DNA from: Mytilus edulis
Taxonomy: Eukaryota
Length of the DNA: 64,000 nt
Assembly: GCF_963676685.1 (NCBI RefSeq)
Contig: NC_092353.1
Coordinates: forward strand, 48,980,001 to 49,044,000
Direction: 5' to 3'
Position numbers and translations under genes: made by a program. The notes under the pieces were generated by a model that saw nothing but the letters and a program-made list of their open reading frames with translations, made no database searches and was not told the origin of the DNA. Shown piece by piece: positions 1-64,000 of this stretch (positions within the stretch are counted from its first letter, which is position 1; each line of letters starts with the position of its first letter).

Positions 1-576
1 TATGTTTAAGAATCAAGTCGGACCAATATATCCATTTTCTAATTTGTCCGTGCACTTGTCTTGTTCTTTACTTATTTTCCTCGTTCTTTTACCTCCAAAG
101 CATTTTTAATTATACCCGATTTGTAGTGAAGTTTTTTTTTCTGTTTTACTATTATATTGGCTGTCTGTTTTGGATATGTAAGTTTTTAGAATACCCTTGG
201 TACTTTCTGTCCTTTGTGTAAACTTTAGGATGTGTCAAAAGAATTGCTGTATACATACAATTGATACCATGTCCCAACATGTTCTTTACATAAAATATCA
301 CCCTAAATTAATACGGCTACAGAGTTAAGTCTATTTTTATGTGCTGGTAGAAAAACCATGACAAAACGATTTCTATTTTGGTTACAATTGATGAATATCC
401 AATTGAATTGGAGAAACTTTAAACTCGTGAGCCATATTCAAATATACTACCCCTGTGTAGGTTGCATTTATATATTACCTATTTGCTTTCGTTTCCGAAG
501 ACAATTTAAATTTCTGGCTACTAGTATTCAATCTAGTCTATCCTCCATAAAGAAAGTTCTTATCCATATTTACATA

Positions 577-1090
577 AAGGCAACAGTATTATACCGCTGT
601 TCAAAACTCATAAATCTATGGACAAAAAACAAAATCGGGATAACAAACTAAAACTGAGGGAAACGCATTAAATATAAGAGGAGAACAACGACACAACATT
701 AACATGTAACACACACAGCAACGGACTAAGCATTAGACAACATCTGATGAGAATAACCAATATAACATCAAAACCAAATACATGAATTTTGGATAGAAAA
801 GTACCGTGACACGTCTTATAGTAATGTGAATTCACACTCAAAAATAGGAGAAAACAAACGACACAACGGAAACACAATTTAAAAATGTTACACACACAGA
901 AACGAACTATGATATAACAATGGCCATTTTCCTGACTTGGTACAGGACATTTTTAAAGAAAAAAATGGTGGGTTGAACCTGGTTTTGTGGCATGCCACAC
1001 CTCGCACTTTGATGGCATTGTTAAATATAACATTAAAATGACAACATAATAATACAGGACTACAATACAAATAAATAGGAGAACGTATTA
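577..1090. repeat. Dispersed repeat family A (non-autonomous element)
   Basis: Starts aaggcaacagtattataccgctgttcaaa. Related copies at ~13399-13720, ~20860-21190, ~44944, and inverted at ~14400-14455. Confidence 0.7.
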
Positions 1091-1848
1091 AAAAGAGAAA
1101 AGAGGGAGTATACAATTGGCGAATTTAGACCATAGCTCAAAAGAAAAAAAAAACCACAATGACCCAAAACAAGAACGACGAAAAAGACAAAAAAGAAAAA
1201 GCGGTAGAAAGATTCGCAATGGTACACGTATAAACACAAGTCGAAATTGAAAGCAACGTTCAATTCTATCATTCCATGTAAAACACTTTTCTTGGTAGGG
1301 GGGACTAAATACAGAACAATCAATATTATCCAAAATATCAAAAAAGTAAAACGTATATTTTAATAAAACGCATTTGACATACAAGTCAAACAACGGATGT
1401 TCTTGAAACCTGTGGACTACCAATAACGACTCACAAATATATATTAGGACTCGCAAGCGCGATGGTACTCCTAACCGATATGGTCATGCTGAAGTGCGAT
1501 GGTTAACACGGCGAAGTGTGATAATATAACGAGTATATCTTCAAATTAAGTTGATTTAAAGCAAACGAATAGACAACACTAGAAGCAATACAAATGTATG
1601 ACATGTATAAGAAATAATGTTTTTTTAGCTGTTGCTTTCCAATTATATTTCTATCTTCTGATTTTTAATTGAAACGTGTGGTTAGATTTATAATTCATAA
1701 CCATTTGAACAGAAATACATTTAGTATTTCATCTTTGTAATTTAATATCGTTATTATTGATATTTTAGATTTTAACAAGATAAGAACGAAGGAACATATG
1801 ATTTTGCCTTTTTAGCCAACTTAATAACAGCTTTGTAAAATTGTTCAA

Positions 1849-2188
1849 ATGGACAAGATGTCGAAAGCAGAACCAAAAATATATTTGAACAACATCTTTG
1901 TTAACGGGCCAACAGATGATGATGTGTACGAAGAATGTTTCGATACAGAAAATCAATATGATTATGAGGAAGTTTCCGTTATCGCCATAACAAATCAACT
2001 TGATGTCGATATTCCAGACAATATGCCAAAGAATCAGTCAATAAAAAAAGATAACAGTCAGAGCAAAAAGAAGCACCCGCATTTGCGGCATATGTTTTTT
2101 ATTTGTGGCTTCGTGATCATGTTAGTAGCATCAAACGGCCTGACATTCATTATCACAAAAGATATATTGTCTGAAGACAAATCAAATA
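1849..2188 (+). CDS. Gene 1 first coding exon: cytoplasmic tail plus signal-anchor TM
   Basis: MDKMSKAEPKIYLNNIF...VYEECF...YDYEEV...KKKHPHLRH followed by hydrophobic MFFICGFVIMLVASNGLTFIIT. Acceptor ttttAG at 1767-1768; donor GTGAGT at 2189. Confidence 0.8.
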
Positions 2189-5100
2189 GTGAGTATGATT
2201 AAGTATGTACTAGTATGCTGTCATCCCTGTTTTCAGAACTGAGTTTTGTGTCAATGATATCAACTGTACTATATAGCTGAACTGTTCGTAAAAATTGTGA
2301 AGGTGGTTCAAAATGTTAGCTGCAGTAGTAGTAAAATTGAGAATGGAAATGGGGAATGTGCCTAAGAGACAACAACCCGACCATAGAAAAAAAACAACAG
2401 CAGAAGGTCACCAACAGGTCTTCAATGTAGCGAGAAATTCCCGCACCCGGAGGCGTCCTTCAGTTGGCCCCTAAACAAATATATACTAGTTCAGTGATAA
2501 TGAACGTCATACTAATTTCCAAATTGTACACAAAAAACTTAAATTAAAATAATACAAGACTAACAAAGGCAAGAGGCTCCTGACTTGGGACAGGCGCAAA
2601 AATGCGGCGGGGTTAAACATGTTTGTGAGATCTCAACCCTCCCCCTATACCTCTAGCCAATGTAGAAAAGTAAAAGTACTTGTTTTAGTTCCCATTTATT
2701 TATTTTGGAAAAAGTTAGTTCCAATAACATTGATCGGCGGTGATTATATCACATACAGATTGTATGTTATAAATTTGAGAAATATATATTTTGATGAACA
2801 CTGCGCTGATTTGATTTAAAACTTGAACAGTTTGAAATTCTTTGTATGTACTAAAATTCTTGCTATCACCTTGCATTTTATAGTTCTAAAAATTAATCTC
2901 TATTAAAAATTAAATAATTCATATAACCTCTAATTGATTTAATATTTTTATGCACGATAAATAACATCACGGGTACCAAGATTCTTTATTGTTACAAAAC
3001 ACGCTAGCACTCGGTTTGCGTGTTCCATCTAACTCCTTTTCTTACCTTCTAAGTTTGATATTTTCATTATTCATTTTTCCATGTCAGGAACATGTGTTTA
3101 TTCTAAATAATCTTTACATCTTTACTTTATTATCAATGTATACCCCTACATTAGGATCATGTAATAATGTCTCTGTATTGTAGCGATAAATTAACAAAAA
3201 TTCACACTATTTCTTCTAAAATTAAAATGCAGGCAATGACGATTTTATTAACACATATTATAGATTGAACTTTAAAAAATAAATTACCAAATCGTCACCA
3301 AAAAAATATCAGACGAATATAATTTTGAGGTAAATTTTAGTTTGCCTTTGTTTCAGGGAAAATAATGACCTCACACAGGTCAATATTTTATGCCTTAGAG
3401 CATATTTCTATTAAACATGTTATCGCCTGAATTGATTCTTCGAAAAAATAACTTATCGTTCTGAAAAGAAAAAAAACCCCAGATAGGTATATTATGTTCA
3501 GAATAACTATTATGTTAATTAATTTGTGTTGCTCAAATATTAGTGACACCTTGTACTGGATGTGGGGTGTTAAATGGCACATTCCACTGTTTATGCGAAT
3601 GCGGCTTTTCTGGAAGTCTCTGTGAAGGTAAGCATCAAACATCATTAAAGTCATATGAATCGATGACTGGTAAAAATTGATGTTAATGCAATTCTTGAAT
3701 TGATTCATGTATATATATTAAACTTCTGTGCACGATTTTATCTTTTTATACGTATCTATTTTGTATAATCGTAAACAAGTATTCACTTGTTCAGTGTTGT
3801 GAAAATATATCAGCTCAAAAATGGTCGTGTTTAAAGCCGATGTATACCGATTGTCACATTTGTAGACAATCAACAAAGAAGCATGTATATTCAGATAAGC
3901 ACGTATACATGTACAATAAAATATAGTTTAGTTCAGTGACGGGGCGATGTTTACGTTTATTGACTCTCTCTGCAAATTTTGTTTTCCCCTTTGCACTTGC
4001 GTAACTGCGATCCCGGGATAATTATGAGAATGGTCAGACCTAGGTAACTGAATACGAAAGACATGTAGGCGAATTGTTGTCTGGAAGCCAAAAAAGTGAA
4101 AAAGGAAATGTCTTATAAGTTTGAACTAATGGAAGACTTTAAAAAAAAGTGTTGTACACGAGTCATGGTTAGTTTTACAATTAAAAAACTAGACATTTGG
4201 TTATAAAAAAAACCATATACATATTTTTTTTCAATTTGAAGTTTCATTTTGATTTAACGTTAGTATAGTATATTGCTACATTAGTGTAAAATAATAGAGA
4301 AAAAACAAACAAGCTTATAGAAAACCGGAATCAGCTGAAACAAAACATTTTGCGTTCTAAATTAAACATAAATTAGTTGTTTTTGATAATGTGTAAAAAC
4401 TTAAAGAAAACCTTCAAGGGGTTGCGATGGTGTTCGTATTTTCTTCGTTATTGAACAATACCTTAAACATAACGTTCATTAACCTACGCTAAAACTATTC
4501 TGTTTCTCCCTAATATCGTCATAAGTTCGTGCTACTAAACATGAATTCTTGTAATCTTCAGGTTTAATATTTTTTAAATGAAATATTATCTGTATCACAT
4601 CATTCAACCTAACTTCGATTTTTAAAGGGGTAGCGACTGTGTTGTCATTGATGTTATATATCTTGCGTCACTACGCTCCTTGGGGTATAAATGTCATCAA
4701 ACTTTGTCCACCTATGACATAATCTGCGATAGACAACAAACTATGTAACGGCCTTATATGATATCAGCATATTGACCATTACTTTCAAAACAATTAAACC
4801 AAACTTCAATTTCAAAATGTAAGCTGATATCATAATATCAAATTTTTAAGTCTTTGTTTTTCCAGTTTAATGAAATAAATATTTAATCGAATCTGTTTTT
4901 AATTTTTCCATTAATACTAGTATGAAAAACATTTTGAATTTCAGTGACACCTTGTACTGGACGTAAATGTTTCAACGGAGGCTCATGTGAGGTGTTGGAT
5001 GAAATGTTTCACTGCTCATGCAAACCTGGGTTTTCTGGACATCTGTGTGAAGGTAATTCTTAGATATCATTAAGGAAGATAAAATGTAGTGTTCATTTAA

Positions 5101-8100
5101 AAGAATCTTGAGAAAGAGTAGTTACTATACATTCATTAATGTTATACATATCGCGACGATAGGCTCCTCGGATACAAAGGTCACACACATTGTCTCCATG
5201 GCAGAATCTCCGAAAGACAACTAACAATGTAACGGCCTGATATCATATCAGCATATTTACCAATACTTTCTAGACTGGCTTGTTTTAAAATGTAAACTGA
5301 TGTCAGGATATATTTTTTTTTATTCTACGTTTTTTTTTTAAATTTAATGAAATACTAGAAAGGATCAATAACAATCTGTTTTTGATTTTTATTTAAATCT
5401 ATGACAAACATTTTGAATTGAAGTGACACCTTGTACTGGAATAAACTGTTTGAACGGAGGCTCATGTGAGGTGTTGAATGAAATATTTCACTGTTCATGC
5501 GAATCAGGTTTTTCTGGACGTCTCTGTGAAGATAAACCTTTTTGTGTTTATTCTTAGTTTAAAGGAATATTAATGAAATACAAAGAAACAAGAGAATACC
5601 GCAAAAACAACCCGTGCTTTTATTGAAACGAACCGTTGAATAGAAAATAAACTGAATTAGGTTTTTAGCATGTTTTCGCAGCGATACCATTCTTGAGCAA
5701 TATCCAATTGAAAGCTACACAATAGGATTTCATCAAGTTTACGTTTCATCCTTAAATAATACACACGTAAGTAAAGTCAAATTTTGAATGATTCGCCTGA
5801 CCTAATGCGACTTCCTGTAATCTAGTGTTTTGATTAATCTATTTGACTTGCAATACTTATAGAATCCAACGACGAATCTTCGATGTTTGAAAATGCAGCT
5901 ACTCATAAAATTTTAATTGATGTTATATCTCACGTTGGTGCGCTCATCGGGATGAAAAGAGTGAAATCACAAATATATCGAACTCCGAAAAAAGTTCAAA
6001 ACGGAAAGTCAAACCCATCAATCGAATAAATAACAAATGTCATAATCCTGTAGTGTAAACAAATGTAACAAAACTTTATACCTACACGTGAAGGAATATT
6101 TGATAGATAACGAAATATGTGACGACATGAATTTGTATCCGTACACTAAGCACTACTTTCAAGACAATTGAACCAAACGTTTCATATTAAAAATGTATAC
6201 TGAATCATGATATCAAATTGTATATTCTATGTTATTTTCAAATTAATGAAATACTTTAAATGTTATAAATCCACCTAATGAAATCTGTTTTTCCTTTTTT
6301 CTATAATTATGACGAACACTTGAAATTTCAGTCACACCTTGTACTGGATTTAAGTGCTTGAATAGAGGCTCGTGTGAGGTGTTGAATGGCACATTTCACT
6401 GTGCATGTGATTCTGGGTTTTCCGGACGCCGGTGTGAAAACGGTAAGGCTTTCGTAGCAATAAAACGTGTAAAGGTTTCAGAAGCGATATCTCAGACAAG
6501 CTTGTTAAAACGTGCCAATACGGTTTTTAAAAGAAGTTCTGAACTTGCTTATGTCTATACTAACATCCGTCAGTCCTTATAAGCTCTCCCATGGGTACAA
6601 TTCTTTCCAGAATAGCTTTACCGGCTAGGACGCATCCCGGGTACCAAGATTCCTTATTGTTACACAAAACACGGTAGCACTCGGTTTGCGTGTTCCATCT
6701 AACTCTTTTTCTTACCTTCTAATAGATATAGGAAGATGTGGTGTGAGTGCCAATGAGACAACTCTCCATACAAATAACAATTTAAAAAGTAAACCATTAT
6801 AGGTTAAAGTACGGTCTTCAACACGGAGCCTTAGCTCACACCGAACAACAAGCTATAAAGGGCCCCAAAATTACTAGTGTAAAACCATTCAAACGGGAAA
6901 ACCAACGGTCTAATCTATATAAACAAAACGAGAAACGAGAAACACGTATATATTACATAAACAAACGACAACTAATGTACATCAGATTCCTGACTTAGGA
7001 CAGGTGCAAACATTTGCAGCGGGATTAAACGTTTTAATGGATCCAAACCTTCTCCCTTTTTCTGAAACAATAGCATAACATCACAACAAAGAAAAACATA
7101 CGATAAAATATCAATTGGCAGACTTAACTCAATAAAAAAACGTATGATTAAACAATGAACGAATAAATTTGATCTGCGATATCTGAATACAAATGCACAG
7201 TTAATTAAATATTAGAGACAAACATTCATGACCAAAAAGCTAACAAACAAATTCAAAAACAGGACATGACTGAGAAATATTTAACCAATCAATGTTCACT
7301 TTAGAAAAAACCGGTTTTTTTATAATCTTGAAGTTTATACAAATGTTGTAAGAATAAGTGAAAAATTGAAGATATTACAAATAATCAAAGCTGGTGTACA
7401 GAAAAGATCCGTATAAATAAAAAATAACAAAAAAGCATTATAAACAGTATCAACAGGTCGAATTAACAAGAAAATACGATTTGAGAGTACTCGCAGTTAC
7501 TGACAGCTAGTTAAAAGCCAAAACCAATTAATAATAAAAAATCATGCATCAGAGACTAAAATCGACTAAATGATAATTTCAGTGACAGCTTGTACTGGAC
7601 TTAAGTGTTTGAACGGAGGCTCATGTGGGGTGTTAAATGGCACATTTCACTGTTTATGCGAATCCGGCTTTTCTGGAAGTCTCTGTGAAGGTAAGCATCA
7701 AACATTATTAAAGTCATATGACACGATGACAGGTAAAAATTGATGAATTGATGCAAGTATATATTATAAACCTCTGTGCACGATTTTATCTTTTTATACG
7801 TATCTATTTTGTATAATCGTAAACAAGTATTCACTTGTTCAGTGTTGTGAAAATATGTTAGCTCAAAAATAGTCGTGTTTAAAGCCGAAGTTTACCGATT
7901 GTCACCTTTGTAAACAATCAACAAAGAAGCATGTATATTCAGATAAGCACGTATACATGTACAATAAAATATAGGTTATTTCGGTGACGGAGCGATGTTT
8001 ACGTTTATTGACTCTGTCTGCCAATTTTGTTTTCCGCCTTGCACTTGCGTAACTGCGATCCCCGGAAAATTATGAGAATGGTCAGACCTAGGTAACTGAA

Positions 8101-11100
8101 TACGAAAAACATGTAGGCGAATTGTTATCTGGAAGCCAACAAGTAAAAAAGGAAATGTCTTATAAGTTTGAACTAATGTAAGACTTTTAAAAAAAATCGT
8201 TTGTTCACGAGTCATGGTTTGTTTTACAATAACATATGCATATTTTTTTCAATTTAAAGTTTCATTTTGATTTAACGTTAGTATAGTATATTGCTACATT
8301 AGTGTGAAATAATAGAGAAAAAACAAACAAGCTTATAGAAAACCGGAATCAGCTGAAACAAAACATTTTGCGTTCTAAATTAAACATAAATTAGTTGTTT
8401 TTGATAATGTGTAAAAACTTAAAGAAAACCTTCAAGGGGATGCAATGGTGTTTGTATTTTCTTCGTTATTGAACAAAAACTTAAATATAACGAACATTAA
8501 CCTACGCTAAAACAATACTGTTTCTCCCTAATATCGTCATAAGTTCGTGCTACTAAACATGAATTCTTGGTATCTTCAGGTTTAATATTTTTTTAAATGA
8601 AATATTATCTGTATCACATCATTCAACCTAACTTCGATTTTTGAAGGGGTAGCGGCTGTGTTGTCATTGATGTTATATATCTTGCGTCACTACGCTCCTT
8701 GGGGTATAAATGCCATCAAACTTTGTCCACCTATGACATAATCTGCGATAGACAACAAACTATGTAACGGCCTTATATGATATCAGCATATTGACCATTA
8801 CTTTCAAAACAATTAAACCAAACTTCAATTTCAAAATGTAAGCTGATGTCATAACATCAAATTTTTAAGTCTTTTTTTTCCAGTTTAAGGAAATAAATAT
8901 TTAATCGAATCTGTTTTTAATTTTTCCATTAATATGAAAAACATTTTGAATTTCAGTGACACCTTGTACTGGACGTAATTGTTTGAACGGAGGCTCATGT
9001 GAGGTGTTGGATGAAATGTTTCACTGCTCATGCAAACCTGGGTTTTCTGGACATCTGTGTGAAGGTAATTCTTAGATATCATTAAGGAAGATAAAATATA
9101 GTGTTCATTTAAAAGAATCTTGAGAAAGAGTAGTTACTATACATTCATTAATGTTATACATATCGCGACGATGGGCTCCTCGGATACAAAGGTCACACAC
9201 ATTGTCTCCATGGCAGAATCTCCGAAAGACAACGAACAATGTAACGGCCTGATATCATATCAGCATATTTACCAATACTTTCTAGACTGGCTTGTTTTAA
9301 AATGTAAACTGATGTCAGGATATATTTTTTTTTTATTCTACGTCTTTTTTTTTAAAATTTAATGAAATACTAGAAAGGATCAATAACAATTTGTTTTTGA
9401 TTTTTATTTAAATCTATGACAATCATTTTGAATTGAAGTGACACCTTGTACTGGAATTAACTGTTTGAACGGAGGCTCATGTGAGGTGTTGAATGAAATA
9501 TTTCACTGTTCATGCAAACCTGGGTTTTCTGGACATCTGTGTGAAGGTACAATTTTTTGTTTTTATTCTTAGTTTAAAGGAATATTAATGAAATACAAAG
9601 AAACAAGAGAATACCACAAAAACAACCCGTACTTTTATTGAAACGAACCGTTTTGGTAGAAAATAAACTGAATTAGGTTTTTAGCATGTTTTCGCAGCGA
9701 TACCATTCTTGAGCAATATCCAATTGAAAGCTACACAATAGGATTTCATCAAGTTTACGTTTTATCCTTAAATAATACACACGTAAGTAAAGTCAAATTT
9801 TGAATGATTCGCCTGACCTAATGCGACTTCCTGTAATCTAGTGTTTTGATTAATCTATTTGACTTGCAATACTTATAGAATCCAACGACGAATCTTCGAT
9901 GTTTGAAAATGCAGCTACTCATAAAATTTTAACTGATGTTATATTTCACGTTGGTGCGCTCATCGGGATGAGTGAAATAACAAATATACCGAACTCCTAA
10001 AAAAATTCAAAACGGAAAGTCAAACCCATCAATCGAATAAATAACAACTGTCATAATCCTGTAGTGTAAACAAATGTAACAAAACTTTATACCTACACGT
10101 CATGTAATATTCGAAAGATAACGAAATATGTGACGACATGAATTTGTATCCGTACACTAAACACTACTTTCAAGACAATTGAACCAAACGTTTCATATTA
10201 AAAATGTATACTGAATCATGATATCAAATTGTATATTCTATGTTATTTTCAAATTTAATGAAATACTTGAAATGTTATAAATCCACCTAATGAAATCTGT
10301 TTTTCCTTTTTTCTATAATTATGACGAACACTTGAAATTTCAGTCACACCTTGTACTGGATTTAACTGCTTGAACAGAGGCTCGTGTGAGGTGTTGAATG
10401 GCACATTTCACTGTGCCTGTGATTCTGGGTTTTCCGGACTCCGGTGTGAAAACGGTATGGCTTTCGTAGCGATAAAATGTGTAAAGGTTTCAGAACCGAT
10501 ATCTCAGACAAGCTTGTTAAAATGTGCCAATACGGTTTTTTAAAAGAAGTTCTGAACTTACTTATGTCTATACTGCCATCCGTCAGTTCTTGTAAGCTCT
10601 CTTATGGGTACAATTCTTTCCAGAATTATTATCATGAACATACCAAATGTTAAGTTCTGCAATTTGTCGAAGGATTCCAAAAATCATTGCCGATTAACTA
10701 TTTTTAAGCTGTTATTCCTTTCAGAAATTTAGATTATTTGGAAAAATCTTTGTTAGAGCTTTCAATAGATATATGAAGATATGGTACGAGTGCCAATGAG
10801 ACAACTATCCATCCAAGTCTCAATTTGTAAAAGTAAACCATTTTAGATTAAAGTACTGTCTTAATTTACCACGAAGCATTGGCTCGCACGAAACAGCAAG
10901 CTATGAAAGGCCACTACTAATGGTAAACCATTCAAACGGGAAAACAAACGGTATAATCTAAATAAAAACGAGAAACGAGAAATTCTTCTGAAACACATCA
11001 ACAAACTACATAACATAGAACACTGGCAGGTGCAAACAAATGCATCGCGTTTAAACGTTTTATTACATGTAGGTACCAACCCCCACCCTTATCTGAAACA

Positions 11101-13831
11101 ATAGTGTAACATCGAAAGACACACTATTAACTATCAAAGGAAATGGCTCAACTCTATCAAAAGAAATTTTGCAAGCCTACATATATGGTAAGAAGTTCAA
11201 CTATATCGATTATTTGTCAATAGTGTAAAGCAATAATTCGTCTAAAAATATGGATTCAGCGCTGATTTACAAATTTTTACATGAAATATGTCTCTTAGAA
11301 ATATTTATTCAAATATCAGTTGTAGTGAACTATTTAGTTTTAAGGAATCATTTTGCATTGAAATTGAAAGACTCTAACTTCTGATAATTCTAATGAAATT
11401 TTTATTTCACAAATGACTAAAGATATTTTCACAATACTTTTTTTATAGACTTGATACACAGAATTAGCCAGATAAACGAACGTGTACTTACATGATCGAC
11501 TCTCTAGAAAGTAGAGACCCGAGACCACTCAATGTTTTGGGTGGTGTTGCTAAGTATTCTTTTCTAGGTTACGTCTTAAAGACTTATTTGTCCTTTGCTT
11601 GTTTTTTGTTTTTTTGCAATGGCATTGTAAGTTCCATTTTTAATTTCTGAGTTAGGTATATTCCGCTATGTCTTATACATATAATAAAGTTGTAAATAAA
11701 CTAATCTAGAGAGTTCTTTACGTTGAAAGGATGATATAATGTATGTACGTCGGTTTTTATAAATTTAAACGCAGTTCTTTAATCGTTTAGAAAATTACAA
11801 CTTGACATTACATACAAACGAAAAGTATGTAGCTGATAATATAAAAGATTAATTGCAGAAGTTGGACCATGCTTTTCAAATCCCTGTTTGAATTTTGGTT
11901 CATGTAGAGCATCTTGTAATACTTATACCGTTACTGTCTAAATGGAACCAAAGGAAGTCGTTGTCAAGGTGAGTAGAACACACAAAAAAAAAAAATACAA
12001 AAAAAGGATAAAAGTAGAAATGTATACAAAACCAAACAAAAACCGATTAATGAATAAGAAGACAATATCAATATGATCTCGCGTGGTATTAACACCATAA
12101 ATATGCAGAGCTTGATAATCAAATAAATATGTATAACATATGACCTTATGATGAACCGTCATTCATTTATGGTATTGCAGCTGCGAAGCCCTTTTTTCAG
12201 GAAAAAACCCCATAAAAATACTGATTGCAAATGAAAATAACACTTCTAAAGACTAGAGAATATGTATTCCCCATATAGTATATGTCAACGTTGTGTCTTT
12301 TAACACCTTATATTCTTTACATACAGATTTATTACATGAAATAATAACATCCCCTGGATATCCGTCGAACTACAACGACAACACGTATAAACTATGGCAT
12401 ATTGATGTTGGACTTTCAAATATTATCCGAATAACGTTTACTCAGTTTGAACTTGAAGACGAATATGATTTAGTAAAAGTAAGTTAGTTGCTCTATAATA
12501 TTTCTTTCCACCATATAACGAAAGTAATATCATTCTTAAAATGTATATCCTTATAACACATTTCAACACAGTATTCAAATAAAGGAAACAATGAATACAA
12601 TGTTTGTCGGCAAAACCATCCCAATATTTAAAATACTATGCATGAAACTTAGTTGAATTAAAAAAAAAGGGGGGTAATCGTTACCATCAAAGCTTTAAAA
12701 GTACTAAAAAATGTACAACCTTTACCTTATCCGTCAAACGATTTTTTATGCATCATATTTTATATATAAGATATAAGGTAGGTTTGGTCATCGACAAGAT
12801 CGTAACAGACGGAGGATTTTAAATCTATCCTGCTTTTTGAAATACGATAAAACAAGAATATGTGTGGGAAAATAAAAAAAAACCAATCACTGAACATTTC
12901 TCACATATCTAAAATCAATCGTAAAAAAATAATAAAAAAGGAAACTAATAAACTTGAAACAAATAGTTGACATCAAACACCTCCCTTTCCTTGTAAAAAA
13001 TACGTTAAAAAATACCCGGAAAAGTACAATACAAATTATATAATAAAGATAATAGGATGTATCCTAAGTATTCACTGACATCTTCGTCTGTGGGAGAAAT
13101 GTTTCATCTCATATATAGGTATACAGAATTAACTTTATCAAGTCAACGCTATAACTTTTAATACACACATCTTAACTTTCCAATTGGAGATATATATCCA
13201 TTGTTTTCTTTTCCATGTATCCGATATTTGTATTTTATTGTTTTTTTCTAATGTTAGATGACGTTGATTTTCTTTTTTCGGTCGTTGATTGTATATCATT
13301 AAAGTTTAATGATATAATTTAACGATGTTCCATTTGTATTATATAAAAACTGTAGGATTACAGAACAAACAGAAATGAGATAAAAAAAAAAAAAAAAAAG
13401 GCAACAGAAGTATACCGCTGTTCAAAATGCATAAATCGATTAGGAGAAAACAAACCCGGGTTATATACTAAAACAGACCACTGAAGTGCAACAAAAAACA
13501 AACAACAATGCAACGTACATATAAATGAGTTATAAGATAACAACTACTATGTTCCTGACTTGGTACAGGACATTTTAATAAAAAAAGGTGGGTTGATCCT
13601 GATTTTGTGGCTAGCTAAACCTCTTTGCTTTATGGCTATGTTTAATTTACTGCCAAAATGACAACATCACATAACGGGAGTACAGCACAAAAAATGCAAG
13701 AACACGAAAGACAGCGATATACACTAATAAATAAAATAATAGTATATTTCGACATGTTAACAACATAATGACAACGAATAACTAAAATGAATTTAAGGAC
13801 AGTATGCAAAACCAGTGTAATAGAATTACGA

Positions 13832-13879
<48 letters not shown>

Positions 13880-14705
13880 CTTTATTAAGCTGATAAAAGA
13901 TATTCTTGATCCGTAATATATTTTGATTTGTAGATACCTAAACATCATCGTACTACCTTCAAGGATGTGTCAAACATTTACTGTATGATCATTTTCAATG
14001 TATAATTAGTCCCTTGATAACAGAGTGGGACAGTTAACAAAGGATAATTAACGTTTTTATTTAAGTAAATAACATATATATGTGACAAACAAAACAAATT
14101 AACAGTAAAAAGTAAAATAATTAAAGTACCGTACTCCGAGCAAAATATAAACGAAAATTACATTAACAACTTGTGTAAGCAAACATATCAAATGAACGGA
14201 AAACAAGTGTCATATTCCTGATTTGATACATGTATTTCATTATGTAGGAACTGATGTACAAAACCTGGTTTTATATCTAGCTTAACCTTTCTCTTATATG
14301 ACAGTCGTACAAAATTAAATTATCACAAACTAACTATAACCACTTGACTGTTATAACTTTGTTGCATTCGCTATTTAAAATCTGTGTACCCCGATTTTGT
14401 TTTTTGTTCATGGATTTATGAGTTTTGAACAGCGGTATACTACTGTTGCCTTTATTTACTGGATTTTGATTATATTACAAATGATAACGTTTACTGGTCC
14501 TCGTATATATTATGTTTTATTCAAGATATATAATGGACAGTCAATTAGATGTGGTTCGTTGTCAAATTACACAGGAACAATCACAAGAACAATTTATCCG
14601 ATGGAATTAGCATCCACGGGCAGATACATGACAATATTATTCACATCTGATAATTCTATTCCCAAATCGGGATTTCGTGCAGTTATATATAAAACAAGTA
14701 ACTAG
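1849..14705 (+). CDS. Multi-exon type II membrane protein: Tyr-motif cytoplasmic tail - TM - 7(-8) EGF-like repeats - CUB (gene 1)
   Basis: Exons with AG/GT boundaries and compatible phases: 1849-2188 (ends phase 1); EGF exons 3544-3627, 4945-5052, [5424-5531 donor lost], 6332-6442, 7583-7690, 8957-9064, 9439-9546, 10344-10454 (all phase 1-1); CUB exons 12327-12478 (1-0) and 14526-14705 (stop TAG). AATAAA at 14711. Confidence 0.8.
2334..2674 (-). mobile_element. Solo 3'-end fragment of the Naiad/PLE element
   Basis: Near-identical to 17906-18246 (aaattgagaatggaaatggggaatgtg...). Confidence 0.85.
3544..3627 (+). CDS. EGF-like exon 1 (shortened variant)
   Basis: TPCTGCGVLNGTFHCLCECGFSGSLCE. 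tattAG acceptor, GTAAGC donor. 24-nt in-frame deletion relative to 7583-7690. Confidence 0.6.
4945..5052 (+). CDS. EGF-like exon 2
   Basis: TPCTGRKCFNGGSCEVLDEMFHCSCKPGFSGHLCE; tttcAG...GTAATT; 108 nt. Confidence 0.85.
5424..5531 (+). pseudogene. EGF-like exon 3, probable pseudo-exon
   Basis: TPCTGINCLNGGSCEVLNEIFHCSCESGFSGRLCE is intact, but the donor reads ATAAAC instead of GT and the acceptor (gaAG) is weak. Confidence 0.65.
6332..6442 (+). CDS. EGF-like exon 4
   Basis: TPCTGFKCLNRGSCEVLNGTFHCACDSGFSGRRCEN; tttcAG...GTAAGG; 111 nt. Confidence 0.85.
6721..7570. repeat. Dispersed repeat family B
   Basis: Starts aatagatataggaagatgtggtgtgagtgccaatgagacaactctcc. Related copies at ~10764-11160, ~24153-24292, ~56427-56800, and inverted at ~45915-46020, ~51600-51735, ~60110-60172, ~61965-62395. 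Confidence 0.8.
7583..7690 (+). CDS. EGF-like exon 5 (duplicate of exon 1)
   Basis: TACTGLKCLNGGSCGVLNGTFHCLCESGFSGSLCE; tttcAG...GTAAGC. Confidence 0.85.
8957..9064 (+). CDS. EGF-like exon 6 (duplicate of exon 2)
   Basis: TPCTGRNCLNGGSCEVLDEMFHCSCKPGFSGHLCE; tttcAG...GTAATT. Confidence 0.85.
9439..9546 (+). CDS. EGF-like exon 7 (duplicate of exon 3)
   Basis: TPCTGINCLNGGSCEVLNEIFHCSCKPGFSGHLCE; weak gaAG acceptor, GTACAA donor. Confidence 0.65.
10344..10454 (+). CDS. EGF-like exon 8 (duplicate of exon 4)
   Basis: TPCTGFNCLNRGSCEVLNGTFHCACDSGFSGLRCEN; tttcAG...GTATGG. Confidence 0.85.
12327..12478 (+). CDS. CUB domain, N-terminal exon
   Basis: IITSPGYPSNYNDNTYKLWHIDV...IRITFTQFELEDEYDLVK matches the CUB motifs (SPGYP.NY, W.I, F..F.LE, D.V). 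acAG...GTAAGT. Confidence 0.85.
13837..13874. repeat. (GT)n microsatellite
   Basis: About 19 uninterrupted TG units. Confidence 0.95.
14526..14705 (+). CDS. CUB domain, C-terminal (last) exon
   Basis: IYNGQS...STGRYMTILFTSDNSIPKSGFRAVIYKTSN* (CUB S.G..M.I.F.SD.S...GF motif). Phase 0 matches the upstream exon. Confidence 0.85.
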   Translation: MYNGQSIRCGSLSNYTGTITRTIYPMELASTGRYMTILFTSDNSIPKSGFRAVIYKTSN

Positions 14706-14927
14706 ACGCTAATAAACTGGTTTTCGCCAGATCAGGCAAATACACGAATTGTTCAATTCATTGATCATGTTGATGCTTAGAGTTAGAGATTCTATTTATA
14801 AAAAAAAAATGGTTTAATCTTCTTACAACAATTGCGGGTTTAAGCATACATGTAACATGAATTGTAAATTGTATATACTTAAAGCCAACTCTCAATTTGT
14901 ATTTCTTATGATTGGACTTCCTAAGGA

Positions 14928-14951
14928 TTATATATATATATATATATATAT
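14928..14951. repeat. (TA)n microsatellite
   Basis: About 11 TA units downstream of the gene 1 stop. Confidence 0.9.
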
Positions 14952-17007
14952 TAATAAGTCGAAAATAAATTTGATATATATTTTAGAATGAAAGCCGTTC
15001 CTAGACGACAGTTTCTTATTTTAAATAAAAAAAATTGTAAAAAAAAGTATCAAAATTGGATTTGCATCTTTCTATCAAAGTAACTATTTACGTACTCCTA
15101 CCAACAAAATGTATTTTTCCTTATTGGGCAGTTTGTTTTAATACTATAACATATTGTTATCTAAGTCTTATATTGGTGTTATTAGTATATTTTTAAGTTT
15201 GTTGGGTCTGCAGTCAGAAATACGAGAAGCTGATGACAAAATCTTTTTAAAAATGAATCAATTCAACAAAAGACCAGTTCTTGCGGACAATACTACTAGA
15301 CGAAATAGTCTGACTTTAATACGATCCACTAATTTTTTTAAATTTATACCACCTGTTTTGTACAGTTATCTATTGACACTCCACTTTCGTGTCATTCAAT
15401 ATGAATCACCATAAGTTTCACAAAATGGCACAATATCCAAAACAGGGGCGAAATATACCGGAGGGACAGTCAATCTCATAGATTGAGAGGAAAAAAACTG
15501 ACAACGTCATGGCTAAAAAATAAAAAGACAAGTAGACAAATAATAGTACACAAGACATAACATAGAAAATTAAGACTAAGCAACACAAATCCCACCCAAA
15601 ACGGGGTTGATATCAGGTGCTCCTGAAGGGTAAGCAGATCATTTTCCACATATGGCACCCGTGTGTTACTTATGTTATTACAATACAATACAATATGCTT
15701 TTTTTTTAAAACACTCCGTCACATTGACATATGAAATAAGAGTTAAATTACAAAATACAATCACATACAATTAAATAAATAAATAAATAAAAATCCGGTA
15801 AATAGTAGTTCGGTAGGTCACATTCGTGGAAAGTGAAGGGTATTGTAGTTACGACATACAGTTTATTTTTGCATACTCTGTGTTACAATCATATTGCAGG
15901 AAAACTTGAATTTTTTCCGGAGCATAAAATGCATTAACATTTATTTGTCTAGTTTCAGCAATTTTCCATTTGTCCAATTTTTTCTGATGAACCTTAGCAC
16001 TTACCTTTCCTAGAATTATCGTAATATAAAAAAAATGTTGCAAATAAAACAACCATTAACTAAACTAAACTAGTGAATGTTAGCAACACATGGCCTTTAA
16101 AAACAATGATATCAGATTTTGTTTACCCTTTCAAACCCTTATAGGTGTAATTGATTAATGTAATATTCTCAAACGGTATCGTTTTTTCTTTTAACGAATC
16201 AGAGATTTCATGTTTTATAAACATAAAAATAAGTCCAAATTTCCAGCAAAATAGCATGCAGCCGAATCAATTGGCTCGATACTGTTGTGATCCTTTAATA
16301 TTATTTTGGGACATTATTGGGAATAATAATTTCATAAATGAATATCCTGTTTGGCTGAAAATTAAAAAAAAAATCTTACCTTTGATTACAAGGAATAATC
16401 TACCCGATCACATGATGCTACTAATTTTGGTCAAATTTGAAATGGAGTTTCGAGCGAGATTTTCAATCAGATAACTATATTAAAAAATCAGATATAAAAG
16501 AAAATTTGATCCCCAACCAACATCAAATAGTCGCACAATGTTATATAGTAATTGTTTATATTTTTTGTTTATATTTTGTTTTATGTTGTTTGCATACACC
16601 ATATACATATTATTGTCCGTTCTGTTTTTTCCTTCCAAATATTACATTTTTATGTAATATATACTAGCTAAATTATGCTTAATGTTTTGTGTACCGTTAG
16701 TCAATTATAGCTAATTAGTCTTTGAAATACACAGAGTTTTTCGCAAGTTTCTCGCTACATTGAAGACTCATTGGTGGCCTTCTGCTGTTGTCTGCTCTAT
16801 GGTCGGGTTGTTGTTGCTTTGACACATTCCCCATTCCCTTTCTTAATTTTATACATTAATAATTTAATTTTGGATGTAACGCGTCTTCTGATTGGCTGAC
16901 GTTATTTTGTTATGAGCCCATAGACATAATTTGGTCATATGACCGTGACGTTATCAACCTTTTTTCGTGGTTTTCTACGGTTTAAAATGGAATTTAGAAT
17001 TAAATTA

Positions 17008-17163
17008 TAAGAAATGACTGTAATATGTTTTCTGTCTATTCGAAATAAACATAAAAAATGTGGTGCACACTGTTAAATAACCCGTTACGCGCGTTATTCA
17101 GTGTGCACCAATTTTTTTATGTTATTTCTTCATAGACAGAAAATATATTACGGTCATTCCTTA
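17008..17163. repeat. Imperfect palindromic MITE-like hairpin
   Basis: taagaaatgactgtaatat...ggtgcacactg...aataac pairs with gttatt...cagtgtgcacc...atattacggtcattcctta. Confidence 0.7.
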
Positions 17164-18426
17164 AAGGACAAAAGACAAGGTTTGAAAAGAGGCGTTTTTG
17201 GCCCCTTGCCAAATAAGTTTATATATACATCATTGATAGCCTTAGTTAGAAACTATTCAAAACTATGATTTTTTATGTTTCGGTGAAAGGAAGGTTGCCT
17301 AGCAACGGTTATATTAAATAGCCAAATTATCACTTATGCATTGTTTTCTCATTACACATTAGCATATCAAAATAGTATTGTTTGTTTAACAATAACTTGA
17401 GGTTACAAATGAGGAGTCACTTCAATTTCAGTTTAAAAAATGGTAAGCAACAACCTAGCAACAAAAAAATTGCCTACAACGGTTAAAAAAATTGTAATTT
17501 CTACCGTAGTAAAAAAAATCCAATAAAAACGTTGAATGTAAAAGATATGAACCTCTAAAGTCTTATATTATAGGACTCATGTTTTTCAAACAAATAATGT
17601 TGATCAATTATGTTATGGTAATTTTAATAAACATTTATTGATTACATAATATCGAGTTGTTCCAACGATACACTTGTCGGTGTGTTCGATCATACGAATT
17701 TACCGACATTCATACAGACAAAATTACCCAACTTTGAAAAATTCTTGTGACGAAACTGCATTTCGGAACACGTTAAAAATTAGATACTCAAAAAGTTACA
17801 TTGTTAATGTTTGATATATATATTTAAAAAAAAACAAATATGCAGTCAAATCCGGCAGTTTTTTTAAACACCCCTATGTTGAACAACAGATTGTTCAATT
17901 AACATAAAATTGAGAATGGAAATGGGGAATGTGCCAAAGAGACAACAACCCGACCATAGAAAAAAAACAACAGCAGAAGGTCACCAACAGGTCTTCAATG
18001 TAGCGAGAAATTCCCGCACCCGGAGGCGTCCTTCAACTGGCCCCTAAACAAATATATACTAGTTCAATGATAATGAACGCCATACTAATTTCCAAATTGT
18101 ACACAAGAAACTAAAATTAAAATAATACAAGACTAACAAAGGCCAGAGGCTCCTGACTTGGGACAGGCGCAAAAATGCGGCGGGTTTAAACATGTTTGTG
18201 AGATCTCAACCCCACCCCTATACCTCTAGCCAATGTAGAAAAGTAAACGCATAACAATACGCACATTCAAATTCAGTTCAAGAGAAGTCCGAGTCTGATG
18301 TCAGAAGATGTAACCAAAGAAAATAAACAAAATGACAATAATACATAAATAACAACAGACTACTAGCAGTTAACTGACATGCCAGCTCCAGACTTCAAAT
18401 AACTGACTGAAAGATTATGATTTCAT

Positions 18427-18489
18427 CATATGAACATCAGGCACAATCCTTCCCGTTAGGGGTTTAGTATCATACCATCATAACATATA
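18427..18489 (-). promoter_or_regulatory. SECIS element (eukaryotic, form 2) in the PLE 3' UTR
   Basis: Minus strand: auaug uu AUGAU gguaugau acu AAA ccc cuaac ggg a agg auugugcc UGAU guu cauau. Shows helix I, the AUGA/UGA quartet, an ~11 bp helix II, apical AAA and a mini-stem. Confidence 0.78.
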
Positions 18490-18542
18490 TGAGAAGAACA
18501 TAACCCGTGTCATGCCAACAACTGGTTTTTGAATAAATGTGT

Positions 18543-20366
18543 TTAGTTCCGATGCAAAGACCCTATAAGTGAATCAATATAAACGACAAAATATGCAATC
18601 TTTAATGACCTGACAACAGTATCGTAACTATATCCCTTCTTAATAAGTCTATTCAAAGGTTTTGTTAGTTTTTGAGGTGAATACTGACACCTTTGTGCTT
18701 TATAAAGAATATTTCCATAAACATTGGGTGTGAAATACCTGAACGTATAAGAAGTCTGCATGTTGAGCTATATTTACGAATGATGTCCTTATACCGATGA
18801 TAAAATTTAGTAAATGTTTTGGCTAGTTTGTGATATCGAAAACCCTGGTGTAATAATTTTTCAGTAATACATAAATTTCTCTCGTTAAAATCTAAAACAT
18901 TGTTACATACACGAGCGAATCGTACAAGTTGAGATATAAAAACACCGTAAGATGGTGACAAGGGAACGTCACCATCTAAAAATGAATAATTAACGATAGG
19001 AAATGAAAAGTCATCTCTTTTATCATAAATTTTAGTATTCAGCTTCCCGTTAGTGATATAGATATCAAGATCGAGGAAAGGGCAGTGGTCATTGTTAGTA
19101 TTAGCTTTATTTAAAGTCAACAGGATAAATTTCTTTAATATACATACTGAAGTCGTCATTATTGAGAGCCAAAATATCATCCAAATATTTAAAAGTATTA
19201 TTAAATTTGTTTATCAGATGTTGTTACGATGGGTCTTTGCTTATTTTTGTCATAAATTGTAACTCATAGCAATACAAAAACAGGTCCACAATAAGTGGTG
19301 CACAATTAGTCCCCATTGAAATTCCGATAATCTGACGATATACGGAATCCCCAAAGCGAACAAAAATGTTATCTAGTAAAAATTCAAGGGCATATATAGT
19401 ATCAAAGCATGTCCAATTGACATAGTTTTTTTGTTTATTGCTACTAAAAAATGACCTAAAAGAGTTTGAACATATATAGTCACATTCTGACTTTTTAAAT
19501 GCCCATTTAATTAGGTGTGTGAATTTTTTCTTAATGAGAATGTGAGGCAATGTGGTATACAGGGTAGAAAAATCAAAACTTTGAACAGATTTAAAATCAC
19601 CAATATAAGCATGCAATTTATCAAGTGCTTCCAACGAGTTCTTGACACTCCAAAAGTAATTAATTCCACTATTTTCGAAGGCCTTATTTGAACAATTTAT
19701 TATCAAGTTTTTAATTGTACCAAGTGTGCTGGTAAGAAGAATAGACAATTTAGTAGTGGAACAATGGCTTGAGGACAAAATAAATCTATATTTGTAAGGT
19801 GTTTTGTGTAGCTTCGGAAGCCAGTACATAGTTGGGACTTTCATTGTATTTGGCTCTGCTTGTAAAGCGGTAGCTAAAAGTTTATGTTTGTTACAGATAT
19901 CGTTTTCTGAAAATGGAGTCAGTTGGAATGTTGGTGAATTGGTGATTTCTTTTTTCAGAACCTCAATGTAAAATTTACGTCAAACAATAATAATATTATT
20001 AGCAGCTTTATCGGCCGGGACAAAAACAAATTTCTTGGCTAGTTCTTTTAGTTTATGTTTGATACGAGAAATAGGTTTTTTGTGGTTATTGTTAATAGTA
20101 AAATGTTCTTTAAAATGTTGAATACGTATATCAACTATCTTCATTACTGAATTAAAAAAAGAGTCCAAAGATTTTTTGTCAGCTTTTTCCCGTTTTATCC
20201 ATTTCATACAGTAAGTATGGAGTGAGACGTAGATGATATTACGACACTCATTCCAATTAATAATTGACGGGGGACGATATTTAGGTCCTTTACTGAGGAA
20301 TGATTTTAACTCTCGGTCTTGAACGATGTTAAGATCTCCTGTTATAACATGGGAAATGGGTCCATA
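18543..20366 (-). pseudogene. PLE reverse transcriptase (disrupted; in-frame UGA candidate Sec at 19980-19982)
   Basis: One reading frame runs from 20366 through TGA (19980-82) to TAA (19224-26). Frameshifts at ~19120 and ~18720. Stop at 18543. Confidence 0.85.
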
Positions 20367-22350
20367 ACAGCATGTTTGACAATTATAAATTCTATATTAA
20401 CAAATTAAGCTTTAACATATACTTTACTTTTAGTGATGATAGAAGTTAAATAATGGTTTTGTGTTTTAAGAGATATCCATGCCTATGCATATCGGTTTTT
20501 GAGCGTAAATTGTCTTCCCATTTTTTTGACCTTTTCTATCTCTTTCATAAGAAGACTTACTTTTCTATTGTTCTAGTGTGACTGGAAATCCCACTGCTAA
20601 GGTGAATATTGATTACGGAAATTACTATAATAGTAAAAAGCCAGGTGAAAAACTAAACTTGACCGAAACAAGCCGTTGGTTTCATTCGTCAAAACTATTC
20701 TTTTGAATAGCCTAATATGTTGAATCAATTGTCATTTCAACTTGGAGGAAGTGGAACATGTATATGGTTATAAATGATGAACAATATGTTCAGAAACTGA
20801 GATATGATACCGTCATGTTCACGTTTTCCATTTAACTTCATATGCAGGTGTATACAATGAAGGCAATAATAGTATACCGTTGTTCGCAGTCATAAATCTA
20901 TTGGGAAAAAACTAATCACAGTAACAAACTAAAATTGAGGGAAACACATCAACTATAAAAGGAAAACAACAAAACCACAGAGACACTGAAGTGCAACAAC
21001 AAATCAAACGACAATGCAGCACACACAAAAAAGAACTGCCATTTTCTTGACTTGGTATAGGACATTTTAAGAAAAATGTCGGAAGGAATTTGGTTTTGTG
21101 ATTACAAAACCTCCCGCTATTATGGCAATCTTAATATAACACAAAAATGACAACATTACATGAAAGGACTACAGTTAAAAGAATAGAACACACTTGACAA
21201 TTAACTATTACAAAATAGACAAAATCAAAGTCATTCATCTTTAGACGTATTGTCAGTAACCTGTTACGGAAGATGTTTGTTACAATAGTCCCCTTCCCCC
21301 CCCCCCCCAAAAAAAAAAGCTTACTGAATAAGACTTATCATTAAGTTTGTACCAATATGAGTGACACAATGGGGGCTGAATATAAGCAATCGCATACCCT
21401 TCAAGAGCAACCAGTTTGTTGTGGGGTTCGTGTTGTTTGGTCTTTAGTTTTAAATGTTTTTTTATACAATGTTGTTTGTCTGTTAGGACTTCTATCTTTA
21501 ACCCATGGCGTTGTCAATTTGTTTCTTACTTCTAATTTCGAATGTCTATTTGGTATCTTCTGTCTCCTTTTAACTATACTTGTTAAAACAGTTATTCTAA
21601 GAATATATGTATTTATATTTTAATAAGCTTCTGAATACATCAAGGTTTATTGCATTCAAGAAATAGAAACATTCAGATTAAATTCTATTTAACTTAAAAT
21701 GAGTTGCATCTGTTATCAAAAATAGTATCGCAGGTTGAATGTCACGTCAGAATGCTGAAACCAGTACAGCAACAAAATTTGAACTAAATATTTCGAGTTT
21801 CATGATTCATATATCCAAGTAAATTAAAAAAAAAAGAAGGATATAACAGATACAGGTTAGTTTGTCTCTAGTCTTGACTTAAATCTAGAAATTGACAATA
21901 AGAGTCGGTAAATAACAACAACAATGAGTGACAATAGATGTAAGTTCAGCTTCCGAATCCTGCAGCGCCTACAAATGCATTATATTACACCAAGTGCATA
22001 GGATATTCCAATTCTTTAATTTTCTATCACGATTTTCTTGCTAGAGGTTACTACCTACGAGGAAGCTTTAAATACAAGAGGTCCAATTGGTAAAACTGAA
22101 AAAAAGAATATGTATAAACAACACCAACAAACGATAACAACTGAATAACAGGTTCCTAATGTAGGACAGGTTCAAAAAAATGCAGCGGGTGTAAACATAT
22201 TAAAGACACCAACCTTCTCTCTAACATAATACTGTAGCGTAACATTACAACATACATCGACATGTTATAAAATATCAATTGAAATGGACCAACCCGATCA
22301 AAACGACATTTAAAAAAAAACCGCGGAAACATACAATGAATGATTAAGTG

Positions 22351-22453
22351 ATATAGATACAATGGATAAGCGTTTATTCTTGAAAAAGAAACCATGAGCC
22401 CGGATGGCGAATGGTTTGTTTTTCATGAATTAACGCTTATCCATTGTATCTAT
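22351..22453. repeat. Inverted repeat / hairpin MITE-like
   Basis: tatagatacaatggataagcgtt...aaaccat pairs with atggttt...aacgcttatccattgtatctata. Confidence 0.75.
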
Positions 22454-25400
22454 AATTTAAACTATTGTGTTAATGCTATTTAAAAAATAAAGACTATACG
22501 TAATTAGAAGGTATTGTAAGTCAGTTTAAATAACCATGTAATCGTGTCAAACGATCCATTACAATAAATAAAATATCACAATTACATGCTTAAAAAATAC
22601 AAATATATTATAATACAACACGCCTGCCCATAAAGATCTTCATACTATCAGGCATCTGAATATTGTATGATTTTACAAAATAATATATATTCGAACTTAT
22701 ATCTATCAGAATTGAAAATGGAAATGAAGAATGTACGTGTCAAAGGGAACACAACCCGACATAGAACATACATATAGTGCATTTCAAAAGTATTCCAATT
22801 ATTTTTTAACAAAAAGTCTTATTCTAGACACAACACGATTTTCAAACATAGGAATTTGCGAATTAACAGTTGTAAACTTATGTAGTAAAACAGATAAAAT
22901 CATATTATATTAATTCATATAAAAGAAGAGCCAACAATAATCCGATAATAAACGAGCAAACTCGCTTTTATTACACAAAATATCCACAATAAAACAAAAA
23001 CTAGAAAACTAGTTAATATGGACAACAAAGAGAATTCAGGGGTTCGAACCTAAACAGACAAGTTCGTACCTTAATCTCATCTATCTTAACCATTTTTTTT
23101 TATATCTTTATTATATATCTTAACCATGATACCTCATGGCTACCAATTCATACTAAACATTTCCCTATTTTGTGAATATTAAGGTAAGGCCCTGTATGTA
23201 TGTTGTACCGATGTATGTCATATATTCATTTATATATATAAAATAGACATTTAAATCGTAACCGATTGGTAGCCCAGAGGTTTCGTCGATATGTTGATGT
23301 CAGTATCACGAAACAGAATTCATGGACGGGTTCGACTCCCAGTTAAGGTATATAGAAATTACAAAAATAAAAGGTAAGTTTTTAAATCACTTCCGTTAGT
23401 GAACAGAAATCAGTAAATTAGTCTATTCAAACATAATGAAATTAGTCAAACAAAGAAAACAGAAGAATATAATATCGTGAGTCCATTTCAGCGACAGATT
23501 TAGGAATCGTTGATTCTAGAAAAAGAATCCATGGTAAATGAATAGGCTGACGTCACGTCACCACAAGGGTTTAAGTTTGATCTATGACACAATACAAATA
23601 CTATATTAATAAAAACTAAAAAAGATATAGAAACATTGTCAAAAAACCCTATTCTTACCTGGGACAATATGGTGTTAAATAAAATAACTTAAACAAGTAA
23701 ATTTAAATATAGTTTTGATGTTAGGAGTACTGAAGTAAATACTGTTTACATAACTAATTACTTTGCTGTTCATAATACGAATCCAGAAGTCATCATTTCG
23801 TCGATTTCATCTTTGGTATATTTGTTGTTGGAATCAGTATGGTTATGCACAAAGTAACATTTTTCATGACTTAGACAGGGACTTTTTATCTAACTTTCGC
23901 ATTTTTGTAAAAGAAAAGGTCCGTTTTACATGTTTGATGAAACGATGAGCTCTATCTATATTTAGCTATCGGTAGAAAATCTACATAAAAGAATCTACTC
24001 TTTCTCAAAATTTTAAAGGAGTTTATGGTTAAAATTGACGAAATATTCTGCATCGTGACGAGATTGTCATTTTAAATTTACGTTTAAACAATGTATTTTC
24101 CTTAAATGCATTGATGTGCAAACCAATTGAAAAATATTGATGCACTTCACTTCAATAGATATAAGGATATGTGGTATGAGTGCCAATGAAACAACTCTCC
24201 ATCCAAGTCACAATTTATAAAAGTAAACCATTATATGTCAAGGTACGGTCTACAACACGGAGCCTAGGCACACACCGTACAGCAAGCTATACAGGGGGGT
24301 TTTAACTTTCATCACTGACTCTTATTTGTGGAATGTAAGTCCAAAAAAAGGTGCATAAGATATATTTCTGTTTGAAGTTATTTCTTATTGGTGGATATCT
24401 CTGTTTGCTGACTTTTGGTTCCAATAAATAAAAGTTTTAAAATGGTCGTTTCTGCTGTTTATAACTGTTTGAAGTATTTAATGAATTTATATGAATATAT
24501 ATTTAAAATTATCAATCCTACGAAGTCAAATGTTGGGTGAACGAGGAGAGGTTTTTGAATATTAGCTAATAAAGGAAATATCAAGTAAAGCAATCATGTT
24601 TGAACTAACAAGAGCAACACGATGCATAGTTTTATGAGAACAAACTATTTATCTATCCATGTATCATACTTGGGGCAGGATCTGTTTACCCTTCCGGAGC
24701 CCCTGCGATTTTTAGCGTTTCGCAGCCTTTAGTTATCAATGTTGTATTTTGTGTTCTGTTATTTGTCTTTTCGTCATTCTTGTTTTTGCCATGGTATGGT
24801 CAGTTTACTCTTGAGTCCGAATATCCTTTTAGTAGTTTTCGTCTCCCATTTGAATTAGTTATTTTTAAGACTAATTTTCAGAATTTACAGTGTTTAATTC
24901 TTCGATTTAGTTATGAATATGACCTTTCAAGTGCAACCTTATAAAACACTCGTCTTGTCTTTCAAATTTCAAGAAGGTATCTTGTTTTATCTTTTGTATC
25001 CAGTTAGGTTAACATTAATTCCAAATCGTTTCCCCTTTAACATTGTGTACATTCTTGAGAATTTTAATCTGACAAAATTGGAAAGTATAATATTCCATAG
25101 TTTGTTGGTAGGTTTTGTGTATTAATTTAAGGTAACTTTTGTCAATTGAATTCAAATTCTCTTTTTAGCTGCATTTCATACTTTCGGTTTTTTTTTAAAG
25201 ATAACTTCAAAAATACTCATAACGGTACGTTTCACCACCTTGATACTTTAATTTCACGATTCTACATTACTTTGTATTATTTCCTTTTCAAATAATTTTG
25301 CATTTGAATTTAAAGTTTGTTCTGTAACTTAGATTTTGTAAAGGTATATAAATTTACTTTAAATACTTTAAAAAAAAAAAAGCTTTCCGAAACACTATGG

Positions 25401-26822
25401 ATTTTTAAGGAGTGTAATTTAATCGGCTTTGAACAAAAAAATAATATCAAATGTGTTTTTAAATGAATATTCATGGTCCGTTATTATAACATTGATAAAG
25501 ATTATAATAATGCATAAATTGTGCGGTGCACATATTTATAATTCTGTTTATATAACTGCTTGAGAATTGAAATATTTGTCGAGATTGCTTATACAGAAAA
25601 TTTAGTTTGAAGACGAAAAGGTAAAACTTTTATGATCAATATGTTCTTTTCTGTTTTTTATTATCAATTACCCATTGGTTTGCGTATGTTTGTAATCATA
25701 TATTTTGTCTTTCTATTGATAGGACTGAAATCTTCAATAATGCATTAAAGATAAATACGTGACAATCTTTATACAGAGCGATACTCTGTACATACATATA
25801 TCTTAATAATGTCCTTTTATCTTCCTGAATTAATTCAAGTTTTCTAATTAATGACAAATTTCCAAATGCGTATGTTATATTCTAACATATGATTCATAAT
25901 CTCGGTTAATTAAAAGTCTTTACTTATTTTTTTTTCATTTTACAATAAGGAAATTAAACACGGAAATGTTTTCGGAAATGATATTCACTTTTTAATTTAA
26001 TTCATATTTTAACAATGTTAGGTGGCTTTCAGAACATTAATAATGTTAAATTTATACTGTTATAAGTCTGAAAGGGTGTTTGCAATTTTGATTACGAGCA
26101 CATTTTACATAAACTGAAGGTTAGTAAAAATTTCAGAATAAAAACAAGAAATATTTTCCTTCATTGGAGAATAATGAATTAATATATATTTAGTGAGAAA
26201 AAAAAAACTACAACTGACGATATTATTAAAACATATTTTTTTGTTGAAAACTGTAAGCTTGTATTTGTATGAACTATAGTTTTAGCAAATTAACTGGATA
26301 ACACTGATTTCATAATTGTATAACAATAGATTACCTTAAAAAATAGGATAAATTTAATATTTCGTATGACGAATAGAAACATTGGTTGATGAATTGATTT
26401 TTGTTTTTCACAGTGAAAGCACAAAAGGAGTGCATCGAGATTTCAGTTATTAAACCTCATCTATTTTAATTTACATTTTTTGAGTGTTCGTGAAATCTAT
26501 TCCTTGTTGTTCACCAGTTGTGCCATGGTAGACTTAAGACTTATAACTTATTCAACAATGTTCTGGATGATGAGATTCAAACACCGCTTTAGTCATGTTC
26601 AATATCGTCTGAACAGTTACATGCTAATTAAAATATTCATAAGAGATTTATAAATAAGCATTGATGATTAAACTTTTCCATTTTCATTTCCGTGTTCCAG
26701 AATGTTTTGTTTTGTTTTTACTTCTTTTAGAGTTAGGTCATAACCTGTTTCCAAAACTATTGTTATTGTGCAATCAACCTTATTTTCATTTTTTAGTAAC
26801 ACGAATAACGGCCATTGCAAGA

Positions 26823-27171
26823 ATGTCAAGAGCGCAACAGAACACGTATGTTAATAATATCTTCGATGCAGGAAAAACAGAACCGGAAAATATTTTAGAA
26901 TACGAAGAATTTCTTGCTCCTGTTGACAAATCCATTTATGATGAACTATCTTCAAAGCAAGAGAAAGGCGCCCCAAGTAATGATTCCGTCATTATGAACT
27001 CAATGCATAGTGAGCTGTCTAAACAATCGGACAATTCAATTCTTCAAAAGAAATTAGCTCTAATCAGGCCAATGTTTCTTATACTACTTTGTATTCCGAT
27101 GACAGCGTTAGTTACAGCCATTGCCACTTTCTTTGCAACAAAAAATAATCTCTCTGATAAGAGTGGCATGC
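26823..27171 (+). CDS. Gene 2 first coding exon: cytoplasmic tail plus TM
   Basis: [14 protein letters not shown]...LEYEEF...SIYDEL...QKKLALIR followed by hydrophobic [24 protein letters not shown]. Acceptor ttttAG at 26795-96. Homologous to 1849-2188. Confidence 0.8.
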
Positions 27172-30100
27172 GTAAGTATATAACATTATTTGTTTTATCC
27201 GGGTAGAAAACCTTGTGCTTCCAAAAGATCAACATTTTATAAAAAAAAAATTAACTTATCAATCATAGTTTGTGTCAACACAGGCATGCTGACTATTCTG
27301 CTGATCATAAAACAAACAAAAGTTGGAATGAAAACGATTACAATCAAGGAAATTCAAAACGTTTTTGAAACTGAGTGTTAAAACGGTTACTGCTATACAT
27401 GCATCATCGAATTCGAACATAACCAAAACTTTAAGGATTAAACATCAGGTTCGCAAAATCACCATGAAAATACAAGCAACATTTAAAATTGTTGAACAGT
27501 AATTGATACATAATTCTTGTATTTGACTATTTTAAAAGATTGTTAAACATAGCTAGGAATTTCAAGTTCAAAATTACTGTGGCAAAGTTAACACTAGATG
27601 AATTCAGATATTCTATTTACATGTAGGTATTTTGTAATTTACCGTTTAAACGCTTCTCCAAATTTACGCAACCCTTGTTTTCCAAAGTTAAATTTCAGCG
27701 TGTCTACGGAATGTACATCTTTAGCAATGAAAATATGATATACATCATCAAACGAAAACCATGGAATTGCAGGCTCCGCACTAAGGACAGGCACATATAA
27801 AATATGGCGGGTTTACACTAGTTTAAAAGCGCCAAGCAAAACGATTCATTTCATTTCATAGCACTAGTCGATAAAGTAACTGTAAGTAAGTGAGTTAGTA
27901 AATCTTTTATTTAAAAACGACCATTAACATACCTTCAAACATAATCTTTGATGAGGTATTCAAGAAAATAAAACATAGGTGAGAATAAATACATCAAGGC
28001 AAGTGCAGGTCGCGAAATGTATCATCATTTTTTCAAAAGTTAAGGTTTATGTACTGACATTATTTGTAAAATATCCTAATAACTATTTAACGTTGCAAAG
28101 ACTTTACGTATTCCTAAACTTTAGATATTTAGCTTTGTGGGTTTAAGGCATACCAAGACGGCAATTGGTTATCGATGTATATAATCCAAAAATCAATAAG
28201 TAAGATACACAAGACAGTGACAAACAGAAACTAAAGGAGTCACATGAACCCCAAAAAGGAACAAGATAGGTGCGTTGATAGGACAAGCGCGTCCGACGTA
28301 TCAAAATTATAAATTCAGTTTTTATTTCACATACAGTAATATTAAATTGTGCATTTAAATTTTTACAGAATGCAGTAGCGCATGTATCAACGATACAGAA
28401 GGCAGACTCCAACAAGAACTAGATAAGGCAATGATTTGTAGATACAATGAAACAACAGACAGTCCGGCTTGTTCTTCGGCATTCTGCCCTGGTATGTTTG
28501 TATGACTGATATAAAAGATAAGCGTATGCAGAGTTCCTTTACCATCCTATGATAATTGTTGAAATATTTCGTCCGTTTTGTACGTAGCATATCCTTCAAC
28601 ATAGATGGATATCGAAGATACAGCGGATATACTATATCATGTAGATCTAGGTGCTATGATATGTAGCGGAGTATTAATGATCGTTGGTAGTAAAAATAAT
28701 TTAATCGCACCATTTCAAACTGTCGCGATCATTTTGTTTATACATAGTGTATTTACTCCATCTCACGTTGTATAGATCTTTCTCATTTACAATTTAGTGT
28801 TTCAAAAATTTAAGTTAAGAAACATGGTGTCTTGCTTAAGATTGGGTTTTAAAATAGTGGTGACATAACCACACTTACTTCGTAAATGTATATTCGTTAA
28901 TACTCGATTGAATTGCTAAGGAACTTTTTTATTCTTTTTCTTTAATTTATAAATACACTCATCAGAATTACCAAGATTGAAATTTTGTAATTGCCTCAGA
29001 CGTGCGTTCCGTCATTAAAGACTCACCAGTGACTAAAGGTAAAAAGGCCAAATAAAGTATCAAGTCAAAGAGCATTCAGTATAAAAACTTCATTGGTTAT
29101 CATTTCCATCAGACCCCTTACAGGGTTCACAATACATTTAATGTAAAGAAATACAAATATAAATCAATTTAGATAACGAAAACGATTGTTTTTTTTTTCT
29201 TCAAACTTTGACGGAAAAGATCACATGTTGGCATTCCTTCACGATAGTTTAATAACAGCCATTGTCAGAAGAGAAATTAAACTAAACCGGAAATTTATAA
29301 TGAGACAATCATAAATTAAATGACAGCGATGAGGTAGGTCACACACATTTACTCATTATAGACCTTTCAAGACTGTTTTCCCGGTAATCTTTTGTCTTCG
29401 ATATGTACAAATAACCAAATGTGTCATTTGATATAAATGGTAATCATTTTCATATGCGACAATGGTAGAATTTTCAGATAATGCATTTTCATAATAAAAA
29501 ATTCGTTGAAAAAAAAACAGAATTGTTAACACTTCTGAGTGAATAAAATGCGAAACACATATACTGCCGTAACGTTTGTAAGGGTACTCCTTGGTGTTAG
29601 AACAGGGGCGGTTAGCAATTTTTTAAAGAGGGAATTCCTTACGCAGGAGAAAGAAGGGGTTCAAACCATATGTCGCCATTGAATGCATTGGCCGTCATAA
29701 AAAGAGGGGGTTGCAACCCCCTGAACCCTTCACTTGATCCGTCACTGTGGACGTTAAGATATAGTTTGAATAAAGAACACCCTTGCTTAATTTTGCAAAG
29801 AAAATTATTCTAAAAAAAAGTTTCCTCCAACTTTCTTTTTATTTTTGCCATTATAGCCGACATATGCATTTATTTCTGACTATTTCTCTGTTTCTTTTTA
29901 ACGAAGCAACTGAAAACATCTTACTTTTATCTTGGATTTAAACACTAGGTGACGCCGCTTTCTTTTTTTAAATTAGACTAAGATCACTATATTTTTTATT
30001 CAATATCAGCTGTGGAAACGTATTTTTGCATTTGGCCATAAAGCAACGATGTTTATCTATGTCAGAAGGTACATCGCATTAAAGATTCATGTCACAAGTT

Positions 30101-33100
30101 TGAGAGTTTATTGCCTAGGCAGAGCATATTAAGTTTTTGTTTAGTTTCCATAAATATCAACATTACGCACGTGTTTAAATTTGAATTTTTATTTCTGTGA
30201 CACTATTGAGTAATCATGTCCTTTTGTGTTAGTCTCCGCCTATTTTGTTCAGTCTATTTGAATCTCGCAAATAACTATGAGACTCTAATAAATTTTAGGA
30301 CTAAAAAAACTCTTATCGGAAAACAAAGGGTGATTATTTACGTTTACATTTTAATTTTAAAGCAAGATTTTTTAAATGTTAAAAAAAAAGTAATGTAGCA
30401 TTCAAGAGGCAATAACTACGAGATATATACAAATTCTAAAGTATGATTTTTTGTTTGTTCAATCATTAATAAAAGTGATATAATGAAATAATAATTCGCT
30501 TTTAGAAGCCATGGTTCAATTTTGTCAAATTAAGCCAATAAACAAGGATGATGAATTATTTACTTGAAAGTGAATAATCCGACCTCATATATATGCATTG
30601 AATCCGTATTCGTGTTAACTTCAATTTTACCCTTTAGCTAAAGATGGATAACGCATTCATATCACCGTGCATGTTCGGTTATTTAAAGGAAAGGAATGTC
30701 AACATTAAATCGAAAGTGAAACAAAGGGTTTGACTGACTGATTCGATCCACAAAAATCATACGTATACAGGTAAAAACGATGATTAACACATACTTTATC
30801 TGTGGAATTGATCAGACATAGAAAAATCCAATTGCACGAGTTTTGCATTCTATTTATATCTATATTAATGTTTATATCGCTTATGTGATCATCGGCAGTG
30901 TCCAGATGTCAACTCGAAGTCGGTCTCAAGATTAAAATACACACATAACGAAGCTACACATTATCGAGTCCATGGCATGTAAATTGTGTGTTTCAGACTT
31001 TCGTAATTTGAATAAATGTATTACATGGTTAAGGATTTAATATGAGAATATGAGTCAAATCGGAGAATACGAATTTGACAGCTAGTACCTCCTTTAAACC
31101 AACTAAATTTTTGGGGGGACAACATCAGATGTTAAAAACAACAAGAGTTACCTGGTCTTTTGATCTTCACAGACTTTGCAATGAAATTACATCACTTATA
31201 TTCCCCGGATTTTGTGTTTTAGGGAGGTCCCTAACTGCAATTTTGGTATATTATACAAAAATAGGCTGTTCATAACCTATTTTTTAAACTGATTTGCAAA
31301 TCATATTTGTGTACTTTTCTTACGTTTTCAGCCATTACTCATAACTGCAAAACTACTCAAGCAAAGTGATCAAAAATAACAAGTATAATTACTTGTCATC
31401 AAGTTTTTGCGGTACAACTGCCTTAAAATAATATTACAGTGACTTGACTGATAGTGTTGCTATCCACCAATTGCAATTCATTCAAAATTTTGACCAAATT
31501 GCAATTTGTTTTATTAAACCAAATTGTTCAACTGGTCAGAAATTTGAACAAATTGTTCAGTCAAAATGTGAAAGTGCAAGGTGATAAAATAAATCATACT
31601 TACAATCCTATAAGACTTCAACTCCACTGTGTTGATGTTATTTTTAAATTAGTTTATCAATCTGTATAGTTATATATAGCTATTACCATATTTTGCAATT
31701 CAAAAGAATAGTATTTTAGGTTATTTCCCCAAGGAAACTTATCAATAGCATATTGTTATTTCACACATAGTTTACTGAATATATGATGTATTATTTTAAA
31801 TGATATATGATTCTTATAAATATAAAATCCTTTTCGCCATTACCATACTAAAGGTCAACTATTTTATTTTGAATTGCTATAAAAATGTCCCAACTAAGCT
31901 TTTATATAGTTTTTCTTTCGAAAGAAAAACTATATAAAAGCTTAGTTTGGACATTTTTATAGCAATTACAAATAAAACAGTTCACCTTTAGTATGGTAAT
32001 AGCTATATATAACTATACAGATTGATAAACTAATTTAAAAATAACATCAACACAGTGGAGTTAAAGTCTTATAGGATTGTAAGTATGATTTATTTTATCA
32101 CCTTGCACTTTCACATTTTGACTGAACAATTTGTTCAAATTTCTGACCAGTTGAACAATTTGGTTTAATAAAACAAATTGCAATTTGGTCAAAATTTTGA
32201 ATGAATTGCAATTGGTGGATAGCAACACTATCAGTCAAGTCACTGTAAATAAAATTTAGAACGGGAATGGGGAAATTGTCAAACCGACAACAACCAAACC
32301 AAAGAGCACAAAACCACAGAAGGACACCGACGGGTCTTCACAGCGAGAAAATTCCGCACCCGGAGGCGGGCCTCAGCTTTTCCCTAACAAAACATGTGTA
32401 CTAGCTATATAGGTCAGTAGAAATGGGCGTCACACTTAACTCCAAAACATATAAATAAACTAAAATTCAAAAACATATGAGACTATAAAGGCCAGACATG
32501 TTTTGTAAGATCTCAACCCTTCGCTATATATCTAGTCAATGTAGAATAAACAAAACACACCAATACGCTCAGTAAAACTCAGTTTAAAAGAAGTCCGAGT
32601 CCGATGTCAGAATAGGTACCCAAAGCAACTAAGATAATTGACAATAATACATAAATTAACAAAGGACTATCAGCAGTTACTGACATGCCATCTTTAGTCA
32701 TCAATCTATCTAATTGACAGATTATGTCTTTATCATATGAAAATTAAACATAATCCCTTCTGTAAGGGATTTAGTACTATCATTAAGTATATAAGAAGAA
32801 CATAACCCGTTGCATGCCAACAACTGGTTTTAGAATAAATGTGTTCACTTTTTGCCAAAATACCAACAATCATTTAGATATCCTATTTGTAATGACCTGG
32901 CAATGGTATATACTTTACTAGTATACAATTGAGAAAGGAAATGGGGAATGTGTCAAAGCGATCACAACCTGACCATAGAGCAAACAACAGCCGAAAGCCA
33001 CCAATGGGTCTTCAATGTAGCGAGAAACTCCCGCACCCGTAGACGTCCTTCAGCTGGCCCCTTAAAAAATATGTATACTAGTACAGTGATAATGGACGTC

Positions 33101-36100
33101 ATACTTAACTCCGAATTATACACAAGAAACTTAAATTAAAAATCATGCAAGACTGACAAAGGCCAGAGGCTCCTGACTTGAGACAGGTGCAAAATTGCGG
33201 CGGGGTTAAACATGTTTATGAGATCTCAACCCCCCCCCTATACCTCTAGCCACGTAAACGCATAACAATACGCACATTAAAATTCAGTTCAAGAAGTCAG
33301 AAGATGTAACAAAAGAAAATAAATAAAATGACAGTAATACATAAATAACATAAGACTACCAGCAGTTAACTGACATGCCAGCTCTGTATCGCTTCTGAAA
33401 AGTTATTTTACTTGTTGGTTAGCTTTTGACGTGAATGACGACTTTTTCAGCTTTTTATTGAATATTTTCAAAAAAGATTGGATGTGAAATACCTGAACGT
33501 TCATATATAATTATAAGATGTCTGCATGTTGATAGATATTTACAAATGATGTCCTTGTACTGATGATAAAATAGTAAATGTTTTAACCTGTTTCTGATAT
33601 CGAGACCCCTACTCTACAATATTTACTATTTTTCTTAATGAAAAGTCAAATTCTATAGGAATTCAGTAAGTAAGTTATATATACCCATACCGATAAAGAT
33701 AACATTACTGAAAAAAATATAAATTGCAATAGAATTTACGTACTCTTATGGAAATTTAATCGAGAAAAAACATCCCCAAATAAATTAAAGGTCCAGGGCC
33801 GTGGTAAGACTTTCTTCAAACATTAATTCTATAATTCGTAGAAACTCTTATAAATAGCAATAGTAATATTCTACCAAGTTTAGAAGACCTAACTAAAACA
33901 TAGTTATGTTTTCTTTCAAAGATTAAGTAGCTTTATAGTGTAATGTCCCTACAGAAAATGTAGTAGTCCGGTCAATCAGTTTTAACATATAGCTCTGTGA
34001 TATCCTCTATAGAAAGCTGTTTTACACGATATAGAGCTAAGATAAGACCAGATCAAAATATTAAACCTTTGATAAAACTTCATTCGAAAACGTTCGCAAT
34101 AAGTTTTGTTAATTTTGCAAGGCATTATAAAAAAAACCGAGCATTCTGGAAATATAGATATTTGACTTAAAGAAACATTTATTTTGAGGTGTGATACATG
34201 TACCACCAAAATATATTACGTCACATCCGGTTGCTACGTAAAAGGTGAAACAAATTTCCCTTGAAATTGACAGTTATAGGTAACTAATCCTACAATCATT
34301 GCAGTAAAACATTTGTTGGTCATAAACATATATCGTTTGTATTTCAAAGCACCATATATGCATTTTTATGTTTGGCGTTTCTAGAGAATATTTTGGAAAC
34401 TTGAGGTGACATGGTTACTAAAGCTTGAACAATGGTTAAAAAAGAGGGTTTAATGAAATGTTATCTGAATTGTTTTCTATAGACGGGTTTATCCAAGTCT
34501 TATCTCAAAAACATGTGCGCTGACATTAAGAGTTCACGTGGTGCGTCGGTCATAGCACTCGTGAATGATAACGCACATGCAATCAATAACCTATATAGTC
34601 TATATAATTATCGTTCATTTATAACGTTTTTGTTCCACATATTTCATGTTTATATGACCATGACAAGTAACGAAAAATATAGGAAAGGGGGTGGAAATTC
34701 TTGTGCTGTTAATGGATGTTCTAATAATCGTCGTAAATTAAATGATTGGAACGTATCATTTTGTGAATTACACGGACAAAATCACGAAGACTGTTCTTGT
34801 TTGGTTCCATTTAAACTACATGTTATGCCCGCTAATGAGACAAAACGATTTCAGTGGATTAAAGCTTTAAATAGAAAAACACTTCCAAAGCAAGTATTCG
34901 TATGCTCGAATCACTTTCTAGACGGAGCTCCGACGGAACAAAATCGTTTCCCGAAATTAAATCTTGGTATGAATGCCAGACAACCCCCGGTAGACGTAAA
35001 CTGTCGAGGCAAGAACCAGAGAGTAGAAAAAGAAAACGTTTACTGGAAGAAAGCAGTAGTACCGAGACGTGTATTAACATTAGTCCGACTGAAGGGGGAC
35101 CGTCTAGTTCTCAACTGCTTCCAGAATCTTTTTGTGATTTTAATGTGGTTAATCCACTACGGCATCAATTGGAGCACAATATGTTGATTCTGGTTATATG
35201 ATTTCACAGGATCACATGTATTCAAAACCCTGGTCGGACACACAAAATACCTTTATTCAAACGAATACGGCGTTGGCTGAAGAAAAGGGGGTTCAAGTTA
35301 AAATTGAAAGTAGCGCTATGTCCGCAGAAATAAGTATAGTAACGGACAGTGACTCTTTGTTGTATACTGATGTAAGTAAAGAAGTGTTCTTTACATTAGC
35401 AGAGGTTATGTCAGAAGTAAATACATTTAAATTTCAACTTGAAATCGCCGACCAGTTACTACTTGTGTTGATGAAACTTAAGCTAAACTTGGTGTTTGAT
35501 GACTTAGCTCGTAGATTTGGAATTTCTAAAAGTTTAGCTAGTAAAATGTTTAATGCTTGGATGCCAGTCCTTGCAGAAAAACTTAAGGATTTAGTTGCAT
35601 GGTTGCCGAGAGAAACAATTCGAGCATGTTGTCCCGAATCTTTCCGAGAAAATTACCCTCGCACCACTGTAATAATAGACTGTGCCGAAACATTTATACA
35701 ACGACCTACGAACTTGAAAACTAGGTGTGAAACTTTCAGTAATTGCAAGTCGCACAATACCGCACAATATTAATGTAGACTATCTCCACATGATCAAATC
35801 ATGTTTATTTCCAAAGCTTTTTGCGGCAGAGCTAGTGACAAGTTTATCGTTGAAAAGAGTGGATTTTCAAACTATTTATTGCCGGGAGACGAAGTAATGG
35901 CAGATCGTGGATTTACAATTAAAGATTTTCTTTTTCCTCGTCGTGTAAAATTAAATATTCCTGCATTTACAAAATGCAAACCCCAGCTTTCAAATGAAGA
36001 TGTCACAACTACTAGACGTATGCACATGTACGAATACATGTAGAGTGTGCTATTCGTACACTGAAAGTATTTAAAGTGTAAAGTGGAACTGTACCAGTTT

Positions 36101-39100
36101 CGTCTTTAAAGAATTTTGATGACATTCTTATTGTTTGTTCCGCATTGGTAAATTTGAGATCAGATTTATTACGGGATGTCAGTGTAGATACGGATTGAAT
36201 GTAATTACACTTTTAAATTGTATTTTTTGTCCTCCATTTTTTTATTACATTTTTATTCAACCTTCAGATAGTTTTATTTTGATTAATTTATTTCCATCAT
36301 AATGGTTGTTATGAACAATGTGAAAGATAGTTGTATACTAAATTATATATATTTATTGGTAATAATAAATCTGTTCATTACTTTTTATTATTAAATTCAA
36401 TTGTATCGAAATATAAGCATCTGGACTAATCAAAGTAGGAATTACCGGTCTCCTAAAGTGAACTCCTGGGATAATACATGATTATTACATAACAAGCAAT
36501 TACGTTAACATGTGAAGGTAAACATCTTGTCAAGTCAACACTGTTTGCCTTTCCAACTGTCATTATCCCTAGTAAATTACACAAATGTCTATGAAGTCTT
36601 CTTGTCCAAACATCAACATTGCATACCAATGTGTTATCTCATTAATATGAGTTAATTATCAAATTTCAGAATTGTTTTTCAGACCCAGTGTTTACTACAT
36701 GTAATTATATATAACCAAACATTTAATTCAAAATGCTATTTATCATGTTTATTAAGTGTGTGGTTTATCATGCACTTTTACTAAACATTCTAAACAATGA
36801 CCTAGATTTAGTGATAGTGTTTAACGTTCAGTGGTAGATATTACATGAATATTGCGATGAGAATATGATACATTCCTTGTACTATTAACCAGTTGAGCTA
36901 AGTAAATCAGTGGTTGTCATTGGTTCATGTCTGTCATATTTGGTTTTTGTAGATTATTTTGTGATAAATAAGGCTGTTAGTTTTCTCAACTGAATATAAT
37001 TGTTTCATAAATTTGTTCATGTTTGGGCCTTTCATTTACAATGTACATGTATTATGGGTCTTTCTCATTGTTTACAGAGAATATTTGTCTCAATTGTCAA
37101 TCATACTACATCTCCTTATTTTATTATTATTACAAGGACATTGTAAACAATGTTTAAACTCTGAGTCAACTAGTCTTTACTTCTTAACCCAGATGTACAT
37201 TGTATATTCTGTAAAAAATACACACATGTATACTGTATATGTGCTTAGCAGAGATGTCTGGCCTGTTAGGGGTTTAAATCCTTAACCTCCTTGACCATAC
37301 ATTGATTTACAAGTACAAATGCTTACAGGGTCAATCTGATTTTTAAGATAAAATGAACAAATAAAAGCTTTAGACCATAAAATTATTGTTATTGAAAAAT
37401 CTATCTCATAAAATTACAGAACAGTCCACTGAAAGTGAGACGATCACTGTCTACTTCATCAACAATTCTTGGAATCATTTTTCTCACATAAAAGTCTTTT
37501 AATCTTTGGACTTGTTTACGAACATATTCCTGGTCATAATCAACATTTATTAAAATAAAGTCATTCTGACACCTCCACAGGTACAGTTTGCCTTTTCGAA
37601 GGCCAGTACAGTAAATAGTCAATTGAATCTACATGTAATAACCCCTACTTCCTTTGACTTTAATTTGATAATGTCCATCAGGAATTTAATTACATCATAT
37701 TTCCCACCATTTATCAGTTCTTCAAGTATATTCCATTTTGTTGGAACTGGACATTTAACCTCAAATAATGTGTCACCATTTAAAATTCCATCTGGACTAC
37801 TAGAAAGCAACTGTTCTTCAGTTGAGACATACATGCCGGTATCTATAATAGTATTTTCCAGTGACCTTAGGTGCTCTTTAGCCACAGGTTCTTGCTGCGT
37901 ACCATGTCTCGTATATTTGTTCCCTGTAAATTTGGGATGCAAATGTTCCCTAATAAATGATGTTGCATCAGTCGTGACTTTACTTGGCACTTTAGTTGCA
38001 CTGCTTGCAGTTATGCACAATTTCCTTGCATCTTTCCATAAAACACTGCTACTTTGACCTTTTGTTCCATGTTCCAAGTTTTTCCTTTTTGTGTCATGAA
38101 GTTCAATATATTTATTGAAAAAAGTATAACATTTCCTACATGAACTAATAGAAGTATGTTCACCGTGCTCCTCTTAGATTATCACGTTAGACATAGGTGT
38201 ACAATTAAAACTTTTGTAAAAAGTTGTTCCTTTTATTTCGAACAGTTTAGATATAGGTTAATTCTTTATAGCTGCCTTAAATTCTGCATCTGAGGAAAAT
38301 AGAGGAGTGTCACGAACACTTGGCACATAATCTTCATTATTGTCCATGACAGATTCGCCAACCTTGTGCTTCTTAAATGTTATATTGGAGAGTGCCTTTG
38401 GTTCAACATTCCTTGTGGTCCCTTTATTCATTTGAGCACTTTCATCAGTGCAGGCAATCCAAGTAAGACTATTTCTCACAGCATGTTCCCACTTCCAAAG
38501 AAGAGCCCCAACATGACTAAACGCATGACATCGGCAGCCATACTCGAACACCATCCATTTTTCACTGTGCCATCTTGTATAGAATGTACATATACACTGT
38601 TCATTCTCGATACTGTTTGAGAAGAACGAATTTGTGCCCTCATTAAAAACGTATTGTCAGTATAAACATGGTGTGTACACAATATAATAGCTCCGACATT
38701 TCCACTTTGAATGTAATTATAACTTTGCAGGCTTTTGAAATTTTTCATTTCTTGACCATCGACAGCTTTTGACGAAATTAAAAAGTTGTAAACATCATCC
38801 TACATAAAATTTGGCCATACCCTCATATCGTCGGCCCATGTTGTTATTTTATCCAAGCCTGGTTGATTCAGATTATTTATTTTAGTTGTATCAACAATAA
38901 AATCATGTGTGTTCAGATAGCGTGCTTTCTATAATGTTTACAATTTTTCACGACCTTAATGGCGACCGGATATCGATCACCTCGTGCGGAAAAGTGCAAT
39001 ACTAAGGGAGTCCATTAGAAAGACCCGTCTATAGTACTTGAACGGAAAAACGTAACTCATGCCAAATATTTCTTTATTTGAAACAAAGATGATTTCTGCA

Positions 39101-42100
39101 AAAATTTTCGAAAAGTGCACGTTTTACTAATAAGGGGGAAATCAATGGTTGTTTAACACCTTGAAAAAACTGCTGGACTTGCATTATACTAACTATTGGT
39201 ATACATATGACAAAAATATTTCATCCAACCCAGACCTTTAAGATTAAATAAACAATTGTAGTGACTATAATGAAATAAACTCTTTGAAAACCCTTGCAAA
39301 AGTATAAAAATATTCTTGAGAAAAGATTAAATAGTTATGATAAAAAGGGTAAATTGAAACTTTATAAAAACAAAATGAAACAATGACCATAGCCCATACT
39401 GCATAATCAGCTTAAAAAGACCCCAAAATGATAAATGTAGAACATTTCTAGAAAACTAAAGGCCTAAGTCATGTACAAAAAAATTAACGAAACACAATAT
39501 GTTACACAGCAACAAACGACATCCACTGAATTACAGGCTTCTAACTAGGAACAGTAACAAACATACAGATAATAACGGGGTTAAACATGTTACAAAGATC
39601 CCAACCTCCCCTAACCTTGGACAGTACAACATAATGTTATTTTTTTTCTTTGTTTTATATGACAATAAAGATGTATAATTAATTATTAAAGCAATACAAA
39701 AATAAATATAAAGCAATTGTTTTGAAAACAATTGTTAGGCAGTCTTTCCCCTCTGATGAATGGATAATTGATTTTTTTTTATTGATTGATTTGGAAAAAA
39801 AGGGGGGGGGGTATTTGTTTATTTGTTTGTTTGTTTGCTTTGGTATGGGGTCTATATTATTATGTTACCGGAGAAGTGTCATGTTTAGTTTGGAAAGTTT
39901 TTCTTTTATTTTAGATACAGCGCGCGCGCAAGATTGAGGAGACATCACGTGACGCGGGTTTATATTAAGAAAAACTTAGTCTTTTAATTTCTTTTTAGGT
40001 CGGGACCTTGAACAGACAACAAGTCTAGAGATGGAATGTACACAATGTAATTTCTTTTGTCATTGTAGGAAATTGACCACAGTTCACCAGCAGTGCATGT
40101 TTTGGATTTAATCGATCCGGTGTAACTTTAAAACACATTTAATGATTATTTTTTGATAATGTCCATTTTTCAGCACCTGTTTGTAACACAGATTAGTATT
40201 TCAATCTCGGAGCGGACATTTTATTGTAGGTTTTTACTGAGATTGACGGACCTAGCAAGCGATTTTTACTGCATTGCCATTTCTTTTTTCTAGGAAAAGT
40301 CTTGAGAGATATCTGCAAAAAGTTTTTTTATGAACCTTCAGTACATGTATGCCCTGCTGACTGCAAATTTTCAGGTCGATTGGACTTGTAGTTTCAGAGA
40401 ATATGTGGATTTTTTTTTCAGAAGAGACGTAAGAACAATAATAAAATAAAAAATTTCTTGAATAATTGAGAGTTTGTTCCTTCAATAAACTGTCATAAAT
40501 AAACAGTCATACATATTGATTGATTGATTAGTTGGTTGATTGATTGGTTGGTTGGTTGGTTTGTTGGTTGGTTGATTAAACACGTTTGATAGGGTCACTT
40601 AGAACAAGGGGGAAAAGACCTCAAGAGACCTTGCATCCCGTATTAAACGCATGACACGGAAACATACATTAAGTGATTGATTGGTTGGTTGGTTGGTTGG
40701 TTGGTTAAACACGTTGGTTAAACATGTTGGTTTAACACGTTGGTTAAACACGTTGGCTGGTTAAACACGTTTGATAGGCTCAATTTAAACAAGCGAAAAA
40801 AAACCATCTTGGATCCCGTATTTAACACATGAAACGGAAACATGCATTGATTTATTTATTGGTTGGTTGGTTGGTTGGTTGGTTGGTTGGTTAAACACGT
40901 TGGTTAAACATGTCGGTTAAACACGTAGTTTAAACACGTTGGCTGGTTAAACACGTTTGATAGGCTTAATTTTAACAAACGAAAAAAAACCATCTCGGAT
41001 CCCGTATTTAACACATGAAACGGAAACATGCATTGATTGATTGATTGGTTGGTTAGTTGGTTAAACACGTTGGTTAAACACGTTGGTTAAACACATTGGA
41101 TAGGCTCAAAATTGGATCCCGTATTTAACACATGAAACGGCAACATGTATTGATTGATTGATTGATTGGTTGGTTGGTTAAACACGTTGGTTAAACATGT
41201 TGGTTAAACATGTTGGTTAAACACGTTGGTTAAACATATTGGTTAAACACGTTGGCTGGTTAAACACGTTGGATAGGCTCAATTTAAACAAGCGAAAAAA
41301 AAACAACATCTTGGATCCCGTATTTAACACATGAAACGGAAACATGCATTGATTGATTGATTGATTGATTGGTTGGGTGGTTGGTTGGTTAAACATGTTG
41401 GTTAAACACGTTGGTTAAACACGTTGGCTGGTTAAACACGTTAGATAGGCTCAATTTAAACAAGCGAAAAAAACCATCTTGGATCCCGTATTTAACACAT
41501 GAAACGCAAACATGCATTGATTGATTGATTGGTTGGTTGGTTGGTTGGTTGGTTGGTTGGTTGGTAAGTTGGTTAAACACGTTGGTTAAACACGTTGGCT
41601 GGTTAACACGTTAGATAGGCTCAATTTAAACGAGCGAAAAAAAACATCTTGGATCCCGTATTTAACACATGAAACGGAAACATGCATTGATTGATTGATT
41701 GATTGATTGGTTGGGTGGTTGGTTGGTTGGTTGGTTGGTTGGTTAAACATGTTGGTTAAACACGTTGGTTAAACACGTTGGCTGGTTAAACACGTTAGAT
41801 AGGCTCAATTTAAACGAGCGAAAAAAAAACATCTTGGATCCCGTATTTAACACATGAAACGGAAACATGCATTGATTGATTGATTGGTTGGTTGGTTGGT
41901 TGGTTAAACACGTTGGTTAAACACGTTAGTTAAACATATTTGTTAAATATGTTGGTTAAACACGTTTGATAGGCTTAATTAAAACAAGCGAAAAAAAAGA
42001 GACCTTGAATCCCGTATCAAACACATGAAACGGAAACATTGATTGATTGATTGATTAATTGATTGATTGGTTGGTTGGTTGGTTTGTTGGTTGGTTGATT

Positions 42101-43652
42101 GGTTGGTTGGTTGGTTGGTTGGTTGGTTGAAATTCAAACACACATAAAACTGTTTAAATAGTGCCAAAACCACATAATTTGATGACCTTGACCTTTGACC
42201 TTGTGACCTTCGTCAAGGTCATTGCTCTACAAGGTCATTGCAAAAGACCCTATGGGTCAAGGACCTTTGTTTAAGAGTTTTGCCTAAATATGGCTTTTTA
42301 AAAACCATCGATGGGAGTTATGTCCCTTACATGATGGTAAAATCAATATAGTCATAATGTAAAAAAGTTGCCCCTTGAAGTACTTAACATTTTTCACTGC
42401 TTAAATTTTCTGTATCTATAACCATTCAAGAATTATAGGGAAATCAAAGACATATGAAAATCTAAAATATGACCTTGACCTTTGACCTTGACCTAATTTT
42501 CTAAGTTAGGAATCAGGGGACTCAAATAAAAACATTCCAAGGTTATACGGTTAACGGTTTATGAGTTAAAAAAACATACCGACAAATTTATTCCGTAAAG
42601 ATAGATAACTCCTATAAAATTTCATCGAATCGCTTCGATCCAAATTTGCCAAAATTTTCTGAGGATGTAACGAACAATTTGTAAAAAGAATTTTGTCGCT
42701 ATCTTTTTTTGTTACGAAGGAGATGCACACACATGATAAACAGTGAATAGGGAGATAACTCTTACAGAGAAAATTGTTCGTCTTAGCAGGGTGAAATTTA
42801 AAAGCGCATAAACTATACGATACAATATGAGAAATATCTAAGCGACATATTGCGAAACAAACATTTATCGCAAGAACAAAAGTTGGCGGAAAAAAAAAAA
42901 TAATAATAATAATAATCAGAACAAATACAATAAGTCTTTCCACAGAAAAGTGGAAAGACTTAATTAAATGCAGTAATATATTAAACATTGATTCAATTTC
43001 AGGTAATGGTGATTATTTAAGACTGCGCTTCAGTCGAACAGAATTGTACTATTCCTACTTCATGTCAGATGATGAAACGACCTTAAGTAATTTTAAAACA
43101 GTTGAAACCTCAAAGAGTGTATCAGCACGATTATCGACTTACAGGGGGACGATTTCTGACACATGTTTAGGTGAAGATGCTTTGATTTATTATGAAGTAA
43201 ACTATACATATTCCATACGCTCTAAACTTGCCTCTTTTAGTACAAAAGATATATTGGAAGTTGGCATTGCTGAACGTTCAAATGTTGATAAATATAGCGA
43301 TGCTGGTGCTTCAGCAAGTGGATGGTCATTCTACATGTTTTATAGAGGAGTATGGTTTTCTCGTGCTAGACGATTTGTATACATAAATGCAAGGCATAAC
43401 GGAAGTAGCAAAACAAGTCAAATACTGTTTACAACTTATGCAGGTGAACAGTTACACGGCCAATTAAAAATTTTCATTAATACCCGTAGAAATGAGTTTA
43501 CTGTTATGCATGATGATTTGAAAGTTTATGTTTTTGAAGATGTTAAATCAAACGAAACGCTTTGTCCGGTATTTGGAGTATACAATCCTGACCATGTTAA
43601 CGTTCAACTAAAGATATTAAATTCTTTTAATTTTTCTATGTATCCCTGGTGA
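26823..43652 (+). CDS. Type II membrane protein: Tyr-motif tail - TM - Cys-rich stalk - B30.2/SPRY-like domain (gene 2)
   Basis: Exons 26823-27171 (ends phase 1, GTAAGT), 28369-28491 (1-1) and 43003-43652 (phase 1 start, stop TGA) join in frame. The last join, across a TE-filled 14.5 kb intron, is inferred. Confidence 0.65.
28369..28491 (+). CDS. Gene 2 exon 2: Cys-rich stalk
   Basis: ttttacAG | [40 protein letters not shown] | GTATGT. 123 nt, open, phase 1-1. Confidence 0.7.
31437..32245. mobile_element. Foldback/palindromic MITE, Tc1/mariner-like ends, with a 148 bp insertion
   Basis: TA|CAGTG...CACTG|TA ends. The ~326 bp arms meet at TTC/GAA (31919/31920) with no spacer. Insertion 31691-31838 is flanked by an ATTACCATA duplication. 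Confidence 0.85.
32250..33610 (-). mobile_element. Two tandem decayed Naiad/PLE 3'-end copies
   Basis: ~32250-32850 and ~32927-33610 align to 17906-18850. The first has a degenerate SECIS (~32733-32790). The second lacks that segment but keeps RT C-terminal remnants. Confidence 0.75.
34654..36198 (+). pseudogene. THAP-domain DDE_Tnp_4 (Harbinger/IS5-like) transposase, disrupted
   Basis: THAP C2CH (CAVNGC...W...VCSNHF), HTH (LLLVLMKLK...DLARRFGIS), DDE motifs (IIDCAE, GRASD, MADRGF, RIHVE). Frameshifts at ~34967, ~35190 and ~36020; stops at 35771 and ~36079. Confidence 0.88.
37401..38930 (-). pseudogene. SWIM zinc finger + YqaJ/lambda-exonuclease-like protein, disrupted
   Basis: WADDMRVWP...KSLQSYNY; C..SHVGALLW; TKGQS...W...R..ITAS; HG..QE; SSPDG; FEVKCP; YYMQIQL. 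Several frameshifts and stops. Confidence 0.82.
40515..42130. repeat. Compound satellite array (~9 units of ~115-200 bp with (ATTG)n/(GTTG)n and GGTTAAACACGTT subrepeats)
   Basis: Core ggatcccgtatttaacacatgaaacggaaacatgc at ~40633, 40811, 40997, 41114, 41313, 41481, 41651, 41836, 42007. Confidence 0.92.
42170..42963 (+). mobile_element. Helentron/DINE-like non-autonomous element 3' part
   Basis: TGACCTTGACC motifs, an (AAT)n tract, then a 13 bp stem hairpin taagtctttccac-agaaaa-gtggaaagactta (42931-42962). Related decayed copy at ~55400-56137. Confidence 0.55.
43003..43652 (+). CDS. B30.2/SPRY-like beta-sandwich domain exon
   Basis: tttcAG acceptor. [23 protein letters not shown]...YRGTISD...YYEV...LEVGIA...GWSF...LKIFIN...LCPVFGV resembles the PRY/SPRY pattern (YxEV, xVGI, LxPxF). 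650 nt with no stop. Confidence 0.7.
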
Positions 43653-46600
43653 TCACGGGTATAATCTTTCTAATTTTGTAATCTTTTGTCCGCGTCGAAA
43701 CTGACAGTTTCTTAGAATAGACCAATAACAACAAAGTTTGTAAGTGTGTTTTTGTTTAATGTGTAATAATTTAAGTTTGCTTGTAAGTTTCAAAACTGTT
43801 TTTTTATGCAATGTTTGGACTGTTCAAACTTTATCTAATTACCATGATTAAGATTCATAAGGAAAGTATTATTTATACTTGCTGTTCATATTTGTCACCC
43901 GCTGTGACATTTACAGGCGCATGGTGGAAATCGTCATTGTTAAGTCACGTAACGTAATCGGTGCACCTGTTAATGAATGTCCTTTTTTATCGTGCGGTAA
44001 ATTGAAGTTCATTTTTTTCAGAATCTTGAGGAAATTAAAATTTTATATTATAATACAAAAAAACAAATAAATCTTTTACATTAAATTATTTATTTAGATG
44101 AACATCCTGTTTAAAATCGCGTTGTAAATTCACAGTTTCTCCTGAATCGTTAATATTATTTTGATCATACAAAATAGTAATTATAATAATACCACGATTT
44201 ATATTAAAAGACATTATTTAAAAAATCAAAGTACCGAAAAATTATAACTTTACCGAATAGATTCCACCATTAACACCATGCTTATCAACAAAGTAGTCGT
44301 TAATTAAGCTATCAATAACCTGTTGTAGATTTTTTATATTTTATCATTTTATCTATATAATGAATCAAAAAAGGAATAGAACAGAGAGACAATCTGACTT
44401 AAACTTATTTATAATTTTAATAAATGATATCCTTGTTAATTTTGTATGATCCAGTCGTTGTTAACTCTCGACCAGTCCATTGTTATTATGTGCTGATAAT
44501 ATTGTCATTTATGTCTACCGCAGCTAAACGACGTCGGAGTAATCTTGATTGATTAAGTACTAATATTTTTAATATTGTCTTTTGACAATTAACGTTCGTA
44601 AACGTTCGTCTATGTAACAAGACAGGCAAGTATATCAAACATAATTTTTAGTTTAACGACATTCTTAACGATTTTGCTCAACATTGTTAATGTTGAGAAT
44701 CACCTCAAGTGCATCTGATTCTTTTTTTGTTTTTTTGTTCAAAGAGAATTGTATAGCAAGGCACTTACACCCCATCACATGGTACTCGTAATTCCAAAAT
44801 TAATAAACATCAATCATGTAATACTATTTGATTATTATATTAGACCTATTATTTTGTAAATATCATAAATTTGTGAATATTGAAAACCCTTTTACAGAAA
44901 GATAATCTTAGACTTCAACTGTAGATCAGGCAAATTATTAATAAAGGCAACAGTAGTATATAGATGTTTAAAAGTCATAAATCATTTGAGAGAAAGTACT
45001 GAACTCAAATTCAAAACGGAAAGTCTAGAATCAAATGGCAAAATTAAAAGCTCAAACACACTAACAGAATTGATAACAACTGTCATACTCCTGACTTGGT
45101 ACGGGCATTTTCTTATGTAGAAAATAGTGGATTGAACTGAAAGTTTTATAGCTAGCCAAACCTCTCACTTGTATGACAGTCGCATCAAATTCCAGTTCAG
45201 TCGAACATCTAAGTTTATTTACTTAATCTTTTATTTTAAAGAAGCGAGCAGCAGTTTTATATTACTTCGGTACATAAGGTATCCACAGATGACACTACTT
45301 AGAACAACATCACTGTCTTCACGCTATCCATTTTGAGTTTTCTTTTTCACGGTTAAAGATAACTTTTTTGAGTGTCACATGATAACCACATGATGATTTG
45401 AGAATGTTATGTTTGAAAACGAAAGCTCATATTGTCAACATACTAGCAAAACCACAAAATATAGCAAATTAAACTATTAAAGAGTAAAAAAGGTCTGTTT
45501 ATCAAAAGTTGAAATTGAGTATCATTTTCTCATTATTTTGAAAATATAGTATTAACCTACCTGCGTATATTAAAAAACTCATGTGTTCTTTCATGGTACT
45601 TTCATGGTAAGATATTATTCATTCGCCATTTTTAATTGGTTGTAATGACCCAACCTACTACGTCCGAGGTTAGTCATTTGACGTTGAAGAAAATATCAAT
45701 AGAAATACCTGCAAAACAGAACAACTACATGCTTATATACTGACAAAAAAAGTTAATTGGCTACGTTTCCTTCTGGATGTGGTTTTTTTTTTGTAAGGGT
45801 CGAATGAAAGCTTGCGTAATACAACATTTATCACAAATACATTTGTACATTCGTTTATAAAATAGAACCTTTATGGATTGTTAGGTGAGAATGTTTCATT
45901 GTTCTATGCATAGACTCCGTGTTTCAGACCGTCCCTTGACCTATATTAGTTTACTTTTATAAATTATGACTTGGATGGAGAGTTGTCTCATTGGCACTCA
46001 TCCACATCTTTCTATATCTAGCATCAATATTGACGACTTCAATTTACGATCGTGATTTATTTCGTTTTCTTCTTTTGTGTGAATCGCACATTTAAAAAAA
46101 AATGTTATTGTTATAGAATAAGCATTAACTTATAACTCTTCATAATGTTCTCCCATAATAAGGGAAATTGCGAATTGAAAAAAAAAAAAAAAAAAAAAAA
46201 ACTTGTACCTTAGCCCAGCATGGATATTTTCATCATGAGAATCAGTTAATAATCATAGATCCTCATTTAATTTAATTTAAAAAAAAAAAACATGTCTATT
46301 AGCAAGGACATATCAAAGGGTATGGTAATTCATGTACGTATACAATTCTTGTTAAATTTCATAGATTTTCATTTAATCATTTTGTTTACATGAAACAATA
46401 TACATTGTATATGAAATACGTTTTTCTAATATCATACCAACACCAGAGCAAGCATGCATTGCTATTGATAAAACGAAAACCTTTTATTTCTGTGAGGAAT
46501 CTTTGTACATATATCATTGATAGCAAGTGTACTGAACCATGGTAAACACTTTTACTGATCATTTGAAACATTTCTGCTTGAATTTCATCAAAGAAATAAA

Positions 46601-46671
46601 TTAATTAATAAAAATGTCTCTTGTTATATTTTCATCAGCAATTTAATAACAATAACGGTACTAATTTTTCT

Positions 46672-46715
46672 GCACCAGATGCGCATATCAACAATACATG
46701 TCTCTTCGGTGATGC
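46672..46715 (-). ncRNA. Degenerate type I hammerhead ribozyme (likely inactive)
   Basis: Same family as 49122-49165, but the core reads CCGAAGA...GAUA instead of CUGANGA...GAAA. Confidence 0.6.
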
Positions 46716-47014
46716 TCGTGGCCAAAATATTTGAAATCCAAAGCTTATATAAAAGATGAAGAGCTATAATCCAAACGTTCCAAAAAGTATAGCCAAATCC
46801 GTGAAAGGAATACTCTTGAACTGAGGCTAACATTATCAAGATGCTCGATTTCATGATTCACAACATATTTGTTATCAAAAGGACAAGGACAGTATCAAAA
46901 GGCTTTTGAACATTTCAAATGGCCTTGTCTATATTAAAGTATTCTTTTATAGGATATGTAAATTTATTTGAAATTACATCAATTGAAACAAGTACTATGG
47001 GCGATAAAAATGGT

Positions 47015-47660
47015 TGATATATGCAGTACCTTTATCATTTACTCACCGAAAACCAAAAAATGTTTTACAAATGCTGCACTTATATCATTTACTCACCCAA
47101 AACCAAAAAATGTTTTACATATGCTGCACACATATCATTTACTTACCGAAAACAAAAATATGTTTTATATATGCTGTACCTTTATCATTTACTCACCGAA
47201 AAACCAAAAAATGTTTGATATATGCTGCACCTTTATCATTAACTCACCGAAAACCAAAAACATGTTTCATACATGCTACACTTTTATCATTTACTCACCG
47301 AAAACCAAAACATGTTTTACATATGTTGCACACATATCATTTACTCACCGAAAACCTCAAAATGTTTTATATATACTGCACCTTTATCATTTACTCACCG
47401 AAAACCGAAAACTGTTTTATATATGCTGCAACTTTATCATTTACTCACCAAAAACCAAAAATTGTTTTATATATCCTGCACATTTATCATTTACTCACCG
47501 AAAACCAAAAAATGTTTTAAATATGCTGCACACATATTATTTACTTACCAAAAACCAAAAAAAATGTTTTATATATGCTGTACCTTTATCATTTACTCAC
47601 CGAAAACCAAAAAAATGTTTGATATATGCAGCACCTTTATCATTTACTCACCGAATACCT
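47015..47660. repeat. ~50 bp minisatellite, about 13 copies
   Basis: Unit is approximately atatgctgcacctttatcatttactcaccgaaaaccaaaaaatgttttat. Confidence 0.95.
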
Positions 47661-47694
47661 AAAACGAAACAAAATCATTTAGAAATTTGATTTT

Positions 47695-48510
47695 CAGGTA
47701 GGTCAGTTGAGAACAAAACTTAATGACAAAAGAGATGATTTCAGCTTCTCAATTCTAAACTTATTTTCATTTCTTTGTTCCAACATTCAAGCAGTGTCTG
47801 CATTTAGATTATGTATCAAGTTGAAACATTATTCTAGGCCTTGTATTTCCAATTCGACTTTTCAGAATCTAAAGAATCATGGGTAATTGCATTGTTCGTA
47901 CCCAATTATGAAAATAACGTCACTTTATTGGTTGAATTTCCATTGTTCATGATATTTTTAACCAATCACGACGTTTTGTTGTACACTTTTGAAAATATTA
48001 TCCAGGATGCGTTACATTCTGAATCGGCAAATTATGACTTTCTTGATAGAAGGTTGTGGTAACAAGGAAGCAATTAAACCAAGAGAGCCAAGTATTGATG
48101 TAGTAAGCATCCCTTTCAAATTGTACGGACGCCATTACGAGTTGGGTGACCATTAATGAATATCCGTTTCCCAGATGACGACGGATATGCTACAATTGAC
48201 GTTACCATAATCCCGTCATCTTTTTTTCCTGAATAATATCTAAAAAATTAAATTATTCATCAGGTTTGTAATGTAATGAACAACATGATAGGTGCCATAT
48301 GTGGCGCAGTAAATGTTCATCTGTTCTGAGCACATACAATAACCTCCCAATTGTGTTGATGTTCACGTTGCTCAGTTTTTAATCCTCTATGTTGCGTCTT
48401 GTATACTGTTGTCTTTTTGTGTTTTTTTTTCCTTTTTGCCATGTTGTTGTTGACTCATTTCTGACTCATGAGTTTGAATATCCCTTTGCAATCTTTCGCC
48501 TCTCTTTTTT
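47695..48510 (+). mobile_element. Old decayed PLE RT 3' fragment
   Basis: GQLRTKLNDKRDDFSFSILN and DFLDRRL remnants. A similar remnant lies at ~21880-22100. The 3' tail family also occurs at ~15440-15690(-), ~21350-21580, ~24670-24850, ~52060-52240, ~58410-58600(-). Confidence 0.6.
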
Positions 48511-48863
48511 AAAAGTAAAAGAATAACTTGTCTCGATAACTGATACAGTTGGAGATTTTTCTTCCTAACGTGTAAAAACATTGGGCCACTGATACTTTTT
48601 ATCTGAAAGCATCTTATACTATCGTATATAGACAGCTACTAACAATCAATGTTGATTAACATTTATTGAGATGCATATTATTTGTGAATTTTGATTGCTG
48701 TATATATAAATGTGCATATGGTCTCTTCATTTGAAAAATGTATGGGAACTTTATACCCGTAAAGATGTTTAGATTCCGTAAACAAAGGTGTATCTTTATT
48801 TTTTTCTTAAAACATATACCTAATAAACTCATCATAGATACCAGAATTGAAATTTCATATTTA

Positions 48864-48905
48864 CGCCAGACGTGCGTTTCGTCTATAAAAGACTCATCAG
48901 TGACG
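48864..48905 (-). ncRNA. Minimal type I hammerhead ribozyme (PLE/retrozyme-type)
   Basis: Minus strand: cguca CUGAUGA gucu uuuau agac GAAA c gcac GUC uggcg. Intact core, stems I and II, short stem III, GUC cleavage site. Confidence 0.82.
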
Positions 48906-49121
48906 CTCGAATAAACAAAAGTTAAAAAGGTAAAAAAAAGTACAAAGTTGAAGAGCATTGAGGACCAAACATTCTTAAAATGTCTGACAAATACAGCTTA
49001 GGTAATCTATTTCCAATTACAGATGGATTGTCAGTTTATACGCATTTCAACTGATTTCTATTCCTCCATTTCGTTTTCCCTTTCAATAGTACTCTCTGAG
49101 TTCCACATATTTTGGCCACGA

Positions 49122-49165
49122 GCATCACTGAAGAGACATGTATTGTCGAAATGCGCATATGGTGC
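49122..49165 (+). ncRNA. Minimal type I hammerhead ribozyme (second family)
   Basis: gcauca CUGAAGA gaca uguau uguc GAAA u gcgc AUA uggugc. Intact core, palindromic AUGCGCAU stem III, AUA cleavage site. Confidence 0.8.
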
Positions 49166-52100
49166 AAGAAAATTGGTACCGTTAATTTTATTCCACCTTT
49201 TGTGTCCCTGCAATTTCTTCGTATACCAATCTTGGTGAATGCTTATCATAAATAGAACCATGCAGCATCTTCAGATGTGCAGTTAAACCTTGAAATTATC
49301 CTATCACCAATATAATTGTGTTCGAACTTCAAACCAAGTGTGTGTACAGTGTAAAACTTTTTTAAAAATATGTGATCATGTCATTTATATGTAGATGTAA
49401 CATCCAAAATTACTGTCATTGCCACGGTAACTTGGAAATAATTTAACATTGGTGCCTATATGATAAAACAAATTAAAGTAGCATTTTTTTTAATTCACCA
49501 ACTTCTGTTTTGTCTGTTAGAAAATAGGTCGCAGTTTTTTTTTTTATATCATGGCATTCTTCTCAGTTCTACATAGACATGTGAAACTTTAAAATTGTTT
49601 GTATAAACATTGAACGACAATAATATGTGACGTATAAATTTTCTGACGTCAGACACGCAAAATTATTTCTTTTAAAATTGTAGCACGATGATGACTGCTG
49701 TACCCATATTTTGACTTTTTTATTTATCATGACTGTTTAGTTCACGCATCATTGTAAATATAACGGAATTTGATGAGACTGTCCTACAAGGTGTGAGGTT
49801 TAGCGCTATAAAACAAGGTTTAAACCACCACTTTCTACATTTAAAAATGCCTGTACCAAGTCAGGAATATGACAGCTGTTGTCCATTCGTTTTTTATGTG
49901 TTTTGTCATTTGATTTTGCACAGTGAATATGGACTTTCCGATTTGATTTTCCTTTGAGTTCAGTATTTTTGTGATTTTACTTTTTTCATATGATCTACGA
50001 TATAAAGGTACACAGATTCTCATTATAGCCCAAATCAAAACAAATTGATCGACCAATAACCAGTAAAACGAACAAATATCAAATAGTTACAAATGTATCA
50101 AAGGTACCAGACTTATGATTAAATACGTCAGTGACGGTCAGATCAAAATAGTTATAAAGCCAACACAGATTTCCAAGGTATATTAAAACGGAAAGTCCTT
50201 TTTCAAACGTCAAAATCAAAGGTTCAAAAACATTAAACGAATAGAAAAAAATAGTGTTATATTCTTATCTAGGTACAGGTATATTCTCCTTTTAGAAATT
50301 GATGAATTAAACATCTGGTTGTATTACTAGCTTAACCTTTCACTTGTATGACAGTAGATACAATTATTGTTCTGCATTTCGTTTGGTGAATATGCATATA
50401 ATGTTTTACTGTTGTAATTTGTTACTTGGTTGGAGACTTGTCACATGAGCACACATAACCCATCTTCTTACATCTATTTGTAATTATGAAAAAAAAAAAT
50501 TTCAATTAAATGTTAATGTTTTTGAAAATGAATTCTAGTAGCAGGATCTACCTACCATTCCGAAGCACATGGGATGACCCTACCCCCAGTTTTTGTTGAG
50601 GTTCGTGTTGCTTTGTCTATAGTTTTCTATTTTGTGTCTTGTGTCGAATTTTGCACTTTTGATAAAAGTAATTTTACACAAGGTTCTGTTAAAATTTAGG
50701 ATTTAAAAGTTGTATTCGATCTCAGTTTATCTGCACTTCATTTATCCAGCTATCTTTGAAGTCATTTTCAAATTTACTATTGACTGTTTAACAATTTCTT
50801 TTACTAGTACTTAAATTGTATAAATGATGTCGCCACTGTAGTTAATCAAAATGTGTCAGGTTAAAAGTATTTAAAACTGTAAAACAAAGTATTTTTGTAA
50901 CATAAAGATGTGTCAACGTCTCTAAGGAATTTTTAACGGCAAAGACTATTGTCTTGCATTTTCACGAGGCTAACCCATATGCGTATCGTATTTCACTGTG
51001 TATGGATATAATCATTCATGTTCCTATCACTTTTACCATAAGACAGAAGAAATCGGAGCACATTTGCTAATGACAAGGGATGTCCTTATTGCTCTGTATT
51101 ATAGTCTCTCACATGAGTCATATAGCGCTTGGCATAATTGATAACTTATCGTGTTGTCGTGTATGTATATTTCAAAGTCTGTATTCCCATATGCAAGAAC
51201 TTGGATGTTTACGATCCCAATGGTCTGTCAGCTATTACTCATAAACAGAAAAGTGAAAAGGTTTTCGGAAAGTGTCAGGACTGCACATTGTTGAAAATAT
51301 CTGTACCAAGTAATGAATATGACAGTTGATTTACATGCGTTTGATCTGTTTTAGCATTTGTTTTTGACATTTGATAAATGATTTCCTGTTTTGAATTTTT
51401 CTATTATCTATTCTATTATGTAGTAATTTAAACACTGTTTAACCTAAAGGAGGAAGATGGCACTAAATTTGTATTCACCAATCCTTAGTCAGGAACTTGT
51501 TGTTCGATGCTTGAAGTTTGGTATTGTGGTTCATGATTTTTGATTGTTTCTCGTATTTTACATAGATGAGCCATTTAATTTTCATTTTTCGGCGCTTTAT
51601 AGCACGTGTTCGGTTTTAACCAAGGCTCCGTGTTGAAAGCCGAACCTTGACCCATTTTTTTTTAAAACTTTTTATACATTGTGAATTGGACAAAGAATTG
51701 TCTCATTGGCACTCACACCTCATCTACTTATTCATATTTGTTATAAGTTAACTGATTTTTATAGTACGTTCTTATCTTGTACTGTCCAAAAAGAGGAGAG
51801 TGTAAGTGGGCCACAAATTAGTTTAACCCCGCTCAATTCTGTATGGACCTATCCAAAGTCATGAGCCTCTAATTCAGTGGTTGTCGTTTGTTGCTGTATA
51901 TCATATTGTTTTGTTGATCCAGTCAAAAATTTAAAGGCAAAAACTAAAATATATTTTTATAATGATTTGAGCGGTTGGTGTTTATCCCAAAATACCTCCT
52001 CCAGATGCTGGAAAGTTGTAAAAGAAAAAAGGAATATATACATCACTACCCGTAAAGAACACAGGAGATCCATCCTGTTTTTGGTGGCGGTTGTGTTCCG

Positions 52101-53539
52101 CAGTCTTTAGTTTTCTGTGTTGTGCTTTGTGTACTGGTGTATGTCTTTTCGTCGTTTCTCGTTAGTTTTTTTTTGCAATTGTTTTTTGTTCGACTTCCAA
52201 ATTGAGTAGTATTAATCTGGTATCTTTCGCCACTCTTTGGGCGTTTAACGTGTAAGGTCAAACGTTTGTGATAAAAGTTATTTGGGTTGCATTTAACAAA
52301 CCATCTACCTACCCTTTCTTTGTTTATTATATTTGTGTAGTCATATAGTTATTCGTCATTCTTTGAACTATAATTTACAATCTTGTATTTTACAGTTACT
52401 CTTTCTTTTAACTATGTTTAAACGAAAAATTTAAGTGCAAGGACTTTGGAATAAGGATAGAAGCTACTATTTCATATTTTTTTTATTATTCTTACGCTAT
52501 GTATTTCGTTGTTAATTTGTCAGACTATCATTGAGAAAATGTCGACCAAATATTTTTTTTCCATTTGATGAGTTAAGCCTTTTTCAAATGATTTTTATAG
52601 TTCGTTCTTATGTTGTACTGTCATACCACTGTCCAAGGTTAGGGGGTGGGATCCCGCTAACATGTTTAACCCCGCCACATTATTTATGTATGTGCCTGTC
52701 CCGAATCAGGAGCCTGTAATTCAGTGGTTGTCGTTTGTTTATGTGTTACATATTTGTTTTTCGTTCATTTTTTTATAAGGCCGTTATTTTTCTCGTTTGA
52801 ATTGTTTTACATTGTCTTATCGGGGCATTTTATAGGGCTTTGCTCATTGTTGAAGGCCGCACGGTGACCTATAGTTGTTAATGTCTGTGTCATTTTGGTC
52901 TTCTAATAATAGTTGTCTCATTGGCAATCATACCACATCTACTTTTTTTTTATATAAAGTGATATTCCGTTTCAATCCAACGCTTTGAATGTTTACATGT
53001 TTGTATTGAAATTTTGACAATGATGGACGACGAATATATTTAGACCCTAGGAAATAATTAACGTTTTAATTATCTAGTATGTAAATTTTGCTAAAATGAA
53101 ATCATTATCAATTGTTTATTTATTTTATGTTTTCGATAAAAGTTTGTAGGCAATGTGATAAAAACTGGTTTAATTGACATGTTAACATTCCTTCTAAATT
53201 AGTATATTCACATGATGCAACAGCTTTGCAATATTAAGAATACAAGATTTCACCTTCATATTATTTCAACTTTCACTGGAGATATACCAATGTATGTAGC
53301 TGAAGCTGAACCTACTCACAGTGTTAAAAGGACAAGTGATTTTAAAAATTCTAATTTAAAGTATGCATAAAAGTATGTATAAAAGACTTTTAAAACCATA
53401 AAAAAAATGGTATTTATGACCCACAATATCAATGTCGCCTTAATAGTTCATAAGCGGTCTATTGCTCCAAAAATAATAACACATCTCTAATGTATACGTG
53501 GAACTCGTATTCGTTTACAAATTAACCATTATGGTCGAG

Positions 53540-54578
53540 GTCACGTACCTTCACCCGCGGTAGCCCGCTGACAGGCCGGCCACGTACCTTACGCTACTAT
53601 CTTACAGCGACGTAACTACGACCTCAATACGGTCATCAAGTTCCCCCCGCGACCAAACAACGCTTTTTTTACGACCATACCGCGTTTATACTACGCTGTT
53701 CAAGTTCATAGTACAATTCTTGCATGCTCATGTTGTCCGTATCACTCTCGTCTTACGACCTGACTACGTTCATACTACGACCATCTCGAGTTCTAGCTAT
53801 GTTCATTGTCATTGTCACATGCAATATTTTAAAAAAGCACATCTAAAAGCTTTCTAGGTTTGGTTTTGTCTGTATGTAATTTGGACTCATGTCAATAATT
53901 TCCATCACATGAATCATGCTTGACATATCTGTATCATTCCCACTATGGTTCAATTATATATCGTAATTTCATCTTGATGGATCAGCAATACGTAGTGATT
54001 CAGGTTGGATTGGTATATCCAACATCTCTACTGTATCATCATTCGTACTAGAGGCCTCTCTGACTCTACATCTACCCCTACCATCACGTCTACGAGTTCT
54101 GAATGTTGGTGCTACATGTATTCCTGTGTTGTTTTTGAGAATTCTACGTATGAATGACAATAAGAAGGAATGAATCAGTGTTTATATAGAACACGATGTT
54201 GACGTTATTGTTGAGAGCGTAGTTAGATCGCGATAGGAACGTGGTAAGATCGTAAAATGATCTTGGTAAGCGCGTATTATAATCGCAGAGGAAGCGTGAA
54301 AAGATCGTGTTGCAATCGGATAATTCGTGGTATGGTCGTAGTGAGAACTTGATGAGCGTAGTAAGATCGTGATAATCGTAATGAGGCCGCAGATAAAGAG
54401 TTGTGAGAGAGTGGTAAAATCGTAGCGTAATCGCCGTACAAACGTACTGGTGACGTAGTAGCTACGTGAAAACAACGAAAATCTACATTGTCATGCCGTA
54501 CATACTGCAATCTCACCCAAAACTGATTTTTTTAGATCGCGGTGAGCGTTGTGAAATCATGTTCTAGTGTGACTAGAG
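53540..54578. mobile_element. Probable decayed non-autonomous DNA transposon
   Basis: GC-richer block with many TACGAC-like motifs on the left and inverted (GTCGTA/ATCGT) motifs on the right. Ends are not resolved. Confidence 0.35.
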
Positions 54579-57500
54579 CAAATTTTGCTGATGTGCTTTG
54601 TACATGTGACTTTTCGTGTTTCTTTGGTTCATATTACGTGGCTCTGTGCTTTAAAACATCCCGTGATTTTGTTTTTTAAACTATTAAAAGGGCATTAACT
54701 TAATGTTTTATTATGACTTTGAAAATACTTTGAACTACAAAATTATTTTATCTCAATGTGTTGTTAATATCTTTCATTTTTGCTGGTGTGCTTTGCACGT
54801 GCTACTTTTTGTGTTTCTCTGTACAGATGACGTAGTTTTGTACTCTTAACATCCCACCATATGTTTTATTGTTCTATTATAATGATATTTTATATCTCTT
54901 CCTGTGAGACGTAACATTCCAACATCAAACGCGCGGAAACTCGCCAAGCAGTCATTTTGATTGATTTTGAATACACATATCAGTGGTAATGCATGTGGTT
55001 GTATAATTTTATATTTCCTTTTTTGTGCTCTTTTTTTATATATTTGTTTGCTTTGTTCTGATAGAGATTGTGACACTGTATTATGGCTGGATCCCTATTT
55101 TGACAATTTTACTTTTTATGTCTATTTTGATGACACATCGTTATAAATACTATGGAATTTGATGCGACAGTCATACAAGTAATAGGTTTAGCGCTATTAA
55201 ACCAGGTTCAATCTATCAATTTCTACAGTTGAGAATGCCTGTACCAAGTCAGGAATATGACAGTTGTTCATTCGTTTGATGTGTTTTATCATTTGATTTT
55301 GCAATTTGATTAGGGACCTTCCGTTTTAAATTTTCTTCGGTGTTCAGTATTTTTGTATTTCTCTTTTTATGTAAAATCACCGCTATAAGAGTTAAATTGT
55401 CAAAAAAATAGGTTTCCTCATACTGATTCAATAAATAAATGTTTCTATTTACTTTTGCCTGAAACTAGGGAGATAAATATCAACTTCTGGCTTAAAATAT
55501 ATCACTTCTTGTCTTACATTATACCTTGACACAATGAATCGAAAAATATAGGTTATTATATACTATTGCCTGCAATAAGAGACATTTGGTACTTCCGGTT
55601 TAGTGAAGGTCACTTCTGGTTGATACTTTTGAAGGTCATATGTCAACCAACAGTTTGCAAAAAAACAATTGCTTTATTATTTACCAAGTTGAAGTAATAA
55701 TCAATTAACCTTAAATTAAATCATTTCAAGCAGAAAAAAATACTTTAAGGTGTCAGTTGATTGTTACAGACCAATTGTATCATATCTTAATCACAATAAG
55801 GCAAACAGTTTGTAGTAGTTACATAAGTGTCCATATGTATTACAAACAAAGTTATAGTATTGGTTCTTTCAACAAAAACTCTTTCTAATTTATCAAAATC
55901 AGTTCTTTTAGCAATGAAAGACGAGCTTTAAAGATGCACTCCCAAGGAAAACAGTGATCAGGGAGATACAAAAAGAAGTATTCCAAGGCGCATTAACTGT
56001 TCAATAACATATGCCAAAAATCTAAGCGACATCTTGCGAAACAAAATTGAAAAAAAATAAAAGTAGCCAAGATGAAAATGATAAAAATCAGAAGAATATC
56101 AATAGGTCTTTTCACAGAAAAGTGTAAAGACCTTATACTAATAAATAGATCAAATACTAAAGGTCTTTACATAGAAAAGTAGAAGGCCCTTATATAAATC
56201 AGTCTATCTTAACGCGGCACAAATAAAGAGTTCAAAGATGATTCGCCATCATCCTTCATGTGAAGACAGAGCAGAAAATTTCCACTGTTGCTTCCAAATG
56301 TATTTAAAAAAGTATTTGAGATAAATATTAAATATCATATTATACAAATGAATATTCAAAGTAAGGCAAATCGTTAGACATAAACACTAGTATCTTTTTA
56401 GGATAATTTCTAAATTATGGCCTAAATAGATATAAGAAGGTGAAGTGTGAGTGTCAATGAGACAACTCTCCATTGAAGTCACAATTTGAAAGAGTAAACC
56501 ATGATAGGTCAAAGTACTGTATTCAACACAGAGCCTAGGATCACCCAGGACAGCAAGCTATAAGTGGTCCAGAAAAGACTATTGAAAAATCATGCAAACG
56601 GGAAAATGAACGGTCTAATTTATATAACTATTGAGAACCACATCAACAAACGATAATTACTGAACATAAGATTCCTGGACAGGTGCAAACAAATGCAGCG
56701 GATTTAAATGTTTTAATAGGTACCACAATTTACCCTTGTCTGAAACAATAGTGTAACATCTAAACATAGAAAGACACACTATAAAATTTCAATTGACTTC
56801 TTTGATCAACACATATAGGAACACCAAACAGCGAAATTACTTGCATGCAATATTTACTTCACAAAAACTGGAGTTGATGTTTTTATGGTTCATTTAATCT
56901 ATTAAATTTTCTACAGTACGCTATACATACTCCATTTCACAAATGAAGTGCGATTCGTCCAAACAGTTGTCATCATTCCATTTGCCAACTTTGCCTGCCC
57001 ACTGGACAATCTCGCGACAGTTTTCACCATCAGGGTTTGCGACAACTAAATTATCCGGTGTGTTTCCGATGAAATTACTGTAGGTTATGGCTTTTCCACT
57101 TGCTAGCCAGATCCATACACCCTCAATTCTTGCATCATTTCCACCTATCCAAAAATCCCCTGTAAACAAATGCAGAAACATCATGTAAGTTTGTATATGG
57201 TTTGATTTTTTTTTCAATCAGTTTAAAGCAAATATTTATTTGATAAAAAATATATTATTTCTTAAAATGTCTTATACATGTTTATTGTTCAAAACGTAGG
57301 GGAAGAATCATATTTTCAAGTTCGATAGATTTTTTTAGACAAAGCGCAAATATCTTTTATGCCGTGGGTTATAATAAGCAACAACGCACCCTCGTGTCAT
57401 CTATCAAATAAAATCTGTAGAGTCGACATATTAAATAAATACATCATTGTTGTTGTAAGGTAAGACGACTGAAATTTCTGAGAGTCAATATATTATTATG

Positions 57501-58839
57501 GTTGAAAAATTGAATAGCTTGTTTGCCTGTCATGTATATGCAACTGGTGTGAAGAACAGCAATACAAAACCTACATTACAAGCAAAGGCAGATGTCATAT
57601 TTTTTGGGCTATTGGCATGGTTTCACAATCCATTTTAAGTTTAAAAGTCAAATGGTGGCAATTTATATTCATATTAAAATGTTCATCATTTCAGCACTGG
57701 TATTTGTTTCTCATTTCTGTTGTTGTGGGTACGGTGATCATGTTGAAAATTCAAACGACAAATTCCTCATTGGCATTCGAAAAATAGCATACATATAAAA
57801 TTTTACTAGATTGGATTTGATATTCTTTTGGAAAATGCTACATTTATTTGTTTTTCCAAAGGAACAATGTTATATCATTTGCAAGTTTCCATCGAAATTT
57901 CTTCACTATACTATGTCAAAAAGTTACATTACAAAAACACTGAACTCCGAGGTAAATTTAAAACACAAGGTTCCTAATCAAATGGCAAAATCAAAATCCT
58001 AAACATATCTCACTAATAGTCAACAACTGTCATATTCCTGACTTAGCTTGGTACTGACATATAACATTGTTGATTAAAACTGGTTATACAAATTTTTCAC
58101 ACATTTATCTAGTCTTGCATTATGGATGTTTCTTTTCGAAAATAAACATCAAAATTGTATTGTTTCAATCTGACAATAAAAAAATTAAATAAAAAAATTA
58201 TTCACATTTTTGCATGACAATGACAGCCATTTTTTAAAAATGTTGATGCCAAATGCAAATCTTGGCATGCCAGATAACATCTACGTACAATTTTGGTAGC
58301 TTTGGAGCATTAATAAACTTTCTTTGTTGTTTCTTTGACAACCGTGGCAATTTTGTAAATTTTCTAAACTAGTTCAACATCTATGCATTTTAGATAATGA
58401 CATTTAAAGAGAAACGAAAGATAATAAAGGTAGATTCAAACTTTTACAACGAAAATATTCAACTGACAACGCCATGGCTAAAAAACGACAAACAGGCAAA
58501 CAATAGCACACAAATCACAACATAGAAAAAAAGACTAACAACAACAACACAACCAAAAACATTGGGTGATATCGGGTTCACTGGAAGAATAACTGATCCA
58601 ATTTTACTGTATCAGGTCAAAATTTAGACAAATAATGTCTCTTCAGACCCAAACCAATAGCAAAATGCTACTTGTGTTCAATCCATATGATTCTAAGTTT
58701 ATTCCAGGAAAATCCACTACGGCTTAGTTCCAAAGTTGTAACTGTAATGGTAGGCAACAATATTGTATAAAATGTCATAATATTTTTGTAAAGAGTATTC
58801 ATTTTAGTGATCAAAAACCAAAGCTTTTATTTTCCCCAT

Positions 58840-60500
58840 TATTTATGTCACGATTATAACAACCATTAAAACATTCAAGGCCTAACTGCACTTTTTTCGA
58901 CAAGGATGTCCAATTTCTTCGTTAGCCTTCATATTGGTGGTTGAAATCATAGCAATTAAACTAAGAGAAGATAATAATCTCAAAGGTTTAGAGGTGAAAC
59001 TAGATGGTAGAAATTGCTCACTAAAAATATGCAGATGATACAACACTATTTTTTAAATTACCAAAAGATGTTAGTTTAGCAATGAATATAATTGAAACTT
59101 TTGGCAGTTTATCAGGATTACAACTAAACAGAAATAAAACAGAGGGATTTTGGTTGGGAAAACTTAAATATAGCAGAGACAAATTGGAAAACATAAATTG
59201 GAAAAAAGATAATATTAAAAGTCTTGGCTTTTACTTTGATTATAACAATCAAGACTGTCAAAAACTAAACACTGATAAACAGCTAAAAAAATGTGAAAAA
59301 ATAATATCAAACTGGATGAAAAGAAATTTAACATTAATAGGTAAAATAATAGTAATAAAATCATTAATTCTTCAAATTTAACTTATATTGCATCAAACAT
59401 GTACATACCAAAGAAAATAATACAAAAGTTTAAAACTCTAGTATATAATTTCATATGGAATGGGAAAAAAGATAAAGTTAAACGCGCAACTCTTTGTACA
59501 GACTATCTAGAAGGTGGGTTAAAAATGATCGACATAGACTTGTATCTCAAAGCTCTTCAATTACGTTGGATTTTAAAACTTAAACAAAAGTCTGCTGATA
59601 ATTGGTCAATCATAACCCAACTTACTTAAATAAATTTGGTAAAAACCTCTTGATATTTCAAATGAACATTAAAAATGTTAATATGTCAGACAAAATAATA
59701 TTTTAATCCCTTCCAGTGTTCTATCATCAATTGATTAAAACTTGGATTAAAGTTAAGGGAGGACAGAAAAATATATATCAATCATTTCTAGATATAATAA
59801 AGCAGTTTTAATTGGGCAACCATAACAAACAAACAAAAGGAAAATACTTATTGTTTACTAAATGGATCGAACATTATATTATGTATGTAAATGACATAAT
59901 TGATGAAAGAGGTCAGATATCAGAAAATAAAACATTACTTAAATTAAAAGATAAATCGATTGGATAAGAGAAGTAACATTATTAAAGAAAGCTTTTCCAA
60001 AACAATGGCAGAATATTTTACAGCAAGAAAGCTCATTTAAAACAAAAGTAAATATAAAGAATACAAAAAATCTGCAAATACTACTCAATCATAATATCTA
60101 TCCAGAAATGGGTAATTGTTATTTGTATGGAGAGTTGTCTCATTGGCACTCACACCACATCTTCCTATATCTAATAAAGAAATATATTCAATACTTATTT
60201 TCCCTTATAAACAAGAAAAACATATAGGTATTCTGAAGTTGGAAAGAATTTTTGAAGAAAATTTAAATATAAAATTTTAAGGCACTCTTAGTTTTATATT
60301 TAATTACCTAGATAACAACAAATTTAAAATGTTTAAATGGAAATTACTCAACTTCATCCTTCCATGCAACGACTTATTAGTACAGTGGAGTGTATTAGAA
60401 AACAATTCTTGCAATTTTTGCAAAGAAATTGACAACTATAAACATTTTTTATTACAAAGATTGAAATCTTTAAAATTTCAAAAAGGAAATCTACGACATT
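58840..60500 (+). mobile_element. 5'-truncated L1/Tx1-like LINE ORF2 (RT) fragment, decayed, in the lectin intron
   Basis: RQGCPISSLAF, YADD, FGSLSGLQLNRNKTEG, LTLIGKIIVIKSL, FIWNGK, EGGLKMID and a C-terminal CNFC..D..HF motif. Interrupted by a family B fragment at ~60110-60172. Confidence 0.82.
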
Positions 60501-63018
60501 ATAAGATTAAATGCGATAAGAAATATGGAAACCGGGAATATGTTATTAAAGACATCAGCATATTGTAACCTGTAAGTAAAGGTATAACGTTCAAATGAGT
60601 ATGTTTTTAACAAATAAACACATGCTAACTTCCCTTGGCCTTGTATAAATAATATACCACGAGGTGCCAAAAAAAAAAAACCGCATAGCAAATAACCTTT
60701 TGATTTGAATTTAACATAATTGTATAAACTTACCTAGATATGTATTTACATTAGCATAGTCAAGCATGTAAGCTTAGACAAAATAAACCTCCAAATCATA
60801 AAAGAATATTAAAGTAATTCCAATACACAGGTAACCTGTGAGAAAGTAAACACACATAATAATCACAAAACGATACGGTGTAGAACCGTAATTTTTCCCG
60901 ATTTGTAAGCAGACAATTTTTTGTATTAATGAATGAATCAATTTATATTAATGTTATTTAAATTATGTATTATGTTTAATTGTATTATACTAACATTTAT
61001 ATACTATTTTATCATATATTCTCCCGTGATGTATAATAACTGATATACAGGTATACTTAGCATAATATTGTAAGCTAGGTAAATTATTAAACAGCATTTA
61101 GTGTAATAAAGATGATTTAATTGTTTTAAAAAAAAATATCTTTAGATGCTGTTCCTCGTTAAATCAAAAAAATATCAAGATTTGTTCATAAATCCCCGAA
61201 AAATCGATGGGCCAACTAAAGTGAAATTAAAAATTAAAATGATAGGGTAAAACAAAACAGACGAATTTCATTTTTTCCCTTGGGACATTTCGGATTATTG
61301 TCATTATTCCCCTGCGGAAAGTTGACAATACGTTAACTAATAACCTCTTTTCACATTGCCCATATTTTCCCCCAATATGAATTTCAATATAAATTTACAT
61401 CTTATTGACATCATATATTGCACATATTTTCATATCTTTTTCATATGAAATGATAAATTCCTGGAATGTTAAAATAATCTGTCGTTCGGCTTTGGCTGAA
61501 TAAAAAAAATGGCATACTCAAATGCAAAAGTATGACGTGAATATCTTACAACGTCTAAAATTGTCACCTAGAAAATTTCATATTCACAAATCGGTTTATA
61601 AAATTATTTTTTAAATGAATTTGGAACCAAATAATCAGTCTTTCAAGGGAACTCAAATGAATAACTTTCAAATTTCTCCTTAATATCATGCTGATATAAT
61701 ATGTCGATATTTGATTATCGGCAGGTTTGCTGAAATAGGATATATGTTTGCCTGTTATGAGATAAAAAAAATATAATATTTACAATCAGTGTTTCGCTTT
61801 TTGGATAATCCATTTTTTATACGATTTAAAGTGTCTGTTATGAAGTCGTTTTCTGCTCCAGTCTCTACTGATGCTAATTCCGAACGGTACGCTCTACAGC
61901 AATCCTGAAAATATTTTGTTTCTTTAAATAGACATTGCGCATCAGATTTATTCGTTCATAGTGTGTTAATTTACGTTTTTTGATTGAGTTAAGCCTTCCA
62001 ATTGATATTTGTAGTGTTTTTTTCTATGTTGTGATATTATACTATTGTTTCAGAAAAAGGGAGAAGGTTTGGTACCATTAAAACGTTTAATCACGCTGCA
62101 AATGTTTGCACCTGTCCTAAGTCAGGAATCTAATGTACAGTAGTTGTCGTTTGTTTATGTAATTTATACGTGCTTCTCGTTTCTCGTTTTTTTATATAGA
62201 TTAGATCGTTGGTTTTCCCGTTTGAATGGTTTTACACTAGTAGTCTTGGGGCCCTTTATAGATTGTTACTCGGCGTGAGCCAAGGCTCCGTGTTGAAGGC
62301 CGTACCTTGACCTATAATGGTTTACTTTTATAAATTGTTATTTGGATGGAGAGTTGTCTTATTGGCACTCATACCACATCTTCCTATATCTATCTTTTTA
62401 TAAGTTCAGAAATTACTATGTCTATTTCATGTTTTCACCCTTCTATAACTAACTATAATCGTTTGCAATGATTTTTTTGTACCAAGTCTGATGGTAGAAA
62501 TAGAAAGGCATGGCCACTGTTGATAGTTGTAGACATTTCTTTTTTAATAACAGCACTATAATATAACAAAAATTACCAATTTTTGATGTAATTGTGCATT
62601 GAAAAGGAATAAGGTTTAATCAGCAAGGGGGTATGTTCAGCGGCATAATAGCCTCATAATCTATCTTTTTTAAACCACATTGTACGTATCAACATGTCTA
62701 TGAAAATCTTTTATTTGAGTTATATCTCGACGTTGTTCATAAGAGTCTTTGTGTTTACTTTCACTGAAAATTAAAACAACATGTTTTCAATGTGTAGGAA
62801 AATTGAAAAAAAACACGTTATAAATGTTATGCGTCCGATGCGCTTTCCTGAATTTGCCTTCATAAGAACACTTCAAACCGAATATTGTAAAGCCAAGCAT
62901 ATCTATAATTTAAATAAGATATGGTTAAAACTCAGATTAATTCATTAAAAAGTCAGAATTGGATTTCAGTGTGTTTATATCTGATTCCTTGGCTGGGTTG
63001 GACTTTCTGACTGCGCAA

Positions 63019-63103
63019 CAGTGTGTAGTATAATTGTAAAGTATGTGGAGCAGTGTGTAGTAGAATTGTAAAGTATTTGGAGCAGTGTGTAGTAGAATTG
63101 TAA
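63019..63103. repeat. 32 bp tandem repeat (~2.7 copies)
   Basis: Unit cagtgtgtagtagaattgtaaagtatttggag. Confidence 0.85.
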
Positions 63104-64000
63104 AATAAGATTGTCTTTGCATCTATTCATGACTAATGGCATTACTGACAAAGTAACAGAAATTTCCAAGCACTAACAAAACATTCGCATGATCCTTATA
63201 ACTAAATGTTAAAATAAATTTGCCAATAGCTAATAAGAAAAATTAAATTTTTAAAAGAGTACTTTAGTATGCAACTTACCGCTGCATCCAACCATGACTT
63301 TATCTATTGCTGAAAAAGTAGCAAGAATTTCCAAAGTGCACTCAGCCTCTTTGACATTCTGACTGTACATCAGGTATTATAACTGTAAAAAGAATACACA
63401 ATGAATTACTTGCGAATGTAAAGACTCATATGTCATAAATATTATAAATTTGATATCTACATAAAGAGAAATTATATTCACAACTAAATCAGCACATATG
63501 TGAATAAAATAATGATATTATTTATTTCATGTAACTTTGATTATTTCGGCGAGACAAAAGTTAAAATGGATGCCAAATGCATGTGATAAAAGTCAAATAT
63601 ATACCCCCAATCAATTTCTTAAATAAAATTTAAACGGAAGGTCGTATAACAAATGGCCACATTAGAAGGCCAAACACATCAAGCAAATGGAAAACAACTG
63701 TCATATTCAAGACCTGTGCCATGCATTTCCTAATGTAGAAAATGGTGAATTAAACCTGGTTAGCTAGTCAAAACTCTCACATATATGACAGTCGCTTAAA
63801 ATTATATTTTAGTTACAATAATTTGCGATTAAAACAAACAGACATACTAGTCACGAACCCTTTTATACAATGTCGCTTAGATATTTGGTTGATATCGAAT
63901 TTCTTGGCAATCAGTGTCAACAAAACATCCATTGTTTCATCTATAAAAACTTATAATAGTATTATTAAATTGACCTTGGCCAGCGAAAACATTAGTTAGA

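What the first reader, a model, noticed from the sequence alone, without database searches (positions are those of the whole stretch)
1879..1974. Conserved YxN plus ITAM-like dual-Tyr spacing in both cytoplasmic tails
Seen: gene 1 has YLNN...YEEC-x8-YEEV. Gene 2 (~26847-26948) has YVNN...YEEF-x8-YDEL, and SIYDEL fits the ITIM consensus (S/I/V/L)xYxx(L/V/I). The 8-residue spacer is identical although the sequence between the Tyr motifs has diverged. Knowledge: pYxN binds Grb2-type SH2 domains; YxxL-x6-8-YxxL binds tandem SH2 proteins (Syk/Shark, SHP). Inference: SH2-coupled signalling, possibly an activating/inhibitory pair.
Basis: partly seen in the sequence, partly recalled or inferred. Interest (0 to 1): 0.7.

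Follow-up and report, generated by a model that had tools for sequence, protein, structure and literature searches.

The report
Mussel receptors sharing one signalling tail
Both genes belong to a family of membrane proteins, found here only in Mytilus mussels, that reuse one exon for the membrane anchor and predicted inner tail under many different outer domains; the tail keeps a likely uptake signal and a spaced tyrosine pair that likely recruits the immune kinase Syk, although the pair departs from the textbook motif.

Summary
Both genes open with the same tail-plus-membrane exon. It defines a family whose named members are all Mytilus (50 tails, 22 clusters), with varied ectodomains: EGF-CUB (gene 1), TSP1 remnant plus SPRY-like fold (gene 2), EGF-chitin-binding, EGF-IgGFc-binding, TSP1-WAP, TSP1-ShK.

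'YxN' is really [FY]xNxx[FY] (16 of 22 clusters; Tyr becomes Phe in 3 of 22). That matches the published Numb-PTB sorting motif YxNxxF better than a Grb2 site.

An acidic Tyr pair 10-12 apart occurs in 17 of 22 representatives. It is indel-free in the two genes' clades, and in one paralogue the 12-residue unit is repeated about six times. It is not a canonical ITAM: the first +3 residue is mostly Cys or Val, and 1 of 22 clusters fits strictly.

The ITIM-like SxYxxL is common in the family (11 of 22), and the two genes have unrelated ectodomains, so an activating/inhibitory pair is unsupported.

Best reading: type II receptors with a variant ITAM that likely docks Syk, plus a likely Numb sorting signal. 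Both partners are in the genome; binding is untested. Gene 1 is spliced in contigs of three studies.

The parts
1769..2188 (+). Gene 1 first coding exon: ATG at 1849 or 1858, N-terminal tail, single TM, phase-1 donor
   Evidence: Contigs of runs X1 and X2 lie on 1769-2188 and X7 on 1787-2188, all continuing in other sequence; in-frame stop just before 1828; donor GTGAGT
1882..1899 (+). YLNNIF, a YxNxxF motif (predicted PTB/Numb sorting signal)
   Evidence: motif definition PMC11494200, PMC6912373 (passages)
1927..1938 (+). First half-site YEEC (Tyr27)
1963..1974 (+). Second half-site YEEV (Tyr39), 12 residues after Tyr27; not ITIM-like (Tyr at -2)
2092..2154 (+). Gene 1 transmembrane segment (predicted)
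   Evidence: hydropathy 2.26; net charge +4 before, -1 after within the exon
3544..11968 (+). Nine EGF-type phase-1 exons: 3544-3627 (24 nt short), 4945-5052, 5424-5531 (no GT donor), about 6332, about 7583, 8957-9064, 9439-9546, about 10344, 11859-11968 (110 nt, frameshifted in this sequence); eight of them lie in a roughly 4.01-kb duplication
12327..12478 (+). Gene 1 CUB domain, first exon
   Evidence: Pfam CUB E 1.7e-07; joint 12478 to 14526 GT..AG in X1, X2, X7, absent in X15
14526..14705 (+). Gene 1 CUB domain, last exon with stop
26797..27171 (+). Gene 2 first coding exon: ATG 26823, tail, TM (27072-27134), phase-1 donor; acceptor predicted from sequence
   Evidence: 100% identical to the start of P0002
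26847..26864 (+). YVNNIF, an exact YVNxxF motif
   Evidence: YVNXXF in PMC4587863 (passage)
26901..26912 (+). First half-site YEEF (YEEC in orthologues)
26931..26948 (+). SIYDEL: second half-site, ITIM-like
28369..28491 (+). Gene 2 exon 2: remnant of a TSP1 module (lacks the Trp-rich start)
   Evidence: aligns with the TSP1 domains of P0005-P0007; no Pfam TSP1 hit by itself
43003..43652 (+). Gene 2 last exon: SPRY/B30.2-like beta-sandwich, predicted extracellular
   Evidence: P0002 158-373 at 100%; Atlas SPRY 0.94; best structural match TRIM67 PRYSPRY Z 13.1, rmsd 3.1, 141 aligned; no Pfam SPRY hit

Best explanation
The two genes are members of a Mytilus family of predicted type II membrane receptors whose shared first exon encodes a tail with two separately conserved signals: a YxNxxF motif that likely binds the endocytic adaptor Numb, and an acidic tyrosine pair 12 residues apart that likely acts as a variant ITAM and docks Syk once phosphorylated. 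Ligands are not known; the ectodomains are of kinds used for adhesion and pattern recognition.
For: Family and ectodomains. Constraint. Tyr pair with an acidic first half-site in 17 of 22 representatives; spacing 12 (12), 11 (1), 10 (4); second +3 L/I/V in 15 of 17; first +3 C 9, V 5, L 2, F 1. In clade C, 6 clusters fit Yxx[LIV]-x6-8-Yxx[LIV] and one (P0039) is a strict ITAM. L027 repeats a 36-bp unit (one Tyr site each) 6.3 times; L002 repeats an 87-bp unit 3.8 times. N-motif: Tyr 17, Phe 3, His 1, Lys 1; Asn 20; +5 Phe/Tyr 16 of 22. It is kept in copies that lost the pair (L003, L039, P0035, P0040). Numb binds YxNxxF/NXX[YF] unphosphorylated (PMC11494200, PMC6912373, PMC3507883; passages). 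Partners: Numb, Syk N-SH2 (E 6e-18). Oyster precedent for ITAM/hemITAM-Syk: PMC6994640, PMC12842671 (passages). Topology: no signal peptide, single TM, disulfide modules C-terminal, 7 sequons after the TM against 1 in the tail of P0002.
Against: No binding, phosphorylation or localisation data. The strict ITAM consensus fails in both window genes and in 21 of 22 clusters; a search for YxxC with ITAM and Syk listed 10 of 375 papers, none holding the term YxxC. The pair is absent in 5 of 22 representatives, and single losses occur (L018 keeps only the first Tyr; P0008, P0022, P0038 only the second), so the two sites are not strictly coupled. The +5 aromatic is missing in 6 of 22 (including L002, L005, L006, L010), where YxN often remains, which leaves room for Grb2. 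The charge bias across the TM is clear for gene 1 but weak or reversed in many members. Shuffle controls overstate significance, because patterns were chosen after seeing related sequences. Gene 1's last EGF exon is frameshifted in this sequence.
Confidence: 0.45

Rival explanations
1. All three motifs are sorting signals: YxNxxF for a PTB adaptor and YxxPhi for AP-2. The proteins would be endocytic or scavenger receptors with little kinase signalling.
For: Yxx[LIVMF] in 20 of 22 clusters; YxxPhi-AP-2 and YxNxxF-Numb are documented (PMC6912373 passages); type II endocytic lectins use such tails (recalled).
Against: The most constrained block is YEEC (codon positions 1+2 identity 0.82), which is not YxxPhi; fixed spacing and tandem amplification of Tyr units are not needed for AP-2.
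Confidence: 0.2
2. The tyrosines are independent docking sites for single SH2 domains (Src-family pYEEI type, Nck, PLC-gamma-like), or only the second acts as a hemITAM in dimers; the spacing reflects a 12-residue repeat origin rather than a tandem-SH2 ruler.
For: Y[DE][DEQ][LIVM] in 17 of 22 clusters resembles pYEEI (PMC3507883 passage); the repeat period in L027 equals the spacing; hemITAM needs one YxxL (PMC5932189 passage); several members keep only the second site.
Against: No indel between the sites in 10 of 10 clade A/B representatives although the spacer sequence is as diverged as the rest of the tail; clade C spacing varies only within 10-12 in members that keep the pair.
Confidence: 0.2
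3. The family is mainly inhibitory: SxYxxL/V recruits SHP2, with gene 1 an activating counterpart.
For: ITIM-like pattern in 11 of 22 clusters; SHP2 gene present.
Against: A shuffled gene 2 tail gives an ITIM match 14% of the time; gene 1's close relatives carry the same pattern; the ectodomains of genes 1 and 2 are unrelated; acidic +1/+2 residues suit Src/Syk-type SH2 better than SHP (recalled).
Confidence: 0.1
4. The motifs are neutral leftovers of common descent, or the N-terminus is outside (N-out, with a cytosolic SPRY as in butyrophilins).
For: The tails are homologous; SPRY domains are normally cytosolic (recalled); charge bias is weak in gene 2 (+2 against +1).
Against: Codon-position contrast; EGF, CUB, TSP1, WAP and chitin-binding modules follow the same TM; a TSP1 module sits between TM and SPRY-like domain; the Asn is followed by Ser at +2 (a sequon) in only 8 of 22, so it is not kept as a glycosylation site.
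Confidence: 0.05

Closest known systems
Vertebrate type II C-type lectin receptors with Tyr motifs (Dectin-1, CLEC-2 hemITAM; DCIR ITIM; PMC5932189, passages)
   Same: Predicted N-terminal cytoplasmic tail with Tyr-based motifs, single TM, clustered paralogues, likely Syk coupling
   Different: No lectin domain in any member found; two Tyr sites with Cys/Val at the first +3; extra YxNxxF; ectodomains vary widely under one tail
Oyster CgIgR (ITAM EGDYTELGQCDPETPYEKL; PMC6994640, passages) and CgCLec-HTM (hemITAM; PMC12842671, passage)
   Same: Bivalve receptors reported to signal through CgSyk; CgIgR also has Tyr-to-Tyr spacing 12
   Different: Those have C-terminal tails and canonical YxxL halves; no oyster homologue of this tail appeared or 50
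Numb cargoes with YxNxxF (NPC1L1 YVNHSF, EAAT3, ABCG2, Sanpodo YTNPAF; PMC6912373, PMC11494200, PMC4587863, passages)
   Same: Same six-residue pattern in a cytoplasmic terminus; gene 2 is an exact YVNxxF
   Different: Those are multi-pass transporters or Notch regulators with no sequence relation; binding here is untested
B30.2/PRYSPRY domains of TRIMs and butyrophilins (gene 2 last exon)
   Same: Best fold matches are PRYSPRY domains (Z 13.1, 12.4, 11.9); Atlas features give SPRY
   Different: No Pfam SPRY hit; a legume-lectin fold is near in Z (11.9); predicted to lie outside the cell, with several sequons

Membership tests
Canonical ITAM | Two YxxL/I half-sites | tested here: not met
   YEEC/YEEV and YEEF/YDEL; strict match in 1 of 22 clusters (P0039), 1 of 50 tails
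Canonical ITAM | 6-8 residues between half-sites | tested here: met
   8 in both genes; Tyr-Tyr 10-12 in 17 of 22 representatives
Canonical ITAM | D/E three residues before the first Tyr (consensus as quoted in PMC6994640) | tested here: inconclusive
   Asp in gene 1, Ile in gene 2; mixed in the family
Canonical ITAM | Phospho-dependent binding of Syk tandem SH2 | not testable with these tools
   Syk-type SH2 exon exists in the genome; binding needs experiment
ITIM | (S/I/V/L)xYxx(L/V/I) | tested here: met
   Gene 2 SIYDEL yes, gene 1 no; 11 of 22 clusters; 14% by chance in a shuffled gene 2 tail
ITIM | Recruits SHP/SHIP and inhibits | not testable with these tools
   SHP2 gene present
Grb2 SH2 site (pYxN) | Tyr (phosphorylatable) with Asn at +2 | tested here: inconclusive
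   Met in both genes and 17 of 22 clusters, but Tyr is Phe, His or Lys in 5 of 22 representatives while Asn stays
Numb/PTB sorting motif | [FY]xNxx[FY] in a cytoplasmic tail | tested here: met
   Both genes; 16 of 22 clusters, 32 of 50 tails; chance in a shuffled single tail 0.7% and 0.25%
Numb/PTB sorting motif | Binds the Numb PTB domain | not tested
   Numb is in the genome; the complex predictor was not available
Paired activating/inhibitory receptors | Similar ectodomains with opposite tails (recalled) | tested here: not met
   EGF-CUB against TSP1 remnant plus SPRY-like; homologous tails
Type II membrane protein | No signal peptide, one TM, extracellular modules C-terminal | tested here: met
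   (sequence-level only)
Type II C-type lectin receptors | C-type lectin domain | tested here: not met
   No Lectin_C hit in 18 of 18 family proteins scanned
SPRY/B30.2 | PRYSPRY fold and profile match | tested here: inconclusive
   Fold and Atlas point to SPRY; no Pfam hit; model mean pLDDT 49.9, about 60-80 over most of the domain

The most novel reading that the evidence does not exclude
Mussels built a cassette receptor system of their own: one portable exon carrying a Numb sorting signal and a Cys-variant ITAM (YxxC-x8-YxxL) was shuffled onto EGF-CUB, chitin-binding, IgGFc-binding, WAP, ShK and an outward-facing SPRY domain. Signal strength is tuned by multiplying the Tyr unit up to about tenfold or deleting it to make decoys, and the +3 Cys is a new, possibly redox-sensitive, form of the Syk docking code.
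Probability: 0.2. Interest if true: 0.8.

Novelty: new variant of a known kind. Interest (0 to 1): 0.5.

Why it matters
Few Syk-coupled receptors are described in bivalves, and the two found in my searches have C-terminal tails. This family would add at least 15 places in one mussel genome, with natural variants that work as ready-made controls: strict ITAM, Cys variant, amplified array, and copies without the pair. That makes it directly testable whether an invertebrate Syk reads YxxC halves and whether sorting and signalling motifs evolve separately. An extracellular SPRY-like domain on a surface receptor would also be unusual.

Tried and rejected
Gene 2 expression: 4 runs chosen by gene 1 gave no cover of gene 2's exons; no evidence either way. 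No holder was on record as RNA (kinds are guesses). Numb PTB plus tail complex prediction: tool not available, nothing folded. Atlas look-up of gene 1's exon: not available. Pfam finds no family for the tail/TM exon. P0043 (catfish, E 5.7e-04, match over the TM region only) rejected as a false hit. The long in-frame extension upstream of gene 2's ATG (Logan proteins P0010, P0019) is taken as intron, because an acceptor lies at 26796 and paralogues show a similar arrangement. Dropped before counts: P0016, P0019, P0023, P0024, P0033, P0037, P0041, P0042, P0045, P0046 (no TM, truncated or mis-modelled), L009 (same as L008), P0002, P0013, P0036 (same as genomic copies), P0043; the frameshifted copies L028 and L029 were not counted (P0047-P0050 stand for L028). 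A hand-anchored spacing table was not completed; alignment-derived columns were used instead. Pfam scan of 46 of 113 ORFs near two SH2 exons on C12 found only the SH2. Literature: searches listed no paper whose title or abstract start describes this family; most subscription papers are not held and no supplements were read, so a mention in genome-paper tables cannot be excluded. PMC2828966 was not held. Earlier-findings look-ups by place and sequence were empty.

Full report
1. Observation. The motifs are at the stated places: gene 1 YLNNIF, YEEC-x8-YEEV; gene 2 YVNNIF, YEEF-x8-YDEL with SI in front. The window is G000:C10:48980001-49044000. Gene 2's first exon is 100% identical to P0002, which its source names an uncharacterised Mytilus edulis protein.

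2. Gene anatomy. Gene 1: exon 1769-2188 holds the start, tail and TM. An in-frame stop lies just upstream of the ATG inside the exon, so no signal peptide can be added. Nine EGF-type phase-1 exons follow, eight within a roughly 4.01-kb duplication, then a two-exon CUB domain. One EGF exon is 24 nt short, one lacks a GT donor, and the last (11859-11968) is frameshifted; a contig of run X15 matches 11088-12207 without a difference or gap, so this is probably not an assembly slip. Contigs of three runs from three studies (RNA is a guess) end at 2188 and continue elsewhere, and join 12478 to 14526 at GT..AG, which X15 does not. Gene 2: tail/TM exon, a TSP1 remnant (28369-28491) and one last exon (43003-43652). 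The last exon folds as a ConA-like sandwich whose best matches are PRYSPRY domains (TRIM67 Z 13.1, rmsd 3.1, 141 aligned; a legume-lectin domain 11.9; Foldseek mixed; model mean pLDDT 49.9; Atlas SPRY 0.94).

3. Family. Five searches of the genome gave tail/TM exons at 15 or more places on C10, C7, C12, C2 and C14, some frameshifted; counts are lower bounds. Two further EGF-CUB copies lie 59 and 89 kb upstream on the same strand. Profile searches gave 8 and 16 proteins and 26 representatives among 1.84 billion. Every named true hit is Mytilus (10 of the 19 new representatives were looked up); unnamed Logan hits are unplaced. Ectodomains in 18 proteins scanned: EGF-CUB, EGF-IgGFc-binding, EGF with chitin-binding, TSP1 with the SPRY-like domain, TSP1-WAP, TSP1-ShK (weak, below cut-off); no lectin domain. 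Fifty tails fall into 22 clusters at 65% identity and three well-supported clades; genes 1 and 2 sit in different clades, and TSP1-SPRY-like and EGF ectodomains each occur in more than one clade. Rows left out are listed under Tried and rejected.

4. Constraint. In 10 representatives of the two genes' clades, both Tyr and the Asn are kept in 9 of 10, the Cys in 8 of 10, and no gap falls between the Tyr while gaps flank them (repeat-expanded L002 left out). In 7 genomic copies, codon positions 1+2 are 0.73, 0.82 and 0.79 identical in the N-motif and two half-sites, 0.53-0.57 in linker, spacer and distal tail, and 0.65 in the TM; third positions are 0.42-0.56 throughout. Shuffle controls agree but are biased by after-the-fact patterns.

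5. The N-terminal motif. Of 22 representatives: Tyr 17, Phe 3, His 1, Lys 1; Asn at +2 in 20; Phe or Tyr at +5 in 16. One cluster swaps both aromatics (FNNISY). Copies that lost the Tyr pair keep it. Numb is reported to bind YxNxxF in NPC1L1, EAAT3, ABCG2 and Sanpodo (PMC6912373, PMC4587863, PMC11494200: passages; PMC11889595: reference title only), and its PTB domain binds non-phosphorylated NXX[Y/F] (PMC3507883, passages). A Numb gene is in the genome. Against: 6 of 22 lack the +5 aromatic. Grb2 is therefore not excluded but explains less.

6. The tyrosine pair. An acidic pair 10-12 apart is in 17 of 22 representatives; second +3 is L/I/V in 15 of 17; first +3 is Cys 9, Val 5, Leu 2, Phe 1 (for L002 the script took an upstream pair, and its membrane-proximal pair is YxxC-x8-YxxM). 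Strict ITAM 1 of 22 clusters, relaxed 6 of 22 (all clade C), YxxC-x7-8-Yxx[LIVM] 10 of 22, ITIM-like 11 of 22. Gene 2's Phe is Cys in P0001, P0003 and P0010. L027 carries a 36-bp unit 6.3 times and its relative P0032 about 11 such units; L002 carries an 87-bp unit 3.8 times. L003 has lost both Tyr and the Cys. Syk-type (E 6e-18) and SHP2 SH2 exons are in the genome. Oyster CgIgR is reported to recruit CgSyk through an ITAM with the same 12 spacing (PMC6994640, passages), and CgCLec-HTM through a hemITAM (PMC12842671, passage).

7. Topology. No signal peptide, one TM, disulfide-rich modules after it, and 7 sequons after the TM against 1 before it in P0002. The charge rule supports N-in clearly for gene 1 but only weakly across the family. 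Not shown by experiment.

8. Mechanism. Most likely: clustering by ligand, phosphorylation of both Tyr, docking of Syk's tandem SH2 on a variant ITAM, and PTB-dependent uptake through YxNxxF (0.45 for the whole; component odds in Best explanation). Rivals: sorting only (0.2), independent single-SH2 sites or hemITAM (0.2), SHP2 inhibition (0.1), neutral or N-out (0.05). It works like a Dectin/CLEC-2-type or CgIgR-type Syk-coupled receptor; it is not a member of the C-type lectin receptors, and the two window genes fail the strict ITAM test.

9. Novelty. Six paper searches listed no title or abstract start describing the family; databases name members by ectodomain or as uncharacterised. Supplements and most subscription papers were not seen. 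An earlier unreviewed note from another mussel genome describes a similar reusable ITAM exon on lectin receptors; my sequence look-ups did not link it to this family, so it is a lead only. Verdict: a new variant of a known kind, interest 0.5. Recalled and from no call: the ITIM and paired-receptor definitions, SH2 residue preferences beyond pYEEI, and the usual cytosolic location of SPRY domains.

Noticed in passing
window 2400-10600: Recent tandem duplication of about 4.01 kb (92-99% identical) doubling a block of four EGF exons in gene 1; one copy has lost a GT donor and another 24 nt
   Followed up: partly
window 11859-11968: Last EGF exon of gene 1 is frameshifted; contig of X15 agrees with the window, contigs of X2 show gaps in the region, so it may be allelic or skipped
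   Followed up: partly
window 43003-43652: SPRY-like domain predicted outside the cell, missed by Pfam; shared with TSP1-bearing paralogues in another clade
   Followed up: partly
window 34483-36043 (+) and about 37400-38800 (-): THAP domain plus DDE_Tnp_4 (Harbinger-type) transposase remains and a further ORF on the minus strand, inside gene 2's second intron
   Followed up: no
window 18665-20396 (-) and 59025-60568 (+): Broken ORFs that look like reverse-transcriptase retroelements (judged by eye)
   Followed up: no
window 56921-57217 (-): C-type lectin exon (Pfam E 1.7e-08) of a separate gene; other exons not found in a quick scan
   Followed up: partly
window 40500-42130 and 46960-47690: Two satellite-like arrays, the first with strong G skew, the second giving long repetitive ORFs
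   Followed up: no
L027 1685-1910 (G000:C7 near 30870300): Tail with a 36-bp unit repeated 6.3 times, one Tyr-Glu-Glu-Val type site per unit; P0032 has about 11 units
   Followed up: partly
L003 (G000:C10 near 48890623): Neighbouring EGF-CUB copy with intact-looking ectodomain exons that has lost both tyrosines and the Cys but keeps the N-motif: a candidate decoy
   Followed up: partly
L004 1507-1899: Tail with three copies of an 11-residue Pro/Lys/Ser unit after the Tyr pair; copy number differs among P0004, P0012, P0015
   Followed up: no
L005, L006, L010, L018 (G000:C10 52.1-52.9 Mb): Cluster of clade B copies with a third conserved Tyr site (HDY followed by hydrophobic residues) and EGF/chitin-binding ectodomains; the +5 Phe of the N-motif is lost here
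   Followed up: no
L081, L086, L095, L096, L100, L104, L107, L110 (G000:C12 29-38 Mb, C6): At least eight related SH2 exons whose best match among six SH2 exons compared is the genome's PLC-gamma N-SH2: an apparent lineage expansion of SH2 proteins, possible readers of such tails
   Followed up: partly

Follow-up and report, generated by a model that had tools for sequence, protein, structure and literature searches.

A tail/transmembrane exon common to neighbouring Mytilus edulis genes with unrelated ectodomains: a candidate family of type II receptors

Introduction

Among described systems, those closest to the genes reported here include the vertebrate type II C-type lectin receptors carrying a hemITAM, Dectin-1/CLEC7A and CLEC-2. 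In these single-pass type II proteins a conserved tyrosine is preceded by an acidic stretch within a short cytoplasmic tail at the N-terminus; they also have a modular extracellular recognition domain, and their genes are clustered. A second parallel is offered by metazoan genes shuffled from EGF, CUB and TSP1 modules with phase-1 bounds, such as cubilin, complement C1r/C1s and the thrombospondins. The third is the B30.2 fold of TRIMs, butyrophilins, pyrin and stonustoxin. The B30.2 domains of TRIMs, butyrophilins and pyrin are cytosolic.

The window analysed here, a stretch of 64,000 nt from Mytilus edulis, is a piece of chromosome C10 and carries two neighbouring genes, A and B. With their relatives they resemble Dectin-1 and CLEC-2 in all the above traits of layout (the acidic stretch reads DDDVYEEC in gene A) but have no sequence homology to them. 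The Mytilus ectodomains are EGF-CUB, CBM14 or TSP1-B30.2 instead of a C-type lectin domain, the tyrosine motif ends in Cys/Phe instead of Leu/Ile, and two extra conserved tyrosines are found, in NxYxNN and Yxx[LVI] contexts. Module bounds are those of metazoan phase-1 shuffling, bar one intron inside CUB; however, the Mytilus unit includes a lineage-specific tail/TM exon, which serves members of a single genus as a shared N-terminal chassis, unlike the shuffled metazoan modules. The last exon of gene B shares the B30.2 fold, but its domain is predicted to face outwards, in contrast to TRIMs, butyrophilins and pyrin, since a TM helix and a TSP1-like stalk rich in Cys and in sequons precede it. 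We favour, with a probability of about 0.62, the reading that both genes belong to a family, with named members from Mytilus alone so far, of type II (N-in, C-out) receptors with swapped phase-1 ectodomains that would signal through tail tyrosines.

Results and discussion

Genes A and B share their first coding exon

The features of gene A are as follows.
1769..2188, + strand: exon 1, 5′ UTR from 1769 and ATG at 1858, tail and TM helix; translated tail tyrosines Y9 (KIYLNN), Y24 (YEEC) and Y36 (YEEV)
3544..3627, + strand: EGF exon 1, degenerate, 84 nt instead of 108
4945..5052, + strand: EGF exon 2, phase 1-1, spliced to exon 1 in run contigs
5424..5531, + strand: EGF exon 3, donor AT instead of GT, skipped by contig X1
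6332..6442, + strand: EGF exon 4, phase 1-1, Pfam EGF 2.8e-5
7583..10454, + strand: EGF exons 5-8 (7583-7690, 8957-9064, 9439-9546, 10344-10454)
11859..11968, + strand: EGF exon 9 (GPCFSNPC type), 110 nt
12327-12478 and 14526-14705, + strand: CUB in two exons, TAG stop in the second, Pfam 1.6e-7 and 1.5e-3

Gene B and the element within it comprise the following.
26797..27171, + strand: exon 1, ATG at 26823, tail and TM helix, phase-1 GTAAGT donor; translated tail tyrosines Y9 (NTYVNN), Y27 (YEEF) and Y39 (YDEL)
28369..28491, + strand: exon 2, Cys-rich, 123 nt, phase 1-1, truncated TSP1
34483..36040, + strand: Harbinger/PIF-like transposase remnant (THAP, HTH_Tnp_4, DDE_Tnp_4)
43003..43652, + strand: exon 3, about 216 codons, predicted complete B30.2 (PRY-SPRY) and stop codon

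A preliminary description of this DNA had proposed that the first coding exons of the two genes align, and the presence of a shared tail/TM exon on two neighbours with unrelated ectodomains is confirmed. The peptides aligned at that stage lie on the + strand at 1858-1899 and 2143-2184 (gene A) and at 26823-26864 and 27126-27164 (gene B), within coding segments 1858-2188 and 26823-27171. In a single composition-corrected BLASTP comparison the two exon products gave 41 identities over 117 positions (35%, E 8e-10). Both exons also start after an acceptor and end in phase 1, as had been stated, with the consensus donors 2188|GTGAGT and 27171|GTAAGT. In gene A the acceptor used, as judged from run contigs, is 1768|1769, and a different one lies nearest the ATG.

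For the cassette family we took as defining features of the first coding exon the motifs M-x-x-A-x-x-N-x-Y-x-N-N, YEEC and Yxx[LVI], followed by a TM helix with TF..TK at its end, and a donor in phase 1. Genes A and B each carry all three tyrosines and the donor, and the family profile matches their cassettes at 1e-41 and 6e-45, respectively. Nine more paralogous cassettes on C10 share the phase-1 donor. The cassette is a genuine homologous exon common to genes with unrelated ectodomains. The phase-1 modular build suggested earlier holds for all module boundaries except a phase-0 intron within CUB, and the phase-1 end of the tail/TM exon makes modules exchangeable in frame.

Gene A is partly decayed

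The ectodomain of gene A consists of nine EGF exons, all with phase-1 introns on both sides, and then a CUB split over two exons; the seven to eight EGF modules first counted were too few, whereas the EGF and CUB assignments stand. EGF scores 24.7 bits against a Pfam gathering cut-off of 21.5. The first half of CUB scores 32.0 bits (cut-off 21.4) and the second half, at 19.3, falls slightly below; in full-length relatives CUB reaches 60.4 bits and EGF 61.7 bits. EGF exons 5-8 are the second copy of a tandemly duplicated 4.0-kb four-exon block whose copies are 92-99% identical, and the duplication is recent. These exons are 90-100% identical to P0031, the 362-aa orthologue from M. galloprovincialis. 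The complete coding sequence of P0031 lies on a single Logan contig of 1344 nt, which can therefore only be spliced mRNA. Orthologues of gene A have the tail/TM, EGF and CUB arrangement.

As assembled, gene A shows partial decay: two of its EGF exons are decayed and one is frameshifted. EGF exon 1 lacks 8 residues including one Cys, owing to a 24-nt deletion, and EGF exon 3 has the AT donor. EGF exon 9 has one base fewer than its orthologues, after 11929, with an in-frame TAA at 11939-11941 if the exon is retained.

Gene A is nevertheless transcribed and spliced with omission of the two damaged exons, as judged from contigs of two runs (X1 and X3, from two studies) guessed to be RNA. These contigs cover 1769-2188 with 2 mismatches, skip EGF exon 1 and contain the joints 2188>4945 (GT..AG; found in both runs) and 5052>6332. 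The exon joins called for by the preliminary description were thus recovered in part: 2188>4945 was seen in these contigs, but two raw RNA-seq runs filed under another organism label contained no reads from gene A exons.

Gene A could instead be a dying pseudogene copy, the end of a tandem EGF-CUB array beside a single B30.2 gene, and its proximity to gene B functionally meaningless. Consistent with this are the three exon lesions, a cassette whose identity to the closest products of M. edulis or M. galloprovincialis is just 79%, a search for an intact M. edulis product of gene A that found none, and two further EGF-CUB paralogues at 48.89 and 48.92 Mb. On the other side, transcription and correct splicing of exon 1 are seen, and EGF exons 1 and 3, both damaged, are skipped in frame. 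EGF exon 9 is bounded by phase-1 introns and the relatives P0039 and P0041 are annotated without it, so that skipping it would leave CUB in frame; its one-base gap could also be an assembly error. We regard decay of this copy into a pseudogene as possible, with the balance tilted against it.

Gene B ends in a predicted extracellular B30.2 domain

Gene B corresponds to the NCBI ‘uncharacterized protein’ P0001 (373 aa, 100%), and its orthologues in M. trossulus (90%) and M. coruscus (74%) are three-exon ORFs. The transposase remnant sits in the 14.5-kb second intron and is no part of the gene.

The ectodomain had been described as a Cys-stalk and a SPRY-like exon. The second part stands, by profile and by fold, and the stalk is better described as a derivative of TSP1. 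Exon 2 had no Pfam match and the WSxW part of TSP1 (PF00090) is absent from it, but its 43 residues are 40% identical (E 3e-12) to the Pfam-confirmed TSP1 of the paralogue P0021. It is a truncated derivative of TSP1; a full repeat is marked by WSxW together with a six-Cys pattern.

Exon 3 showed no match at E <= 0.1 to Pfam PRY (PF13765) or SPRY (PF00622). Of 24 genomic B30.2 paralogues, however, 12 matched PRY (best 7.8e-5) and 6 matched SPRY (best 6.9e-6). The B30.2 family profile matches MID1 B30.2 at 9e-6 and also TRIM21, MID2, BTN3A1 and stonustoxin. An AF2 model of the domain (pLDDT 90.5, pTM 0.89) displays a bent beta-sandwich of about 200 residues with PRY strands on a SPRY core. Its top Foldseek matches were the PRY-SPRY domains of TRIM25 and TRIM65 (TM-score 0.65-0.72, target-length normalised), with stonustoxin, TRIM16L, TRIM67, pyrin and MID1 also among the best 50 (E 2e-9 and up). 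Single-domain chains gave TM-scores of 0.6-0.75 (again target-length normalised), and alginate lyases were interleaved from rank 25. VIA-align on a weaker full-length model gave Z 13.4 to MID1 and 13.1 to TRIM67. Profile and predicted fold thus both assign exon 3 to B30.2/PRY-SPRY.

One cassette, several ectodomains

As the preliminary description had advised, a cassette profile was searched and the downstream domains listed. Twenty proteins among 1.84 billion representatives matched (best hits to 6e-44); every named one is from Mytilus and has the same layout. About 15 copies were counted in the M. edulis genome. The cassette is combined with at least four ectodomain architectures.
EGF + CUB: P0008, P0009, P0032, P0034
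EGF + CBM14 (chitin-binding): P0015, P0017, P0026
TSP1 + B30.2: P0021, P0063
EGF + unknown domain: P0024

No description of the family was found in the literature searched, in keeping with the earlier suggestion of novelty. It appears to be an as yet undescribed group of surface receptors, and its named members so far all come from Mytilus. This apparent limitation to one genus could arise if the tail, which is short and of low complexity, diverges rapidly.

In an unrooted cassette tree, with three starred clades, the EGF-CUB members form one clade and the EGF-CBM14 members are nested in one clade. Two swaps suffice for the three main architectures, and two or three are needed in all. The idea of a mix-and-match family is therefore only partly upheld: one cassette does carry at least four architectures, but so few swaps do not amount to free mixing. 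Nor are genes A and B a pair, as they had been called, since the gene B cassette shares 47% identity with those of an EGF-CBM14 cluster at a distance of 3 Mb, against 35% with that of gene A. The family probably began with the gene B type, tail/TM plus TSP1 plus B30.2; with an unrooted tree, this rests on a parsimony argument. Exon shuffling would then have replaced the ectodomain a few times, once by EGF-CUB (the gene A clade), once by EGF with CBM14 and once by EGF with the unknown domain, and each architecture would have been amplified by tandem duplication, mostly on C10.

The modules themselves raise the question of biological role. Molluscan shell-matrix proteomes commonly contain EGF, CUB and chitin-binding domains, and the proteins could be cell-surface anchors to shell, periostracum or byssus matrix instead of immune sensors. 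With their EGF, CUB, TSP1 and chitin-binding modules they would fasten cells of the mantle or foot to a matrix of chitin and protein, and the tail would be coupled to the cytoskeleton or to adhesion signalling. The CBM14 domains in one clade fit this proposal, as does the name ‘adhesive plaque matrix protein 2-like’ given to P0040, a secreted EGF-CUB relative. B30.2, however, is no known matrix module, and we consider matrix anchoring rather unlikely; it is a proposal about biological role and could hold with the receptor mechanism unchanged.

Topology and conserved tail tyrosines

Topology was judged from hydropathy and charge. Both proteins are hydrophilic over their first 30 residues (mean KD -0.6 and -1.0) and a single hydrophobic 19-mer follows (KD 2.25 in gene A, 2.35 in gene B), with 4 or 3 K+R before the helix against 2 after it. 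The downstream EGF, CUB, TSP1 and CBM14 modules are disulfide-rich extracellular types, and the ectodomain contains 7 N-x-S/T sequons against 3.2 expected. A hydrophilic N-terminus, one internal TM segment, positive charge on its N-flank and extracellular-type C-terminal modules predict single-pass type II proteins.

Within the tail, Y9 is conserved in 37 of 43 cassettes, N11 in 38/43, Y24/27 in 40/42 and Y36/39 in 40/46, while the remainder is poorly conserved. Over 46 cassettes the tyrosine contexts are NxYxNN, YEEC and Yxx[LVI]. The second and third tyrosines, which have been lost from the B30.2 members P0018 and P0023, lie 12 residues apart (x8), a distance that fits the ITAM spacing YxxL/I-x(6-8)-YxxL/I. 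The first motif of the pair is YEEC (C in 35/44 cassettes; YEEF in gene B) and the second Y[DE][EQ][LVI]. A canonical ITAM was rejected, as the first motif ends in C or F, not L/I, and the pair is ITAM-like only. The same +3 residue departs from a hemITAM (acidic triad and YxxL), for which we compared DDDVYEEC of gene A with ENILEYEEF of gene B; an acidic context is found in clade III.

In the receptor reading that we favour, one exon supplies the entire cytoplasmic tail and the membrane anchor, and the phase-1 modules joined downstream would bind an extracellular ligand, possibly a glycan, chitin, matrix or a microbial surface. Receptor clustering might then lead Src-type kinases to phosphorylate the three conserved tyrosines, N-x-Y-x-N-N being a candidate Grb2-type pYxN site and Y-E-E-C with the following Y-x-x-[LVI] an ITAM-like element, and the phosphotyrosines would recruit SH2 adaptors. 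Tyrosine signalling and an immune role are candidate functions of the family.

Alternatively, the tail could be a trafficking signal of endocytic or scavenger type II receptors in which YxxPhi binds AP-2 for ligand uptake, as modelled on the transferrin receptor (YTRF) and the asialoglycoprotein receptor. Like those receptors, the cassette proteins would have an N-terminal tail of a type II protein; the third motif, Y-[DE]-[EQ]-[LVI], fits YxxPhi, and NCBI names some EGF-CUB members ‘cubilin-like’, cubilin being an endocytic receptor. Neither the best-kept motif, NxYxNN, nor YEEC with its final Cys is YxxPhi, however, and three separately conserved tyrosines in acidic contexts resemble kinase/SH2 sites more, which makes a trafficking function distinctly unlikely. 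Chance similarity in composition between acidic tails followed by any TM helix, with artefactual gene models, is already refuted. The acidity and low complexity of the tails and the modest pairwise identity would favour it, but the BLASTP E-value holds after composition correction, the profile matches are confined to Mytilus proteins of the same layout, intron phase, TF..TK and the three tyrosines are common to 46 sequences, a splice junction is seen and the ORFs are conserved across species.

The B30.2 exon occurs behind other anchors

Other Mytilus genes of the same type II layout (a C2 cluster at 24.66-24.95 Mb and copies on C9 and C11; P0058, P0059), some with a TSP1 repeat, carry the same single-exon B30.2 module, which is present in at least 37 copies in the genome. 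Their tail/TM regions have no detectable homology to the cassette (hhalign probability 0.3% and 2%), and the B30.2 exon has thus been placed behind at least three different anchors.

A first coding exon shared by genes A and B

Both peptides quoted in the preliminary description were found in the window (M. edulis, C10:48,980,001-49,044,000) on the + strand, in the first coding exons of two neighbouring genes, A and B. Each of these exons encodes a cytoplasmic tail with tyrosine motifs followed by a TM helix (hereafter the cassette). The two exons are homologous, with 35% identity over 117 columns (E 8e-10 in a single comparison), and both end in phase 1 as had been claimed, at donors 2188|GTGAGT (gene A) and 27171|GTAAGT (gene B), one base into a codon. 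Pfam gave no significant match on either cassette, DUF6520 being retrieved at 0.05, below its cut-off. We consider the structural part of the claim, receptors built on a shared cassette, well supported (probability of about 0.9).

Gene A

Exons of gene A
1769-2188, +, exon 1, with ATG at 1858
3544-3627, +, EGF1 (84 nt, 24 nt lost)
4945-5052, +, EGF2
5424-5531, +, EGF3 (donor dinucleotide AT)
6332-6442, +, EGF4
7583-7690, +, EGF5
8957-9064, +, EGF6
9439-9546, +, EGF7
10344-10454, +, EGF8
11859-11968, +, EGF9 (110 nt)
12327-12478, +, CUB, first half
14526-14705, +, CUB, second half, stop included

A 4.0-kb block is repeated in tandem with 92-99% identity (window 3480-11500), one copy holding EGF1-4 and the other EGF5-8. 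The decayed copy is the first one, which carries the shortened EGF1 and the AT donor of EGF3. EGF9 is one base shorter than its orthologues in three Mytilus species and, if this exon is included, an in-frame TAA is read at 11939-11941 (11929-11941). The missing base may reflect a genuine lesion, an allelic variant or a mistake in the assembly.

Contigs of X1 and X3, sequencing runs from different studies taken to be RNA by guess only, span 1769-2188 at two mismatches and connect 2188 with 4945 over a GT..AG intron; a further joint, 5052 to 6332, is seen in the X1 contig. Hence exon 1 is spliced in phase to an EGF exon, and the splicing bypasses both damaged EGF exons. To this extent (the 2188-4945 joint) the exon 1-EGF connection read from the sequence is found in transcripts, as far as these runs are RNA. 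Raw RNA-seq runs X21 and X24, which carry another organism label, gave 0 reads on the gene A exons and matched only repeats; they bear little weight on expression.

The gene A exons were searched separately and the full-length architecture was taken from public proteins. Orthologues in which three or four EGF and a CUB follow the tail/TM are annotated in M. californianus (P0034, named ‘cubilin-like’ and 68% identical to gene A in exon 1), M. coruscus (P0029, P0030) and M. galloprovincialis (P0057). P0031 belongs to the 90% cluster of P0057; its full 362 aa are encoded by a 1344-nt Logan contig, which can only be a spliced mRNA. Protein searches returned no intact M. edulis product of gene A itself.

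Gene B and its B30.2 exon

Exons of gene B and elements within its second intron
26823-27171, +, exon 1 (CDS), part of P0001
28369-28491, +, exon 2 (123 nt), part of P0001
34483-36040, +, Harbinger/PIF-like transposase remnant in shifted frames (THAP 2e-7, HTH_Tnp_4 2.8e-18, DDE_Tnp_4 6e-15)
37619-38077, -, ORF with a YqaJ-like viral recombinase / alkaline exonuclease domain (Pfam 3.2e-9)
43003-43652, +, exon 3 (last), part of P0001

A search with the last exon retrieved the NCBI entry ‘uncharacterized protein [Mytilus edulis]’ (P0001, 373 aa), 100% identical over that exon, and P0001 proved to be the exact sum of the three exons of gene B. The same three-part protein occurs in M. trossulus (P0002, 90%) and M. 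coruscus (P0006, 74%). The middle exon had been described as a Cys stalk. It is indeed Cys-rich, and it matches the Pfam-confirmed TSP1 of the paralogue P0021, a TSP1-B30.2 protein (40% identity, E 3e-12); the WSxW part is absent, so that the exon is a truncated TSP1 repeat. P0001 aligns end to end with P0063, another TSP1-B30.2 protein (37%, E 3e-72). The transposase remnant lies in the 14.5-kb second intron, and the YqaJ-like ORF in this intron probably belongs to a second mobile element.

The last exon by itself gave no Pfam match. Its single-exon paralogues number at least 37 copies in the M. edulis genome and, among 24 of them, PRY was matched by 12 and SPRY by 6. A profile of these 24 paralogues matched the MID1 B30.2 almost from end to end (9e-6), followed by TRIM21, MID2, BTN3A1 and stonustoxin. 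An AF2 domain model built on the same alignment reached a pLDDT of 90.5; in Foldseek, PRY-SPRY chains (TRIM25, TRIM65, stonustoxin, TRIM16L, TRIM67, pyrin, MID1) lead and predominate, with alginate lyases mixed in from rank 25. With an earlier, weaker model, VIA-align gave MID1 (Z 13.4) and TRIM67 (Z 13.1) as best matches, and the SPRY clusters of the protein atlas (score 0.94) agree with B30.2. The proposal of a ‘B30.2-like’ exon is thus borne out by family profile and fold and, on the modelled structure, we regard the last exon as a divergent but genuine B30.2. A model of full-length P0001 (pLDDT 49.6), for which Foldseek listed galectins, alginate lyases and B30.2 mixed, was dropped.

Tandem clusters of single-exon B30.2 were observed at C2:24.66-24.95 Mb, C9:61.27-61.31 and 82.74-82.90 Mb, and C11:75.60-75.63 Mb; P0058 and P0059 serve as example proteins.

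Extent and architectures of the family

In the 1.37-Gb M. edulis assembly, cassette copies were found on C10 at 48.89, 48.92, 48.98 (gene A), 49.006 (gene B), 52.18-52.81 (seven copies and one broken) and 57.10 Mb. More divergent cassettes, adjoining TSP1 and B30.2 exons, are located on C7 and C12. Every copy examined has a phase-1 donor. With a nine-cassette profile at E <= 0.001, only 20 proteins were retrieved among 1.84 billion representatives; those that carry a name all belong to M. edulis, M. galloprovincialis, M. coruscus or M. trossulus, and the others are unnamed Logan contigs.

As anticipated in the preliminary description, the domains downstream of the cassette vary: four architectures were found, not one, namely EGF-CUB, EGF-CBM14 (chitin-binding), TSP1(-like)-B30.2 and EGF followed by a domain without Pfam match, even at E <= 1 (P0024). 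This last domain may resemble an IgGFc-binding-type domain and was left without assignment. In P0011 (M. coruscus CAC5360531) the cassette precedes or follows no sensor module but is fused to a Pif1 helicase 2B domain; the annotation is probably wrong, the gene model having been merged with a Helitron-like element. The EGF-CUB gene at C10:48.92 Mb carries four tandem copies of an acidic Y-x-E-C tail unit (VVYMEC, VVYTEC twice, VVYMEC; positions 1177-1779 of that locus).

Database labels of the members are ‘uncharacterized’ or misleading (cubilin-like, eyes shut-like, THBS2S), so recognition of the shared cassette would improve Mytilus genome annotation. Searches of the open literature turned up neither the cassette family nor an extracellular B30.2; ‘ITAM’ in Mytilus pan-genome papers refers to sample names and was rejected as irrelevant.

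A limited number of ectodomain exchanges

A maximum-likelihood tree of 46 cassettes, unrooted, resolved three strongly supported clades. In clade I the EGF-CBM14 genes are nested among B30.2 genes of the gene B type; clade II holds the TSP1-B30.2 and EGF-unknown genes, and clade III all EGF-CUB genes, gene A among them. The three main architectures need two changes on this tree and the P0024 type a third. The idea of ‘mix-and-match’ receptors therefore holds in that one cassette is associated with several ectodomains, but free mixing does not, since two or three swaps suffice. Nor do genes A and B form the matched pair that had been suggested: the gene B cassette shares 47% identity with the EGF-CBM14 cluster located 3 Mb away, against 35% with that of its neighbour, gene A.

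The most economical history would start from an ancestral gene with tail/TM, TSP1 and B30.2, whose ectodomain would have been replaced a few times, with tandem duplication following; we infer this polarity on an unrooted tree. The genes are assembled by phase-1 exon shuffling, in a clear and recent case where intermediates can still be seen: the truncated TSP1, the duplicated EGF block and the decaying exons. The B30.2 exon is also found in P0058 and P0059, two other Mytilus type II proteins, behind different tails with no detectable homology to the cassette.

Topology and tyrosine motifs

The N-terminus of both proteins is hydrophilic and followed by a single hydrophobic 19-mer (KD 2.25 and 2.35), with more basic residues before the TM helix than after it. 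The C-terminal modules in the family are all of disulfide-rich extracellular types, and sequons show mild or weak enrichment in the ectodomains (P 0.02-0.4). A type II orientation is predicted, with the B30.2 of gene B facing outward, the reverse of its orientation in butyrophilins and TRIMs.

Little of the tail is conserved among the 46 cassettes beyond M1, three tyrosine motifs and the juxtamembrane TF..TK. The first motif, N-x-Y-x-N-N, retains Y in 37/43 and N in 38/43 cassettes, and Y-E-E-C retains its Y in 40 of 42. The third Y (40/46), followed by [DE][EQ][LVI], lies 12 residues after the second. This spacing is ITAM-like; nevertheless the tail is neither a canonical ITAM nor a hemITAM, because the first motif is not YxxL/I. 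Grb2 SH2 prefers pYxN, pYEE- resembles the Src-family SH2 preference, and YxxPhi can serve as an AP-2 sorting signal. Signalling via these tyrosines is plausible, at slightly less than even odds, and the tail motif can alternatively be read as a signal for endocytosis (YxxPhi, AP-2). By analogy, tyrosine-motif tails recall the type II receptors Dectin-1 and CLEC-2 on the signalling reading and endocytic type II receptors on the other; genes A and B are members of neither group.

Extending the signalling reading, the family might represent phosphotyrosine-coupled surface receptors of Mytilus’ own: a genus-specific chassis (Grb2-type YxN and an ITAM-like pair) wired to outward B30.2, chitin-binding or EGF-CUB sensors. 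They would function analogously to the hemITAM/ITAM C-type lectin receptors of vertebrates, and would be the first case in which a signalling receptor uses B30.2 for extracellular recognition. We hold this proposal to be rather unlikely as a whole. Bivalves have no adaptive immunity and depend on expanded lineage-specific receptor repertoires; a link to intracellular signalling is known for very few of their membrane receptors. The family offers a compact testable case, with one conserved exon carrying three conserved tyrosines and four kinds of predicted ligand-binding ectodomain.

Other features in the window

56921-57217, -, C-type lectin domain terminal exon (WIGGND...WNDDNC...FICE)
46968-47690, +, 240-aa ORF with tandem repeats of ~20 aa (...FTHRKPKNVL.MLH.YHLLTENQKMFYICCTFIIYSPKTK...)

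The lectin gene lies downstream of gene B on the opposite strand, and its exon matches the CTLD of M. coruscus P0050 (39%, E 9e-11). The 240-aa repeat ORF gave no significant Pfam match; a minisatellite is a likelier explanation than a gene. Repeats at 2282-2700 and 6550-7130 and similar ORFs at 17883-18251 and 32253-33136 share a common ORF fragment. In all four runs the interspersed repeats reached very high coverage, thousands-fold for contigs and hundreds of raw RNA reads on both strands; they look like an abundant element of SINE or TE type that is transcribed.
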